A DNA stretch of 64,000 nt from a bacterium (GTDB lineage Bacteria; Zhuqueibacterota; Zhuqueibacteria; Residuimicrobiales; Krinioviventaceae): NCBI GenBank assembly GCA_963674595.2, contig CAXXFV010000023.1, positions 576,001 through 640,000 of the forward strand. The letters are read 5' to 3'. Of this stretch, positions 1 to 64,000 are shown piece by piece. Below the pieces are notes generated by a model. The model was not told where the DNA came from. It searched no databases and saw nothing but the letters and a program-made list of their open reading frames with translations. Both the position numbers and the translations under genes were made by a program. The number at the start of each line of letters is the position of its first letter. Within the stretch, counting starts at the first letter, position 1.

Positions 1-645
1 CGACTTTATAAACCGGGTTTGGCTGTAAAATGTCGTAACCGGCTGCATAAAAAAATATTACAGGGTTTGAATTTAAAATCCGTCTGTGAAGTCGGTGTTG
101 GTTTTGCCGAATTTGCAAATTATTGTCGTGACAACGGAATTTCCTGGGTCGGAATAGATGCCAATGATAATTTATGTAATCTTTTGCGACAAGAAGGATT
201 TACGGTTTACAAATCAGTTATGCCCCAGTTTCCGGAGATTCAGGAAGAATGTGATGCTGTTTTTGCTTCTCATTTTATTGAGCACCTTAATAATGTTCAG
301 GAAGCTTTGGCTTTTGTTCAATCCAGCCGTGATTTGTTAAAAAGTAAGGGCGGCAGGTACATTATTCTGCTTTATCCGGATATTGAAAAGATAGGCGCCT
401 TTTTCTGGCAGGATTATACACATAGTTTTGTTACAACAAAAAAACGTATTGAAGATTTGTTGTATGATTCTGATTTTGAAATCGTAAAAAGCGGTCGATA
501 CACAGCCTGTTTTTTTCGTTTGTCCGGTTTGACAAGTTTTATCGGAAAGATTTTCCCGTACTTTTTACTGCCGGCAAAAATTGCCCTGTTTGCACGCCTT
601 TCTTTTCAGCAGCATTCTTATACAATCGCAAAAATAAAATCCTGA
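1..645 (+). CDS. Class I SAM-dependent methyltransferase (probably 5'-truncated by the window edge)
   Basis: SAM motif I 'VCEVGVGFAEF' and 'ASHFIEHL'. The frame is open from base 1 (RLYKPGLAVK...), so the true start may lie upstream. Confidence 0.8.
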   Translation, partial: RLYKPGLAVKCRNRLHKKILQGLNLKSVCEVGVGFAEFANYCRDNGISWVGIDANDNLCNLLRQEGFTVYKSVMPQFPEIQEECDAVFASHFIEHLNNVQEALAFVQSSRDLLKSKGGRYIILLYPDIEKIGAFFWQDYTHSFVTTKKRIEDLLYDSDFEIVKSGRYTACFFRLSGLTSFIGKIFPYFLLPAKIALFARLSFQQHSYTIAKIKS

Positions 646-660
646 TCAGGATTTTATTTT
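631..660. repeat. Perfect 30-bp palindrome spanning the abutting stop codons of two convergent genes
   Basis: aaaataaaatcctga|tcaggattttatttt read directly; symmetry breaks at 630/661. Confidence 0.9.
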
Positions 661-1752
661 CTGACGGTATTCTGATGGTGTTAATCCTGTGGTTTTTTTA
701 AATATGGCATTAAAAGCTGATTTTGAATTGAAACCACATTCATAACCGATGGCAACAAGGGTCAGGTAGTTATATTTCCTGTCTTTTATTCTTCTTTTTA
801 CTTCTTCAACGCGATATTCATTAATAAAAGTATAAAAGTTTTTCAACATCCCTTCATTTAAAATCTGCGTTAAATAGTGGCGGGAAATATCCAATTGCTC
901 CGCCAAGTCCTGGATGGTAATTTCCGGCAACAGATATGGTTTTTCTTTTTGCATGTATTCAAGCAACTTGTTTTGATATTCCATTGCTTCTTTGGGGTCC
1001 AGTCCCGATCTTTTATATTTTGAATTTTTTGCTTGTATATTGGTAATAGAATAAGCTTTAAAAAGTGCGGGTTGTTTAATTCCGAAATAGCTTACCACAA
1101 AAGTAAAAAATGTCAGTCCAATTCGTAAATAAAGATAGGGATCTATTTTTACGGCGTAGAAAATAAAAAGCAAACTGGAACCAAAAAACAATATATATGT
1201 CAATATAAAAATAAACAAAACGACTTTAATCCAGTTGAGTGTTACGCTTTGTAAGGTATGTGAAAAGCGGTCTTTAAGGTGTTCTTTATGCTTTTTTGTC
1301 TTTCTCTGCACAAGCCAGCTATACAGCATAACTGAACAGAGAAAATAGGCTGCAAACAATAACCGGAACCACAAAGCACTGTCTATTTTTAAATATTTAC
1401 TCGTTTGAAAAGTCGGTTGACCGGGGAAGAATATCAGGTAACTGATTATAAAAAATATAAGCGGCAGAGCGTGGCACAAATATTTAATTTTAAATTTTGG
1501 ATTTTCGGAAATCAACATTAAAACATATATATAAAGCAGCGGGGCATAAATCAACGGCAGCATAAGAATGATGGGTGAATGAATAAAAAAATGGTCAATT
1601 TTAATATCCATTAGTGAAAGGGCCATTTCCAGACTGATTAACAGCAGCCAGAGAGCCAGAATTTTATCAGCAATAAATGAAGGCTTTTTAGTAATAACAA
1701 TAAAGCTTGCAAAAAAGGACTGTGACAACCCGATGTATAAAACTGCTTCCAT
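646..1752 (-). CDS. AraC-family transcriptional regulator with multi-TM N-terminal sensor
   Basis: About 7 hydrophobic segments, then AraC HTH 'EITIQDLAEQLDISRHYLTQILN...NFYTFINEYRVEE...IGYECGFNSKSAFNAIFKKTTGLTPSEYR'. Confidence 0.92.
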   Translation of the reverse strand: MEAVLYIGLSQSFFASFIVITKKPSFIADKILALWLLLISLEMALSLMDIKIDHFFIHSPIILMLPLIYAPLLYIYVLMLISENPKFKIKYLCHALPLIFFIISYLIFFPGQPTFQTSKYLKIDSALWFRLLFAAYFLCSVMLYSWLVQRKTKKHKEHLKDRFSHTLQSVTLNWIKVVLFIFILTYILFFGSSLLFIFYAVKIDPYLYLRIGLTFFTFVVSYFGIKQPALFKAYSITNIQAKNSKYKRSGLDPKEAMEYQNKLLEYMQKEKPYLLPEITIQDLAEQLDISRHYLTQILNEGMLKNFYTFINEYRVEEVKRRIKDRKYNYLTLVAIGYECGFNSKSAFNAIFKKTTGLTPSEYRQKIKS

Positions 1753-1813
1753 ATTTCTCCCTCTGTTTTCATAAATTTACAAAAGGGAGAGGGTAATTGC
1801 AACGTTGATTTAA

Positions 1814-1843
1814 CAGCAAGGCTTAAAAAATTAAGCCTTGCTG
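1814..1843 (-). terminator. Stem-loop, putative terminator of the 1851-2255 gene
   Basis: cagcaaggcttaa-aaaa-ttaagccttgctg, perfect 13-bp stem a few nt past the stop codon; U-tract weak. Confidence 0.65.
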
Positions 1844-1850
1844 AAACAGT

Positions 1851-2255
1851 TTATTGTATTGTGAGCGTTAATGTCGCTGCTTTCCCAAATGTATTGTTTT
1901 CCAGACTTTTTGATATAATCTCTTTACCGTCTTTATCTATAACGGTAAAGTCAAGATTAATGACCCCGTACGGTGCGTCATAGGGAATGATGCTGGTTAA
2001 TTCCCATACATTTTTTTCCGAATTTTTCACTGCTTTAAGGTAATAGGGATAGACGGCTTCTGCATATTCCCGAGGAATAAAAGAAACCTGTTCTATATCC
2101 AGTTTGGCTCCTGAAAGTTCCATACTTACTTTAATTGAATCGCCCGGTGAGGCGGTGTTTGGTTCCAGGGTTGTACTAATAACTTGCAATTGTTCGCCAA
2201 AACAAATGCCGGAATATAAAATAGCACTCATAAATAATATGACAAGTTTTTTCAT
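1851..2255 (-). CDS. Small secreted hypothetical protein (beta-rich, possibly Ig-like)
   Basis: ATG at 2255 with GGAG upstream; signal peptide 'MKKLVILFMSAILYSGICFG'; 'PNTASPGDSIKVSM' pattern. Confidence 0.65.
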   Translation of the reverse strand: MKKLVILFMSAILYSGICFGEQLQVISTTLEPNTASPGDSIKVSMELSGAKLDIEQVSFIPREYAEAVYPYYLKAVKNSEKNVWELTSIIPYDAPYGVINLDFTVIDKDGKEIISKSLENNTFGKAATLTLTIQ

Positions 2256-2620
2256 AATTTTTTTCTCCAAAATCATTTGTGCTTTTTAGTTAATTTTTTC
2301 AACGTACTAATAAATGAAAATGTTTCCAAAAAATCGACCATTTAATTTATCAGGAGGTCTTAACCGCCGGGTTTGGACGTTCAAAATTTGAGTAAATCAT
2401 TATCGGGTTAAAATTTGGATAAAATGAATTTTGGTAGATCCGGATCGATAATATTTTTTGTTCATAATGAAAAGTAATTGGAATTTCATTTCCATTTCCT
2501 TATTTTAAATCGGTTCAATTTTTTTAAGAAAACATATATCATATTTTTTTGATTCCCCAGGCAGTAAAGAGAAATAAAACCAGTCCGATATTTTTTTAAA
2601 CATGGATGGTGAGGAATTAA

Positions 2621-3091
2621 ATGCTTCATTTTGACATTCCCGGATTTAAAGATATAACGATTACCCAGGCCCTTTTTGATTATAATGGGACGCTGGCCGT
2701 TGATGGAATCCTGATTAAAGGTGTTGCGGATTTGATGGTCCGGTTATCCAGGCATGTTGATATTCATGTTGTTACTGCCGATACCTTTGGAGCTGTTGAA
2801 AAACAACTGGACGGTTTACCTTGCCGGCTTTGTATTATTCCTTCGGAAAACCAGATGGTCCAAAAATTGGATTATGCGAAAGAAACTGGTTTAAACAATA
2901 CGGTTAGTATCGGCAATGGTAGAAATGATCAGCTTATTTTAAAAGAATCGATTTTAGGAATTGCTATCCTGCAGAAAGAGGGTGTTGCAAAAGAGACTCT
3001 TTTAAATGCCGACATTGTCTGCACTTCAATAATCGACGCAATCGAACTGCTTCTATCCCCCAAACGACTTGTTGCTTCCCTGCGAGCCTGA
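2621..3091 (+). CDS. HAD-superfamily hydrolase (soluble P-type ATPase-like, COG4087)
   Basis: Motifs 'FDYNGTLA', 'TADTFG', 'IGNGRND'; RBS GAGG. Confidence 0.85.
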   Translation: MLHFDIPGFKDITITQALFDYNGTLAVDGILIKGVADLMVRLSRHVDIHVVTADTFGAVEKQLDGLPCRLCIIPSENQMVQKLDYAKETGLNNTVSIGNGRNDQLILKESILGIAILQKEGVAKETLLNADIVCTSIIDAIELLLSPKRLVASLRA

Positions 3092-3208
3092 TTCCCCATG
3101 AACTGTGATATTACTGTTATGCTTTGCTGGCGTTGAACAGTTTTTGTATTATAAAGAATAATGGATATAATTATAATCTGATATTAAACTAAATGACGGA
3201 GAAAAAAC

Positions 3209-4210
3209 ATGAGATATATTTTGTTTTGTTTTTATGCTGTTTGTCTGTTTTTTAACCAGTTTACTTTTGCGCAAGAAACAAACTCAACCCGTCCTGTCGT
3301 AATTGCACATCGTGGTGCATGTGGGTATGTCCCTGAACATACGGCAATCGGTAAGGTTATGGCATGTGCTATGGGTGCGAATTTTATTGAGCAGGATATC
3401 AGCATTTCCAAAGATGACCGGGCCATTGTTATTCACGATAATGTGCTGGAAAATGTTACAAACGTTGAGCAGGTTTTTCCCGACCGTCATCGTGAGGATG
3501 GGCATTATTATGTCGTTGATTTTACTTTGAAAGAGATTAAAAAATTAAATGTCCATGAAAGAACAGACAAGGGCGTTAAGGTAAGATATCCAGGGCGTTT
3601 TCCTGTTTCCGGCGGCCCTGCCTTAAAACTGTTGACTCTGGAAGAAGAAATAGAATTGATTCAGGGAATTGAAAAAAGTACAGGAAAAAAATACGGCTTG
3701 TATCCGGAATTGAAAACTGTTGCCTTTTATACAAAGGAAGGGAAGGATATTGCCAAAATTGTTTTGGATATTCTTGATAAATACGGATATAATAAAAAAG
3801 AATCCAATATTTATGTTCAATGTTTTGAACCGGATGTGCTAAAAAGATTAAGGACTGAATTTAATTGTAAATTAAAATTAATTCAATTGATTAGCGGTTC
3901 CGGTAAAGTATATGATGACATGGTGACTCCTGAAGGTCTGGATAATGTTGCAGCCTATGCGGATGGCATTGGGCCTGGTTTTACACGATTATTACAACTC
4001 AAAGATGGTGTGGTAACAACAACTGACCTGGCCAGGCTGGCACATGAACGTAATTTAAAAATACATCCATATACACTCCGCTATGATTCCCTTCCTGAAA
4101 ATGTTCGGTTTGAAGAGTTGCTTTATGGTTTGTTTTGTGTTGTAAAGGTGGACGGCGCTTTTACGGATTTCCCGGATAAAGTTGTTTCATTTTTAGATAA
4201 AATATATTAA
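3209..4210 (+). CDS. glpQ: Periplasmic glycerophosphodiester phosphodiesterase
   Basis: Signal peptide; 'VIAHRGACGYVPEHT', 'IEQD', 'IHD', 'YPELK', 'ADGIGP', 'HPYT', 'FTDFPD'. Confidence 0.92.
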   Translation: MRYILFCFYAVCLFFNQFTFAQETNSTRPVVIAHRGACGYVPEHTAIGKVMACAMGANFIEQDISISKDDRAIVIHDNVLENVTNVEQVFPDRHREDGHYYVVDFTLKEIKKLNVHERTDKGVKVRYPGRFPVSGGPALKLLTLEEEIELIQGIEKSTGKKYGLYPELKTVAFYTKEGKDIAKIVLDILDKYGYNKKESNIYVQCFEPDVLKRLRTEFNCKLKLIQLISGSGKVYDDMVTPEGLDNVAAYADGIGPGFTRLLQLKDGVVTTTDLARLAHERNLKIHPYTLRYDSLPENVRFEELLYGLFCVVKVDGAFTDFPDKVVSFLDKIY

Positions 4211-4234
4211 GCCCTCAATTTGAGGGCTTTTTTT
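4209..4234 (+). terminator. Intrinsic terminator between convergent genes
   Basis: aagccctca-att-tgagggctt ending in a T7 run. Confidence 0.8.
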
Positions 4235-4250
4235 ATACCATATTCTGTTT

Positions 4251-5048
4251 TTAATTTTTCATATGTTCTAAAATGAAATCGACAATAGGAGTGGGATCTT
4301 CCAAACCGTGTGGATGATGACCGATCCCTTCTTTGTGTATTACTTTAATCTCTCCGCCAAGTTCTTTATATCGTTGTTCCAGGATTGCTGTGTTTTCTGA
4401 AACCGGTACTGTTTTATCGTCATCTCCAACGACGTGTATTAATGGAATTTTTGCATCTGCCAAAGGTGCCAGATTGTCGATGGGATTACATTTTGCTTCG
4501 ATGGCTTGCTGTTCTGTCATGCCATATTCTTCCAAAAGTAAAAGCCAGTTTTGTGGTTTTACAGTACCTTTCCCTTTTGGCCAGCTTTTAATATCGCATA
4601 CAGGAGCATCAGCGTATATGCAGTGTATTTTATCAGGATTTTTTGCCGCCCAATTATAAATAATGAGGCCACCACGGCTAAGTCCTTCAAGCACTGTTTT
4701 TTTATCAAAATTAAATTCATTTACCAGGTAATTATAATAATCATCCCAAATAGCCACGGCCCTTGGCGATCCGAATAAATTAGAGACATCAATATATGCA
4801 ACATGAAATCCTTTTTCCAGCAGCGCGATCTCTGTTTGTGGTGCGTGTCCGAAAAAGCGGGCGCGCCAAATCCAGGGTTTACCCTTTGCTGCTTTATGAG
4901 GTTCAACGATTGTGCATTCTCTGCCGTTGTACTTGAAATCATAGCGGTTAAAAGAATTATACGTTGATTTTTCTCCTGGGTAATGAGTTGTTTCAGAGGA
5001 ACAATAAAAAAGGCCTAAAATCAGGGTGAGTAGCAGTGTTTTGTACAT
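4251..5048 (-). CDS. Alpha/beta hydrolase (esterase/peptidase S9-like), probable lipoprotein
   Basis: Nucleophile elbow 'GLSRGG', 'GDDDKTVP', 'GHHPHG'; ATG at 5048 gives a lipobox-like 'MYKTLLLTLILGLFYC'. Confidence 0.85.
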   Translation of the reverse strand: MYKTLLLTLILGLFYCSSETTHYPGEKSTYNSFNRYDFKYNGRECTIVEPHKAAKGKPWIWRARFFGHAPQTEIALLEKGFHVAYIDVSNLFGSPRAVAIWDDYYNYLVNEFNFDKKTVLEGLSRGGLIIYNWAAKNPDKIHCIYADAPVCDIKSWPKGKGTVKPQNWLLLLEEYGMTEQQAIEAKCNPIDNLAPLADAKIPLIHVVGDDDKTVPVSENTAILEQRYKELGGEIKVIHKEGIGHHPHGLEDPTPIVDFILEHMKN

Positions 5049-5082
5049 AGGAAATCCGTTGGTTTGTGTTTTTGTTAACAAT

Positions 5083-5110
5083 GAAAAAGCCTGATTTGTC
5101 AGGCTTTTTC
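5083..5110. terminator. Intrinsic terminator (bidirectional type) downstream of the LVIVD gene
   Basis: gaaaaagcctga-tttg-tcaggctttttc, perfect 12-bp stem with A/T tails. Confidence 0.8.
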
Positions 5111-5134
5111 AATATGGATAATAAATATAAAAAT

Positions 5135-7516
5135 TTATTTTAATAAAATCATTTTTTTCTGTTCAATATTATTACCTGTTTTTAGCTGATAATAATAAGT
5201 GCCGGAAGGTAGATTGTAGGCATTAAAGTTTATTTTATGTAAACCTGTTTGTCGATGTTCATCAACCAATGTCGCGACTTTGCGTCCCAACATATCAAAG
5301 ACATCGAGTTTAACATGCGACGGATTGTTTAGCTGAAATTCTATTGTTGTTTCCGGATTAAACGGATTGGGATAGTTTTGCATCAATTGCAGCTCTTGAG
5401 GATATTGTATCTGTTTGTTATTATTTCCTACATCCGAGCTGCCGCCTAATATAAACGCGAGCGCCAGTATACCCAGTGAACCATAAAAAGTTAATGATGT
5501 CGAATCGCCGTATCCGCTTAAAATAAAAAAGTAAAGAACGCCTGCGAGAATAAATAACATAGCTAATGAAAAGATGCTTTCCAATGTTGGAAATACCCCT
5601 ATAAGCCCAAAGGTGATTCTGGAAAAGAGTAATAGTTGACCAATATATAAAGCTCCACCCTGAGCATTGTCGATTGAAGGTTGTTTATTATTTGTTTTTG
5701 CTGCGTTGAAATAAACAGGAGCATCTATTTCCGGGTTTTCATCCACTGTTCCGATGACGTTCGTTAATATATAATCGTTAACTACCTGTATGCTCCAAAT
5801 TGTACCTTGTCCCGTACGCGTGTTAACTAACTGAGGTGTGGCAATATTTGTTAAATTAAATGCTTCCATAAACCATCCGTTTGCTGTTGTATTGCTGCCT
5901 ATCAATGCCAGTGTATCCTCTACACTAATACACATGGGTATCCCTTGAGTCGGGATTGTTGATATGGTTGCAAGATTGGTTTTATCATTCAAATTTAATA
6001 TTTTAACACTGTTATTGTTTTCATTAACCGAAGAGGCAATAAACGCCGTTGAATGGTTTGAGGAAACGGATAAAGCCCGTGCTTCGCCTTCAACAGGTAA
6101 TGACGCTAAAATTTCTATGTTTTCCGGATCTTCAATATTTAGTATTTCAAATGTTGATGCATCGGCATCGTTATAGCTTAGAACATAGGCCAATGAATCT
6201 TGTGCATAAAGTCCGCGTACATTATCATTTTCAGGTAAAAACAGGCCGGTTTGAGTAATGTTGTTTATATCCGTTGTGTTTAGAAACATTATCGTGTCTT
6301 GGCGAACAGCCAGGATCAATCCGCTTATTGCGCTTAGCCTGGTCAGACCTCCATAGTTCCAATCACTGGCAATAAAGGTGGGAATTTGTGAATCCTGAAT
6401 TTGGTAAAACCATAATCTTTCATCTCCTGCTACTATCAGTGTATCATTTACTGATGTCATATATTGAACAGACTTGGGAGATTCGAAAGCTTCTGCCAGT
6501 GTTGGTTGGGCAGGATCAGAAACATCAATTTTCATAAATGCACAGGATGAATTAGTAAGACCTAAATATACAAACGGGTATTCCACTTGCATGATTTTTG
6601 GTGTCGGCCAGGCTCCTTTGTCAAATTCATAATATCCTAAAATTGATGCCTGAGAGGCATTTTGAACATCTGCAATAAAAAGAGTCATACTGCCAACACA
6701 TGTTAGATATGCTTTATTGTTTTCTATTTCAACACAGCTTGGTGATTTGTATGATGTGATATTGTCTTCTTTTATAAAGGTTGGTATAAAGTTTAATCTG
6801 TTCGGATTCGTTTTATCACTGATGTCAACAATTCCCAATCCGATATCCGGATATTCATCGTAACCCAGATAAGCTGTATTTTGAATCAGGTCAATAGTCG
6901 CTATTTTGGGTGATTCTGTTTTTGATACAAGTTCAGGATTGGCGGGATTAGAAATATCATAAATTATTAAATGGTCTTCCGTTCCAACAAGTAAAGTTGA
7001 GCCGGTTCCTTTTACTGACAATGCATCTTCAACCGGTATTGTTGATTCGAATTGAATATTTTCGGGATCAACGATATTAATAATAGTCAGCACACCATCT
7101 GAGGCATGAAAGGCATATCCATCTGAAAAGGTGACTGTTTGTGGAAACTTGCTGGGAAGAGAAAATTGCTGCCGTATTTGGGGATTGAGTGGGTCTGTTA
7201 TATCAATGGTTTGCAGGGAAGAGTCCGACCATTGGTAAAAAACAAAAAGGGTATTATTTTTAATGAACATAAGATTCGGTTCTGCAGGCAGTTCAAAATT
7301 GCCTTTTGTTTCAAAAGGTGATTTTGAAACATCAACGATTGCAAGCGTTGTGCTTTGTGAAATGTAGGCCAAATTTTCTTTAACAACTGCACAATTAGGC
7401 CAACCGCCAATTCTGGAACGGCTGTCAAGTTCCGGGAGTTCCTGGGCAAAGACAGCATTAAAAAAAACTAATATGGTAAATAAAATACATTGATAAATTT
7501 TAAATAACTTGACCAT
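5135..7516 (-). CDS. LVIVD-repeat beta-propeller protein with T9SS type A C-terminal sorting domain
   Basis: Signal peptide; repeats 'LAIVDVS', 'LIIYDISNPANP', 'GIVDISDKTNP', 'KIDVSDPAQP'; C-terminus 'QNYPNPFNPETTI...LPSGTYYYQL...KKMILLK'. Confidence 0.88.
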   Translation of the reverse strand: MVKLFKIYQCILFTILVFFNAVFAQELPELDSRSRIGGWPNCAVVKENLAYISQSTTLAIVDVSKSPFETKGNFELPAEPNLMFIKNNTLFVFYQWSDSSLQTIDITDPLNPQIRQQFSLPSKFPQTVTFSDGYAFHASDGVLTIINIVDPENIQFESTIPVEDALSVKGTGSTLLVGTEDHLIIYDISNPANPELVSKTESPKIATIDLIQNTAYLGYDEYPDIGLGIVDISDKTNPNRLNFIPTFIKEDNITSYKSPSCVEIENNKAYLTCVGSMTLFIADVQNASQASILGYYEFDKGAWPTPKIMQVEYPFVYLGLTNSSCAFMKIDVSDPAQPTLAEAFESPKSVQYMTSVNDTLIVAGDERLWFYQIQDSQIPTFIASDWNYGGLTRLSAISGLILAVRQDTIMFLNTTDINNITQTGLFLPENDNVRGLYAQDSLAYVLSYNDADASTFEILNIEDPENIEILASLPVEGEARALSVSSNHSTAFIASSVNENNNSVKILNLNDKTNLATISTIPTQGIPMCISVEDTLALIGSNTTANGWFMEAFNLTNIATPQLVNTRTGQGTIWSIQVVNDYILTNVIGTVDENPEIDAPVYFNAAKTNNKQPSIDNAQGGALYIGQLLLFSRITFGLIGVFPTLESIFSLAMLFILAGVLYFFILSGYGDSTSLTFYGSLGILALAFILGGSSDVGNNNKQIQYPQELQLMQNYPNPFNPETTIEFQLNNPSHVKLDVFDMLGRKVATLVDEHRQTGLHKINFNAYNLPSGTYYYQLKTGNNIEQKKMILLK

Positions 7517-7542
7517 ACATCCTCCTGTTTTTTTTATGAGAA

Positions 7543-10500
7543 TTATTCTTTTGGAAAAGTGATATTAAATATTGTTCCGTTTTTTTCAGATATTTTAAGC
7601 GTTCCGTCAATTTGTTCGACAAGCAGGTTAATTAAACGTAACCCCAAAGACTTGAATTTGCTGATTTTTAAATCTTTTTTTAGACCGATGCCATTATCAA
7701 TCACTTTTAAATCATACTTGTTATGCCCGAGTTCTTTAAAAATAATTTCAACCTTTCCCTCTTTTTTGTCCGGAAAGGCATGTTTGAGAGCATTTGTTAC
7801 AAGTTCATTGAGAATTAAGCCAAAGGGAATAGCCGTGTTTATATCCAGAAATATTTTATCAACATCATACTTTATAGAAATTGATCTGTTTGCATCATAT
7901 ATATATACCAATTCTTTTGTTAATGATTTAATATACTCAAAAAATTCTATACTGGAAAAGTCTCGGGATTCGTAAAGTCTTTCATGTATTAATGCCATAG
8001 AATGTATACGATTAACGCTTTCCTTGAATGCTTCATTTACCTCACATTTTTTATCCATGGCCATGGATTGCAGGTTTAACAAACTGGTGATAATATTTAA
8101 ATTGTTTTTAACCCGATGATGGATTTCCTTGAGCATAAATTCTTTTTCTTTCAGGTTTTTTTGAAGTTGAATTTCTGCCTGTTTTTTTTGGGTTATGTCC
8201 TCAAAAATTGTATAAACATTATCCGGTTTTTTTGAATTAGGCTGATATTGTGGAATGGCGTTGATATTTATCCATATCCATTTGTTTGTTGTTTCATTAA
8301 ATAATCCCATAACCTGATTTTTTACTTCTAAACCTGTTTCAAGCGCTATTATTGCGGGTTGTTCTTTAATAAGGTATCTGGAGCCGTCTTGATGAATTGT
8401 CTTAAACATGGAAAATGGAGATTTATTTTTTTTCATGTCTGCCAATGGAATTTTTAATATATTTTCAGCCGCAGGATTAACGTTTAGAATTTTTCCTTTC
8501 GAGTCCTGATAGATGACACCCTGTGTCATTGTTTCAAATAACATTCTGAAATTTTTTTCATTTTCTCGAAGGGCTTCTTCCGTTAACATTCGTTCTAATT
8601 CTGCAGATGCCCGGTCTGCAAATGCTGTGAAAATTGATTTTGAAAATTCTGACTTTAACATTGGCTTGTCATCCAATGCTACCATTATGCCCAGCGGTTG
8701 TCTTGTATTGTTAAAAAGGGGAATACCCATATAACTTATAATTCCCATATCAGACAAAAGTTTATCTTTGGGAAATAGAGTACAAATATCATTTTCGTAG
8801 ATACATATTGTTTTTCCAATAACATTTTCACAAGGTGTGTTTTTCAGGTTATATTCCATATTTTCTAATATGGTATTATTTTCACACAATGCAATTGTTT
8901 TCACAGTGTCTTGCTTTGTTCCTGTCACTTGTCCAACGAATACATGGCGAACATCCAATACATTTGAAAGTCCCAGGATTAAATTACGGAAAAACATATC
9001 GCCTGTTGCGTGCTCTGTCCCTTTTAAAATGGTTTGCAATGCCAGCTCAGCATTCCTTTTTTCTGTAATGTCGGTAAGAATGACAAGGCATCTATCATAG
9101 ATGTTTTGTTCGTTTTGAATTGGTTGGATCTGAGCAGAGAACCACATTTTCTCACCGCTGATAACTGTTTCATCTATTGATGAGATTGTAGTGCCGGAGT
9201 TAATAGCCTTTAAAATCATTTCCATTTGTATATCAGCAATGTGTTTGGGAAATATATCCCACATGGTTTTTTCAGCAAAATTGGTCGGAGTGCCTCCCAG
9301 AAATTTTGCCGCTGCAACGTTCATAAATAAAAACTGTCCGTCTTTATTTATTGTAAAAATCGGCTGGATAGCTGAATCAACTAAAATTCTATATTGTTTT
9401 TCGCTTTCAATAAGAGCCTGTTCGGCGATTTTGCGTTCTGTAATATCTATAACCAGTGCATACACACCGACAATTTTTCCCTTGTCGTTTCTGTGCGGTG
9501 TTAGTGTTGCCTGAGTACATTTTTTTCCAAGGTTTGGCGGCTCCCAATCTAACTCGTAGGTTGTAATTTGGCCGTTTAATGCTGTTTTGAAATATGGCAG
9601 GATGTTTTGAAATACAGATTCTCCGACTACCTTTTGCATATGCTTATTGATTATATTTTTTTTAGGGATGTTAAACCATTCTTCATATTTGTTATTTACA
9701 TATTTATATTTCATGTTTTTATCAATATAGGATATCAGCGCGGGCAGCGAGTTTGCAATAAGGTCCAGCTTTTGCTTTTCATTAGAGAGTTCTGTCTCGA
9801 TCCTCTTCCGTTTTGTAATATCTGTCATTGTGCCAATCATTCGGACCGGTTTGCCCTTATTATCTTTTGCTACGATTTTTCCCCTTTCCAATACCCATTT
9901 CCAGGTTTTATCTCCGGATTTAATTCGATGTTCCTGCTGCCAATAGGGCAAATTCCCTTTTAAACATTTATGTAAGGACGCCAGGACTTTTTCTTTATCA
10001 TCCGGGTGCAGCCTTGTTGCCCATAAATCATAAAACGGTTTCTCAGATTCTGCGTGAATCATTTTGAGCCATGCCGGGCTATAATAAACAGAACCATTTT
10101 TGATATTCCAATCCCACAAACCGTCCGCTGTTGCGTCCATTGCCAGGCGATATTTTTCTTCGCTCTCGCGAAAGGCTTGTTCTGCTTTTATACGGTCCGT
10201 AATATCCAGACCTGAACTGAGTGTCCCGGTAATATTTCCAAGCTTGTCTTTAAGGTATGAATTATGCCAGATGATTGTTTTTTCTTCACCATGTTTGGTG
10301 ATTATAACATTTTCATTATATTCTACAGGTTTAACAAGACCTTTTATGATTTCGGAAAAGACTTTTTTTACATTTTTTTGAACGGAACTCGGCAGGAAAT
10401 TTTCGAACCAGTTTTTACCAATGATTTCATCTTGATCGTATTCCAGGATTTCGCAGCCTTTTGGATTGATACGGCTGACATTTCCATCCAGATCGAGAAT

Positions 10501-10572
10501 AATAAACATGACTCCGGCAATGTCAAAGAGTGTCTCTGGTGAAATAATAAACGACTTTTCTTTTTTGTTCAT
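7543..10572 (-). CDS. Soluble multi-PAS/GAF sensor histidine kinase (HisKA_2 type)
   Basis: Five PAS/PAC units ending in 'DIT', one GAF ('TPCENV...SYMGIPL'), H-box 'EIHHRVKNNL', 'NELVTNALKHAF', 'DNGIG', 'SLGLRLI'; no TM segment. Confidence 0.92.
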   Translation of the reverse strand: MNKKEKSFIISPETLFDIAGVMFIILDLDGNVSRINPKGCEILEYDQDEIIGKNWFENFLPSSVQKNVKKVFSEIIKGLVKPVEYNENVIITKHGEEKTIIWHNSYLKDKLGNITGTLSSGLDITDRIKAEQAFRESEEKYRLAMDATADGLWDWNIKNGSVYYSPAWLKMIHAESEKPFYDLWATRLHPDDKEKVLASLHKCLKGNLPYWQQEHRIKSGDKTWKWVLERGKIVAKDNKGKPVRMIGTMTDITKRKRIETELSNEKQKLDLIANSLPALISYIDKNMKYKYVNNKYEEWFNIPKKNIINKHMQKVVGESVFQNILPYFKTALNGQITTYELDWEPPNLGKKCTQATLTPHRNDKGKIVGVYALVIDITERKIAEQALIESEKQYRILVDSAIQPIFTINKDGQFLFMNVAAAKFLGGTPTNFAEKTMWDIFPKHIADIQMEMILKAINSGTTISSIDETVISGEKMWFSAQIQPIQNEQNIYDRCLVILTDITEKRNAELALQTILKGTEHATGDMFFRNLILGLSNVLDVRHVFVGQVTGTKQDTVKTIALCENNTILENMEYNLKNTPCENVIGKTICIYENDICTLFPKDKLLSDMGIISYMGIPLFNNTRQPLGIMVALDDKPMLKSEFSKSIFTAFADRASAELERMLTEEALRENEKNFRMLFETMTQGVIYQDSKGKILNVNPAAENILKIPLADMKKNKSPFSMFKTIHQDGSRYLIKEQPAIIALETGLEVKNQVMGLFNETTNKWIWININAIPQYQPNSKKPDNVYTIFEDITQKKQAEIQLQKNLKEKEFMLKEIHHRVKNNLNIITSLLNLQSMAMDKKCEVNEAFKESVNRIHSMALIHERLYESRDFSSIEFFEYIKSLTKELVYIYDANRSISIKYDVDKIFLDINTAIPFGLILNELVTNALKHAFPDKKEGKVEIIFKELGHNKYDLKVIDNGIGLKKDLKISKFKSLGLRLINLLVEQIDGTLKISEKNGTIFNITFPKE

Positions 10573-10709
10573 ATTATCACCTTTAGGCGGGTTTAGACAG
10601 TTTTTGTTTTATGGCTGTAAGAGAGTAGAATTTTATGTTATTATTCTCGCCATGAAATTATCAACTTTGGTCTACACATTATTGCAGACCAAAGCTGATA
10701 TTAGTTTCA

Positions 10710-12503
10710 CTAGTTAGAAAACAAGACACTGAAATTATTAAAATCCAGGATCATTTTTTCTGTGCCGTCAGTAATTTCAAAAATTTTACTTCCCATTGCC
10801 GATTTGACAAAAGGTCCGTCGAATAACGGCCATTTTTCAAAATCTATTTTTTGACCGTTTATCAAACGTTGTTTTTGATATGTGAATTCTAATTTATCAC
10901 CATCGCAATTTGTATAGGAAACCGAAAGGTCATTCAGTTTTATTCCAAGTTTGTTGGCTTTTATTTGGCGTTGAAATGATTCAAAAGAATCGAATTTAGA
11001 TTTCTGAGCAACTTCCATAATCACACCGGTTTTGCGATTGTTTAAAGTCAAACGATAATGGTCTTTTTCTTCGTTCCATTTACCCTTTGTCAAGGTTTTT
11101 ACGGCAAAATAAATACTGTCTGTACTGCAAAAAATCCACCCGGAATCTTTAATTCGTTGTTCAATAATTTTTGAGAAAAAGCCGTTTACATGCCCGTTTT
11201 TTTCCTTTTCAGGAATGTCATATAGTGCTATAATGGTATTTTTGTATTGTAACAGCTCTTCAAAAGGTGAACCTTCAATCCATTTATTCGGGTTTTCATA
11301 GTAGGGGCGCTGACGAACAATATCCTGAACAATTTTATCCGGAGTAGAGTCAAAGTATTTTAAAAGTTGTTCGGCAGAATAGGATGGATTAATAAAAAAA
11401 CATGTGGAACCGTCGTTTTTTGAAACCCATGTCAGGTCCCAGCGATGATTTTCGACAGCGGAAATATCACCATAGGAGGAACACAGGGCATAATCTTTTG
11501 TCACATAATCATATTTCCAAACAGGTGTTTCGCTTGTACAAATGCCTATTCCTTTTCTGGGGGCTTTTGTTTCCCGATGAACGTATGGCTGTTGGCGTGT
11601 TGTTGCAATATTGCCGATTATGGGAACCGGACGAAAACCTTGTACGGCGGCCAGGCCTGAATAAGCGGTTTCCTCAACTTCGGGATGAAACGGCGCCATT
11701 CCAAAAAACAGATAACCAAAAGGGATAGCCACACCACAGTTTAATACAGTGTGGGTCACTTGGTTATATTTTTCACGGCTGTGTGAACCAATCCAGTTTC
11801 CATATAAATATTCCGGGGCCCAATCTGCCAGCAAGAGCTGCATCATCATCCAGGCTTTACGTTTCATTAACGGGTCTTTAGCAAAATCATAAAGGCTCGT
11901 AAAACAGAGATAGTATAAAGAGTGATAGTTGACGGAATCATATTCATACATACCAATCGTTACTGTACGATCGATCCATTGATATATCCAGTTTTCTGCT
12001 TCAGCTTTTGCCTGCAAAGGTGTCATGCCGTCTGCAAAGACAGGTCCGTCCGGCCAGGTTTGACCAAAAAGATAACGAGCTGTCCGGTATTGCAATTTAT
12101 GGTTGTCGGTAAAACCTTTGTCTTTGCCAAAATTTTGAGCCAATCTCAATTTACCTTTTTCTGCAAGTTCGCAGGGTATTTTATTTTCAAGCCTTAACAA
12201 GGCGTCCATTAAAGAATAGGTGTTAAAACATCCCCAATGGGTGCTGTCATCAATGGATTCTTTTAAAAATTCCAGTCCTGTTTCTGCATCAATATCTGAA
12301 TAGAGTTTGGCAACACCGCGATAAATACGGGCCCTGCTGTCGTTTCCGGGCATCCAGCTTTGGCCGGCAATGGCAGACAATACGACTTTTCTTCGCATTT
12401 CATATTGTTCGTAGAAATCTTTGGTGTTTTTATATTGAGCTGAAGAGATGTGTGTTAGTGCTAACAGAAGGAATGTAAAGACTATACAAAAAGTTTTTTT
12501 CAT
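10710..12503 (-). CDS. Secreted hypothetical protein, possibly heparinase II/III-like (helical N-half, beta C-half)
   Basis: Signal peptide; 'TDNHKLQY', 'GMYEYDSVNYH', 'GSHSR'. The fold assignment is inferred from pattern only. Confidence 0.6.
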   Translation of the reverse strand: MKKTFCIVFTFLLLALTHISSAQYKNTKDFYEQYEMRRKVVLSAIAGQSWMPGNDSRARIYRGVAKLYSDIDAETGLEFLKESIDDSTHWGCFNTYSLMDALLRLENKIPCELAEKGKLRLAQNFGKDKGFTDNHKLQYRTARYLFGQTWPDGPVFADGMTPLQAKAEAENWIYQWIDRTVTIGMYEYDSVNYHSLYYLCFTSLYDFAKDPLMKRKAWMMMQLLLADWAPEYLYGNWIGSHSREKYNQVTHTVLNCGVAIPFGYLFFGMAPFHPEVEETAYSGLAAVQGFRPVPIIGNIATTRQQPYVHRETKAPRKGIGICTSETPVWKYDYVTKDYALCSSYGDISAVENHRWDLTWVSKNDGSTCFFINPSYSAEQLLKYFDSTPDKIVQDIVRQRPYYENPNKWIEGSPFEELLQYKNTIIALYDIPEKEKNGHVNGFFSKIIEQRIKDSGWIFCSTDSIYFAVKTLTKGKWNEEKDHYRLTLNNRKTGVIMEVAQKSKFDSFESFQRQIKANKLGIKLNDLSVSYTNCDGDKLEFTYQKQRLINGQKIDFEKWPLFDGPFVKSAMGSKIFEITDGTEKMILDFNNFSVLFSN

Positions 12504-12532
12504 AATTACCTCAATAATTGTCGTTGGTAGAA

Positions 12533-13768
12533 TTATCCTCTGACGGCTTGGAACATGGCAATAATACTTTCGGGTTTAATGTTTGCCATAATGTTGTGGA
12601 CCTGTTGGAAAACAAAACCACCGTTTCGCTGTAAAATTTTCACCTGGTTTTTAACGTGTTTTTTAATTTCATCCGGTGAGGCGCTTGGAAGGACCCTGCC
12701 TGTATCGCAACCGCCGCCCCAAAGTGTTAGACGGTCACCATACTTTTCTTTTAGATGTTGAGATTCCATGCCGGCAGCGCTGATTTGTACGGGATTAACC
12801 ATATCCAACCCTGCATCAATAAGGTCTTCCAAAAGTGGTTCTATGGCGCCACAACTATGCAGTTGTACTTTAACATCTGCCAGTTGTTTTGCCCGCTGCC
12901 ATAATTTTTTATGATAGGGTTTGAAAAATTCCCGATACATGGCCGGCGAGATGAGCGGAGCATTTTGACCGCCAAGATCGTCTCCAAAAAGAATAATATC
13001 TATATATGGACCAACGGCCCCCAACCACTTTTCCAGATTTTTTAAATGAATAGCGTAAAGTTTTTCATTGAATTTATGTATGGCATCCGGATAGAGCCCT
13101 AAATACATCATAAAATTATCAATACGAAACAGGAATTGTGGAATTTCAAACATGTTTCCGCCAAACAGTCCCAATATGGCCCTGTCTGTAGTAGGACGAA
13201 AGTTTTTCACGGTGGTTGTCATTTCAGCGAGCCCCTGATCATCAAGGGGAAGATGCGCTCCCGGATGGGCCACATACGTCCACATACTATGTCCGAGAAT
13301 TTCCTCAAGATCATCAAAATCATCATTCTCAAAGGAACGTTCTGCCAGGGGGAAATGTGTTTGCTCAAAATAGAGACAGCCTTGTTTTTGAATTCCAAGG
13401 ACCATATCATTATCATCCGTTAACAACCAGTCATTGTTTTGTTTGTGCACCCGGATATAGTTTGGAATTTTACAGGGAGTGCCATCAGGCAATACCCATT
13501 CTTTCCAGTCCTTTTCATTTGTTAAAAAAGCCCTGCCCATTTCAATTGTATCGATTCCGAAATAGTCGAGAACAGGCTTTTCAACAATTGCAAGCTGTTG
13601 CACCATATCATAGATATAAATGTCTCCGCTGGATATTCCCAAAGCTTTTTTCAAGTTTGCATAGGCAATTGCCATAATACCGGAAGATCGGTGACCGGAA
13701 AAATCAATCGGCGTTTTATCCGGTTCTTTGTGTGCAATAGCCGCCAGAACACGTTCACGAGAGGTCAT
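12533..13768 (-). CDS. Uroporphyrinogen decarboxylase / MtaA-CmuA methyltransferase family protein
   Basis: 'MTSRERVLAAIAHKEPD', 'GDDLGGQ..LISP', 'LHSCGAI', 'NPVQ', 'LWGGGCD', 'GGFVFQQVHNI'. Confidence 0.88.
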   Translation of the reverse strand: MTSRERVLAAIAHKEPDKTPIDFSGHRSSGIMAIAYANLKKALGISSGDIYIYDMVQQLAIVEKPVLDYFGIDTIEMGRAFLTNEKDWKEWVLPDGTPCKIPNYIRVHKQNNDWLLTDDNDMVLGIQKQGCLYFEQTHFPLAERSFENDDFDDLEEILGHSMWTYVAHPGAHLPLDDQGLAEMTTTVKNFRPTTDRAILGLFGGNMFEIPQFLFRIDNFMMYLGLYPDAIHKFNEKLYAIHLKNLEKWLGAVGPYIDIILFGDDLGGQNAPLISPAMYREFFKPYHKKLWQRAKQLADVKVQLHSCGAIEPLLEDLIDAGLDMVNPVQISAAGMESQHLKEKYGDRLTLWGGGCDTGRVLPSASPDEIKKHVKNQVKILQRNGGFVFQQVHNIMANIKPESIIAMFQAVRG

Positions 13769-13926
13769 TTTGTTCCCATTGGTTTAATAATAGATATTAT
13801 GTTTTTCTATAATAAATAAATGTGATTATAAAGGCAAGAAGATTTTATGATAGATGAAATTCCCCCGAAATGGATTACTTGAACTGTAAGTGCGGTTCAA
13901 ATCAGTTAATAAAAAATTAATGCTTA

Positions 13927-15606
13927 TTATTCACCAAGTGACACACTGACAACATCCTGAAGGCTGTTTAACGCTGAGCTTAGACGCGCCTGTAACTGTT
14001 CAAGTGTTGTGTAAATACGTTCAGCTTCCTGACGTGACTGGCCGGCCAGATTTCTTACTTCTTCGGCAACAATAGAAAATCCTTTTCCTGCATCACCTGC
14101 TCTTGCTGCTTCTATTGATGCGTTTATAGAGAGAACATTTGTTTGAAAAGATATTTTTTCTATTGATTGCACAATCGGTTTAAATTCCGTTATCAGATGA
14201 TTCAGGTCCAGGTCGTTTTCAAGCAAGTGAGTGACTTCTTTATGCATCTTTTCGGAAGTGTCTTGTTTGCGGGTAATGTTTTCATTTAGCTGTTTGCTTT
14301 GAAAGTGATGACAGTTCTCCGGACGGTTTAGTCCATTAATAATGGCTATGGCCATATCCTGACAATTCCCATAGCCGCAGGCAGCGCAATTTTTAAAATC
14401 ATCTTCATTTTCTTTGCGCAACTGTTTATAGACAGTTTCCAGTCTTTCTTCAGAGATGTTTAATTTTAAATTATTGCCGGAGCGGTCTGTATAGGTTCGT
14501 GAATAAAGCTCTGGTTCCCAAAATTTATCGATAAATGTTTTTACATTTTCCTGAATTAGTTGATCAGCATTTCCATTTACATTGTCAAAATTTTTTAAAT
14601 ACCTGTTTTTAGCAGCTTGATTTCTGTTCTCAATCCGTGTTTCCAATTCATCCATTGTTTTGTCATAACCGTTTGTTCCGGTACCACCGTTGCATCCTTT
14701 TTCACAGTTTAAGCAGTCAATGACAAGGGGAGATATGCCGCGTTTTATGTCCTTATGCAGATTGTCTAAGTAGGGGTAAATCGCTGCCGGCCCTTCTATT
14801 TTTCGTGTTTTTTTTGCAAGTTCCGGAATCCATCTTTTTGCGGTCTCTTTTAGTCCTCCGGGGGTGGAAAATAATACGGCCCGTTCTGCCGGAGGATTGT
14901 CAAAATCAATTGCCGGATATTGGGATAAATGTTTATTCTGTGATGAAAAATAATTTTCCAATGATCGGAGAGTGACATTGTAATCACCATAGCCTGTCGA
15001 TTCAAATTCCCGTTTTTTGGCAATACAGGGTGATATAACAACAACTTTATGGTTTTTTAATTGAGGATAATAATGTTTAGCCATTTTTATTGAATGCAGC
15101 ATCGGGCTGTCGGCCGGAGCAAGATAGGGGAGCAATTCGGGTTTATATAATTCGATATAATTCACTATAGCCGGACAGGGCTGAGCAATTACTGTTTTAG
15201 GCCTGTTTTTCTTGACATGTTCCAGATAGCTTTTAATCGTAAGTTCGGCCCCAAAACTGACATCAAAGACGGCTTCAATCCCTAAACTTTTTAACCAGCC
15301 ATTCAGGTTATAATAGTGGTCGGGAAAATGTGCAGCCGTTGCAGGCGCTACAATAGCGAATATTTTTTTATTTTTAACGTCTGAGATAAAACGGCTAAAA
15401 TCATCCAGGGGAAGCCTTGCTCCCCAGGTACATGCTTCAATACATTGACCACAACCAATACACAAGTCAGGATTTATGGTTACATGATCTCCGCTGCCAT
15501 CATTACAAAATTTTGACGGACACACGGAAATGCAGGAATGGCAATTACGGCATTTTTCTATATCAATTGAAATTATCGGCGAAAGAGTATTCTTAATCTG
15601 TCCCAT
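13927..15606 (-). CDS. Putative sensory [FeFe]-hydrogenase fused to an MCP signalling tip (group C2-like)
   Basis: 2x[4Fe-4S] ([23 protein letters not shown]); H-cluster motifs 'AQPCPAIV', 'SPCIAKKRE', '[14 protein letters not shown]'; extra FeS 'CAACGYGNC...C'; MCP '[34 protein letters not shown]'; ATG 15606 with GGAGGT. Confidence 0.88.
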
Positions 15607-15812
15607 CACAACCTCCACACTACCTTATTCTGTTTCATTTTCTGCTGGGTGATTTATGCCACAGTAAGTATAGTCTATTTTGTTATATGTATGGTTATTA
15701 AATACAATTAAAATATATGGTTAGTTTTGTATTGTATTGTAACCGTTCATTTCAGTTTATGGTAGAAGCAATAATTATTCCGGGATTTTGTCAAGGGCGG
15801 GAAATATTTTGA

Positions 15813-15854
15813 ATGGAGCTGCATTATTTTTAAAAAGGGAGGATGCAGCTCCAT
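15813..15854 (-). terminator. Stem-loop downstream of the DUF5684-like gene
   Basis: atggagctgcat-N18-atgcagctccat, perfect 12-bp stem about 11 nt past the stop. Confidence 0.6.
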
Positions 15855-15865
15855 AAAATTACAAA

Positions 15866-16210
15866 TTAACCTTTATACTTGGCGTCTGAAAAAGCCAGAA
15901 TCGGATAGAAAATAATACTCAGAAAAAATAAACCCAAACCGAATCCGGTGCCTTTTCCAAAACGTTTTGCAATGTCAAGGCTTACAAGTAAAAGAATAAC
16001 AATGTTAACAATTGGAATAAAATAAAGGATGAGCCACCAGGCCGGTCTTTTGGCGATGACGAGCATCAGGTAAATGTTGTAGATAGGAATGATACAACCC
16101 CAGCCCGGTTGTTTTGCTTTGGTGAACACTTTCCACAGGGAAACAATCATAATAACAGCAATTATTAAGTAAATAATGCCTGTTGATGCAAAAATTCCCT
16201 CGTTTTCCAT
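15866..16210 (-). CDS. Small membrane protein (DUF5684-like)
   Basis: 'WKVFTKAKQPGWGCIIPIYN...IPIVN...FGKGTGFGLGLFFL..IFYPILAF'; RBS GGAGGT. Confidence 0.85.
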   Translation of the reverse strand: MENEGIFASTGIIYLIIAVIMIVSLWKVFTKAKQPGWGCIIPIYNIYLMLVIAKRPAWWLILYFIPIVNIVILLLVSLDIAKRFGKGTGFGLGLFFLSIIFYPILAFSDAKYKG

Positions 16211-16315
16211 AATGTTACCTCCGGTTAATTAAACAAAAATTTAGGGTAATTATTTTATGTGGATGAACTGGAATTTAGACATATTTGGATGTAAATAAAA
16301 GTTTGCCTTTTACAA

Positions 16316-17005
16316 TCAGGATTTTATGATAATAGAAAGTGTATCTGCTTTTAAATGAATATACTCAAATAAAACCTTTATAAAAAGAACTATTCCCAAC
16401 ATTTCTAACGTTTCTTCAACTGTATAAAATATAATATATAATAAATGTCTGTTATGTTCGGAACAGCCAAATAAAAACGCACAATATTCCAGGCCTAATG
16501 CGCCGGATAAATAGACGACCATTGCTAACAGTAAATTACGTTGGATTTTTTTATCAAGTCTGGTGAAAAATTTAAAATAAATAGCTATTATAAAAATAAT
16601 TACCAGCGCATAGGGAACCGTCCATGCGTAAATAAACCTTACTGGTTGGCCTAGAGAGTTTTTAAGAAATACGCCAATTTGTTCATGAAAAAACATAGAT
16701 TCATCCAGGGCCAAAAAGGTAAATACCAGTGCCAACGCTGCCCAATGTGTTTTTTCGTATAACGTGTTATTTTTATCAAATGAAATAATTACCAACAATA
16801 ATCCGCAAAACAGTAGAGAAAAGGATGAAAAAAAGGTTGGAATGTTGTATTCTTTATCAAAATTGAAAAGAGGAACAATTCCATGGACAGAATCATGGCC
16901 GCAATATAAAATTGAAATACTTGCCATTAGATTTGCTAAAAAGAGCAAGGCAATTATGAACAAAAAGAATTTTATAATATCCGTCGCTTTAATTGAGATC
17001 TGCAT
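16316..17005 (-). CDS. Hypothetical multi-pass membrane protein
   Basis: About 6 TM; 'FNFDKEYNIPTFFS', 'FLALDE...HE', 'GALGLE', 'EETLEMLG' conserved-looking acidic motifs. Confidence 0.75.
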   Translation of the reverse strand: MQISIKATDIIKFFLFIIALLFLANLMASISILYCGHDSVHGIVPLFNFDKEYNIPTFFSSFSLLFCGLLLVIISFDKNNTLYEKTHWAALALVFTFLALDESMFFHEQIGVFLKNSLGQPVRFIYAWTVPYALVIIFIIAIYFKFFTRLDKKIQRNLLLAMVVYLSGALGLEYCAFLFGCSEHNRHLLYIIFYTVEETLEMLGIVLFIKVLFEYIHLKADTLSIIIKS

Positions 17006-17372
17006 AAAGTTCCTGTTTTCTTTTATCAATGTTTAATAATAATTTTGTATAAAAAAAGTAATGATAATAAATAAAGGTGGGTGGTTCTCTTAATATAAAT
17101 ATGTCATATTTTCTTTGGCAAACTGAAATTTTTGTTAAAATAGACTATTAAATATAATATTATTATCTGTAAAATAAAAGAGTTTTTATGGTTTTTGTGT
17201 TGAAAGAAAAATATAAACAGTCTGTTATGGTGTTTTTTAGCATTGCACTCACTTGGTACTAACAATGACCCTGTTTTTGAAAAAAGTCTTTTGTCATTAC
17301 AAAAAAATACGGTAAATTATTAGTCAAGTTTTAGAAAATAATCAATTCTGGAAAAAAGTAATTGAGGGAAAA

Positions 17373-19277
17373 ATGAAACCGGAACATGTTAAAAAAATTC
17401 TTGAAAAAATACAAAATGTGGACATAACCGTTTATGGTGATTTTTGTATTGATGCCTATTGGATATTGGATCCGCGTGGCTCGGAAGTTTCAATAGAAAC
17501 CGGTTTGCAGGCCGATGCTGTTGATCACCATTACTATTCCTTAGGCGGTGCATCAAATGTTGTTGCTAATTTGGCCTCTTTAAAACCTGCAAAAATTCAT
17601 GTCATCGGCGTAATTGGAGATGATATATTTGGCAGGGAACTGATCCGGCAATTTAAAGAGTTGGGTGTGGATACAAGCGGCCTTGTTGTTCAAAAGGAAA
17701 ATTTTGATACCTATGCGTTTAATAAACGCTATTTAAATGACAATGAGCAGCCAAGAATTGATTTCGGTTGTTTTAACAAACGCACCCTGGAGACTGACAA
17801 GCTTTTAACAGCCAAACTAAACGATGCGTTGCAGAGATCAGACGTTGTCATCCTGAATCAGCAAATTCCGGAAAGCCTGAACAATCCGGAGTTTATTGAC
17901 GATGTAAATTCACTTTTGGAAAAGTATGATGATAAAATCGTGTTACTGGATTCACGGCATTATGGTGACCGGTTTAAAAATATCTATCGAAAGACCAATG
18001 AATTTGAAGCGGCATTACTCAATGGTGTTGAACATGATTTTGATGATATTATTCCTTTGGATGAATCCAGGCTGCATGCCCAAAAACTGTATGAACAAAG
18101 CCGTAAACCTGTTATTTTAACGCGTGGTGAAAAGGGAATTGTCGTTTATGACAAAAATGGTTTTCATGCCATTCCCGGAATTCAAATGTTCAGTAAAATC
18201 GATACCGTCGGTGCCGGAGATACAACCGTCAGCGCTTTGGCGCTTTGTTTAGCCGCCGGTTGCACATCAGAAGAGGCCGCCTATGTGGCAAATTTTGCGG
18301 CTGGTGTAACTGTTCAAATACTTTACAGAACCGGAACAGCCACCCCTGAAGAAGTATATCAACTTGCCCAGGATGCCGTGTATCTTTATCAACCCGAACT
18401 CGCACAGGACATTCGTCAGGCAAAATACTATAATGGTTCCGAGATTGAAATCTGTATCGATGATCAGCCGGTTGAGTTTGGCCATATAAAACATGCTATT
18501 TTTGATCATGACGGCACCATCAGCACATTGCGTGAAGGATGGGAAGTTGTTATGGAATCCATGATGATTAAAATGATCCTCGGCGAAGCTTATGATGATG
18601 CGGACGAATCTCTCTTTTTTAAAGTGACGGAACGTGTCCGTGATTATATTGACAAATCTGTTGGAATTCAAACGATTTTGCAAATGGAAGCTCTGGTTGG
18701 ATTGGTTAAAGAATTCGGCATTGTTCCCCAGGAACAGATATTGGATAAATTTGGATATAAAAAAATCTATAACGACGAGTTAATGATTTCCGTGAACCAG
18801 CGTATTAAAAAATTAGAGTGTGGTGAGCTAGATATCGGCGACTATACAATGAAAAATGTTGTGAGCTTTTTAAGGGCATTAAAAGATAAAGGTGTAAAAC
18901 TTTATATGGCCAGCGGCACGGACATTGATGATGTGAAAAACGAAGCCCAGGTTTTGGGTTATGCTGATTTGTTTGACGGCGGAATTTATGGTGCGGTTAG
19001 TGATATTCAAAAGTTTTCGAAAAAAATGTTGATCGAAAAGATCATGACCGAGAATAATCTGCATGGGTCGGAATTGGTTGTATTTGGTGACGGACCGGTA
19101 GAAATTCGTGAATGCCGTAAAAGAGACGGCATTGCGGTTGGTATTGCCAGCGATGAACTGAGGCGTTATGGATTAAACAAGGAAAAAAGAACTCGTTTAA
19201 TCAAAGCCGGTGCACATCTTGTCATATCCGATTATACTCAATGTGAGCAATTAATAAAGGTGTTGTTTCCAGTATAG
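17373..19277 (+). CDS. PfkB/RfaE-domain-I-like sugar kinase fused to a C-terminal HAD phosphatase
   Basis: 'VYGDFCIDAY', 'LGGASNVVANLASL', 'TRGEKG', 'DTVGAGD'; HAD 'FDHDGTIS', 'ASGT', 'FGDGPVE'. Confidence 0.85.
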   Translation: MKPEHVKKILEKIQNVDITVYGDFCIDAYWILDPRGSEVSIETGLQADAVDHHYYSLGGASNVVANLASLKPAKIHVIGVIGDDIFGRELIRQFKELGVDTSGLVVQKENFDTYAFNKRYLNDNEQPRIDFGCFNKRTLETDKLLTAKLNDALQRSDVVILNQQIPESLNNPEFIDDVNSLLEKYDDKIVLLDSRHYGDRFKNIYRKTNEFEAALLNGVEHDFDDIIPLDESRLHAQKLYEQSRKPVILTRGEKGIVVYDKNGFHAIPGIQMFSKIDTVGAGDTTVSALALCLAAGCTSEEAAYVANFAAGVTVQILYRTGTATPEEVYQLAQDAVYLYQPELAQDIRQAKYYNGSEIEICIDDQPVEFGHIKHAIFDHDGTISTLREGWEVVMESMMIKMILGEAYDDADESLFFKVTERVRDYIDKSVGIQTILQMEALVGLVKEFGIVPQEQILDKFGYKKIYNDELMISVNQRIKKLECGELDIGDYTMKNVVSFLRALKDKGVKLYMASGTDIDDVKNEAQVLGYADLFDGGIYGAVSDIQKFSKKMLIEKIMTENNLHGSELVVFGDGPVEIRECRKRDGIAVGIASDELRRYGLNKEKRTRLIKAGAHLVISDYTQCEQLIKVLFPV

Positions 19278-19300
19278 AAAATTTTTATAACAGAATTTTT

Positions 19301-19351
19301 AAAACCTCTGGATTTGGCGCTTTATCATGCTGGTACCGGAGGTTTTTTTTT
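19301..19351 (+). terminator. Putative intrinsic terminator
   Basis: aaaacctctgg...ccggaggtttt stem (one G-U pair, long loop) ending in a long T run after the kinase-HAD gene. Confidence 0.55.
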
Positions 19352-19483
19352 GATATTCTTAAAAACTGAAACATTTTTCATTTTTTGAGTTTGTATTTTA
19401 AAAAACATTCCGCAAAATAGCGGAATAACTTTATATTTTAATAAATGTTTATGTGATATAAATTCTAACAATAAATAAATTTT

Positions 19484-20038
19484 ATGCCGTCTCCTGTTGG
19501 TCATGCTTTAATCGGGGGTTTGATATATCTTTCTCAATACCAGAAAATCGAGCGTGAAAAATATTATATTTTGATATTTACGCTTATTTTTGCTGTACTG
19601 CCGGATATTGATTTTTTATTTGGTTTTTTTATTGGGAACCCAAACGCCTGTCATCACCAGTTTACTCATAGTTTCACATTTGTAATTTTTACGGGATTTG
19701 TCGGGGCCTGGGCCCTGTCTAAAAGAAGTGTTTTGAAATTTCGTTTCTATTCCGTACTTTTTATATTTGCCGGGTGTTCTCACATCCTGGCGGATTTGGT
19801 AGCACTTGATAATAGCTTTCCCTATGGACTGCAAATTTTTTGGCCTTTTACAAAAAATTATTACATCGCACCATTTCACATATTTTCAGATATTACCCGA
19901 AGATCAGATTCCCGACAGTTTTTTTTCAGTTTGTTTAACAAGCATAATTTGGAAGCCGTTGGAATAGAAGTGCTGATTTGTTTGCCGCTATTAGGGCTTT
20001 TATTATTTTATTTAAAGCGAAATAAAAGGTTGTTTTGA
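19484..20038 (+). CDS. Membrane-bound metal-dependent hydrolase (YdjM/DUF457-like)
   Basis: 'MPSPVGH', 'LPDID', 'HHQFTHS', 'SHILAD', 'G..IFWPF'. Confidence 0.85.
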   Translation: MPSPVGHALIGGLIYLSQYQKIEREKYYILIFTLIFAVLPDIDFLFGFFIGNPNACHHQFTHSFTFVIFTGFVGAWALSKRSVLKFRFYSVLFIFAGCSHILADLVALDNSFPYGLQIFWPFTKNYYIAPFHIFSDITRRSDSRQFFFSLFNKHNLEAVGIEVLICLPLLGLLLFYLKRNKRLF

Positions 20039-20964
20039 AAAACTCTGCTCCATATATCTCTGTTGTTGTGCCTTTGTACAATGAAGTTGAAAACGCCATC
20101 CGTCTTTGGGAGGCGATTGTAACGTCTGTAAAAAGCATGGACAAAACCTATGAGATTATTCTTGTAGACGACGGCAGCACGGACGGCACACGTGATGTTC
20201 TGAGACAGATTGCGCAGGAAAACAAACACGTCAAAATTATTTTATTTCGTGCAAATTTTGGACAATCTGCGGCAATGGCCGCCGGATTTAAAGCAACCCG
20301 AGGAGATGTTGTTGTTGCGCTGGACGGTGACCTGCAAAATGACCCCAAGGATATTCCCCGGCTTGTGGAAAAACTGGAACAGGGATTTGACGTTGTCAGC
20401 GGATGGCGTAAAAACCGGCAGGATAAATTGATCGCCCGTAAAATACCATCCAGGATTGCAAATAAAATTATTTGTTCGGTCACAGACGTGCAGCTTCATG
20501 ATACCGGTTGTTCCTTAAAGGCCTTCCGGGGTGAGATGCTGCGAAAAATTTCATTATACGGAGAAATGCACCGTTTTATTCCTGCCCTGTTTCGTATGCA
20601 TGGCGCAAAAATAGCAGAAATGCCTGTAACGCATCATCCAAGGCTTTTCGGTACATCAAAATATAATATCAGCCGCACGTTTCGTGTCATCATGGACTTG
20701 ACGACCATTCGTCTTTTAATGAGACATTTGGACAATCCGTCTGCCTATTTTGGCATCTTTTCCGGAATTTGTCTGCTGACCGGATTTGCAAGTTTGGCCG
20801 GTATTCTCTATTTTTTGATTATTCTCAACAGTGAAATGGCAGATGTGAATATTCTGGTGACAATGGCGGTTTTATTATTTGCAACATCTGTTCAATTTTT
20901 GTTTTTTGGATTAATCGGCAAGCTAATTGTTTTTAGTGGAAACAAAAGTTTAAATAAAAGCTGA
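20035..20964 (+). CDS. GT2 polyprenol-phosphate glycosyltransferase (ArnC/GtrB-like)
   Basis: 'VVPLYNE', 'VDDGSTD', 'NFGQSAA', 'DGDLQNDP', 'HDTGCSLK', 'SKY'; 2 C-terminal TM; TTG start overlapping the upstream TGA. Confidence 0.9.
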   Translation: MKNSAPYISVVVPLYNEVENAIRLWEAIVTSVKSMDKTYEIILVDDGSTDGTRDVLRQIAQENKHVKIILFRANFGQSAAMAAGFKATRGDVVVALDGDLQNDPKDIPRLVEKLEQGFDVVSGWRKNRQDKLIARKIPSRIANKIICSVTDVQLHDTGCSLKAFRGEMLRKISLYGEMHRFIPALFRMHGAKIAEMPVTHHPRLFGTSKYNISRTFRVIMDLTTIRLLMRHLDNPSAYFGIFSGICLLTGFASLAGILYFLIILNSEMADVNILVTMAVLLFATSVQFLFFGLIGKLIVFSGNKSLNKS

Positions 20965-20978
20965 ATTTAAGGAAAAAA

Positions 20979-21938
20979 ATGGCCTCATCTAACCTTGACA
21001 TAAATATTAAAAAAGATTTTGTTTCAATAGTCGTTGCCCTGGCTAACGATGTGGATAAAGTCGAACAGCTTTATGAAAACCTGCAAAAATCTTTTGAAAA
21101 ATCTGAAATTATTTTTGTAGACAATGGCAGCCAGGACGGAACCTGGAGAAAATTAAACGAAATCAGCAAAGATTCCCATCATGTAAAATTGGTCCGTTTG
21201 CGTTCCCAGTTCAGCGAATCGATCGTTCTGGATGCCGGTTTGCAGGCAGCGAGCGGGGACAAGATTTTATTTTTTACAACACGTGTTTGCATCAATACAA
21301 CGCAGTTACCGGTTTTTATAGACCGTTTGAATGATAATGCTGATATTGTCGTTGGTGTACGTTCACCACGGCGTGATTCATGGTTGAATCGGTTTGTGTC
21401 CAGGTTGTTTAATAAAATAACAAAACAAATTACCAAAGTTGATTTACAGGATGTCAACAGCGGTGTTTTTGCCGCCAAAAGAGTAGTGTTTGAAAGTGTT
21501 CCTTTTTACGGATCGTTAAACACCTTTTTACCGGTTATTGCCCATCGCCAGGGATTCCGGCTTGTTGAAGAAAAAATTGAACAACTGCCCGGTAAATTCG
21601 ATCAGTCCTGGTATCCTAAAAATTATATACGCCGGTTACTTGATTTGATCAGTGTAACCTTTTTAAGCAATTATTCAAAACGCCCCCTGCATTTTTTAGG
21701 TTTTCTTGGGGCTGTTTTTACAATTATCGGTGCGCTCATTAGTTTTTATTTGTTTGTTTATAGAATTTTTGGTTTTGGTCCCATTGCCGGCAGACCCATG
21801 CTGCTGCTGGGAACAATGCTTTTGATCATCGGTATTCAAATGATTTCCATCGGCTTGCTGGCGGAAATGATAATTTATACCCATGCTTCAGAAATTAAAG
21901 AATATAACATTGAAGAAATTATAGATACGACCGAATAA
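20979..21938 (+). CDS. ArnC/GtrB-like GT2 paralog lacking the DxD motif
   Basis: 'VDNGSQDGTW', 'DIVVGVRSPRRDS', 'RPLHFLG', 2 TM; the DxD position reads 'FTTRVC'. Confidence 0.82.
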   Translation: MASSNLDINIKKDFVSIVVALANDVDKVEQLYENLQKSFEKSEIIFVDNGSQDGTWRKLNEISKDSHHVKLVRLRSQFSESIVLDAGLQAASGDKILFFTTRVCINTTQLPVFIDRLNDNADIVVGVRSPRRDSWLNRFVSRLFNKITKQITKVDLQDVNSGVFAAKRVVFESVPFYGSLNTFLPVIAHRQGFRLVEEKIEQLPGKFDQSWYPKNYIRRLLDLISVTFLSNYSKRPLHFLGFLGAVFTIIGALISFYLFVYRIFGFGPIAGRPMLLLGTMLLIIGIQMISIGLLAEMIIYTHASEIKEYNIEEIIDTTE

Positions 21939-21958
21939 AAAAGTTTGGAGATTTATAA

Positions 21959-23410
21959 ATGTTGGATGTACTGCTCGTTAATCCTTCAAATACATTACAT
22001 CAATATGGCAGCAATAAGGACATGGTTCCGATCGGCATGTTATGGATTGCCGGGACAATGGAAAAAGCAGGATATTCGGTCCGTATTTTAGATTTGGAAT
22101 TTGGACAGGACAATCTGGAACAGGCATTACAGGAAGACAAACCCCGTGTTGTAGGAATTGCCGGAACGTCTGTCAGCCGGTTTGGCGCGTTTCAAATTGC
22201 CCAGTTGGCAAAACAGGTCAATCCGAATGTTGTAACTGTTTACGGCGGGTCGCATGCCACGTTTACAGCACAGGACACGATGGAACATGTTCCTGAAATT
22301 GATATCATTGTCCGGGGTGAGGGCGAAGAGAGCATGCTTGAGATTATGCAATGTCTTGATGCCAAAAGCAGCGAATATTCCAAAATTTTGGGTATCAGTT
22401 ATCGTGATAATAATTTGATCCTGCATAATGAGGCGCGGCCCCGAATTCAGGATTTGGACGGTATCCCGACCCCGGCGCGGCATTTGGTGGATATGGATCA
22501 ATATGAAATGACCCTGGACCTGCTTAATCATAAAGCCGCATCGATTATTACTTCACGCGGATGTCCCATTAATTGTTCGTTTTGTTCAGCCAGTTTTATG
22601 TTTGGCCGGACATTGACAACGCGCAGCGCTAAAAACGTTGTTGACGAAATGGAACACGTCCTCACAAATTATGACGTCAAAGGATTCAAAGTTTTTGACA
22701 GCACCTTTACACTGCTGCGTCGCCATGCTGAAAGTATTTGTGATGAAATTATTGCCAGAAAACTTGAATTTCCATGGGAATGCGAAATTCGGGTCAATAC
22801 TGTTGATCCCCCGCTTTTGGAAAAGATGCGCAAGGCCGGTTGTTATCTCGTGGACTTTGGTATTGAATCGGCAAGTGAGCGCGTGTTGAAACGAATGCAT
22901 AAAAATATCAACCTGGACCAGGTTGACCAGGTGTTAAAATGGACAAATGATTTGGGAATTTCACAGCGGGCATTTTTTACGTTCGGACATATTGAAGAGA
23001 CTGTGGAAGATGCTGAAATTACTTTTAATTATATCAAAGAACGTTTGAATAAAATTTCCCTGTTGGGAATCGGCGTGGGCATACGAATTTATCCCGGTAC
23101 CGAAGTGGAACGTTATGCCCTTTCGCAGGGTTACCTGGACGGATTTTCATGGTCCGAACCCTATTCCAGTCCGGGAAATAACATCCTAAGTTTGTCGGAA
23201 AATATCCCAACGTTGATTCAGCCGCAGTTGGGATATGAAGAACTGCACGCAATTAACAAAAAAGTCCTTACGTTGCAGGCCCGGAATCCACGTTTTATTA
23301 TTAGACGAATTTTAAAATCACATTCAAAAGCGGATTTTAAAAGATACGTGGGTATTTTTAAACGACTGGTCCGTTCATGGTTGTCAAATAAAAAGAAAAA
23401 AACAGCGTAA
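21959..23410 (+). CDS. B12-binding-domain radical SAM protein (class B methyltransferase-like)
   Basis: 'PIGMLWIAG', 'GGSHAT', 'GEGE', 'TSRGCPINCSFC', 'FGIESAS', 'IYPGT'. Confidence 0.9.
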   Translation: MLDVLLVNPSNTLHQYGSNKDMVPIGMLWIAGTMEKAGYSVRILDLEFGQDNLEQALQEDKPRVVGIAGTSVSRFGAFQIAQLAKQVNPNVVTVYGGSHATFTAQDTMEHVPEIDIIVRGEGEESMLEIMQCLDAKSSEYSKILGISYRDNNLILHNEARPRIQDLDGIPTPARHLVDMDQYEMTLDLLNHKAASIITSRGCPINCSFCSASFMFGRTLTTRSAKNVVDEMEHVLTNYDVKGFKVFDSTFTLLRRHAESICDEIIARKLEFPWECEIRVNTVDPPLLEKMRKAGCYLVDFGIESASERVLKRMHKNINLDQVDQVLKWTNDLGISQRAFFTFGHIEETVEDAEITFNYIKERLNKISLLGIGVGIRIYPGTEVERYALSQGYLDGFSWSEPYSSPGNNILSLSENIPTLIQPQLGYEELHAINKKVLTLQARNPRFIIRRILKSHSKADFKRYVGIFKRLVRSWLSNKKKKTA

Positions 23411-23432
23411 TGTTTTTAATTTAAGGAAACGA

Positions 23433-24404
23433 ATGAAGTTAATTATTCAAATTCCCTGCTATAATGAACAAGAAACCTTGCCGGAAACCTTGGCTGATTT
23501 GCCGGATAAAATCGATGGGATTGACTGCATTGAGGTGTTGATTATAAACGACGGCAGTACCGATGATACCGTTAAAATAGCCAAAGAACACGGTGTTCAA
23601 CATATTGTCAATTTTCCGCAAAATAAGGGACTGGCTATGGGTTTTACAGCCGGTCTTGATGCCTGTTTAAAATTGGGCGCTGATATCATTGTCAATACAG
23701 ATGCTGATAATCAGTATAACGGAAGTGATATTGTCAGGCTGGTAGAGCCGATTGTAAAAGGCCAGGCGGAAATTGTTATCGGCGACCGCAACACAAACGA
23801 TATTCAACATTTTTCCTGGACAAAAAAACAGTTACAACAATTGGGTAGCTGGGTGGTCCGGCAGCTTTCCGATACGGACATTCCGGACACTACCAGCGGG
23901 TTCCGTGCCCTGTCACGTGATGCTGCTATTCAGATGAATGTTGTCACCCGGTTTACATATACCTTGGAAACAATTATTCAAGCCGGGAAAAAGAATTTAA
24001 TTACCACTCACGTGCCGATAGATACAAATCCAAAACTGCGGGAATCTCGATTATTCAAAAGTAACTGGAGTTATATCAAACGATCCATGGCGACCATTAC
24101 CCGCATTTATGCCATGTATGAGCCGTTGAAATTGTTTAGTTATATCGGCGGTGTTACTTTTTTAGGCGGTGTGCTGGTTGGTTTGCGGTTTTTATATTTT
24201 TATTTGACCGAACAAGGTTCCGGACATATCCAGTCGTTGATTCTGACATCTATTTTGTTAATTGTCGGATTTCAGATTATCGTCATGGGTTTGCTGGCGG
24301 ACATTATTGGTTCAAACCGTCAGTTGATAGAAAATGTCCTCTATCGGGTAAAAAAAATAGAATTCAAACAACTTGAAAAAAACGACACAACGGAGCAGGA
24401 TTAG
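23433..24404 (+). CDS. GT2 glycosyltransferase (DPM/ArnC-like, 2 C-terminal TM)
   Basis: 'IQIPCYNE', 'NDGSTD', 'NTDADNQY', 'DTTSGFRA'. Confidence 0.9.
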   Translation: MKLIIQIPCYNEQETLPETLADLPDKIDGIDCIEVLIINDGSTDDTVKIAKEHGVQHIVNFPQNKGLAMGFTAGLDACLKLGADIIVNTDADNQYNGSDIVRLVEPIVKGQAEIVIGDRNTNDIQHFSWTKKQLQQLGSWVVRQLSDTDIPDTTSGFRALSRDAAIQMNVVTRFTYTLETIIQAGKKNLITTHVPIDTNPKLRESRLFKSNWSYIKRSMATITRIYAMYEPLKLFSYIGGVTFLGGVLVGLRFLYFYLTEQGSGHIQSLILTSILLIVGFQIIVMGLLADIIGSNRQLIENVLYRVKKIEFKQLEKNDTTEQD

Positions 24405-24412
24405 GAGAACGA

Positions 24413-25576
24413 ATGAAAGTTTATATGCTGGGTCCTACTTACCCGTTTCGGGGTGGTATTGCTCATTATACAACCTTGTTATTTCGTGCCTTTAAAAAGG
24501 TACATGATATTACTTTTTGCGCTGTTAAACGGCAATACCCTTTATGGCTTTTTCCCGGTAAAACCGATAAAGATTCAAGTCAGGATGCCCTGAAAGAAGA
24601 TGGTGTAAAATATATGCTGGATTCCATGAATCCGTTTACCTGGCTGCAAATTGTTTTGGACATAAAAAAACAAAAACCCGATGTTGTTATCATTCCCTGG
24701 TGGGTCTCTTTTTGGACCATACACTTTTTGTTTATCGGCGGATGTGTTCGGTTATTTAAACTGTCAAAACTGGCGTTTATATGCCATACGGTCGTTGAAC
24801 ATGAATCCAACTGGTTTTATCGACTTTGCACAAAGTCGGTATTGCGTAACGGTGATTATTTTATTGTCCATTCCAAAGAAGACAGACGTCTGCTTAACGA
24901 ACTCATACCCAACGCACAGGTTGTTCTAAAAGCGCATCCTACCTATGATTTTTTCAGCGCCGAAGGGTATGATCCTCAGGAATCGCGTAAAGAATTGGGC
25001 TTAAAAGAGAGCGATATCGTTTTGTTGTTTTTCGGGTTTATTCGTCAGTATAAAGGCGTACCTTATTTGCTGGATGCCCTGAAAATTTTAAAAGATAAAT
25101 TACCCAATGTCAAATTGTTGCTGATTGGTGAAGCCTGGCATGAAGAAGAAGATAATATTTCAGCTAAAATAAAAGAAACGCAGACAGAGGATTTTATCAT
25201 TCGTCACAATGACTATATCCCCAACGAAAAAGTCGGGACCTATTTCACGGCTTCGGACCTGGTCATTTTCCCATACAGTTCCGGAACAGCCGGCGGTGTT
25301 ATTCAGGTTGCCTATGCGTTCCATAAACCTGTCGTTGCTACATCGTTAAGTTGTTTTATGGAAATTGTTAAAGACGGTGAGACCGGTTTTCTGGTGGAAC
25401 CGCAAAGCGGTGACAGTATTGCCCAGGCTGTTTTAAATTTAGTTAAAGACGGTGATTTGGACATGTCCCGTTTGGAACAGATAAAGTCTCAGGTGATTGA
25501 ACATAACAAAAATTTTAGCTGGGACAGTATGGTTGAAGCCATTGCCGGTGGTTGGGAAAAACTAGAGAAAAAATAA
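24413..25576 (+). CDS. GT4 glycosyltransferase
   Basis: 'PFRGGIAHY', 'LFFGFIRQYKG', 'KPVVAT', 'GETGFLVEP'. Confidence 0.9.
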   Translation: MKVYMLGPTYPFRGGIAHYTTLLFRAFKKVHDITFCAVKRQYPLWLFPGKTDKDSSQDALKEDGVKYMLDSMNPFTWLQIVLDIKKQKPDVVIIPWWVSFWTIHFLFIGGCVRLFKLSKLAFICHTVVEHESNWFYRLCTKSVLRNGDYFIVHSKEDRRLLNELIPNAQVVLKAHPTYDFFSAEGYDPQESRKELGLKESDIVLLFFGFIRQYKGVPYLLDALKILKDKLPNVKLLLIGEAWHEEEDNISAKIKETQTEDFIIRHNDYIPNEKVGTYFTASDLVIFPYSSGTAGGVIQVAYAFHKPVVATSLSCFMEIVKDGETGFLVEPQSGDSIAQAVLNLVKDGDLDMSRLEQIKSQVIEHNKNFSWDSMVEAIAGGWEKLEKK

Positions 25577-25581
25577 TATTT

Positions 25582-26475
25582 ATGGAAAATTTAGCAGACC
25601 AGAATGTCGACGTGTCGGTTGTTATCCCTTCCTATAACCAGCGGCACTATATTGAAAAAGTTTTGGATTCTTTACAAGAACAACAAACCCGGTATCGCTA
25701 TGAAGTGATTGTCGTTGACAGCGGCACAGACCATTCGGATGAATTGGTAAAAGATAAATATCCGTGGGTCAAACTTATCCGCTTGCAGGAGAGGGCCCAT
25801 CCCGGCAAGGGACGTAATGTCGGTGTGGAACAGGCCCAATCGGATATCATTGCCTTTACCGATACCGATTGCCGTCTCGACAAAACATGGATCGAATCTT
25901 CTGTTTCTGCCATTAAAAACGGCAGCAAAATAGTAACCGGTCCGGTGAAAAATGGGACCCCGTTTTCAATATTCGGCACGTTGGAATATCTTTTGGAATT
26001 TTATGATTCCTTTGATATTATCAATGGAGAGAAAAAAGGCCCGGTACCCACATTGAATGTTATTTATCATAAATCTATATTGGAAAAATTTGGTCCTTTC
26101 GATGATTATGTAAAAGGAAGTGACAGCCGCCTTTCCCGAAGAGCATTGGATGCCGGTGAAAAAATTATTTTTGAGCCGCAGATGCGTGTCTGGCACCATA
26201 ACCGAACGGCTTTGAAAAAAGTATTAAAAAACCAGTATGACCTTGGAAAAGGCGCTGCGCGTACAAGTCAGGAATATACGCTTCATGGCAGAGTTTTAAC
26301 GAAATACCCTGTTCTCATTCCACTGATTCCGCTGATCAAATCCTGGCGTATCGGCTGGATACTTGCCCGTAAATGTATTAAAATATTCGGACTTTATATT
26401 TTGTGGTATCCGTTGGTGCTCGTTGGATTGTGCGCCTATGGCAGGGGGTATGCAAATGGTGTAAAAGGAGATTAA
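25582..26475 (+). CDS. GT2 glycosyltransferase
   Basis: 'VSVVIPSYN', 'VVDSG', 'GRNVG', 'FTDTDC'; ATG 25582 preferred over TTG 25552. Confidence 0.88.
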   Translation: MENLADQNVDVSVVIPSYNQRHYIEKVLDSLQEQQTRYRYEVIVVDSGTDHSDELVKDKYPWVKLIRLQERAHPGKGRNVGVEQAQSDIIAFTDTDCRLDKTWIESSVSAIKNGSKIVTGPVKNGTPFSIFGTLEYLLEFYDSFDIINGEKKGPVPTLNVIYHKSILEKFGPFDDYVKGSDSRLSRRALDAGEKIIFEPQMRVWHHNRTALKKVLKNQYDLGKGAARTSQEYTLHGRVLTKYPVLIPLIPLIKSWRIGWILARKCIKIFGLYILWYPLVLVGLCAYGRGYANGVKGD

Positions 26476-26484
26476 CGAAAAAAC

Positions 26485-27825
26485 ATGTCGTCAATAAAAA
26501 ATGGAGTAGATGTAACAAAGCCTCATATTGCCTATCTTTTGAACTATTTTCCGGTTTTGTCAGAGACCTTTATTTTTTCTGAAATTAAAAATTTAAAAAA
26601 CAGAGGGGTGAATATTCATCTCTTTTCGCTGTTTTATGTTGTAAAAGAAAAAAGGAATCCCCAGGCAGAATCTTATCTAAAAGACACCTGTTATATTTTT
26701 CCACAACTATCTTTGTGGTCGCTAGTCGGCTCACATTTGTATTTTATCAGTCATCATCCTGTTCGTTATTTCAAAACATTATTTTTTGCTTTAAAATACC
26801 AGAGTTTTAAAATACTTTTTGCAACCTTTTTTAAGCTGTGTTTTACAAATGCAAAAAAGAGAACCAGTTATACAAATAAAGAAAAACAAAGTTTGCTTGT
26901 GCACTTTATGCTGGTCATGCCCTTTGCCAGAAAAATTGAAAATTTAAAGGTGCAGGCAATCCATGCCCATTTGGCGGATACGGCGACAAGCTTTTCCATG
27001 CTTGCGTCTATGTTGTGTAACGTTCCCTACAGCTTTACCACACATGCTACGGATTTATTTGTCAATCCGGTACTTTTGCAGGAAAAAATCAATCGGTCCA
27101 GATTTGTTGTGACTTGTACGAAATATAATAAAAAATACCTTGAGGAAGCCTATCCTCAAATCGACATTAACAAGGTCCATGTTATTTATCATGGCGTGGA
27201 TATTGATGCCTTTATACCGGCTGCAAAACGCAAAAAATCAGAAAAGCCTGTTCTGTTAACAGTCGGCAGACTGGTGAAAAAGAAGGGACTGATTTTTTTG
27301 TTACATGCCTTGAAATCTTTAAAAGAAAACAACATACCTTTTCAATATAAACTCATTGGAGACGGTCCGGAACGTTCGCATTTGGAGCTGTTTGTTCGTA
27401 TTAATCAGTTAACAGACTGTGTGACATTTTGCGGTAAAGTGTCGCCGGATGATATGCTTCAGTATTACCAGACAGCGGATATGTTTGTTTTACCCTGTGT
27501 TGTAACAGAAGAAGGAGACCGTGACGGTATTCCCAATGTTATTGCTGAAGCCATGAGTTGTAATGTGCCGGTTGTTGCCAGTGAAATTTCCGGTATCCCG
27601 GAACTGGTGGTTAATGGTGAAACCGGGCTTTTGGTCCCGTCTTATGATGTGGAATCGCTGATTACGGCCCTGACAACAATGCTGACAAAGCCGAGGAAAA
27701 GAAAACAAATGGGAGATAAATGCCGTCAGCGTGTGCTGGATGTTTTTAACAAGCATGAAAAGGATCAGGACTTGATCGATCTTTATATGCAGCAATATGC
27801 ATTAAATGAACCAGATAACAATTGA
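26485..27825 (+). CDS. GT4 glycosyltransferase (WcaL-like)
   Basis: 'FPVLSETFI', 'SFTTHATD', 'VGRLVKKKG', 'GDRDGIPNVIAEAM'. Confidence 0.9.
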   Translation: MSSIKNGVDVTKPHIAYLLNYFPVLSETFIFSEIKNLKNRGVNIHLFSLFYVVKEKRNPQAESYLKDTCYIFPQLSLWSLVGSHLYFISHHPVRYFKTLFFALKYQSFKILFATFFKLCFTNAKKRTSYTNKEKQSLLVHFMLVMPFARKIENLKVQAIHAHLADTATSFSMLASMLCNVPYSFTTHATDLFVNPVLLQEKINRSRFVVTCTKYNKKYLEEAYPQIDINKVHVIYHGVDIDAFIPAAKRKKSEKPVLLTVGRLVKKKGLIFLLHALKSLKENNIPFQYKLIGDGPERSHLELFVRINQLTDCVTFCGKVSPDDMLQYYQTADMFVLPCVVTEEGDRDGIPNVIAEAMSCNVPVVASEISGIPELVVNGETGLLVPSYDVESLITALTTMLTKPRKRKQMGDKCRQRVLDVFNKHEKDQDLIDLYMQQYALNEPDNN

Positions 27826-27845
27826 AATGATGTAAAGGATTTTAA

Positions 27846-28841
27846 ATGAATGTTTTAATTACCGGTGGAGCGGGATTTGTTGGACGACATATAACAAAAC
27901 GATTTCTGAAACTGGGACATGATGTCACCGTTGTTGATAATTTTTATCCGGGTTCCGGTTGTATACAATTAAATGACTGGCCGGAACATCTCAAACCATC
28001 GGCAGGACAAAATCTAATAGTTGTTCAACAGGACTGCCGGGAATTTTTTAAAGAAAATTTAGAGTCAGCGGACAAGTTTGATATTGTCGTTCATTTGGCT
28101 GCCATTGTCGGCGGGCGTATGGTGATTGAATATCAACCTCTGGCAGTTGGTGTGGACCTGTCTATTGATGCCGAATTTTTTTACTGGCTCTCCAAAATTG
28201 ATTATAAACCCCATCGAATTCATTATTTTAGTTCATCTGCCGCATATCCGATTCATTATCAGCGTAAAGAAGAGTCTAAAATTTTAACCGAAGATATGAT
28301 CAATTTTAACGGTGGTTTTATCGGTGAACCGGACCTGACCTATGGATGGACCAAATTGACCGGTGAATTTTTGGCCAAACTGGCCCATCAGAAACATGGT
28401 CATTACATTACCTGTTACCGGCCATTTTCCGGTTACGGCGAAGACCAGGACCTGTCCTATCCGTTTCCGGCCATTCTGCAGCGGGCCATGCGTAAGGAAA
28501 ACCCAATGACGGTTTGGGGAAGCGGACAGCAATCGCGTGATTTTATTTATATTGAAGATTGTATAGACGGCATGCTCACCGTCAGCGAAAAAATCGGTGA
28601 TGGTTCCGGCGTTAATTTATCCACAGGCATTGCCACCACTTTTAACGAATTGGCACGATTATGCTATGTTGTTGCTAACGAATCTGATGATAATTTGACC
28701 ATCCAGAATACCGCCAGCAAGCCGGAAGGTGTTTTTGCACGTGTCGGTTCTACAAAATTTCAACAAGAGTTGGGCTTTCAATACAAGACATCATTGAAAG
28801 AAGGCATAGAAATTTCTTATAACTATATGAAAAATAATTAG
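27846..28841 (+). CDS. NAD-dependent nucleotide-sugar epimerase/dehydratase (extended SDR)
   Basis: 'TGGAGFVG', 'HLAA', 'SSSAAYP', 'YGWTK', 'RDFIYI'. Confidence 0.9.
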   Translation: MNVLITGGAGFVGRHITKRFLKLGHDVTVVDNFYPGSGCIQLNDWPEHLKPSAGQNLIVVQQDCREFFKENLESADKFDIVVHLAAIVGGRMVIEYQPLAVGVDLSIDAEFFYWLSKIDYKPHRIHYFSSSAAYPIHYQRKEESKILTEDMINFNGGFIGEPDLTYGWTKLTGEFLAKLAHQKHGHYITCYRPFSGYGEDQDLSYPFPAILQRAMRKENPMTVWGSGQQSRDFIYIEDCIDGMLTVSEKIGDGSGVNLSTGIATTFNELARLCYVVANESDDNLTIQNTASKPEGVFARVGSTKFQQELGFQYKTSLKEGIEISYNYMKNN

Positions 28842-28852
28842 TATTTTTCAAC

Positions 28853-29680
28853 TTGAAAGAACAATGTAAAAACTTGATTGTCAATGCCGATGACTTGGGA
28901 TATTCGGAAAAAATTAATCAGGGTATCATTCGTTCTATTCAAAATGGAATTGTGACAAGTGTTTCATTAATGGCAAACGGCAATGCTTTTGACCATGCCG
29001 TAGAATTTTTAAAAAATAATCCGACTGTTTCTGTCGGCTGGCATATTAACCTGACGGCCGGAAAACCTTTATCGGCAGCGTCGAAAATTAATACGCTGGT
29101 GGACAAAACCGGCAGGTTTTATTCGAAACGGGGATTTGTTTCAAGGACGCTTTTGTCCCGAATAAATCCATTGCATGTTCAACAGGAACTGCAAGCCCAG
29201 TATGAAAAAATCCAAAAAACCGGATTGACGATTTCACATATTGACAGTCATCATGATATTCATTGTCTTCCGGTTGTGATGAACAAAATTAACGCCTATA
29301 GAGAATCCGTACGTTTTATTCGATTTGTAAATAGCGGTGTTTTACCGTGGAGCTATTCGCCTTATTCTTCAGCGCTTATAAGCCTGATTCAAAAAGTGAT
29401 GGTCCGAAAAAGTTATCATTTTCCACGATTCTTTTTTACCGGTTATGAACTGCTTTGGAAAAAGTCAAAGATTAAAGTTTTACAAAATTTGCTGAAAAAA
29501 CTGCCGGATGGAAAAACGGTCCTTTTTTGTCATCCCGGATTTTTTGACGAATTTAATAAAGAGATAAAATATAACCGGCAGCGCGAACTTGAAGTTAACG
29601 CTCTTTGCCATGAGAATATAAAAAAATTAATTTCCCAAAATAGAATTAACCTGGTTTCTTTTAATAATTACTATGATTAA
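28853..29680 (+). CDS. YdjC/ChbG/HpnK-family carbohydrate deacetylase
   Basis: 'LIVNADDLG', 'TSVSLM', 'GWHINL', 'HIDSHH', 'CHPG'. Confidence 0.9.
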   Translation: MKEQCKNLIVNADDLGYSEKINQGIIRSIQNGIVTSVSLMANGNAFDHAVEFLKNNPTVSVGWHINLTAGKPLSAASKINTLVDKTGRFYSKRGFVSRTLLSRINPLHVQQELQAQYEKIQKTGLTISHIDSHHDIHCLPVVMNKINAYRESVRFIRFVNSGVLPWSYSPYSSALISLIQKVMVRKSYHFPRFFFTGYELLWKKSKIKVLQNLLKKLPDGKTVLFCHPGFFDEFNKEIKYNRQRELEVNALCHENIKKLISQNRINLVSFNNYYD

Positions 29681-31547
29681 AATTGGAACTAAAAATATTT
29701 CCGCATCCTGGATGATCGCCGCAATTTGTGTTGTTGCGTTATTGGCGCGAATCGTTTTGATTCATCTGCGTTGGATCAATCCGGATGAAGGCGCTCACCT
29801 GATGGATGGACGTTTTATTCTGCAGGGCCTCACGCCCTATGTCGATTATAATGCGCGAATGCCGTTCTATATTTATTTAATTGCATTGTTTTTAAAACTA
29901 TTCGGGATTGGTTTTAGTGCAGGGCGTTTATTGCCTGTTTTTGCCTCTGTTGCCGGCGGCTGGATGATTTACCTTATCGCGAAAAGGCTTTGGAATGAAT
30001 CGGTCGGCTTAACGTCTGCCTCTTTTTATCTGTTCATACCGTTATCGCTTATATGGTCGCCTGTTGTAAAAGAAGAAACCGTTGGCGTGTTTTTTTGCTG
30101 TTTGGCCGTTTATATTCTATTATTGGGAGTTGAGAAAAAATCATCACTCAAATGGATGATTTTAGCAGGTATATTTTCAGCAATCGCTTATTATTCCAGG
30201 GCATCTATGGTCTATATCCCGGTTATTGCAGTTTTAATATTATATATTAAAAATCAAAATAATTTTGTAAAACGGTTTCTGCAATATTGTACCGGTTATC
30301 TTGTCATCGTTCTCGGCTGCTTTTTTTATTTTATTCCCAAAATGACATTTTCCGACTTTATGTCGCGTTCTCTGAATCCACTGTTTTTGGTTTGGAACAG
30401 ACTTTTTTTACTGTTGGGAGTATTGCCGGAAACACAAAAAATTACAGATGATTCCGGATTTCGTATTCTGGGTCAGGATTTTGCCCTAACGACCCAGGCG
30501 TGGCAGAACAGCCTTGTTTTTTGTTTGTTTTTAATGGCGGCTGTTGTTTTGCTTCTGATAAGCAAAAATAGCAATCGTGATAAAACTGCTGATGAAAACA
30601 CCAATTTTGTTGTCGGCTGGGCCGGTATTATCCTCTTTTTCTATTTATTACAGTCAGCAAACCGTGGTTTTTTTAGCCAATATTTTGTTGAGGCCATCCC
30701 GGCGTTGTCCATTACAGCGGCTGTTTTTTTAGAGCGTATTTTGGGTAATATGAATATCCTTAAAAAATTGGCAATGATTTGGATTCCCTTTTATCTGTTT
30801 TTTCTGGTGCAGTGGCGTTTGGAATATACCATTCAAATTGAGATGGTTCTGGCCTTTTCAATTATAATAATGTCTGTTTTTAGCTGGTTTATTTTAAAAC
30901 AAAGAAAATTTATAATCTATCTGCTGATGGTATCTGTACTTGGTTTCTATTTCATTTTTAATATGTTTATAAATAATGAACTGTTTTGTATTATCATTTC
31001 TATGGTTTTTTATTATTATTTGAGTCAGAAATTTAATAATATTAAAGTCAGAATCCCCGGTTATCTTTATTTTATTTTGTTTTTTACTTTTGTATACAGC
31101 GCCCTGTATTCGGGACGTTATATCGAATTCGGATACATGTCGGTCTGGTCTCCTAAAACCGTTCGCCAGGTAACTCGGCTTTTACATGAAGAAGGAAATG
31201 CATCCGACCAGGTTATTAGCGGTGGTACGATCTGGCCGTTTGAGGCAAATATGCAGCCCTATTTAAATATCCCGCATCCGACCGAGTTTGTTAAAAAATA
31301 TCGTCCAGAATTTGAGAAACAGTTTATACAAAACCGGCCCCAATTTGTTGTTCTGGATGGCTATACCCATCGCAAGTTTGAACGGTATTGGACATTTATT
31401 AAAGAACAAGTGCAATTAAATTATAAAGAAATCGGTAAATTTGAGGGGTCCAGATACCCTGTAGTGGTCTATAAATTAAATCCAACTGTAAATAATGAAT
31501 TAACCCCGGCATTGGCAGGTTTGCCTGTTCCCCTGGAAACTTTATAA
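29673..31547 (+). CDS. GT-C glycosyltransferase (ArnT/GT83-GT39 family) #1
   Basis: First-loop 'NPDEGAH', 'PYVD', more than 10 TM, soluble C-terminal domain. Confidence 0.82.
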   Translation: MIKIGTKNISASWMIAAICVVALLARIVLIHLRWINPDEGAHLMDGRFILQGLTPYVDYNARMPFYIYLIALFLKLFGIGFSAGRLLPVFASVAGGWMIYLIAKRLWNESVGLTSASFYLFIPLSLIWSPVVKEETVGVFFCCLAVYILLLGVEKKSSLKWMILAGIFSAIAYYSRASMVYIPVIAVLILYIKNQNNFVKRFLQYCTGYLVIVLGCFFYFIPKMTFSDFMSRSLNPLFLVWNRLFLLLGVLPETQKITDDSGFRILGQDFALTTQAWQNSLVFCLFLMAAVVLLLISKNSNRDKTADENTNFVVGWAGIILFFYLLQSANRGFFSQYFVEAIPALSITAAVFLERILGNMNILKKLAMIWIPFYLFFLVQWRLEYTIQIEMVLAFSIIIMSVFSWFILKQRKFIIYLLMVSVLGFYFIFNMFINNELFCIIISMVFYYYLSQKFNNIKVRIPGYLYFILFFTFVYSALYSGRYIEFGYMSVWSPKTVRQVTRLLHEEGNASDQVISGGTIWPFEANMQPYLNIPHPTEFVKKYRPEFEKQFIQNRPQFVVLDGYTHRKFERYWTFIKEQVQLNYKEIGKFEGSRYPVVVYKLNPTVNNELTPALAGLPVPLETL

Positions 31548-31548
31548 T

Positions 31549-33030
31549 ATGACTTTAAAACAAAGAACTGTTTCCGGGGTGATGTGGACGGGGATAGCCA
31601 AAATGAGTATGCAGATTTCACTGTCTGTTGTAACGCTTATTTTGGCCCGATTATTAACGCCTGATGATTTCGGTATTCTGGGAATGGCGGCCGTTATAAC
31701 GGTTGCTATTGGCCTGGTCAACGAAAGAGGTTTCGGGACCGCCATCATTCAAAAACAGGACATATCGTCCGGTCATTTATCCTCTGTGTTTTGGGGAGGC
31801 GTTTTTTTTTCTTTTATTTTTTACCTGGTTGCCGTCATTGCCGCTTTTCCTTTATCTGTTTATTTTAAAACTCCCGTTGTTATAAAAATAATTTTGGTTC
31901 AGGCCCTTGGCTTTATTTTTGGGGCATTTGGTGTTGTGCACAGATCGCTCCTCACCAAACAAATGGCCTTTAAAAAACTGGCTATAGTTGAAATTATATC
32001 CGTTATCCTTAGTGGCATTGTTTCTATCGTGCTGGCTTTGATGGGATTCGGGGTTTGGAGTTTGGTCCTCGGTATGTTGCTAAGGGACGTATGTCTCAGT
32101 TTTTCAGTATGGATTGTTATATCCTGGAAGCCGGCATTCCATTTTAAAATTAACGAGTTTAAGGAATTATTCGGTTTCAGTGCTTATGTGTTGGCTAATA
32201 ATCTGGCGGTTTATGCCAATACCAATGCAGACGTTTTTATTATCGGAAGGGTTCTTGGCGCCTATTCATTGGGCTTGTATACGGTTGCATTGAATCTTGT
32301 AAAGCTGCCTGTTACACGGTTATCCGGTGTTGTATCCAGGGTTGTGTTTCCGGCTTTTTCAAAATTGCAGGATGATACAATCAAATTGAAAACCGGATTT
32401 TTAAAATCTATTACCATTATTTCAATGTTTACCTTTCCCATTCTGGCACTTTTGGGGCTCTATTCGGAATTTTTTGTAAATGTTTTTTTGGGTGAAAAAT
32501 GGCCGGACCTGGCGCTGCCTTTAACCATTTTAACGCCCATGGCCATGTTAAAATCTGTCGGAACGATCAAGGGCGCCATTATATTGGCAAAAGGCCGTCC
32601 GGATATTGAAGTGAAATGGAACCTTTTTTATCTGCCCTTTTTGGTTATCGCCGTTATGTGGGGCGCAAAATATGGTATAGCCGGAGCCGCGTCGGCATTT
32701 ACCGTATTGTATATTATAACTTTTCCTGTTATACAAACAATTACAAATCGTTTGATTGATATAACATGGATTGAATTTATTTCTGCTTTAAAATTCAGCC
32801 TGATCGCTACTACCGGCCTGGTTGCTCTTTCAATTCCGATGTTGATTTTTATGAAAAATTTCCTCATATTCAGCGATTTGGGCGTACTTATTGTCGGTAT
32901 CCCAGTTTCTATAATTATATACTCTGGTCTATATTGGATTTTTGGCAAAAAATTAATACAGGAAGTTTGGAATTTGATCTTTATCAAGAAAACACGTGTA
33001 TATGACTCATTACCGGGGGAAGAGGTTTAA
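31549..33030 (+). CDS. Wzx/MOP flippase (WzxC-like)
   Basis: 'LARLLTPDDFG', 'GFGTAIIQK', 'GFGVWSLV', 'LGLYTVA', 'FPAFSKLQDD'. Confidence 0.9.
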   Translation: MTLKQRTVSGVMWTGIAKMSMQISLSVVTLILARLLTPDDFGILGMAAVITVAIGLVNERGFGTAIIQKQDISSGHLSSVFWGGVFFSFIFYLVAVIAAFPLSVYFKTPVVIKIILVQALGFIFGAFGVVHRSLLTKQMAFKKLAIVEIISVILSGIVSIVLALMGFGVWSLVLGMLLRDVCLSFSVWIVISWKPAFHFKINEFKELFGFSAYVLANNLAVYANTNADVFIIGRVLGAYSLGLYTVALNLVKLPVTRLSGVVSRVVFPAFSKLQDDTIKLKTGFLKSITIISMFTFPILALLGLYSEFFVNVFLGEKWPDLALPLTILTPMAMLKSVGTIKGAIILAKGRPDIEVKWNLFYLPFLVIAVMWGAKYGIAGAASAFTVLYIITFPVIQTITNRLIDITWIEFISALKFSLIATTGLVALSIPMLIFMKNFLIFSDLGVLIVGIPVSIIIYSGLYWIFGKKLIQEVWNLIFIKKTRVYDSLPGEEV

Positions 33031-34142
33031 TGAATATTACTATTATGGGTATTCGCGGAATTCCTGCGAATTATGGTGGATTTGAGACTTTTATTGAAGA
33101 AATTGCTCCGCGTTTGGTCGAAAGAGGGCATAATGTAACAGTATATGGACGTTCCAATTGTATTGATTACAAAGAACCTTTTTACAAGGGCGTTCGAATC
33201 CGGATTTTACCGACGATAAGTCATAAATATTTGGATACGGTTGTTCATACGTTTTTATGTGCTGTCGCCAATTTGTTTCATAAAAGTGATATTGTTTTTA
33301 TTTGTAACAGCGCAAATGCAGCTTTTAGTTTTATTCCAAGATTTAAGGGCACACCGGTTGTGCTGAATGTTGATGGTTTGGAATGGAAACGTAAAAAGTG
33401 GAATGCGTTGGGAAAAGCTTTTTACAAGATTTCCGAATTTTTAGCAACATTTCTTCCAAATACAATTGTTTCTGACGCCAAGGTCGTGCAAAATTATTAT
33501 GCTGATAAATTTGGTAAAAGTTCGGTATATATACCTTATGGTGCTCCAGACCGCAAGGTTACAACAACCGAGGTTTTAGAAAAGTTTAATGTTGGACCCG
33601 GAGAATATATTTTATACGTCAGCCGCATGGAGCCTGAGAATAACGCCCATCGTGTTGTTAAAGCCTTTGAACAGGTAAAAACAGATAAAAAGCTGGTTAT
33701 GGTTGGTGATGCTCCCTATAATTCTGAATATATACAAAACCTAAAGGCCACCAAAGACAAACGGATCATATTTACCGGCTATGTTTTTGGTCAGGGATAT
33801 AAGGAATTTCAAAGCCATGCATACTTTTATGTGCAGGGAACAGAGGTGGGAGGGACGCATCCCGCATTGTTGGAAGGAATGGGATATGGAAATTGTATCC
33901 TTGCTAATGATGTGCCGGAGCATCATGAAGTTATAGAAGATGCCGGATTGATTTTTTCCAAGACAGATGATAATGACCTGGTGGAAAAAATGCAATATTT
34001 GTGTGATCATCCTGATATTGTTACGGAATATGAAAATAAAATTATTCAAAAAGTACATGACCGTTTTTGTTGGGAAAAAGTTACTAAAGATTATGAAGAC
34101 CTTTTTTATAAAGTAACCAGAATTAAAAAACAGAGTATTTAA
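33030..34142 (+). CDS. GT4 glycosyltransferase (DUF1972-type, rhamnosyltransferase-like)
   Basis: 'GIRGIPANYGGFETF', 'NVDGLEWKRKKW', 'RMEPENN', 'EVGGTHPALLEGM'. Confidence 0.9.
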   Translation: MNITIMGIRGIPANYGGFETFIEEIAPRLVERGHNVTVYGRSNCIDYKEPFYKGVRIRILPTISHKYLDTVVHTFLCAVANLFHKSDIVFICNSANAAFSFIPRFKGTPVVLNVDGLEWKRKKWNALGKAFYKISEFLATFLPNTIVSDAKVVQNYYADKFGKSSVYIPYGAPDRKVTTTEVLEKFNVGPGEYILYVSRMEPENNAHRVVKAFEQVKTDKKLVMVGDAPYNSEYIQNLKATKDKRIIFTGYVFGQGYKEFQSHAYFYVQGTEVGGTHPALLEGMGYGNCILANDVPEHHEVIEDAGLIFSKTDDNDLVEKMQYLCDHPDIVTEYENKIIQKVHDRFCWEKVTKDYEDLFYKVTRIKKQSI

Positions 34143-34161
34143 ACCTTATCCCCGGAAAATT

Positions 34162-34911
34162 ATGAAAAGACTCCTCATTTTAATACCGGCCTACAATGAA
34201 GCCGTTAATTTACCCCCGGTCCTCAAGGCACTCGATCAGTGCCGTTTAAAAATTAAAAGCCTGGGATGGCAGGTTAATATTCTGGTTATCAACGATGGCT
34301 CTGCCGACCAAACCGCGAATGTTGCAAAAAGTTTTAACGTGGATGTACTTTCTCACCCGGTAAATTTAGGATATGGCGCCGCTTTAAATTCCGGGTTTAA
34401 ATATGCTTTGCAGCATGATTTCGACGCCGCCATCAGCATTGATGCGGACGGACAGCATCAGCCCGAAGATATTCTTAAAATGCTTAAAGTGTTTACTTCT
34501 GAAAATGTTGATGTTGTGTTAGGGTCCCGATTTGTGGAAGATACGGGGTACAAAACACATTGGACCCGGTTGGCCGGAATCAAATTGTTTAGTTGTATGC
34601 TCCGTTTACTGAGCGGCAAGTCCATTAAAGATGTAACAACCGGATTTCAGCTTGTCAATAAAAATATTATTCGTCTGTTTGCAGAAGAATATCCGGTGGA
34701 TTACCCGGATACACAGGTACTTTTACTGCTATCTCTGGCCGGTTTTTCTATTAAGGAAATTCCGGTTAAAGTATTTGCCCGGGAACATGGTCAATCCATG
34801 CATTCGTCAATCGGCGCTTTACTTTATCCTCTGCGCAACTTTTTAGCCATTATTGTAACCATGCTTCGAATTGCTCATATTAAAAATTTAATAAAACTCG
34901 GGGAAATTTAG
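34162..34911 (+). CDS. DPM1-like GT2 (polyprenol-phosphate sugar synthase, GacI/PpgS-like)
   Basis: 'IPAYNE', 'NDGSAD', 'HPVNLGYG', 'DADGQH', 'GSRF', 'DYPD'. Confidence 0.88.
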   Translation: MKRLLILIPAYNEAVNLPPVLKALDQCRLKIKSLGWQVNILVINDGSADQTANVAKSFNVDVLSHPVNLGYGAALNSGFKYALQHDFDAAISIDADGQHQPEDILKMLKVFTSENVDVVLGSRFVEDTGYKTHWTRLAGIKLFSCMLRLLSGKSIKDVTTGFQLVNKNIIRLFAEEYPVDYPDTQVLLLLSLAGFSIKEIPVKVFAREHGQSMHSSIGALLYPLRNFLAIIVTMLRIAHIKNLIKLGEI

Positions 34912-36581
34912 TGCTGAATTTTTCTGATAATAATATAAAAAGAAACTGGATTTTGGTAGGTCTGATTTTTGGACTTGCCGCGTTTCTGAGGTTCTATGGT
35001 ATCGATTTCGGCAGCCCCTTCCGTTATCATGCTGATGAAATAAAACTTGTTTCCCAGGCAGGACGATTACTGGATTCGCATTTTTTCTCAAAAGATGTCT
35101 ATTTTGCTATTGGTGTTTATCCGCCTTTATATACATATATACTGGCAGTGCTGTTTGGAGTCTATATCGGAGTCGGATTGCTTTTTGGCCGTTTTGACTC
35201 TCTGGAACATGTTAAGGCAAGTTATTTCCTGGATCCCTTTCAATATTTTTTATTAGGACGCATATTTGTAGCTATTCTGGGATTATTGTCAATTTGGGTG
35301 CTGTATCTTCTTGTAAAGCGCCTGTATTCACAAAAAATTGCTATCATTTCAATTGCGTTACTTGCTGTTGAATTTGTTCATGTAAGGAATTCTCATTTTA
35401 ATACGGTTGATATTCCTGTAACTTTATTTTCTATTTGTTCTATTTATTTTAGCTCACTCATAATTACGAAACAAAAATCCTTAAAGTATTATATCGGCGC
35501 CGTTTTTTTCGCTTCCTGTGCTGTTGCGGTCAAGTTTAGTGCGTTTTATGTTTTGCTGCCCCTGATTTATGCACATATCTATCATGCTTTTAAGGAAAAT
35601 AGTTTTAAAGCGGTGTTTTCCCGTGAAATATGGATTTCCGGAATCGTTGGTCTATTGGTTTTTCTTATTGCTTGTCCATTGTTTGTTTTGGATTTCAACC
35701 AAACAATGAACGGAATCATTGGTACACAAAAGTTTGAAAAGTATGGTAAAATCGGCAGCGGCGGCAGTCTGTTGTCCTATTGGACCGGTGACCAATCACC
35801 TGGTTTTGGGCCTTTTTACCCCAATAGTATTCCGGAAACATTTGGCTATGTTTTAATGTTTGCAGCAATTGTTGGATTGTTGATACAAATTTTAAAACAT
35901 AAAAAGCAGGATATTCTTTTATTAACTTTTATTCTTCCTACATATCTGTTGTTTGAAAATATGGCTTATAAAGCCATGCGGCATATTTTGCCCATTTTAC
36001 CATTTTTGATGGTAAGCAGCGCTGTGGCAATAACCTGGTTTACGGATCGAATAAAGAATAAAAAAATTGCCAATTTTTTATTAATAGCTTTTGTTGGATT
36101 TAATATTGTTTTTCTTGGTATGAAAAATATAGTATATTTTAATAAACTTGAAAAGACAGACCCGCGAACGGCTGCTTTTTACTGGATTGAGGATAATATT
36201 CCCGAACATTCGAAAATTGTTGTAGAGGCTTTTCCGCCCCCGTTATATTTTTCGGAAACAGATGCTGAACAAAGGTACAAAGTTTATAATAAAGAGTATC
36301 AAATATCTCAACTTAAAATGACAACCCGGAAGCCCAACTTTGCTACAAGTGTCATTCAAATGATCCGGGATGAAGGTCTGGAATACTATATTGAGGATGG
36401 TTTTTCTCACAGTTTTTTTGACTGGAAATATACAAACCAAAAATATCCTCTTGTTGTTAAAGACCGGGAAAGGCTAAAAGAGTGGGTTGTTGCCAATAGC
36501 GAACTGGTCAAATCCTTTGATTCTGAAAATCCGAATATTCAACCCTATATTAAAATTTATAAAATGAATTTGCAAAAATGA
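34911..36581 (+). CDS. GT-C glycosyltransferase (GT39/ArnT-like) #2
   Basis: 'LRFYGIDFG...HADE', 'YPPLY', 'SHFNTVD', many TM; GTG start overlapping the upstream TAG. Confidence 0.85.
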   Translation: MLNFSDNNIKRNWILVGLIFGLAAFLRFYGIDFGSPFRYHADEIKLVSQAGRLLDSHFFSKDVYFAIGVYPPLYTYILAVLFGVYIGVGLLFGRFDSLEHVKASYFLDPFQYFLLGRIFVAILGLLSIWVLYLLVKRLYSQKIAIISIALLAVEFVHVRNSHFNTVDIPVTLFSICSIYFSSLIITKQKSLKYYIGAVFFASCAVAVKFSAFYVLLPLIYAHIYHAFKENSFKAVFSREIWISGIVGLLVFLIACPLFVLDFNQTMNGIIGTQKFEKYGKIGSGGSLLSYWTGDQSPGFGPFYPNSIPETFGYVLMFAAIVGLLIQILKHKKQDILLLTFILPTYLLFENMAYKAMRHILPILPFLMVSSAVAITWFTDRIKNKKIANFLLIAFVGFNIVFLGMKNIVYFNKLEKTDPRTAAFYWIEDNIPEHSKIVVEAFPPPLYFSETDAEQRYKVYNKEYQISQLKMTTRKPNFATSVIQMIRDEGLEYYIEDGFSHSFFDWKYTNQKYPLVVKDRERLKEWVVANSELVKSFDSENPNIQPYIKIYKMNLQK

Positions 36582-38359
36582 TCAAAAAATGTATTAATTT
36601 TTTTATTGAAAAAATATCAAATCGTCGGTTTTTATTACTGCTTCTCAGTGTTGCACTGGTTGTTCGTTTAGTGTATATTTTGACGCTTGAAGACAAATGG
36701 TACTTTTATGATACGGTCCATTATGATACGGCGGCCCAAAGCTTGTTGAACGGTGAAGGATTTGGCAAGAGCCTTCATTTTTTCACATTATATTCGCAAT
36801 ACTGTTTGGAACCTTTATATCCGCTGTTTTTATCATTTATTTATTTTATCTTTGGGCGTAATTTTTTAATTGTACGTATTATTCAGGCTTTGATAAGTGT
36901 TGCCACTGTTTTTCTTCTTTATAAATCGGCCAAAGAATTGGGGAATGAAAAAACAGCCCGCTGGACAGCTATCATAGCTTCCTTTTATCCGTTTTATATT
37001 TTTCTTTCCGGGGTTCTTTATGTGACCCAATTGGGATGTTTTTTTCTGCTGGCTGCTTTTTATGGTTTTGTCCGTTTTTCAAAAACGGCAAGTAAAAAGT
37101 GGCTTTTGTTTGCCTCTTGTTTTTATGCTCTGACTTTACATACACAGCCTGTGCTTTTTCCAAGTGTTTTATTATTTGTCCTGTGGATATTGTTTTACCG
37201 GAAAAGAAAATGGAAAAGAGCCGTTATCGATATTTTTTTATTCGGCTCAGTACTGTTTGTGCTTTTGGTCCCCTGGACAGTCCGTAATTATATTGTATTT
37301 AAGCAAATAACCCCAATGCGGGCGTGTCTGGGCCGTGAAGGTGAGATAGTAAACTCTATAAAGATTAAGTTTGAACGTAATAAAGTAATGACTCAAAACG
37401 TTTTTGCTCACAATAAAATCGGCTTTTATACGTATATGGAAAATAAACGTATGATGATCGACTGTTTTGTTGATGACAGTTATTTTTTAACAATCGGTAC
37501 AAGACAGGAACCGGATTCTCTTTTTCCGTATTTTGGACTGGTTTTTAACGGTGATGAGGCACATTACATAAAAAGCTTTTCTGCCTCTCTGCGTCAAATT
37601 ACCGGTAATGACACGGTCGATACACCTGTGGTCCAATCAGGAAAATCTATGGGTGCTTTTACGGCAACGGACCAAATATTTTTGGAAGATGCTAAAATTC
37701 TCGTAAAAAAAACAGATGAAAAATGGAACAATCGGATTGTTTTTAATACATCCAATAAAACCAATTTTTATGAAATTGTTTTCCCCAATGATATATCTCC
37801 GGCCAATGTGAGAAGGGTGGGGGTACTGTTTTCGCTGAATAAAGCTGACTTGAGTACCAATGGTTATATGGTTTGGCTGCACCCCTGGCTTGAACCGGAT
37901 TTATGGATTTTTAAAGATGGGATGCCATCAAACTCTGTTTATATAAAAAAAATTGTTAAAGGACAGAACCAATCCGGTTTTTCCAGTATAGTACAATTGG
38001 TTGTAAATCATCCGGTTGAATTTTTTCGGGACCACTTTATTCCTGAATTTTTTAAATTCTGGTCTCCTTATATTGATCGAATTTTTACAACTTCTAATGA
38101 ACCTTCTTTGCAGATACAAGTTGTTTCATTTATTTCTCTTTTACCGTTGTTGATTTTTGCCCCTATTGGGTTGTTCAGGCAAAAAAATATCAATATTATA
38201 ATTTTAATATTGATACCGGTTTTAACGACCAGTATCGGATATTCAATTTTTGAAACTCAGGTGAGATATCGACTGGTTTTGGACGGTTTTTTGATATTAC
38301 TGGCTATTCCCGGATTTGAATGCTTTTTACAATTATTTCGAAAAAATTTTAGAGATTAG
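36578..38359 (+). CDS. GT-C glycosyltransferase #3 with an inserted beta-rich periplasmic domain of about 180 aa
   Basis: 'DTVHYDTAAQSLLNGEGF', 'PLYPLFL', 'PWTVRNY', 'RYR'; soluble insert at about 37400-37950. Confidence 0.85.
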   Translation: MIKKCINFFIEKISNRRFLLLLLSVALVVRLVYILTLEDKWYFYDTVHYDTAAQSLLNGEGFGKSLHFFTLYSQYCLEPLYPLFLSFIYFIFGRNFLIVRIIQALISVATVFLLYKSAKELGNEKTARWTAIIASFYPFYIFLSGVLYVTQLGCFFLLAAFYGFVRFSKTASKKWLLFASCFYALTLHTQPVLFPSVLLFVLWILFYRKRKWKRAVIDIFLFGSVLFVLLVPWTVRNYIVFKQITPMRACLGREGEIVNSIKIKFERNKVMTQNVFAHNKIGFYTYMENKRMMIDCFVDDSYFLTIGTRQEPDSLFPYFGLVFNGDEAHYIKSFSASLRQITGNDTVDTPVVQSGKSMGAFTATDQIFLEDAKILVKKTDEKWNNRIVFNTSNKTNFYEIVFPNDISPANVRRVGVLFSLNKADLSTNGYMVWLHPWLEPDLWIFKDGMPSNSVYIKKIVKGQNQSGFSSIVQLVVNHPVEFFRDHFIPEFFKFWSPYIDRIFTTSNEPSLQIQVVSFISLLPLLIFAPIGLFRQKNINIIILILIPVLTTSIGYSIFETQVRYRLVLDGFLILLAIPGFECFLQLFRKNFRD

Positions 38360-38368
38360 GAGAATTTC

Positions 38369-38803
38369 ATGTCACTTGAAATTGGAATTTCCTTAAGGGG
38401 ACGCTTGATATTAATTGCGCTGGGATTGGTTTTTATTTGGTTTATTTTTGCGTTGTTGAAAAAAAGAAAAATCAACGAGCCTATTGCCTTGATCTGGCTG
38501 CTTATTTCTATCGGCTCAATTATCGTTCTTTCCAATAATAAAATGCTTTTGGCTTTTACACATTTACTTGGCGCTAAATATCCGGCTTCTGCGCTGGCTA
38601 TGATCGGATTTTTATTTATCATTTCACTGCTTTTGTATTTTACATTTGAGGTGTCCTGGTTACGGAGCAAGTCAAAAGACCTTATACAACATGTTGCTAT
38701 CCAGCAATTTGAATATGAAAACAAAATTAAAGAATTAGAACAAAAAATATCTATATTATCAAGTAAAATTGAACAAAATACAAATAAAGACCAGGAATCG
38801 TAG
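38369..38803 (+). CDS. DUF2304 membrane protein (GacJ/Rv3632-like)
   Basis: 3 TM, 'KRKINEPIALIW', 'LLGAKYPAS', C-terminal coiled coil 'DLIQHVA'. Confidence 0.85.
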   Translation: MSLEIGISLRGRLILIALGLVFIWFIFALLKKRKINEPIALIWLLISIGSIIVLSNNKMLLAFTHLLGAKYPASALAMIGFLFIISLLLYFTFEVSWLRSKSKDLIQHVAIQQFEYENKIKELEQKISILSSKIEQNTNKDQES

Positions 38804-38850
38804 GTTCTGAAAATTAGAATAAATTGCCAAGGAAAAGTTGAGTAGAAATT

Positions 38851-39597
38851 TTGAAAAATAAAAAAATAACAATTGTCATCCCCGCACTTGACGAAGAAAA
38901 AAACTTGCCGCATTTGATACCGCGTTTTCAAAATGCTGCAAAATCTCTTTTAGAATCCGGATTTCAACCGGAACTGGTTTTGATTGACGATGGCTCTACC
39001 GACCAAACGTCCCGAATTGCCAAAGACCATGGATTTTCTGTCGTATCACACCCATATAATCTTGGCGTGTGCGCGGCATTACAAACCGGCTTTTTATTCG
39101 CCGTACAATCGGATAGTGATTTTCTTATTACCATTGATTCTGACGGGCAGCATAATCCCGAAGATATCAGCCTTTTATTAAAGAACCATTTGGAGCATGA
39201 TGCAGATATTACAATTGGTTCCCGTTTTATTAATGAAACCGGGTATGAAAAACAATTGTCCCGTTATATTGGAATTTTGTTATTTTCATTTATTATTAAA
39301 ATGTTTACCGGGAAAAAAATTCACGATATTACATCCGGATTTCGTGTTTTTAGTAAAAAAGCTATAAAATTTTTAGCCAATCATTTTCCGCAAGATTATC
39401 CGGATGCAGAAATACTCATTCTGCTGGCCCGGTTCGGTTATCGTATACAGGAATTCCCTGTGGGTATGAATGCAAGAGTGCATGGAAAATCCATGCATAA
39501 TTTTTTCACCTCAATAATTTATCCCTTTAAAAATGTCATCGCTATATTTGCCGTACTTTTAAGGATACATTTTATTAAAAAAAGAGAAGAGCAATGA
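38851..39597 (+). CDS. DPM1-like GT2, paralog of 34162-34911
   Basis: 'IPALDEE', 'DDGSTD', 'HPYNLG', 'DSDGQH', 'GSRF', 'DITSGFR', 'DYPD'. Confidence 0.88.
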   Translation: MKNKKITIVIPALDEEKNLPHLIPRFQNAAKSLLESGFQPELVLIDDGSTDQTSRIAKDHGFSVVSHPYNLGVCAALQTGFLFAVQSDSDFLITIDSDGQHNPEDISLLLKNHLEHDADITIGSRFINETGYEKQLSRYIGILLFSFIIKMFTGKKIHDITSGFRVFSKKAIKFLANHFPQDYPDAEILILLARFGYRIQEFPVGMNARVHGKSMHNFFTSIIYPFKNVIAIFAVLLRIHFIKKREEQ

Positions 39598-39998
39598 ATT
39601 ATTTACTGGATGTATCGCATCAAACAAAAATTGTTATTACGATAATTGGATTGGGATTTATCTTTTTTAATATTTGGCTGGTTTATCGTCGCAAACTTTC
39701 CGAAAATATGGCGTTGGGATGGAGTGCCATTACGATTATTTCCGTCACAGTTGTCCTCAGCGGCCCTATACTTTCTCATTTTGTCCGAATAACCGGGATT
39801 AAATCCGGCGCTGTTGCCATATCTATGGCCGCGTTTGCTTTTATTTTTGCCATACTTATTCTTTTTTCCATCAAAATGTCTACATTGACAAATCAGAACC
39901 GAAAATTGGCACAGCAAACAGGTTTGTTGGAACAGAAAATTGATAAACTGGAATTACAGTTAAGCAACCGATTAAATTCCGATCCTGAAATCATGTAA
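39594..39998 (+). CDS. DUF2304 membrane protein, second copy
   Basis: 3 TM, 'RRKLSENMALGW', 'RKLAQQ' coiled coil; ATGA-coupled to the GT2. Confidence 0.82.
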   Translation: MNYLLDVSHQTKIVITIIGLGFIFFNIWLVYRRKLSENMALGWSAITIISVTVVLSGPILSHFVRITGIKSGAVAISMAAFAFIFAILILFSIKMSTLTNQNRKLAQQTGLLEQKIDKLELQLSNRLNSDPEIM

Positions 39999-40038
39999 AT
40001 GAACGTTATTTACCGGAATTAGAAATCTGGGATATATA

Positions 40039-40383
40039 ATGAGCATGCAAGAGATTGGCTGTTGCGGGGCTTATTGTAAGACCCGTAAGGAATTTACAAG
40101 AGGGAATTGTCCCGGCTGTAAACTCGGATATACTGAAGGGACAAGAGATATCAATAAGGCAAAATGCAAAATGAAAGTTTGTTGTTTTAAAGAAAAACAA
40201 TTAAATACGTGCGCCGATTGCCGGGATTATCCGTCATGTCCAATCATTCAGACCTGGTTTAACACCTCCGGATACAAGTATAAAAAGTACAAGGAATCAA
40301 TTGAGTATATCAGAAATTTTGGATATGACAGTTTTTTAGCAAAAACTGATCAATGGCAAAATCAATATGGTAAATTGAAATAG
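40039..40383 (+). CDS. Small Cys-rich protein (DUF3795-like)
   Basis: 'IGCCGAYC', 'CPGC', 'CKMKVCC', 'CADC..YPSC'. Confidence 0.75.
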   Translation: MSMQEIGCCGAYCKTRKEFTRGNCPGCKLGYTEGTRDINKAKCKMKVCCFKEKQLNTCADCRDYPSCPIIQTWFNTSGYKYKKYKESIEYIRNFGYDSFLAKTDQWQNQYGKLK

Positions 40384-40520
40384 TACTTTAAAAAGCAATC
40401 ACAGTTTTCTAATTATGTTTTTTTTAAGATCGGTTAATATTGCTGATTTATAAAATGAGCGTTGTGTGCCTGCTGTTGTAAGTATATTAAAAGACAGACT
40501 TTATAATGAGTTGATTTAAA

Positions 40521-41879
40521 ATGGATATTATTGGAATATTATTCTTTTCGCTTGGTTTATTTATGTCTATCACCCAGGGCTTTATGATGCTGGTTGGGAC
40601 ATTGTCCCATGGAGCGCCCCTTGGTGTTGATGTTTTAATGCCGGTTGATATTCCTATTTATCTTATTCTGTTCCTGGTAAAAGACAAAAGCAAAACCACC
40701 CGATTTAAAAACACTGTCACAACCGGTAAAGTCCTTGGGGTATTGTTTTTCCTGTTGTCCATCTCGGGTGTGTTTTTTGCTGAAGAACCGACGTACGTTC
40801 GGTTCCAGATTGTTCTTTTGGGGCGGGCCATACTGGTTTTTTACTGTCTGGCATCCAGGTTACATGATAAAAAATCCCTGGAAAAATTTGTTATTGGCTT
40901 GTTATTTGGTTTTGGTTTTCAATGTCTGATTGGGTTTTATCAATGGCGAGTTGGTCCTATTTCAATCCCATACCTCGTAACACCATCGAAAAATGTTTCC
41001 GGTACCTTTAATGGTGTTAGAAATGCATTTGCTTTGTATCTTATTACGATATTACCCCTGGTTATACGGGTGGCCTTTTTTACAAAACTTCGTTTCAAAT
41101 GGGCCTGGTATGGAATAACCGTAATGGGGTTGGGATGCCTGTTTGCAACATTTACCCGTGGTGCATGGCTGGGTTTTGTTTTTTCAATGGCTTTGTTTTT
41201 TAGCAAAGATTTATTTGCTTCGCGTATGCCGATTCGGCAAAAGATTTATTTTGTGTCGGTCACGATACTTGTCATTCTGGTTATGACATTTCGATACGGA
41301 GGGCACATTACTCAACGAATGTCCGATTCTTCTGAAACATTAAAAGGTGATAAAAAGGAGAGCCGGATAAATTTGGCCAAGGATGCCATACGGGTGTTTA
41401 AACTTCATCCACTGCTTGGTGTTGGAATGGAAAATTATCGCTACCATTCCGATAAATCCATCCCCGGTCTTCGCATTGTTCACAATGCCTATTTATTGAT
41501 AGCCGCCGAACAGGGTGTTTTTAGTATTGTCATATTTTTAATATTACATGGACTGGTATTTTTTCGGGGATTAGCATTACTTGAAGCAAAAGATACTTTT
41601 ATATATCAGGTAGGCTCGGCAACCCTGACTAGTTTTGTCTCTGTTATGATTTATCACATGATTGCGCCCGATTATCGTTTAAATGGCGTGATTACGCATC
41701 ATTGGCGAATTCCGGGGATGATCCTTGGTTTGCTGGTATGTATGGCGTTAAGTGAAAAAGTATCAAAGAGAAAGACTGCCAAACTTGCAGGGAAAAAAGC
41801 GCCTGTGCTTCCACCTGACTCTGACACAAGCAGCTCTTCTGAAAATAATACAACTCACAATAATTTTGGTACGTGGTAA
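40521..41879 (+). CDS. O-antigen ligase / Wzy polymerase family protein
   Basis: 'TFTRGAW', 'R..LAKDA', 'PLLGVGMENY', 'VHNAYLLIAAEQG'; about 11 TM. Confidence 0.88.
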   Translation: MDIIGILFFSLGLFMSITQGFMMLVGTLSHGAPLGVDVLMPVDIPIYLILFLVKDKSKTTRFKNTVTTGKVLGVLFFLLSISGVFFAEEPTYVRFQIVLLGRAILVFYCLASRLHDKKSLEKFVIGLLFGFGFQCLIGFYQWRVGPISIPYLVTPSKNVSGTFNGVRNAFALYLITILPLVIRVAFFTKLRFKWAWYGITVMGLGCLFATFTRGAWLGFVFSMALFFSKDLFASRMPIRQKIYFVSVTILVILVMTFRYGGHITQRMSDSSETLKGDKKESRINLAKDAIRVFKLHPLLGVGMENYRYHSDKSIPGLRIVHNAYLLIAAEQGVFSIVIFLILHGLVFFRGLALLEAKDTFIYQVGSATLTSFVSVMIYHMIAPDYRLNGVITHHWRIPGMILGLLVCMALSEKVSKRKTAKLAGKKAPVLPPDSDTSSSSENNTTHNNFGTW

Positions 41880-41898
41880 TTTTATCTAATTAATATTT

Positions 41899-43359
41899 AT
41901 GGCATCATTAAAAAAGAATATCAGTTTTACCGGTATAAGTCAATTTTTATACGCAATATTGGCTTTTTTACTTATACCGTTTGTTGCCCGCTACCTGGGG
42001 CCGGAAGGATTAGGGCTCTATTCGCTGGCGGCGACAATCGGATTTTTTGTGTCGCTGGCAACAGATTGGGGACTTTCTACTTTACTGACCCGGGAGGTTG
42101 CTCAATATAAATCTTTGGCAGCACGGTTTTTTTCCTATTGCACGAGTATAAAATTTGTTCTCTCTCTGCTATCGTTTTTAATACTGTTAATTTACTTGTA
42201 CCTGGGAGATTTTGGGGACGTTGCCATACAGACGATATTGATTTTTACACTGGCTTCCATTATCAGTTCATTTTCGCAATTGGTATTTTCCGTGTTTCGT
42301 GCATTTGAAAAAATGCATTATGAAGCGTTGGCCGTGTTTATTGATAAATTTTTATCCGTTTTATTGGGTATTACATTTTTGGTGTTAGGATTCGGAATTC
42401 GGGTTTTTATAACTTCGTTTGTCATTGCTGCCATCATTAAATTTTTATATGCTGTTTATATTCTTTCAAAAAATTTCTTTCTCATCAAAGTCCGTTTCAA
42501 CCGAAAAAAATCGGTTGTTCTATTATCTGTTTCCATTACATTCGGTTTGTCTACCTTTTTGGCATTTTGTTATAATTATATAGACATTCTCATGTTAACT
42601 GAAATGACAAGTATGGAAGCGGTTGGACTTTATTCCGGCAGCTACAAGTTTTTAAATTTAACAAGTATGATTCCGGCCGTGCTGGCGACGGCATTTTTGC
42701 CACAGCTTTCCAGGTTTGCACAAAATCGTCAATTGCTCATGCAGACATTTTTTAAGGGGTGCCGTTATTTATGTTACATCGTCCTGCCGCTTGTTCCGGC
42801 AACGTTTTTACTTGCCGGCACCATTGTTTTTCTGGTTTTAGGTCCCGAATATGAAGGGTCTGTTGGGTCATTAAAAATTCTTGTTGTTGCTTCTATGGGG
42901 CAGATGTTTAATACATTTTTTGTGCCGCTTTATGCTGCCGTGAATATGCAAAAAAAAATCGTTTATTTTCAAATAGTTGGGTTATGCTTTAATGTCTTGT
43001 TAAATATAATCTTGATACCAAAATTCAGTTTTTATGGCGCAGCAATTGCAACTGTTTTAACAGAATGGTGTATTTTTATATTTATTTTAACACAGGCAAA
43101 AAAGAAAATTTTTACACCATCACCTGCGGTAAAAGAGTTTTGGACTTTTTTTTATCGTATTTTGATTGCCTCAATTGTTATGAGTATTGGTATACTTGTT
43201 ACGCAATCATTAAATTTTGAAAGTAAATATGTTATATGTATCGCATTTGTGTTGTATGCAGCCATACTGCAGCTATCAGGTGGATTGAATTTTTTTCAAC
43301 TTTATGCGCAACTCGTGGATTTTTTAAAAAGCAGAGAACATATTGACAAACAAAATTGA
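41899..43359 (+). CDS. Wzx-type flippase, second
   Basis: 'ARYLGPEGLG', 'DWGLSTLLTRE', 'VGLYSGSYK', 'LLNIILIPKFSFYGAAIAT'. Confidence 0.9.
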   Translation: MASLKKNISFTGISQFLYAILAFLLIPFVARYLGPEGLGLYSLAATIGFFVSLATDWGLSTLLTREVAQYKSLAARFFSYCTSIKFVLSLLSFLILLIYLYLGDFGDVAIQTILIFTLASIISSFSQLVFSVFRAFEKMHYEALAVFIDKFLSVLLGITFLVLGFGIRVFITSFVIAAIIKFLYAVYILSKNFFLIKVRFNRKKSVVLLSVSITFGLSTFLAFCYNYIDILMLTEMTSMEAVGLYSGSYKFLNLTSMIPAVLATAFLPQLSRFAQNRQLLMQTFFKGCRYLCYIVLPLVPATFLLAGTIVFLVLGPEYEGSVGSLKILVVASMGQMFNTFFVPLYAAVNMQKKIVYFQIVGLCFNVLLNIILIPKFSFYGAAIATVLTEWCIFIFILTQAKKKIFTPSPAVKEFWTFFYRILIASIVMSIGILVTQSLNFESKYVICIAFVLYAAILQLSGGLNFFQLYAQLVDFLKSREHIDKQN

Positions 43360-44113
43360 AAAGCTTCAGGAGTTTTATAAAAACGAAGAGGCATTAGTAA
43401 CATCACCATTTATTACACAATTTGGACAAGTAAACAGCGATCTTTTAGATAATGTATTTGCACAGTTGGAAATAGAAACCGGAAAAAACGTTGGGGACGT
43501 TGGTTGCGGTTCCGGCTTGTTGTCAACATATTTTAAAAAACATGAATACATTGGATTGGATATTGTTATACAATCTTCTGTTAGCAATATGAATGGCCGA
43601 CACTGTTCTTTTGTTCAGGGTGATGCACAAAAATTACCATTTGACAATAACAGTCTTGACCTGATAACATGTGTAGATAGTTTTGAGCACCACCCGGACC
43701 AAAATCGGGTTGTACGAGAATTTTACCGGGTTTTAAAAGAAAATGGCACTGTATTTTTGTCTGTTCCGACTTATGCCAATGTTGCCGGAATTGTGAAAAA
43801 GGTGATGGAAAAATGGGGCGGATATGAAAAAGATACATGGGCCCCGTTTGATTTTTGGAAACCGGAAGAGTTGGAACATTTTATAACACCTGGAAAAATT
43901 AAGAATGTTTTTTCCAGTGCAGGTTTTTCACAGTTTAAAATGATTGGTTTTGCAGATGAAGTTTCTGTCGGCATGTTTCCATGGATTTGGCACCCTAAAA
44001 TGCCGGGAAAACTGGAAAAATTAATTCGCTTGTTTTTTAAAGGAATAGCCAAGCCCCTTGTTAGGTTATGTCCTTATGCAAGTTTACATACATTCTGGAA
44101 AATACAAAAATAA
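43343..44113 (+). CDS. Class I SAM-dependent methyltransferase
   Basis: 'DVGCGSG', 'GDAQKLPFDNNSLD', 'EH', 'RVLKENG'. Confidence 0.88.
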   Translation: MTNKIEKLQEFYKNEEALVTSPFITQFGQVNSDLLDNVFAQLEIETGKNVGDVGCGSGLLSTYFKKHEYIGLDIVIQSSVSNMNGRHCSFVQGDAQKLPFDNNSLDLITCVDSFEHHPDQNRVVREFYRVLKENGTVFLSVPTYANVAGIVKKVMEKWGGYEKDTWAPFDFWKPEELEHFITPGKIKNVFSSAGFSQFKMIGFADEVSVGMFPWIWHPKMPGKLEKLIRLFFKGIAKPLVRLCPYASLHTFWKIQK

Positions 44114-44137
44114 TATGCGACTATTTGAGGATAGCTT

Positions 44138-46210
44138 ATGAAATTAATTTGGAAAATATTGGTTTTGAATATCATATTTATTGGGTTTGGATTTCAGGCC
44201 TTTGCACAGGACCGTTTTGAGCCGCCCTATCCACGTATTGGTATGCTTGATTTTGTCAGTGCTCGTAACGATTTTTCCAATGGATCTCGAAATGAATATA
44301 TTGCACAGTATGATATGCTTATAATCGATGCGATTGTTGAAAACGGCGGCCATCAACAGGGTGAGATTATGAGACAACTCAATCCGGACCAAATTCTTTT
44401 GGGAACGGCTGTAAATGGATTATGGTTATATGATCCTGTTGAGTATAACCTGACTCTGGCATATCGCGGTACGTTGCTACAGGATGTCGTTGCGGGACAA
44501 GGAACAATTTACCTGAGTAATACGGAAAATATGGAAGCAAATGGTGATATTTATATTACTGTAAATAATGATATTGTCAAAGCTTTTGGTGTTGTAAATG
44601 ACACAACGCTTTCCGTTGTTACCAATTCCATAGATCCCCTGGCCTTTAACACATCTCATGCTGCCGGAAGCGAGGTGTATTGTTTGGTACGTGTTTTAGG
44701 TGGCGGCTTGCAACCCAATTTCAGTTCCTTTGCTCCGCAGGTAGATGGAAGATATGTATGGGAATATCTTGCTAATAAAAATTTTAATTCCAAAATGAAC
44801 TGGACAGCCGGTATTTTTGATGGTTTTTTTCATGATTACTTTCATATTCATCCTGGAAATTATGAAAATAAAGATTTTGATTTAAACGCTGTAGCTGACT
44901 GGGGGGAACATGGTGAAACCTGGATGATAAATGAATGGCTCTATGGTACAGAGAAATTTTTGCACAGTGAACTGGATACGATGAACCTTAAAACACCGGA
45001 CCTTGCCAATTTGATGTGTGTAAATAATGGCGCCGGAATTGAAGAATATTTTGATCTTATTAATGGATGTATGATAGAAGGTTATCAACGTTTTTCCGAC
45101 TGGGAATATGTTCATGACGATTTGGTCGCGTGGATGCAAAATGGCAAAAAACCAAATATGTGTATTATTTATGATTATATCAAAGAAGATCATTTTTATA
45201 ACGGTCGGGAACGTTATACGCAACGACGGTTTGGCTTGACGCACTCTATGTTGACTGAATGTTATTATGGAATTACAGCCGGCAGTTTATATCAGTTGCT
45301 TTTATGGTATGATGAATTTGATGCAGATATGGGGTACCCTGTTGATGATCAAATTCATACTCTTTCCAACGGTTGTTTGGCGCGTCAGTTTACCAAGGGA
45401 ATTGCTATTTGTAATCCTACAGGACTTGAACAAACAGTCACCTCCGGTATGCTTGCTGCCATGCCTTCCCCTACAGGCAATTTATATAGAATGAAAGGTG
45501 GTCAGGACCCTGATTTTAATACCGGTGAACTATTTGATGATGTAGCATTATCCGGTATTGATTACGGCAGCCACAATTTACGAGGTGATGGAATTTTACT
45601 TTTTTACGATTCGACCACGGTTGTGGCAGATATTGTTGTTGATAATTTTAGATACAATGCGACCTCGCCGGGTTCAGAGCCGGTGGTTTTGGAAGGCTAT
45701 TGGGTTAAGAACTCTTCTGACGGTTACACAGACATGACCCAGAATAATCCTTACTATTGTCAATGGGGAAGCGAACGGACATGGTCTGTGGCAACCTATA
45801 CTTTTAATGAAGCCTATGGATACCATGCTACCTATCCCGGTAATGGCGACACAACAGCAACCTGGGTACCTACAATCGGTGTACCGGGCTGGTATGAAGT
45901 CAGTGAATGGCATGGCTGGCATGGAAATACAGCCGGGGCTTATGCAGAGGCAACAAATGTTCCGTTTCAAATTGTTGTAAACAATGACACAAAGATCCAT
46001 GGGATTATTAATCAGCAGGCAAATGCCGGTCAATGGAACCGGTTAGGTTTTGCATATATGCCCAAGGGAACCAACAGCTTTGTCCGTATTAATAACAAGG
46101 CAAATGGTTATGTTATTGCTGACGCGATGCGGTTCCGTTTTATGGGTGACGATTATGTCCCGGATCTGACGCCTCCGGAAAAGCCCCAAAATGTTCAGAT
46201 TGTTAAATAG
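44138..46210 (+). CDS. Secreted putative glycoside hydrolase (GHL15-like) with golvesin/CBM-like C-terminal domain
   Basis: Signal peptide; 'FDGFFHD', 'G.MIEG', 'WYDEFDADMGYP', 'RQFTKGIAICNPT'; golvesin-type 'ATW.P...GWYEV..W...NQQANAGQWNRLG...VIADAMRF'. Confidence 0.7.
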   Translation: MKLIWKILVLNIIFIGFGFQAFAQDRFEPPYPRIGMLDFVSARNDFSNGSRNEYIAQYDMLIIDAIVENGGHQQGEIMRQLNPDQILLGTAVNGLWLYDPVEYNLTLAYRGTLLQDVVAGQGTIYLSNTENMEANGDIYITVNNDIVKAFGVVNDTTLSVVTNSIDPLAFNTSHAAGSEVYCLVRVLGGGLQPNFSSFAPQVDGRYVWEYLANKNFNSKMNWTAGIFDGFFHDYFHIHPGNYENKDFDLNAVADWGEHGETWMINEWLYGTEKFLHSELDTMNLKTPDLANLMCVNNGAGIEEYFDLINGCMIEGYQRFSDWEYVHDDLVAWMQNGKKPNMCIIYDYIKEDHFYNGRERYTQRRFGLTHSMLTECYYGITAGSLYQLLLWYDEFDADMGYPVDDQIHTLSNGCLARQFTKGIAICNPTGLEQTVTSGMLAAMPSPTGNLYRMKGGQDPDFNTGELFDDVALSGIDYGSHNLRGDGILLFYDSTTVVADIVVDNFRYNATSPGSEPVVLEGYWVKNSSDGYTDMTQNNPYYCQWGSERTWSVATYTFNEAYGYHATYPGNGDTTATWVPTIGVPGWYEVSEWHGWHGNTAGAYAEATNVPFQIVVNNDTKIHGIINQQANAGQWNRLGFAYMPKGTNSFVRINNKANGYVIADAMRFRFMGDDYVPDLTPPEKPQNVQIVK

Positions 46211-46470
46211 TTGCCTTTGGGGGATATTGTTTTTTTGATTTAATATTTATTTACATAATCCTTGGGGGATTTTTATCTTTTTCTGTTCCCATGTTTAACA
46301 ACAGATTCGTCTTTTTAATCTTTTCCTGCCACAAGTATCTTGTTTTTTAATTCAAATATCCTTAATTTTTTAACCATATTTTTTTTCTGCATATTGGCTT
46401 GTGCAGCAATATATTTAAGTGGTAATATAAAGCTCAGGCTTTTTCATTTCTATTAGAATCTGGAGTCTTT

Positions 46471-48576
46471 ATGGCTGAAAATAAAATCAAACCATCTTTT
46501 TTGGTCCTTTCCGGTTTGACTGCCTTTCTTGTGTTTTGGTTGATTGAAGCTGTTTTTTATCAATTATTCTCACCAAAATACAGTTATTTTTATCTCTTTT
46601 CTCTGATCTTGTATATAGTTGGTTTTATTGTTTTAGGTGGTCTGGCTATATTATGTTTTAAAATTTGTTCTTCCCGTTTTGACAGTGAAAAAATTAGATA
46701 TATATTTCCCTATATTTTTGTGTATATGCCGGTTTTAATTTATGGCTTTTTTCAAATTGTTATGATTTTCAAGTGGCCGTTATTACACTTTTATTCGATT
46801 ATATTGTTTTTAATTATTGCATTACTTTTTGTATTGGTTGCTCTACTTTCAGTCCGGACATTGATTAAGTCAGATAAATTTACAAGAGGATTATTCTATT
46901 CGTTGGCGATTATTCTTCCGTTTATTGTCATATTCAGTAACTTTTCTGTTGTTGGGGAAATTTTATATGATTTTACAATGCTGAAATTTGGACTGGCAGT
47001 TTTCTTTTTTATTTTTATGCCGCTTTTTTCAATGTATTTATGCAGCTTTATGGTCAAGGCGTGGCCGGAGCGAAAGGCCGTTTTCCTTGGAGGTTATTTT
47101 TTCATTTTTCTCCTTTTTGTGTCAAGTCTGTGGGGCGGACAAGTTTTAAGGGACAAATATATTTACCGTTATTCCGGGCAAAATATTTTGCAAAATAAAA
47201 CCGATGAATCCATGCCCAATGTTATTTTCATTGTAATGGATACGGCCCGGCGGGACCGTTTCAGTTGTTATGGATATGACCGGAAGACAGAAAATTTTGA
47301 TCAATTTGCTTCCGAGGGAGTTTTATTTACGAATGTAATTTCCACCGCTCCCTGGACACTCCCTTCACATGCCGCCATGTTTACGGGATTTCCATCCTAT
47401 GTACATAACGCCACCCATTCAAATCCTCAAACCGGCCAGGCAAATTATCTAAGTGACGGTTTTACAACCTTGGCTGAGGTGCTGAAAAATAATGGCTATA
47501 GAACAGGTGCTGTTGTTTCCAATACTGCTTTTTTGGCGCCCTGGTCCGGGCTTAATCAGGGTTTCGGGTATTACAGATGTTCGCAGGCATTGGGCGTTTC
47601 TTCTTTTGCTAATATTATTGCTTTAAAATTTAGTCTGATGGAGTACAAAAAATTTCTTTGGAAAACCGGAATTAACGACATTAACGACGCAAATTATATA
47701 AATACCCGAGCACAAAATTGGATAGCTAAAACCAGAAAAACTAAACCCTTTTTCCTGTTTTTGAATTACATGGAACCGCATGGGTTTTATTATTTGCCCA
47801 AGCCTTTTTCATCTCAATATACAACACCATTAAAAGATGAATTGTATAAAAAATATGATTCGTCCTGTAAAATTGAGCTTCCGCAAAACGTGGCACAAAA
47901 ATATTCTGACTGGTATGATAACCAGATTGCTGTTTTGGATGTTGAGTTGGGAAATTTTCTGTCCTATTTAAAGGAAAATGATTTATACGATAACAGTCTT
48001 ATTATCATGACGTCCGATCATGGTCATTTGATGGGTGAGCATGAATATTTCGGACATGATTATTTTCTCTATGAAGAGCTGCTTCGTGTGCCCATGGCTG
48101 TAAAATATCCAAAGGGTACTGTGGTCAATTTGGATGCTGACAAGACGATACAAAATTTTGATATTTACGCAGAAATTTTATCCTTTTTAAACCTGGAACA
48201 TCCGCCTGTTATCAGTCAGCCCTTTGCTTCTGTTTCACATCCTATTTTTGCCGAAGTACGGCAAAATCCACGCGGTAAATTTTGTCCGCAAAGATTTGGA
48301 AAGGACCTGGCCGGTCTTTATGGCGGAGATGACCAATCTATGAAAATCATTTCCGGAACAGACGGTTCAAACGAGTTATACGATGTAAAAACAGATCCTT
48401 TGGAGCAAAATAATCTCATTGGTCCGGATACTGACCAGGAACCGCTTTTAATTCACTTGGAAAAATATTATGAAGAATTGGGGCCTTTGCGCGCTCTGTA
48501 TCTTGATAACAGTGCCCGAAAAAATTTAAAACAGTCGGAAATTGATCGGCTTCGTGCTTTGGGATATATAAAATAA
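46471..48576 (+). CDS. Membrane-anchored sulfatase/alkaline-phosphatase-superfamily enzyme (Thr-type)
   Basis: About 6 N-terminal TM; 'PNVIFIVMDTARRD', 'APWTLPSHAAMFTG', 'NYMEPH', 'TSDHG', 'LRALGYI'. Confidence 0.85.
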   Translation: MAENKIKPSFLVLSGLTAFLVFWLIEAVFYQLFSPKYSYFYLFSLILYIVGFIVLGGLAILCFKICSSRFDSEKIRYIFPYIFVYMPVLIYGFFQIVMIFKWPLLHFYSIILFLIIALLFVLVALLSVRTLIKSDKFTRGLFYSLAIILPFIVIFSNFSVVGEILYDFTMLKFGLAVFFFIFMPLFSMYLCSFMVKAWPERKAVFLGGYFFIFLLFVSSLWGGQVLRDKYIYRYSGQNILQNKTDESMPNVIFIVMDTARRDRFSCYGYDRKTENFDQFASEGVLFTNVISTAPWTLPSHAAMFTGFPSYVHNATHSNPQTGQANYLSDGFTTLAEVLKNNGYRTGAVVSNTAFLAPWSGLNQGFGYYRCSQALGVSSFANIIALKFSLMEYKKFLWKTGINDINDANYINTRAQNWIAKTRKTKPFFLFLNYMEPHGFYYLPKPFSSQYTTPLKDELYKKYDSSCKIELPQNVAQKYSDWYDNQIAVLDVELGNFLSYLKENDLYDNSLIIMTSDHGHLMGEHEYFGHDYFLYEELLRVPMAVKYPKGTVVNLDADKTIQNFDIYAEILSFLNLEHPPVISQPFASVSHPIFAEVRQNPRGKFCPQRFGKDLAGLYGGDDQSMKIISGTDGSNELYDVKTDPLEQNNLIGPDTDQEPLLIHLEKYYEELGPLRALYLDNSARKNLKQSEIDRLRALGYIK

Positions 48577-48585
48577 AGTAAAAAT

Positions 48586-50223
48586 ATGAATAATAAAAAG
48601 ATGTTAAATACCGGCAAATCCGTATTTTCAATTGAAAATATGGTTCTCGCAGTACTTTTGGTTTTGGCCGTAATAATCCGTTTGAAAGGGATCACTTTTG
48701 GTTTCCCGCTTATTGTTCACCCGGATGAACCGACTATTGTTAATATTGCCAAAAACATCATTATAAATAAAGACCTGAATCCTCACTTTTTTAACTACCC
48801 TTCGCTTTTTATATACCTACAGGCTTTTCTTTATGTCATTATTTTTGGGCTTTTAAAAGTTTTTGGAACTGTGCAGCATTTTTCTGATATTGATCCGCTT
48901 GGTTTTTATTTATGGGGCAGAGTGCTGGCGGTTCTATTGGCAATGTCTACGATTTTTATCATGTTCAAAATCGGCAAATTATTGTTCGATCGAATCACGG
49001 CTTTGTTTGCCGTGTTGTTTCTTGGCGTTTCTGTTTTGCATATATCCAACTCTTTTATGATTACGGTTGATTCGCCGTTGGCTTTTTGGGCCATGCTGGC
49101 CATTTTTATGTCCATATTGATTTATAAAAATGGGCCGCAAAAGAAATATTACATTTTGAACGGACTATTTATCGGATTTGCTATAAGTACAAAATATACC
49201 GGATTTTGGGTTGCATTGTCGCTGCTTGCCGCTCATTTTTTGGCTTTTCAAAAGAGTGAAAAAATAAACTGGAATTTAAAATTTATATTTGATAAATATT
49301 TTATCATTGCAGTCGTATTAATCCCCATTGGATTTTTGTTAACTACACCTTTTGCCTTGCTGGATTTTAAAACTTTTATCAGGGATTTTTTGTTTGAGGC
49401 ATCCCATTATCGTGCCGGTCATCCCGGATTGGAAAGTGAAAAATTCAGCTATATTTTTTACATCACCAGGCTGTCACAATATTTTGGAACCATTCCTTTG
49501 TTATTGTCTTTTTTCGGGACTGTTTGGTTATTGATAAAAAATAAAAAACATTTTTTAGTATTGGCGCTTTTTCCATTGATCTATTTTATGTTTTTAGGCT
49601 CATACAAGGTAAGATTTGAACGGAACATGGTTGTTCTTTTGCCCTTTTTGGCGCTTATGGCCGGTTATACCTGTTCGAATTTATACGCTGCTTTAAAAAA
49701 ATATTTACCCAATTTAAATTTAAAATTTTTAAACATTATTGCGGCTGTGATATTTATTGCCCTGTTATCACATCCTGTTTATGAACAGGCACGAAAAGCT
49801 GTCAGGCATGTACGGTTGATTAATTTGCCGGATACGCAGGTGTTTGCAAAAAAATGGATCGAAGCACACATTCCCAAAGAAGCGCTGGTCGGGCAGGAGC
49901 ATTATACCCCGCCTTTGGACTCGACCAAAATTCATGCAGAATACCTGGGCATTTGCGGCATAATTCGACAACCGATTGATAAATATGATTTTTTGATTAC
50001 CAGTAGTTTAAATTACAAACGTTTCTTTAAGAATGAAGAGCAGTTCGCCAAAGAAGCCGGCTTGTATAATGATATCTTTGAGTCACATATTTTACTCAAG
50101 GAATTTGTTCCTGATAAAATACATTCAACCGGAGCGGTTGTAAGAATTTACAAAACAACCTGGTCAAAGATTGATACTCTGAATGCCGTTATTCCCCTTC
50201 AGAAGACAGGGGGAACGAATTAA
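48586..50223 (+). CDS. GT-C glycosyltransferase (GT39/ArnT-like) #4, paralog of #2
   Basis: 'IRLKGITFGFP..VHPDEP', 'NPHFFNYPSL', 'TVD', 'STKY', 'TPFALLDF'. Confidence 0.87.
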   Translation: MNNKKMLNTGKSVFSIENMVLAVLLVLAVIIRLKGITFGFPLIVHPDEPTIVNIAKNIIINKDLNPHFFNYPSLFIYLQAFLYVIIFGLLKVFGTVQHFSDIDPLGFYLWGRVLAVLLAMSTIFIMFKIGKLLFDRITALFAVLFLGVSVLHISNSFMITVDSPLAFWAMLAIFMSILIYKNGPQKKYYILNGLFIGFAISTKYTGFWVALSLLAAHFLAFQKSEKINWNLKFIFDKYFIIAVVLIPIGFLLTTPFALLDFKTFIRDFLFEASHYRAGHPGLESEKFSYIFYITRLSQYFGTIPLLLSFFGTVWLLIKNKKHFLVLALFPLIYFMFLGSYKVRFERNMVVLLPFLALMAGYTCSNLYAALKKYLPNLNLKFLNIIAAVIFIALLSHPVYEQARKAVRHVRLINLPDTQVFAKKWIEAHIPKEALVGQEHYTPPLDSTKIHAEYLGICGIIRQPIDKYDFLITSSLNYKRFFKNEEQFAKEAGLYNDIFESHILLKEFVPDKIHSTGAVVRIYKTTWSKIDTLNAVIPLQKTGGTN

Positions 50224-51439
50224 AGATTCTGATAAAAAACTGCGGATTGCTTATTTTAATTATATGCAGGATTTATACGGCAGTTCAATTGGTTCAACAA
50301 TAAAAGCAAAAGAACTGCTGACTCACCTAGAGTTACTGGGTCATTCGGTTTTTTATTATTGGCGCTATGAAAATCAAAACCATACCGGTAGTGTTGACAA
50401 CCGGTCCGATACGGTTTCTTTTTGGAAAAAATCTGCTTTTCGTCGATTATTGTTTACACCCAAAGAATTGTTGAAAAACCTGGTGGAGCTTTTCAGAGAA
50501 GCCCGGTTTATAAAACAAAATAAACCGGATATTATTATTTTTCGCCTGGACGCCTATCGCTATTCTTTGGTTTTGCTTTCGAAAATATTAAAAATTCCTT
50601 TGCTGGTTGAAGCGGATGGCGCCATGTCCTATGAATGGCTCACCTACAGCAACAAGGATGGAATCATCTGGAAATCAGTTATTTTGTTTGTTGAAAACTT
50701 TTGTTTAAAGTCCGGCCGGAAAATTTTTGTTCAGTCTAATACAAGCAAACAATATTACCTTGATAAACATCATCTGCCATCTGAAAAGATAGCTGTTGTT
50801 ACCAATGCGGCCCGAATTGAAAAAGAAAACACGCACCCGGAGTTATTGAGGGGGAAACTGGATATTCCATCAGATTCTGTCGTGATTGGATTCATGGGTT
50901 CTTTTCATTTCTGGCATGGTGTTAGTTTGCAAACCGTTCTTGTTGAACATGTGATGAAAAATTATGATCATGTGTATTTCTTGTTCATCGGCAGCGGCGG
51001 CCCTGTTGTTCAGCAGCTTCGAAATACTGTGAAAGAAAATGGCTGGTCCTCAAAAGTCAAATTTATTGATTTTGTTCCGCATGATGAACTTTATAAATAT
51101 GTTGATGTTTTTGATATTGCTTTGGCGCCCTATAGTGACAAAAATCTGTTCTATTATTCTCCTGTCAAACTTTTTGAGTACATGGTCCGTGCAAAACCCG
51201 TGTTGACTGTTAAAGTCGGTCAGATTGCTGAAATTATTAGCGATGGGCAGAACGGACTGTTTTTTAATCCGAATGATATAGAGGATTTGTATTCAAAGAT
51301 TGATAGGTTGATTAGCGATCCTGACCTTAGAGTGCGAATGGGAAATGAAGCTCAAAAAGTCATTAAAAAAGATCATACCTGGCCCCATAAAGCGGCACAG
51401 TTGCAAAAAATTTGTTATGAAATGTTAAATAATCACTAG
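50183..51439 (+). CDS. GT4 glycosyltransferase (start uncertain)
   Basis: 'IGFMGSFHFWHG', 'VPHDE', 'FYYSPVKLFEYM', 'GQNGLFF'. Confidence 0.88.
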   Translation: MPLFPFRRQGERIKDSDKKLRIAYFNYMQDLYGSSIGSTIKAKELLTHLELLGHSVFYYWRYENQNHTGSVDNRSDTVSFWKKSAFRRLLFTPKELLKNLVELFREARFIKQNKPDIIIFRLDAYRYSLVLLSKILKIPLLVEADGAMSYEWLTYSNKDGIIWKSVILFVENFCLKSGRKIFVQSNTSKQYYLDKHHLPSEKIAVVTNAARIEKENTHPELLRGKLDIPSDSVVIGFMGSFHFWHGVSLQTVLVEHVMKNYDHVYFLFIGSGGPVVQQLRNTVKENGWSSKVKFIDFVPHDELYKYVDVFDIALAPYSDKNLFYYSPVKLFEYMVRAKPVLTVKVGQIAEIISDGQNGLFFNPNDIEDLYSKIDRLISDPDLRVRMGNEAQKVIKKDHTWPHKAAQLQKICYEMLNNH

Positions 51440-51455
51440 TTTTACTGGAATTATT

Positions 51456-53054
51456 ATGCGAAAAATATTTTGGATTGTAATCGCGGTTTTGGCGCTATTG
51501 ACACCTGTCATATATTTTTATGGAATTGATCAGCTTGTTTTGGGTAGTGATGAGCTGCATCCTGCCCGGATTATAGTTGGTAACGACTGGAGCCTGACGC
51601 ACTATCCCTGGCCGAAAGAAGCTGTCCGCGAATATTATGACAACTGGCCGGTCCAGTTCCCCCCGTTATTCGGATTGTTGACCCGGGCCAGTGTTGTTGT
51701 TTTTGGAGCCGGGCATTTCGCACTTCGGTTTTTTCCTGCTTTATTTGCTTTATGTGCGCTTTTTGCAAGTTTTTTCCTGTTTCGAAAATTTATGAAACCG
51801 GAACTTGCCGCCATTGCCGGCCTTGTGATGGGCTGGAGTTCCGACATTATGATTGACTATGCCAAGTTTTTTAAACATTACACGGCAGATGTTTTGTGCG
51901 CCATTATTATTTTTATTCTGACGATTTCAATTATTAAATCAGGAAAATTGAAATACTGGGTTTTGCTGGCTTTGGTTTCTGCTACAAGTATCTGGCTGGC
52001 CTTTGCCTCTTTTTTCGCCATTGCCACCGCGTTCGGATTGATATTATTGCATCAATTTTTAATTAAAGATTTGAAAAATAAACAGTTCTGGCTCAAATAT
52101 GTATGTTCCGGTTTGTTTTTGTTTTGTTCTTTTATTGCCTTGTATTTTATTAATATAGCTAATGCCGTCAGCAATCCTGTGTTTTTAATGGATTGGGGAT
52201 ACCAAATTTTTAACTGGCAGCGAGCCGGTGATGCCATGTATTGGTTTATGTATTGGAAATATATTATCAGTCAAATTGTTTTAATGCCGGCCTATTTTTT
52301 CAAGATGTCGGTCGGAATCGGTATTGTCGCAAATATTTTAATACTGGTATGGGTGATACAGGCTTTTTTAAAAAAGGATTTTGAAAATCTGTTTTTGATG
52401 CTGACACCCATGCTGTTGTTGATCCTTGCTTCCTTTGCCGGAAAATACCCGTTTTATGCGTCAAGGTTATCACTCATATTGTTGCCATTATGGATTATTA
52501 TGATTTATAACGGCGCTGTTATTGTATTCGACAAACTGAAAAATGTAAAATTCGCCAAACCGGTTTTGGTCGCACTTCTCATTGTGCTTTTCCTTCATCC
52601 GGCCTATTCCAATGTGATAAAGGTGAAAACACTTGACTTTCCGAATCGTCGTCAGGTCGATCAGTTGATGTATGATTTAAAAGACCAGGTTCAGGACGGC
52701 GATACGGTTATGCTGCATTGGGGCGCTATTTTGGCTTTTTATTTTTATTTTACAGACCATCAATCCGGCTATCTGGAATATTATGCGACAAAAGACAATG
52801 CCGGAGAGATTACAATAATTTACGGTGAGGAACACAGATTACACCCGGAACTGAACCAGGTGTTTTTTGATCGTGTAAAGAGTGAATCGGGGCGTTTATG
52901 GGTTGTTTTTTGTCATCAGTGGCCGAATGATGATATGCTGCAATTAAAGGAGCAGTTGGATGCATCGCGGGAACAAATTTCATACATAAAACATAACGGC
53001 TGCCGTGCGTTTTTATATGGGCCGAATCAGGAATTGAATTACAATGAAAATTAG
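51456..53054 (+). CDS. GT-C glycosyltransferase #5
   Basis: First-loop 'SDE', 'QFPPLF', 'ALRFFP', 'KHY..D', 'YPFYASRL'; many TM. Confidence 0.82.
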   Translation: MRKIFWIVIAVLALLTPVIYFYGIDQLVLGSDELHPARIIVGNDWSLTHYPWPKEAVREYYDNWPVQFPPLFGLLTRASVVVFGAGHFALRFFPALFALCALFASFFLFRKFMKPELAAIAGLVMGWSSDIMIDYAKFFKHYTADVLCAIIIFILTISIIKSGKLKYWVLLALVSATSIWLAFASFFAIATAFGLILLHQFLIKDLKNKQFWLKYVCSGLFLFCSFIALYFINIANAVSNPVFLMDWGYQIFNWQRAGDAMYWFMYWKYIISQIVLMPAYFFKMSVGIGIVANILILVWVIQAFLKKDFENLFLMLTPMLLLILASFAGKYPFYASRLSLILLPLWIIMIYNGAVIVFDKLKNVKFAKPVLVALLIVLFLHPAYSNVIKVKTLDFPNRRQVDQLMYDLKDQVQDGDTVMLHWGAILAFYFYFTDHQSGYLEYYATKDNAGEITIIYGEEHRLHPELNQVFFDRVKSESGRLWVVFCHQWPNDDMLQLKEQLDASREQISYIKHNGCRAFLYGPNQELNYNEN

Positions 53055-53070
53055 ATAGAGCGGAAAAGAA

Positions 53071-54192
53071 ATGTCAGAAGAAAAAAAAATAAACGTGCTG
53101 CAACTCGTTGAAGGGTTCAGTCTTGGCGGTGCTGAAAAAAAATTGTGGGAATTGATTGCGAAAATGGACCGCAGCAAATACCGAACAGTGGTTTGCAGCC
53201 TGGGTCTGGGAGACACCATTCAGGAATATTTTGAAAAACTGGATGTCAAGGTCGTGACCTTGACGCGAAAAAGCAAATTTGATCTTTCTCTTATCTGGAG
53301 ATTACGGGCGCTGATCCGCGAAGAAAAAATAGATGTAATAATGACGACGCTGTTTTATGCGGATTTTTTAGGTGCTTTGGTCGGTAAATGGGCCGGTGCC
53401 AAAGCGGTTTTTTCCTGGGAAACCATTTCTTCTCCCAAATGGCTGGTATGGCATCGATTATATTCCTATCGGGCTGCTATTAAACTGGCAGACCGGGTTA
53501 TTTCGGTTTCACAGGCCACAGCAGAGTGGTTGAGAGAAAAGCGCGGCGTTGCTGCCCGGCAAATTGAGGTTATTCCCTATGGAGTGGACCTTGATATGTT
53601 TCAAGCCAAACCGGAACCTGATTTAAAGCAGGAACTGGGCCTGAGCTCTGAACAGCCTGTTGTCGGCATGGTTGGCCGGTTAAATGAACAAAAAGGCCAC
53701 GTTTATTTGATTGATGCCGCTGAAATTGTTGTTAAAAAAGTGCCGAATGTCCGTTTTTTGCTGGTTGGTGACGGTCCGCTTCGTCAGGAACTGGAAGAAA
53801 AGGTCGCTTCCAAAGGATTGCAGGATAATTTTATTTTCCTGGGGTTTCGGCACGATGTTCCAAGGTTATTGCGAATTTTTGATATTTTTACATTGCCATC
53901 TTTATATGAAGGATTACCCAATGTGGTGCTTGAAGCAATGGCCGTGAACCTGCCTGTTGTTGCAACACCTGTTGACGGTACCAAGGAAGCGGTCGTCCAG
54001 GATGAGACAGGTTTACTGATACCGGAAAAAAATCCCGGGGCATTAGCCGATGCTTTGATTGAACTTTTGACGGACAAAGAAAAGGCTGTAGAGATGGGAA
54101 ACAATGGAAGAAGGCGTGTTGAACAAGAGTTTTCTTTGCAGAAACAGGTTTCAAGTTTTGAAGATATTTATGCCGAATGGGCAAAAAAATAG
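53071..54192 (+). CDS. GT4 glycosyltransferase
   Basis: 'GGAEK', 'VGRLNEQKG', 'LGFRHDV', 'SLYEGLPNVVLEAMA'. Confidence 0.92.
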   Translation: MSEEKKINVLQLVEGFSLGGAEKKLWELIAKMDRSKYRTVVCSLGLGDTIQEYFEKLDVKVVTLTRKSKFDLSLIWRLRALIREEKIDVIMTTLFYADFLGALVGKWAGAKAVFSWETISSPKWLVWHRLYSYRAAIKLADRVISVSQATAEWLREKRGVAARQIEVIPYGVDLDMFQAKPEPDLKQELGLSSEQPVVGMVGRLNEQKGHVYLIDAAEIVVKKVPNVRFLLVGDGPLRQELEEKVASKGLQDNFIFLGFRHDVPRLLRIFDIFTLPSLYEGLPNVVLEAMAVNLPVVATPVDGTKEAVVQDETGLLIPEKNPGALADALIELLTDKEKAVEMGNNGRRRVEQEFSLQKQVSSFEDIYAEWAKK

Positions 54193-54220
54193 ATTTTAAA
54201 TTTAGTGTGGATATAATAAT

Positions 54221-55447
54221 ATGAAAATTTTAATGGTTCATAAATTTTACTATGTTGAAGGCGGCGCCGAACGTTACGTATTTAATTTAACACATTTGCT
54301 TGAAAAAAAAGGACATACTGTTATTCCGTTTGCCATGAAGCATGAAAAGAATTTTGAAACAGAATATGCCGATTATTTTGCCGATACATTGCAGGTTGAT
54401 CAGGTTAAATCCGGTTTTGGTTTATCGGACAGAATTTCATCAATAAAACAATTTATTTATAATAAAAATGCGCAGGTGCAGTTGGCCCGGTTGATTAAAG
54501 ATACAAAACCGGACATTGCCCATGTTCACAGCATTTATCATCATCTTTCACCGTCGGTTTTGGACACGTTAAAAGAGTATAATTTGCCGGTAATTCAAAC
54601 GCTGCATGATTATAAGCTGGTGTGTCCGAATTATATATTTTTAAACGGCCGGGGAGAGAATTGTGAAAAATGTAAAGGCAGGGCCTACTGGCACGCCGTT
54701 ACAAACAAGTGTTTCCATAAATCTTACTCTGCCAGCGCTCTTATCGCTGCGGAGGGGTATTATCACCGGTTTGCAAATACCTATAAAAAGAATATTGATT
54801 TGTTTACATCCCCCAGCCGGTTTTTAGGTGACAAGGTTGTCAAGTACGGCTTTCCAAAGGAAAAAATGATATTTTTCCCCTATACCCTGCCTTTAGAGGA
54901 TTATGTGCCGAATTATGATTATGATGATTCTGCCATATTTATGGGCAGGCTGACCCGTGAAAAGGGTGTCTGGTCGCTTTTGCAGGCCATGCAAGAATGC
55001 CGTGAATTGAATTTGAAAATCGCCGGAACCGGTCCTATCGAAAATGAACTAAAAGACTATGTCCGTAAAAATAATATGTCCAATGTTAAATTTCTTGGAT
55101 ACCTGAATGAAAAAGAGTTGAAAAAAGTTGTAGCACAATCCCGTTTTACAATTGTCCCTTCAATTTGGCACGATAATTCGCCATTGGTTATATATGAATC
55201 CATGGCGTTGGGAAAACCTGTTCTGGGCGCTAAAAGCGGCGGTATTCCGGAATTGGTTGATAATGGAAAAACCGGGTATATTTTTGAACCCGGCAATGTA
55301 CCGGATTTGGTTGAAAAAATACGTAAAATTAATAATGATGGTACGTTGAAAGAAATGAGTTATTCGGCACGTAAAAGGGCCGAGGAGAATTATGCTCCTG
55401 AGGTACATTATCCGCAGGTAATAAAGTTGTATGAAATGATAAAATAA
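54221..55447 (+). CDS. GT4 glycosyltransferase
   Basis: 'GGAERY', 'TLHDYKLVCP', 'GRLTREKG', 'SIWHDNSPLVIYESMA'. Confidence 0.92.
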   Translation: MKILMVHKFYYVEGGAERYVFNLTHLLEKKGHTVIPFAMKHEKNFETEYADYFADTLQVDQVKSGFGLSDRISSIKQFIYNKNAQVQLARLIKDTKPDIAHVHSIYHHLSPSVLDTLKEYNLPVIQTLHDYKLVCPNYIFLNGRGENCEKCKGRAYWHAVTNKCFHKSYSASALIAAEGYYHRFANTYKKNIDLFTSPSRFLGDKVVKYGFPKEKMIFFPYTLPLEDYVPNYDYDDSAIFMGRLTREKGVWSLLQAMQECRELNLKIAGTGPIENELKDYVRKNNMSNVKFLGYLNEKELKKVVAQSRFTIVPSIWHDNSPLVIYESMALGKPVLGAKSGGIPELVDNGKTGYIFEPGNVPDLVEKIRKINNDGTLKEMSYSARKRAEENYAPEVHYPQVIKLYEMIK

Positions 55448-55680
55448 TTCGGATTCTTGTTGAAATTTTAATTTTTATATATTATATTCTTAAAATCGTA
55501 TAAAATATAAATAATTCGTTTTTATTTGATTTTATACATAAAATTACTGCCAAGAGCTATTGTTTCGAAGAGAGGAAAAGCATCGTATAACCAATTTTAT
55601 TGGTTTTTGTCAGGCAGCATACTCGAAATTGTAGTATCCTCATTCATTTTTCCCAATTATCGAAATTTTTCTCTCAGCAT

Positions 55681-55697
55681 CTGGCATAGTGTTTGCG
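55681..55697 (+). promoter_or_regulatory. Putative sigma-54 (RpoN) -24/-12 promoter
   Basis: CTGGCATAGTGTTTGCG versus consensus YTGGCACGRNNNTTGCW; exact GG-N10-GC spacing, about 150 nt before ATG 55849. Confidence 0.65.
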
Positions 55698-55848
55698 TTT
55701 TTACGGCGCATAATATAGAGAACTCTTGTTTTTTATGGAGTAATAACCAGTTGTTTTATGAGCAAATACAAATCTGCTGTATCCGGTACAAACAGTTGTT
55801 TTGTTCTGAAACAGAACTATGTATCAATTGATCGGGAGGATAAAAGGC

Positions 55849-57060
55849 ATGATGATCCGAAATCCTTTTATAAAACTTTTTCCCCTTATACTTATCAGTA
55901 TAATGATTCTGTTTACAGTCGGCGTACAAGCCGCTACAGATACTTTTGAGCGTGCAGACGGCGCCTTGGGGAGCAGCTGGCAAGCATCGCCTGAACTTGT
56001 TGTCCAAAGTGGCAATTTTCATAATTCGGGTCCTGACAACAGTTGGAAATACACGGCTGTTTATAATCAGGAATCAGATCCGAACAGGGTTGAAATGCAG
56101 CTTGCCGGTTCAACGGACGGCTGTGATACCAACGGCGCCGGCCTTGTTGGTATTGCCTATTTAAACGCCTTGTCTGCGACGGCGGACGGCTATTTTATTC
56201 ATTATCGCGTTGTAGCGAATGAATACCGTCTTTATGTACGTAAAGATCAGGCTCTTGCGCTGGTTAATACACTTGCAAGCAGCGGTACAGCTTTAACGCC
56301 AGGTTCTACATTGCGTGTGGATTTTGACAAAAACAATTTTACTTTTGATGTTTATGTTGACGGAACATCGGTTGGTACATTACAGGATGCCGCTCATTCT
56401 GGGCGTGGCATTACCTGGTCCACCCATTATGCGGGTATTATATCGTTTGGTAATGGACAATTAAACGATGTTGAAAGTTTTTCCGCAAGTTATGTCATAC
56501 CGAGCACGGATGTTACGCCCCCTGCAACAATTTCCGATCTGTCTGCAACTGCAATGTCCTCTTCTATCGTTAAGCTGGCATGGACGGCTACAGGTGATGA
56601 CGGCACAGGCGGCACAGCGAGTGAATATGATATCCGCTATTCAACAAGCACCATAACATCTTCTAATTTTAACGCTGCAACAAAAGTAACATCTGTTACG
56701 GCCCCGAAAATCTCCGGTTTGGATGAGGCGATTAATGTTTCGGGATTAGCTGCTTCTACGTTATATTATTTTGCCATTAAAGCGAGGGATGAGGCTTATA
56801 ACTGGTCGAACATTTCTAATGTTCCTTCGGCAACAACAGCAGAAGGAACAACGCCGACAGGTTCATACAAATCCATTACGGATGATTTTGAGCGTACGGA
56901 CCTGGGGCCGGATTGGAATGCAACATCTGCTATGCTAATTGATAACGGCAAGTTGTATCATACTAAAGACAACAGCACTTGGAATAATTATGCGGTTTAT
57001 ACCGCAAAAAAACAGTCCAAAAGCGATCGCCTATCGCTATGCAGCGACTTTGGGAACTGA
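55849..57060 (+). CDS. Giant surface protein, segment 1 (signal peptide, beta-sandwich domain A1, FN3, start of A2); frameshift at A7 57006-57012
   Basis: RBS GGAGG then ATG 55849; 'DTFER' domain; FN3 'LAWTATGDDG...YDIRYS...YYFAIKARDE'; sensible sequence continues in the +1 frame after 'YAVYTAK'. Confidence 0.8.
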   Translation: MMIRNPFIKLFPLILISIMILFTVGVQAATDTFERADGALGSSWQASPELVVQSGNFHNSGPDNSWKYTAVYNQESDPNRVEMQLAGSTDGCDTNGAGLVGIAYLNALSATADGYFIHYRVVANEYRLYVRKDQALALVNTLASSGTALTPGSTLRVDFDKNNFTFDVYVDGTSVGTLQDAAHSGRGITWSTHYAGIISFGNGQLNDVESFSASYVIPSTDVTPPATISDLSATAMSSSIVKLAWTATGDDGTGGTASEYDIRYSTSTITSSNFNAATKVTSVTAPKISGLDEAINVSGLAASTLYYFAIKARDEAYNWSNISNVPSATTAEGTTPTGSYKSITDDFERTDLGPDWNATSAMLIDNGKLYHTKDNSTWNNYAVYTAKKQSKSDRLSLCSDFGN

Positions 57061-58075
57061 TGGTGCCATAACGGCCGGACATGCCGTTCTTTTGGACAAT
57101 ACCGATCCATCGATAATGAACGGTTATATGATTTTAAGAAGAAGTTCCGTTCTAAGTTTATTTGAAATTAACAACGGTGGATATGGTGCAAAGTTAAAAG
57201 AGGTCACTGGGGCACTTAACCAACCTATAGCTGGTGATGAGGTTAAAGTAGAGATTACGGTTGATGAGGCAACAAACGACCAGACCTTTGATTTTTATAT
57301 TAATGATATTTTTGATGCCCAGATTGTAATGCCTGCGGCGTCTTATAATCCTGGAACTACCTGGTATTCCGGTATTGTTCAGCATAGCGCTTATGATAAT
57401 TGGATTGAAGATTTTACGTTTTTCTATGAAGGCAGCGGCGGTCCGGAATCAATCAGTGCTTATTCCGGTGGCGACCAGTCCGGTCCCATTCAGCAGCAAT
57501 TACCCAATCCTGTGGTTGTGCAGGTGCTGGATGCTGCCGGTGAACCCTATGAAGGTGCTTTGCTTGATTTTCAGATTGCACAGGGAACTGCCCGTTTGGA
57601 TGATTTGGAAGATTTTGCGTTTGACGGCTATATTTGGCGGGAAGCTGAGAGTGGTAATATTCTTCATGCAGCCGCTAAAGTTCAGGAGGATGAAAATGCC
57701 TCCAACGGTGAATATATCTATCTGGATTATATTGCGGGAACACGAGAGAAAAGGATGTTTGAAATTCCGTTTTATGTCCCTGAAAATCTGAATTATAATA
57801 TTTATATGCGTTATAAAACAAATGATAAAGATGATTTTTATGCCGGTATAGATAATGGTGATTCAACGCATGTAACATTGACCAATAAAAATAATGTATG
57901 GACCTGGCAGAAAGTTTTGAATAAAACACTAACCAAAGGTTTACACACTTTTAATTACATTCTTTGGGAACCCTATATCAGCGTCGATAAAATTTTGATT
58001 GTTGATAATACTAAAACCGTTAATTTAGGCTCCAGTCAGGGAGGTTCCGGGCCTGATTTTCCAAATGTTACGGAT
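57011..58075 (+). CDS. Giant surface protein, segment 2 (rest of A2, Big_1-like domain with inserted CBM-like module); within ORF-track 56939-58141
   Basis: 'NSPKAIAY...', 'SGGDQSG...LPNPVVVQVLDAAGEP', CBM6/35-like 'WREAESG...ASNGEYI'; becomes nonsense after 'PNVTD'. Confidence 0.78.
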
Positions 58076-58076
58076 T

Positions 58077-61000
58077 GCCGATGGATTTGCATCCACGCAT
58101 GTTACATTTGGAACAGATGCGGATACAAATGTTGTCATTAGTGTCAGCGGTACAAAAAGTGACGGCTCTGATTTGGAAGGATCACCGGCTGTTTTTACGT
58201 TGGATCCGACGGCCGGAAACGCCTATTCTATGGGCGAAGCCTATACAACAAGCGCGTCCCCGGGTTCAGACCATGAATTGTTTGTAACGATTAAAGATAG
58301 TTACGGTAACCTTAAGGATGGTATAACAACCAATTGGAATATTACACAAGGACTGGGTAGTTTATCCGCCGCACAAACAGTGTCTGATGAAAATGGGCAG
58401 GCCAAGGTTGTTTTAACACTTTCAAGAACACAATCAACACCTTACATCGTGCAGGCCAGTGTTAGTGGTTTGATCGGGTCACCTGTTAATATTACTATTA
58501 ATCCGTCAGAGCCTGCAAAATACATTCAGAGAATTTCACCTGTTACCGCACAACAGGGAACGGCCCGTTCTACCCTGGACAGCCTGGTTGTAGTGAGGGT
58601 GTTGAAAGAAGATGCAATAACTCCATTTGAAAGCTTTCCGATTGATTTTAGTATTATTCGTGGAACCGGAAAATTATGGGAAAACACCATTGCAGATACC
58701 AGTGAAACAAAAACAATTTCTACAGATGCAGACGGGTATGCAGAGGTCCATTGGCTTCTTGGCGGTCTTGGGCAAAATGAAGTCCAGGCATTTGGCCAAT
58801 TTTTGACAGGGACTCCTGAAGGAACCACAAACCCGATTGTATTCAGCGCTGAAGCAAGTGAAGGTGTGCCGTCGATCCTTACCATAGTTTCCGGTGATAA
58901 TCAAACAGACGGGTATGTCGGGTTGCCGGTTGATCCTTTTGTGGTAAAATTGACTGATGACAATGGATTTGCCATTCCATCTTATCCAATTCGATTTGAT
59001 GTTATTGACGGAGTTGGAGGTTATCTGGGACATGCCGACAGCACCAGCCGCACGATTTATACAAATTCTTTAGGTCAGGCAAGTGTTACATTGACACTGG
59101 GTTGTGAACTTAATGAAGTACATCGTGTCAGGGCAACAGCTTTAGAAACCGGAATTGCGCCTGTTACATTCAGTGCCACACCGACAGGTGTTGCCGCCAG
59201 TAATATTGAATACGTTTCCGGAAATAATGTAAACGGCGCATACCAGGAAGCGACTGTTACAAATCCATTGGAACAACCCTTTGTGGTTCGTGTTTTTAAT
59301 GCTGTTTGTAATCAACCTGTAGCAGGCCAATCCGTTAAATTTACAGTTGCTCAGGGAAATGGAAATTTTAATAATCAAAATAGTGTTAGCGTAGTCTCCG
59401 ATGCAGATGGTCTTGCTTCTGCTACATTAACATTGGGGACACAGGCTGGTGACAGTGTATATGTTGTAAATGTGACCTCTAATTTGGTAAACACACCAAC
59501 ACAACAGTTGGCAGGTTCGCCTGTTGTTTTTAAAGCTTCAGGAATTGCAAAAACGCCGGTCAGCATGTCAAAAGATGCAACAACGGACCAACAGGTTGCT
59601 GTTGTAGGTCAGGCTTTGCCTAATGCCGTTCGGGTTAAAGTTTCTGATGAACATGGAAACGGTATACAGAACCATCCGGTAACTTTTACTGTTACGGGTA
59701 ATGGCGGCGCTTTAGTAGATAATATGGGATCAGACCAGATTAAGGAAGTTTTGACCGGAAGCGACGGATATGCATCCATCGTTTGGCAGATGCCTGAAAA
59801 ACCTGGTTTTGTCCAGTTAACGGCAGCCGGTAAAAAGGCGGACAATACTGCTTTGACAAACAGTCCGTTAACTTTTACTGCTTTTGCAGACACCGGTGCT
59901 GCCAATATAATGGAAAAAGCTATTCCGGGTGACCCCGAACTTGTTGGTGTCGCCGGTAAAGCACTTTCACAAAAAGTAAGAGTAAAAATATCTGATAAAT
60001 TTGGTAATGCCGTTAAACATGGCTATCCGGTTACTTTTACCGTAATGGACGGCGGCGGTCGTGTAAATAGTGCGACACAGGTTACCGTACAAACGGCTGA
60101 CTCCGGATATGCTTCCGTAACATGGGTAATGGGAACAGCAAGCGGATATGAAAGCAATGTATTAAAGGCCAACGCCAGTGTTGCTAACAATCCGGAACTG
60201 GAATTTAAAGCAACCGTTGTTGCGGATATTGCCGCTATTATGTCCCCTCAACCTATTTCAGATGAGTTTGTTAAAGCCGGTAATTTACTCTCGGATCCGG
60301 TAAGTGTCAAGATTACCGATCAATACGGTAATGGTATTAACAAATTTCCGGTATTATTTCAAGTTGTTGATGTTGACGGAAATATGGGATATCTTGAGGT
60401 TCAAGGTCAAACGAGTTATACCGACTCGACCGATGAAAATGGAATTGCTCAGGTTAATTGGGGCATGGGACCCAATGTCGGGTTGAATATCAACAAACTT
60501 AGAGTTGTAGCCCAGAGAAATGGTATTGATCTTGAAAATTCTCCCTATGAGGGTTATCTGGTTTCTACCAGTGTTGGTGATCCTGACAGTTTGATCAAAA
60601 TAACCGATGAACCTTTAGAATCCGTAGTAGGTAATACCGTTACACTCAGTGTCAAAGTTACAGATGCTTTCGGTAATCCTCGCGCTGCTCAACCTGTTGA
60701 ATTTAAAGTGTTGAGTGCCACAACGGCAGGTGGTGGTTATTTTGATGGTGATGAAGAGAAAATCGAAATTACCAAAAATTCCGATTCTAACGGACATGTT
60801 ACCGTACAGTTTACACTTGGAAACCTGGCCGGAGTTAATATAAATAAAGTCCAGATTTCATCAGCCTATAATGGTGAACCCCTTAATGGTTCACCGGCCC
60901 TGTATGAAATTTCAGCAAAATCCACAAATGCCACACGAATTGCCATTGAAGATGGTGACGATCAAAACGGCACTGTTGGAAAATTTGTTGATGAAATGTT

Positions 61001-64000
61001 AAAAGTTGTTGCTTATGACCGGGATGGAAACCGGGTTACGCAACCGCAACCAATTCGTTTCCAAATTGTTGACGGCGAAACAAAAGGTGGAGCGTTGGGT
61101 CATGGCACTGCCATTGATACAACTATAAACACAAATTCTTCCGGTGTTGCAGAGATTGCCTGGAGGCTTGGACCCAAAGTTGGAGCCTATGAAGTTAATG
61201 CCTCCTCAAAAAGTGGCAGCACTAATCTTGATGGATCTCCGTTGACTTTTTCTGCAAACGCAGCGGCTGATATAACAAATGCAGATACATCCAAGGTTGA
61301 TGTTTTTCCACCCGTACAAGTCGTATCAAATGGTGGCAACAAAATCACAATAGTTGCCCGTCTTAAGGATAAATTTGGTAATCCGATTAAAGATAGAGCC
61401 GTTGTTTTTAGTGCGATTAATGCAAATGGTGTAACCATTACTCAACCGATTCAGGCGACAGATATTAATGGTGAAGCGTCAGGTCAGGTTTATTCAACGA
61501 CTGTCGGAATTAAACAAATTGTTTGCCGTGATATTAATAGCCAGGTACAACTTTCAGATACCGCCCGAGTGACATTTACCGCTGCTGCAGCGGCACGTAT
61601 TGACGAGCACCAGGATAGTGGTGATGGTGGAGCCGGTAATATAGGGACCGTATTAGGTGATTCGTTGCGTGTTTTGGTTACCGATGAATTTGGTAATCCG
61701 ATAGATAACCATGATGTTTCATTTGGTGTGACTGCCGGTAATGGACAGTTACTTGAAAATCAACCGGTATCAACTGATTCTACCGGAATGGCTTTTGTTC
61801 GCTACCGATTGGGACAAGAACCCGGTACAAACACAATTGAGGCAATAGCCATTGGTATTGCAGGACAAAAAGTCCGTTTTAACCTTATTGCCGAAGATAA
61901 CAATCCGGCACAGATCAAAATGGTTAGTGGTAATAAATCGTCAGCCAAAGCAGGCGAGCAACTGCCGGAACCCTTTGTGGTACGGGTTGTTGATGCTTAT
62001 AACAAACCGGTTTGGAATGTCGAAGTTTTATGGAAAGGTGTGCTTAACCCCGGTAGTATCGTTTCCGAAAATCCGATTACAACCGATGAATATGGAAAGG
62101 CTTCTGCAAATGTTATAGTTAGTTCAACAGTTGGTGAAAATATTTACAGTGCTGAAATTCCAAGTTCACCCTCTATCAGTGCTCAAACATTCTATGCGAC
62201 CACAACTGCAAATAAGGCAACTGGTATCGAATATGGAACGGATTCAGAGCTTGAGGGTGTTGTCAACCAATCATTGACTCAGGCATTGGTAATAAATACT
62301 GTTGATGAGCATGGAAACCGTGTGCCAAGCGTTAATGTAACTTTTACTGTTATGGAAGGTGAAACCGTCGATGGCGTTGGAAAACTTCAAAATGGCGCCA
62401 AAGTGATGAGTATTGCTTCAAACGCAAGCGGACAGGCACTGGCTTACTATACACTCGGTAAAAAAGCCGGAATAAACAGGGTACGCGCCTCCTCTGCCGG
62501 TTTGGAACCAACTTATCGAGAGTTTGTCATCACCGGTGTTGCAGATGTTGCCGATTCCATGTTTGTTTATTCCGGGAATAATCAGAAAATGGAAAAGGGT
62601 AAAGAATTGCTGGAACCGATTGTCGTGCGAGTTGTTGATCAATGGGGCAACCCGGCATCGAACGGACGAGTCTCTTTTGCTGCTATTCAGGGTGGTGGAA
62701 CTATTATAGCGGATAATCCTGTTTCTTCCAACAATCAGGGCCTGGCAAAAGCCAGATGGATACTGGGCCCGACTGCAAATGTTGCTAATATTGCTGTTGT
62801 TATTTCAAATAATAACCTGAAATTTGCAGGTGATCGATTGGAGTTTTGGGCGACAGCCGAATCAAACCAATATCCGGAATTCCAAATGCTGGAACGATAT
62901 GAGGTGTATGAGAATGAATTACTCCAGTTCTTTGTCTTAGCTACGGATGGTGATGGTGATTTTGTAAATTATAATAAGGCCAATATGCCGGCCGATACAA
63001 GCGCCAAGTTTTTGTATGATACGATAAATGAAAAATACAAGTTCCAATGGAAGCCGGGTTATGATCTTGTACAACGCCCGGAAACAGAAAAAACCTATTA
63101 TCCCGTCTTTTATGCCGAAGATACAAAGGGCGGTCGTGATATTGATACGGTTAAAGTTGTTGTCAAAAACAAAAATCGTATGCCGGTAATAAATAGTTAT
63201 GTGCCAATTGATAACTATTACAAGTTTAATCTTGAGGATGGCGTTATAGAATTCAGCGTTAGCGCTACGGATCCGGATAATGATGCATTGTATTATACAT
63301 GGAGAGTCGGTGACGTTGTTAAAGGTAATTCTCAATCATTTACTCTTAATCCATATGATTTGTATCCTAATTTGAATAATATTAGTGTATCTGTTGAAGT
63401 TTCAGACGGTGAGAATTCTACCAGCTTTAACTGGACGTTGAGTTCCGTACAACTGACAAGTTTTACAGCAGATGTCACACCATATCAGGGTGTTATTCTT
63501 GAATGGGAAACTGCTTCTGAGCATAATAATGCTGGTTTTAATGTTCTTCGAAGTATGAAAGAAGATGGTACCTATGCCAAGATAAACAAGGACCTGTTAG
63601 ATCCTGAAGTTGATGGCAAGTACGAATATATTGATAATGATATTGAAGGCGGATATCATTACTATTACAAGATTGAAGATGTCAGCCTCAGCGGTATTCG
63701 TACACAACATGGACCTGTTACAGCCGAAGCTCCGCTTCCTAAAGATTTTAATTTGTCTCAGAATTATCCGAATCCGTTTAATCCGACTACGACAGTTCGT
63801 TATGAATTGCCCAAAACAGCACAGGTACGGTTGGATATTTATAATACCATGGGACAACTGGTGAAGACGCTTATTAACAGACAGGTCAAAGCTGGTTATC
63901 ATACCGTTATGTGGAACGGAAAGGATGAAAATCAAATGACTGTCAGCTCGGGTATTTATTACTATCGAATTAAAGCTGGAAATTTTTCAAGAATCCATAA
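58077..64000 (+). CDS. Giant surface protein, segment 3 (about 14 Big_1/invasin-like Ig repeats, cadherin-like domains, T9SS/FlgD C-terminal domain); runs off the window
   Basis: Frame starting 58077 reads ADGFASTHVTFG...; repeats 'V.V.D..GN', 'TD.DG.A...W.LG', 'GSP..F'; 'ATDGDGD', 'ATDPDND'; 'SVQLTSFTA...LEWETASEHNNAGFNVLRS'; 'QNYPNPFNPTT...WNGKD...SSGIYYYRI'. No in-frame stop seen, which explains its absence from the ORF track. Confidence 0.88.

Follow-up and report, generated by a model that had tools for sequence, protein, structure and literature searches.

A predicted ConA-like domain in a GT-C glycosyltransferase of KSB1 bacteria is a circularly permuted homologue of a domain of giant secreted proteins

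Introduction

The surface-glycan locus analysed here, from an uncultured KSB1 bacterium, raises the question of why a membrane glycosyltransferase shares a domain with the giant secreted protein encoded downstream of it, how this domain entered the enzyme, and what it does there. The window (64,000 nucleotides, the whole stretch that was analysed) had been the subject of a preliminary description, according to which the periplasmic insert of one GT-C enzyme (GT-C #3) is a copy, with swapped halves, of the domain found twice at the start of the giant protein (A domain, copies A1 and A2).

Results and Discussion

The enzyme and its periplasmic insert

GT-C #3 (36578..38359, forward strand) is a GT-C glycosyltransferase of 593 residues and belongs to the PMT_2 family (PF13231, 46.2 bits at a cutoff of 26.1); the same Pfam scan gave no match to PF02366 (PMT). 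Transmembrane helices extend up to about residue 241 and resume at 511-592, with a soluble periplasmic region in between. As the loops at about 205-213 and 534-538 and the C-terminus are rich in K/R, residues 242-508 are placed on the extracytoplasmic side, and the topology thus bears out the claimed location of the insert. An orthologue is present in 28 of 60 relatives, and the subfamily of PMT_2-type GT-Cs to which the enzyme belongs turned up here in no group other than candidate division KSB1.

In the AF2 model (pLDDT 86.0, pTM 0.77), the loop after the seventh transmembrane helix is predicted to hold a complete, compact ConA-like beta-jelly roll, in line with the lectin-like character that had been proposed. 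The whole model gives VIA Z values of 23.3 with ArnT, 21.6 with Pmt4 and 23.0 with AglB, and its best Foldseek matches are Pmt1/2 and Pmt4; with EmbC-type arabinosyltransferases, the transmembrane core reaches Z values of 12-14.

The giant protein and its A domains

The giant gene (55819..64000, forward strand) codes for about 2,750 residues when read as one, with the stop 6 codons past the window. A1, an fn3 domain and A2 are followed by Big_1 repeats and a T9SS-type C-terminal domain (Pfam: Big_1 198 bits, FlgD_ig 36.7 bits, Por_Secre_tail 23.6 bits and thus under its cutoff of 27). A1 (55939..56535, forward strand) corresponds to HMM positions 3-197 of the A-domain profile (164.5 bits; residues 41-239 of the ORF 55819..57060), the fn3 domain (56530..56814, forward strand) to PF00041 (28.3 bits; residues 238-332 of the same ORF), and A2 to 56881..57436 (forward strand). 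Both A copies are real, but the preliminary description missed that the gene as assembled occupies three frames (55819..57060, 56939..58141 and 58065 to the end). The first change of frame, which had been read through, is a +1 frameshift at an A7 run (57006-57012) inside A2; it divides this domain between frame 1 (HMM 3-51, 46.0 bits) and frame 2 (HMM 47-189, 105.2 bits); one base is absent at 57006 in a same-sample contig and in a relative's contig. The second +1 frameshift of the assembly (58060..58110, forward strand) is seen as a tblastn frame change; one base is absent at 58075 in relatives X8 and X10, and contigs of X6 end and begin at 58075/58076. Intact relatives (P0004, P0005, P0009) are collinear across the three frames. 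Read data suggest that both frameshifts are assembly errors or variants.

The A domain (about 190 residues) is used by KSB1 bacteria in giant T9SS proteins and in other secreted proteins. It was found in 58 of the 60 relatives, and in several other architectures.

The insert matches the A domain in swapped order

A profile HMM was built from 101 A domains (A1 and 100 full-length domain matches), exclusively from proteins other than GT-Cs. Among 28,575 six-frame ORFs of at least 60 residues from the same genome, only six match: A1, A2 (split over two frames), a 599-residue ORF (contig C4), a 2703-residue ORF (contig C6) and GT-C #3, which is the only one not to be an A protein (E 2.6e-10, 40.8 bits). 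In GT-C #3, HMM 134-188 (residues 288-340) precedes HMM 26-117 (residues 370-460); the latter piece scores 32.7 bits and the C-terminal half alone only 6.3 bits. The same order, C-terminal half before N-terminal half, occurs in 20 of 20 orthologues (GT-C #3 and 19/19 others), in each of which the first part matches within HMM 110-190. Profile-profile alignment by hhalign pairs A-domain positions 18-109 with residues 363-451 (Prob 96.7, E 3.2e-10) and 122-190 with 276-341 (Prob 93.2, E 3e-7), and the motifs picked out by eye in the preliminary description (IDCFVDD, YFGLVFNG, IKSFSAS) fall into aligned columns. With the halves swapped back, identity is 17-18% (28/155 to A1, 26/157 to A2). Neither the insert nor A1 matched any Pfam or NCBIfam family.

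A chance likeness of two beta-rich sequences, with no permutation, might be suspected from pairwise BLASTP of GT-C #3 against A1, which is weak (E 0.025 and 0.59). However, four less diverged GT-Cs of the same subfamily (P0073, L135, L136 and L137, all PMT_2) match HMM 117-192 and then HMM 4-114 with 127-232 bits. When their halves are swapped back, a single match over HMM 4-189 with increased score results in 4/4 cases. Together with the profile and profile-profile results and the 45% identity of one such insert to a tandem A junction (see below), this refutes a chance resemblance, to which we assign a negligible probability. Homology and circular permutation are thus confirmed by sequence comparison.

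The insert, all on the forward strand, has three parts. The first (residues 276-341, 37403..37600; model strands E280-288, 291-298, 301-308, 318-323 and 333-342) resembles A1 strands 10-14, the C-terminal A-domain half, and the second (residues 363-459, 37664..37954; model strands within E361-459) A1 strands 1-9, the N-terminal half. At the junction between them (residues 342-362, 37601..37663), a strand (E345-353) lies at the place of the A-domain N-terminal strand. This stretch has diverged in the lineage of the window; in P0073 and L135-L137 it aligns to the A-domain N-terminus from HMM position 3-7 on, and also to the boundary that naturally joins tandem A copies.

The A1 model (pLDDT 95.2, pTM 0.91, 14 strands) is a ConA-like jelly roll in canonical strand order. 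The proteins nearest to it in fold bind carbohydrates or are phage receptor-binding domains; they include GH16 enzymes, CBM66 and peanut lectin, each in native order. Phage receptor-binding and baseplate domains (VIA Z 16.3-16.6; baseplate protein 16.6) outscore CBM66/DUF1080-type and L-type lectin domains (4b1m, CBM66, 14.7; 3hbk 11.4; peanut lectin 12.1; ERGIC-53 and Emp46/47 11.6-12.2), from which A1 differs in having no sequence-family match; its sugar binding is putative. The insert is modelled as all-beta over residues 280-459, and when both models are read with the hhalign alignment, each A1 strand can be paired with a strand of the insert in cyclic order. Its Z values, 7.7-8.1 with ConA-type lectins (146-153 aligned residues) and 7.8 with the engineered permuted glucanase 1ajo, are near the tool's stated background level. 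By this indirect comparison the predicted folds agree, A1 with the strand order of peanut lectin and CBM66, the insert with that of concanavalin A.

Origin of the permuted domain

In its native order, the insert of P0073 aligns in one piece to residues 158-340 of the giant protein P0003 (45% identity, E 1.5e-54), a segment that spans the junction of back-to-back A copies at 39-230 and 233-425. The insert of GT-C #3 likewise aligns across a tandem junction, on L138 (E 4e-7) and P0012 (E 3e-6). This collinearity fits permutation by duplication. The transmembrane scaffolds of P0073 and L135-L137 match GT-C #3 with 111-160 bits (33-41% identity) and the other GT-Cs of the window with 43 bits or less, and the breakpoint is identical in these four enzymes and the GT-C #3 orthologues, both of which favour a single origin.

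In the same direction, a tree with all 24 inserts as one clade lies 24 log-likelihood units above the free quick tree (p-AU 0.866), in which the four less diverged inserts are not united with the remaining ones. The AU result may share a long-branch pull; the insert clade has a branch of 1.45.

The A1 of the window falls into a clade of 31 first A domains of giant proteins (starred clade), which contains 0 of the 24 inserts. A copy of the neighbouring A1 or A2 is thereby ruled out, while the permuted homology proposed in the preliminary description holds. The insert is ancient, and judged from the alignments it was apparently excised from the junction of two tandem A copies. Most likely, the permuted domain arose once: a stretch of a back-to-back array, reaching from mid-domain in one copy to mid-domain in the following one, would have been placed into the enzyme loop, giving the order of strands 10-14, the former N-terminal strand and strands 1-9, and the insert would then have diverged fast in the order of KSB1 to which the window belongs.

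Genomic setting

Pfam scans delimit a co-directional surface-glycan island (19484..55447, forward strand) with 5 GT-C, 6 GT2 and 6 GT4 enzymes, 2 Wzx-like proteins, Wzy_C, a methyltransferase, a sulfatase-like protein, a Golvesin_C protein, a B12/radical SAM enzyme, an epimerase and YdjC. From GTC1 to GT4d, related loci keep the same gene order, and GT-C #3 retains its place in a surface-glycan island with the giant gene at its end. In 13 of 14 relatives with both genes on one contig, enzyme and giant gene lie on the same strand 10.7-21.5 kb apart, as they do in the window. This synteny, which is absent in G009 (565 kb apart), in G057 and probably in G040, supports the proposed functional link between the two only partly. 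Co-occurrence, by which the link was also to be judged, says little, since A domains are so widespread among the relatives.

GT2a (34162..34911, forward strand; PF00535) resembles polyprenyl-phosphate sugar synthases (best NCBIfam similarities PpgS, AglJ and ArnC, every one below cutoff) and is a candidate for the maker of a lipid-linked donor. GT2a, GTC2 and GTC3 are collinear in four of the seven related loci laid out (L060, L055, L056, L069); a GT2a match is absent at the other three (L062, L065, L067). Conservation in related loci does not extend to GT2b and DUF2304, the genes directly downstream of GT-C #3, and therefore which GT2 supplies the donor is a guess.

What the insert may do

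Lectin-like accessory domains have been described in GT-C enzymes before, and the earlier statement that no system with this arrangement has been described was too strong. A permuted ConA-like insert in a GT-C was not found in the literature searched. In the PMTs, the MIR domain is located exactly between TM7 and TM8. PMT/POMT enzymes (GT39) and GT-C #3 share the GT-C fold and an outward beta domain after TM7 followed by further helices, but the MIR domain is a beta-trefoil, and GT-C #3 lacks PF02366 and is set in a polysaccharide island. MIR has mannose-binding sites that affect processivity (PMC7759382) and binds acceptor peptide, and the TM7-TM8 connection forms the catalytic pocket (PMC12586580). 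EmbC, as well as EmbA/B and AftD, also combines a GT-C enzyme with a periplasmic lectin-like module. In EmbC this module binds the acceptor, and extension depends on it (PMC3044687). The Emb modules differ in being C-terminal, not inserted in a loop, and unrelated in sequence, and neither permutation nor homology to a module of a neighbouring adhesin is reported for them.

By analogy with these systems, the insert would act as an acceptor-holding (lectin- or CBM-like) accessory module that positions a glycan, or less likely a peptide, beside an active site taking sugar from a polyprenyl-phosphate donor made by a neighbouring GT2. We put the probability of this role, combined with descent from a tandem junction, at roughly 0.6.

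That GT-C #3 is instead a protein glycosyltransferase, its insert docking the giant protein as acceptor, we regard as improbable. The Foldseek matches to protein O-mannosyltransferases, the peptide bound by MIR in Pmt4 (PMC12586580), dedicated glycosyltransferases known to be encoded near adhesins, and the synteny would fit. However, there is no PF02366 match, VIA scores for ArnT, AglB and STT3 are no lower than those for Pmt4, the Wzx-like and Wzy_C genes are typical of polysaccharide assembly, and G009 and G057 have the enzyme but no giant gene close to it.

Conservation bears on whether the insert binds at all. In the insert clade of the window, positions conserved in the A family are lost (D154 0/20, W58 0/20, G66 1/20, N177 8/20) and the N-terminal DxF...W motif is not alignable, while core positions are kept (W39 20/20, G85 20/20, Y166 18/20, G168 20/20). 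The insert may therefore bind something else, or nothing. Its most conserved part is the post-NGYM stretch WLHPW.E.DLW...G.P..S near the exit of the domain to the membrane, with invariant W433, P436, D441 and P450. Both features would suit an insert that has lost ligand binding and serves as active-site lid, spacer or oligomerisation surface. Yet all 20 orthologues have kept the domain intact, as have the four less diverged members; of 34 conserved A positions, these four preserve 29 in three or more of their (up to four) residues. Comparable domains of other GT-Cs, moreover, bind acceptors (PMC3044687, PMC7759382). We regard this purely structural role as marginally less probable than docking of the giant protein.

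The acceptor-holding role can finally be set against common recognition of one glycan, for example the island polymer, by the insert and the A domains of the giant protein. This is unlikely, though the foremost of the alternatives: the domains are homologous, the genes syntenic, the whole island collinear and the fold neighbours of A1 suggestive, but the inserts form a long branch outside the clade of the window's A1, identity is low, polar family positions are lost, A domains occur far more widely than the enzyme (58/60 versus 28/60), and synteny fails in G009 and G057. The tie between insert and giant protein is shared ancestry of the module and membership in one island; a shared ligand is conjectural. 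If there were one, a single module would serve both to build and to grip the surface glycan.

A probable natural permutation by duplication

Jelly-roll permutation with a break in mid-domain, as in the insert, is known from ConA versus favin or peanut lectin and from the Bacillus glucanase versus 1ajo; in the models, the insert resembles the ConA and 1ajo order and A1 that of peanut lectin and the native 1,3-1,4-beta-glucanase. ConA and peanut lectin form the textbook case of such a pair, ConA being permuted post-translationally by cleavage and ligation (PMC3320104), whereas in the present case the permutation lies in the gene and a membrane enzyme harbours the domain. Saposin and swaposin exemplify permutation by duplication; a plant aspartic protease carries the permuted unit as an insertion (same source). 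Swaposin, like the insert, is a tandem-repeat-junction unit inside an unrelated enzyme, although of another fold and from other organisms. Unlike in that case, one bacterial phylum contains the tandem array, single domains and the permuted insert side by side, and identity across the junction reaches 45%. The insert would thus illustrate cleanly, in a natural case, how permuted proteins come about.

A beta-sandwich in the periplasmic loop of GT-C #3

The 593-residue glycosyltransferase GT-C #3 (36578..38359, + strand) matches PMT_2 in the Pfam scan (PF13231, residues 79-233, 46.2 bits against a curated cutoff of 26.1). Its AF2 model (pLDDT 86.0, pTM 0.77) has a core of the GT-C fold, with VIA Z-scores of 23.3 to ArnT (5f15, 316 residues aligned, rmsd 3.9), 23.0 to AglB and 21.6 to Pmt4; ArnT, AglB, STT3 and Pmt4 all lie at Z 21-23, and the best whole-length Foldseek matches are Pmt1/2 and Pmt4. 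An assignment to the PMT proper (GT39) was considered and rejected: the Pfam scan gave no match to PF02366 (PMT) at E <= 0.01, and the loop domain is predicted to be a ConA-like sandwich, not the beta-trefoil of a MIR domain. A D-T-x-H-Y-D stretch after TM1 is conserved in the alignment, and its acidic residues have a putative catalytic role.

Hydropathy indicates transmembrane segments up to residue 237 and at 509-587, with about 270 soluble residues in between. As the loops at about 205-213 (YRKRKWKRA) and 534-538 and the C-terminus are seen in the sequence to be rich in K and R, the positive-inside rule places this soluble part in the periplasm, where it is likewise found in other GT-C enzymes. 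The model contains an all-beta domain at residues 280-459 (the insert), with helices on both flanks.

The insert was compared with the A domain, a module of about 190 residues of which two copies, A1 and A2, begin the giant secreted protein encoded downstream. The AF2 model of A1 (pLDDT 95.2, pTM 0.91) has 14 strands. Its structural neighbours (VIA, 148 chains at Z >= 8; Foldseek E 2.4e-7) include phage baseplate or receptor-binding proteins (Z 16.6 and 16.3), CBM66 (Z 14.7, 154 aligned), peanut lectin (Z 12.1, 174 aligned), DUF1080 proteins and GH16 enzymes. On this model the A domain is a ConA-like jelly roll of two sheets, a lectin/glucanase fold. The preliminary description had proposed a lectin-like beta-sandwich, and the predicted folds agree with it, A1 matching CBM66 and peanut lectin and the insert matching ConA lectins. 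Membership of the A domain in a known CBM family, CBM66 for example, was rejected, A1 and the insert being without a match to Pfam or NCBIfam at E <= 1.

The two halves of the A domain occur in swapped order

It had been noticed from the sequence that the insert resembles both halves of the A domain in swapped order. Pairwise BLASTP of the insert against A1 returns both pieces in this order, but weakly (E 0.025 and 0.59), and such comparisons with A1 or A2 are unconvincing by themselves as proof of homology. A search with the insert region for homologous proteins found only a near-identical protein of 417 aa. A1 was used as the query in its own right against 1.84 billion representative proteins and had 76 matches at E <= 0.001, most of them giants of 2,300-3,400 aa with two to five A copies, some of which are back to back. 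An A profile was built from A1 and 100 domain matches that span A1 nearly end to end, a filter for near-full coverage which a permuted insert cannot pass. P0073, the sole GT-C enzyme among the 76, and P0074 gave half-length matches and were left out.

With this profile, GT-C #3 and all 19 orthologues from relatives' genomes match in two swapped pieces, and the order is the same in 20 of 20: profile positions of about 110-190 at enzyme residues of about 265-350, followed by positions of about 20-115 at residues of about 370-460. Among all 28,575 six-frame ORFs of its own genome, GT-C #3 is found at E 2.6e-10, the only other matches being A1, A2 (in two frames) and two ORFs of 599 aa and 2703 aa on contigs C4 and C6. 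An independent alignment of 31 A sequences was also compared, profile against profile, with an alignment of the 20 inserts (hhalign): A positions 18-109 aligned to enzyme residues 363-451 (Prob 96.7, E 3.2e-10) and positions 122-190 to residues 276-341 (Prob 93.2, E 3e-7). The swapped order is thus borne out by both approaches. The weak point is the C-half of GT-C #3, which taken alone has a score of just 6.3 bits, against 34 bits reached in orthologues.

When the AF2 strands are mapped through the hhalign alignment, strands 10-14 of A1 correspond to the enzyme strands at 280-342 and strands 1-9 to those at 361-459, while an enzyme strand at 345-353 replaces the N-terminal strand of A1. The models thus depict the insert as one compact domain which has the strands of A1 in cyclic order. 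The structural matches offer an indirect check. The beta-sandwich matches listed for the enzyme model are ConA, Dioclea and Canavalia lectins (Z 7.7-8.1, 146-153 aligned, model residues 274-454), apart from a single other one, the engineered circularly permuted glucanase 1ajo (Z 7.8), whereas none of the 50 structural matches listed for A1 is of the ConA type. ConA and peanut lectin are described as a textbook permuted pair in PMC3320104, and an insert in ConA order next to an A1 in peanut-lectin order supports the permutation. It does not prove it, because a Z-score of about 8 is close to the background of the tool.

Tandem A domains as the likely source of the insert

A scan of 167 genomes of the phylum found the enzyme as a strong match in 28 genomes other than the own one, every one of them within the order of the host. 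Three genomes at a greater distance had weaker A-profile matches, in ORFs some 600 aa long (L135, L136, L137). Like P0073, these three encode PMT_2 proteins, and the membrane parts of the four score 111-160 bits against GT-C #3, compared with at most 43 for the other GT-C enzymes of the window. Their inserts match profile positions 117-192 and then 4-114 with totals of 127-232 bits and are, by sequence, much closer to canonical A domains than the insert of GT-C #3.

These less diverged enzymes also permit a search in half-swapped order. After a scripted swap of the halves, all four (P0073, L135, L136, L137) give a single match over HMM positions 3/7-187/189 with a raised score. When the 20 diverged orthologues were swapped back, two pieces stayed; as about 40 flanking residues had been kept at the new junction, this speaks neither for nor against permutation.

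In its native order, the insert of P0073 aligns in one piece to residues 158-340 of the giant P0003 (45% identity over 194 columns, E 1.5e-54), a stretch which spans the junction between the back-to-back A copies at 39-230 and 233-425. The insert of GT-C #3 itself also aligns in one piece across a junction in two further arrays of tandem copies (E 4e-7 and 3e-6). Because these native-order alignments cross tandem junctions, the insert can be described as the second half of one A copy running on into the first half of its successor, which is what the model of permutation by duplication predicts (PMC3320104). The linker of about 20 aa of the preliminary description does lie between the two pieces, but it consists of a degenerate remnant of the inter-copy junction together with the N-terminal strand of the A domain. 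Giants from other KSB1 families, such as L138 (G058:C31) and L139 (G051:C2), have at least three A copies, some of them directly back to back (residues 41-228 and 230-428, for example). Arrays of this type are likely the kind of source from which the permuted insert arose.

Beyond the phylum-wide scan, all ORFs of 80 GT-C loci from all bacteria were compared with the A profile. Matches occur in 15 of them, all within L055-L071, whose record titles read KSB1, 'Cytophagia' or simply 'bacterium'; the 63 loci from other phyla (L072-L134) had no match. A look-up of P0073 in a protein atlas returned only generic PMT_2 clusters of similar length from other phyla.

In a quick maximum-likelihood tree of 98 domains, from which the junction columns had been removed, the 20 inserts of the host's order form a single clade (support 99) on a long branch of 1.45, and A1 of the window falls outside it, in a starred clade made up of 31 first-copy domains of giants. 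The suggested tie between the insert and the neighbouring A1 and A2 is therefore not reflected in the phylogeny, which gives the insert no special kinship to them. The four less diverged inserts are placed among tandem-array domains. Constraining all 24 inserts to group together improved the log-likelihood by 24 units over the tree of the free search (p-AU 0.866). From the constrained tree, the common enzyme scaffold and the common breakpoint, we read this as a single old origin of all 24 inserts, with long-branch attraction as a caveat. Conservation has been lost unequally. Canonical A domains have 34 columns with a conservation of 75% or more; the inserts of P0073, L135, L136 and L137 retain 29 of these (each in 3 or more of their residues), and GT-C #3 with its orthologues about 13, all of them core positions. 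Among the positions lost in the latter are D154 (0/20), W58 (0/20) and G66 (1/20).

A domains in other secreted proteins

Two further A-domain proteins are encoded in the own genome: a protein of 599 aa with an A domain and Ig-like and cohesin-like parts (G000:C4:370817-372613), of a family present in many relatives, and a second giant of 2703 aa (G000:C6:185693-193801). The Pfam content was looked at for 15 of the 76 A1 matches. A domains occur after a GDSL esterase and fn3, with T9SS tails, and beside malectin (P0074, P0071, P0065, P0075, P0027, P0010, P0050). These partners suggest that the A domain serves secreted proteins of KSB1 as a general module related to carbohydrates; a carbohydrate-binding role fits them, which is not a proof.

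The surface-glycan island and the giant gene

By Pfam scans, GT-C #3 lies in a co-directional surface-glycan island (19.5-55.4 kb of the window) with five PMT_2-type GT-C enzymes, GT2 and GT4 enzymes, two Wzx-like proteins and a Wzy_C protein, among others. The island also codes for a B12-binding radical SAM enzyme (21959-23410) and for a protein of 690 aa that carries the Golvesin C-terminal domain (44138-46210), the latter being kept in the islands of relatives. Related loci preserve the gene order of the whole island from GTC1 to GT4d. GT2b, DUF2304 and an ORF of 114 aa (38851-40383), between GT-C #3 and Wzy_C, occur there in the window only; in the 7 related loci compared, this interval has another length or other genes.

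The giant gene begins 18.5 kb downstream of GT-C #3 on the same strand. Among 60 relatives, A domains occur in 58 and the enzyme in 28, 13 of which are too fragmented to judge synteny. Both genes share a contig in 14 genomes, and 13 of them resemble the window, the giant gene following the enzyme on the same strand after 10.7-21.5 kb. In G009 the two are 565 kb apart, in G040 they are on different contigs, and the 210-kb contig that carries the enzyme in G057 is without any other A domain. A domains are more widespread than the enzyme. We conclude that the synteny is real within part of the order but is a reflection of the conserved island.

In the assembly, the giant gene (from 55819, + strand) is spread over three ORFs which overlap and are each in a different frame. 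Relatives with an intact protein (2,689-2,735 aa) are collinear with all three. The A1 and A2 copies reported before are real, but the first frame change, at an A7 run (57006-57012) within A2, had been overlooked; the second is at about 58075. Contigs were compared over 56600-58400 from X6 and X7, two runs of one sample (at least 99% identical) that is possibly the source of the assembly, and from X8 and X10, two relatives. One base fewer is found at 57006 in X8 and in an X7 contig otherwise without differences, and at 58075 in X8 and X10; contigs of X6 end and begin exactly at the two sites. Hence both frameshifts, the first at the A7 run, are probably assembly errors or variants, and as both are +1 shifts in the window, the population probably has the gene intact. 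The reads argue against a pseudogene. The protein is a candidate T9SS cargo: at its C-terminus, FlgD_ig scores 36.7 bits (cutoff 27), and Por_Secre_tail (23.6) and CHU_C (26.1) stay below 27. A separate T9SS cargo gene (5135-7516, - strand) codes for LVIVD/beta-propeller repeats and a clear Por_Secre_tail (43.8 bits).

Elsewhere in the window, an ORF of 563 aa (13927-15618, - strand) combines 4Fe-4S and [FeFe]-hydrogenase large-subunit domains with a methyl-accepting chemotaxis signalling domain, which suggests a hydrogenase-like sensor joined to the output part of a chemoreceptor.

Proposed function and significance

It is a common arrangement that a GT-C enzyme carries out a modification in the periplasm from a lipid-linked donor, and a three-component version consists of a polyprenyl-phosphate sugar synthase, a flippase and a GT-C enzyme (both described in PMC11127046). 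In the island the GT-C enzyme is present, and the nearby GT2a and GT2b resemble such synthases, with all NCBIfam scores below cutoffs. No flippase was identified at the locus, and DUF2304 (39594-39998), which related loci do not conserve, is only a guess for this part. The idea that GT2b, DUF2304 and GT-C #3 are a dedicated three-part system was dropped because neither gene is at that place in the 7 related loci. Judging from the synthase-like neighbours, GT-C #3 would use a sugar donor linked to polyprenyl phosphate.

In the best-supported reading, the permuted jelly roll would be an accessory domain on the acceptor side of a periplasmic transferase dependent on a polyprenyl-phosphate sugar. 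Parallels are reported for the CBM of EmbC, which binds the arabinan acceptor and is required for extension (PMC3044687), and for the MIR domain of PMTs, which has mannose-binding sites with an effect on processivity (PMC7759382) and holds the acceptor peptide (PMC12586580). While a MIR beta-trefoil is found in PMTs and CBMs in Emb proteins, the insert is ConA-like, and with its putative role it would be a third kind of acceptor-side accessory domain in GT-C enzymes.

The preliminary description had linked enzyme and giant through a shared recognition module. It is unlikely, in our estimate, that the permuted module and the A domains of the giant read the same self-made surface glycan. A complex prediction for the insert (residues 245-500) with an A domain ended in 'no answer' (score 0.00, mark 0.32) and counts neither way. 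If the link were true, a single lectin fold would serve in two topologies, holding the polymer during decoration and, in the giant protein, gripping the same polymer on the own or a neighbouring cell; the island would be a matched adhesion system of a glycan plus its own reader in an uncultured phylum.

Permutation within the ConA fold is already known, and so are lectin-like domains on GT-C enzymes, so that the earlier statement that no such system has been described was too broad; searches of open-access full text found no ConA-like domain that is permuted at the gene level and sits inside a GT-C loop while its tandem source survives. Single A domains, back-to-back arrays and the permuted product are all extant in one phylum, and the product, although nested in a polytopic membrane enzyme, can still be aligned across a tandem junction at 45% identity. 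As a natural record of permutation by duplication this is unusually complete, and a lectin-like domain family of KSB1 surface proteins is newly defined. The inserts of the P0073 type are soluble, well-predicted targets for ligand finding, and their ligand would also tell what the giant proteins bind.
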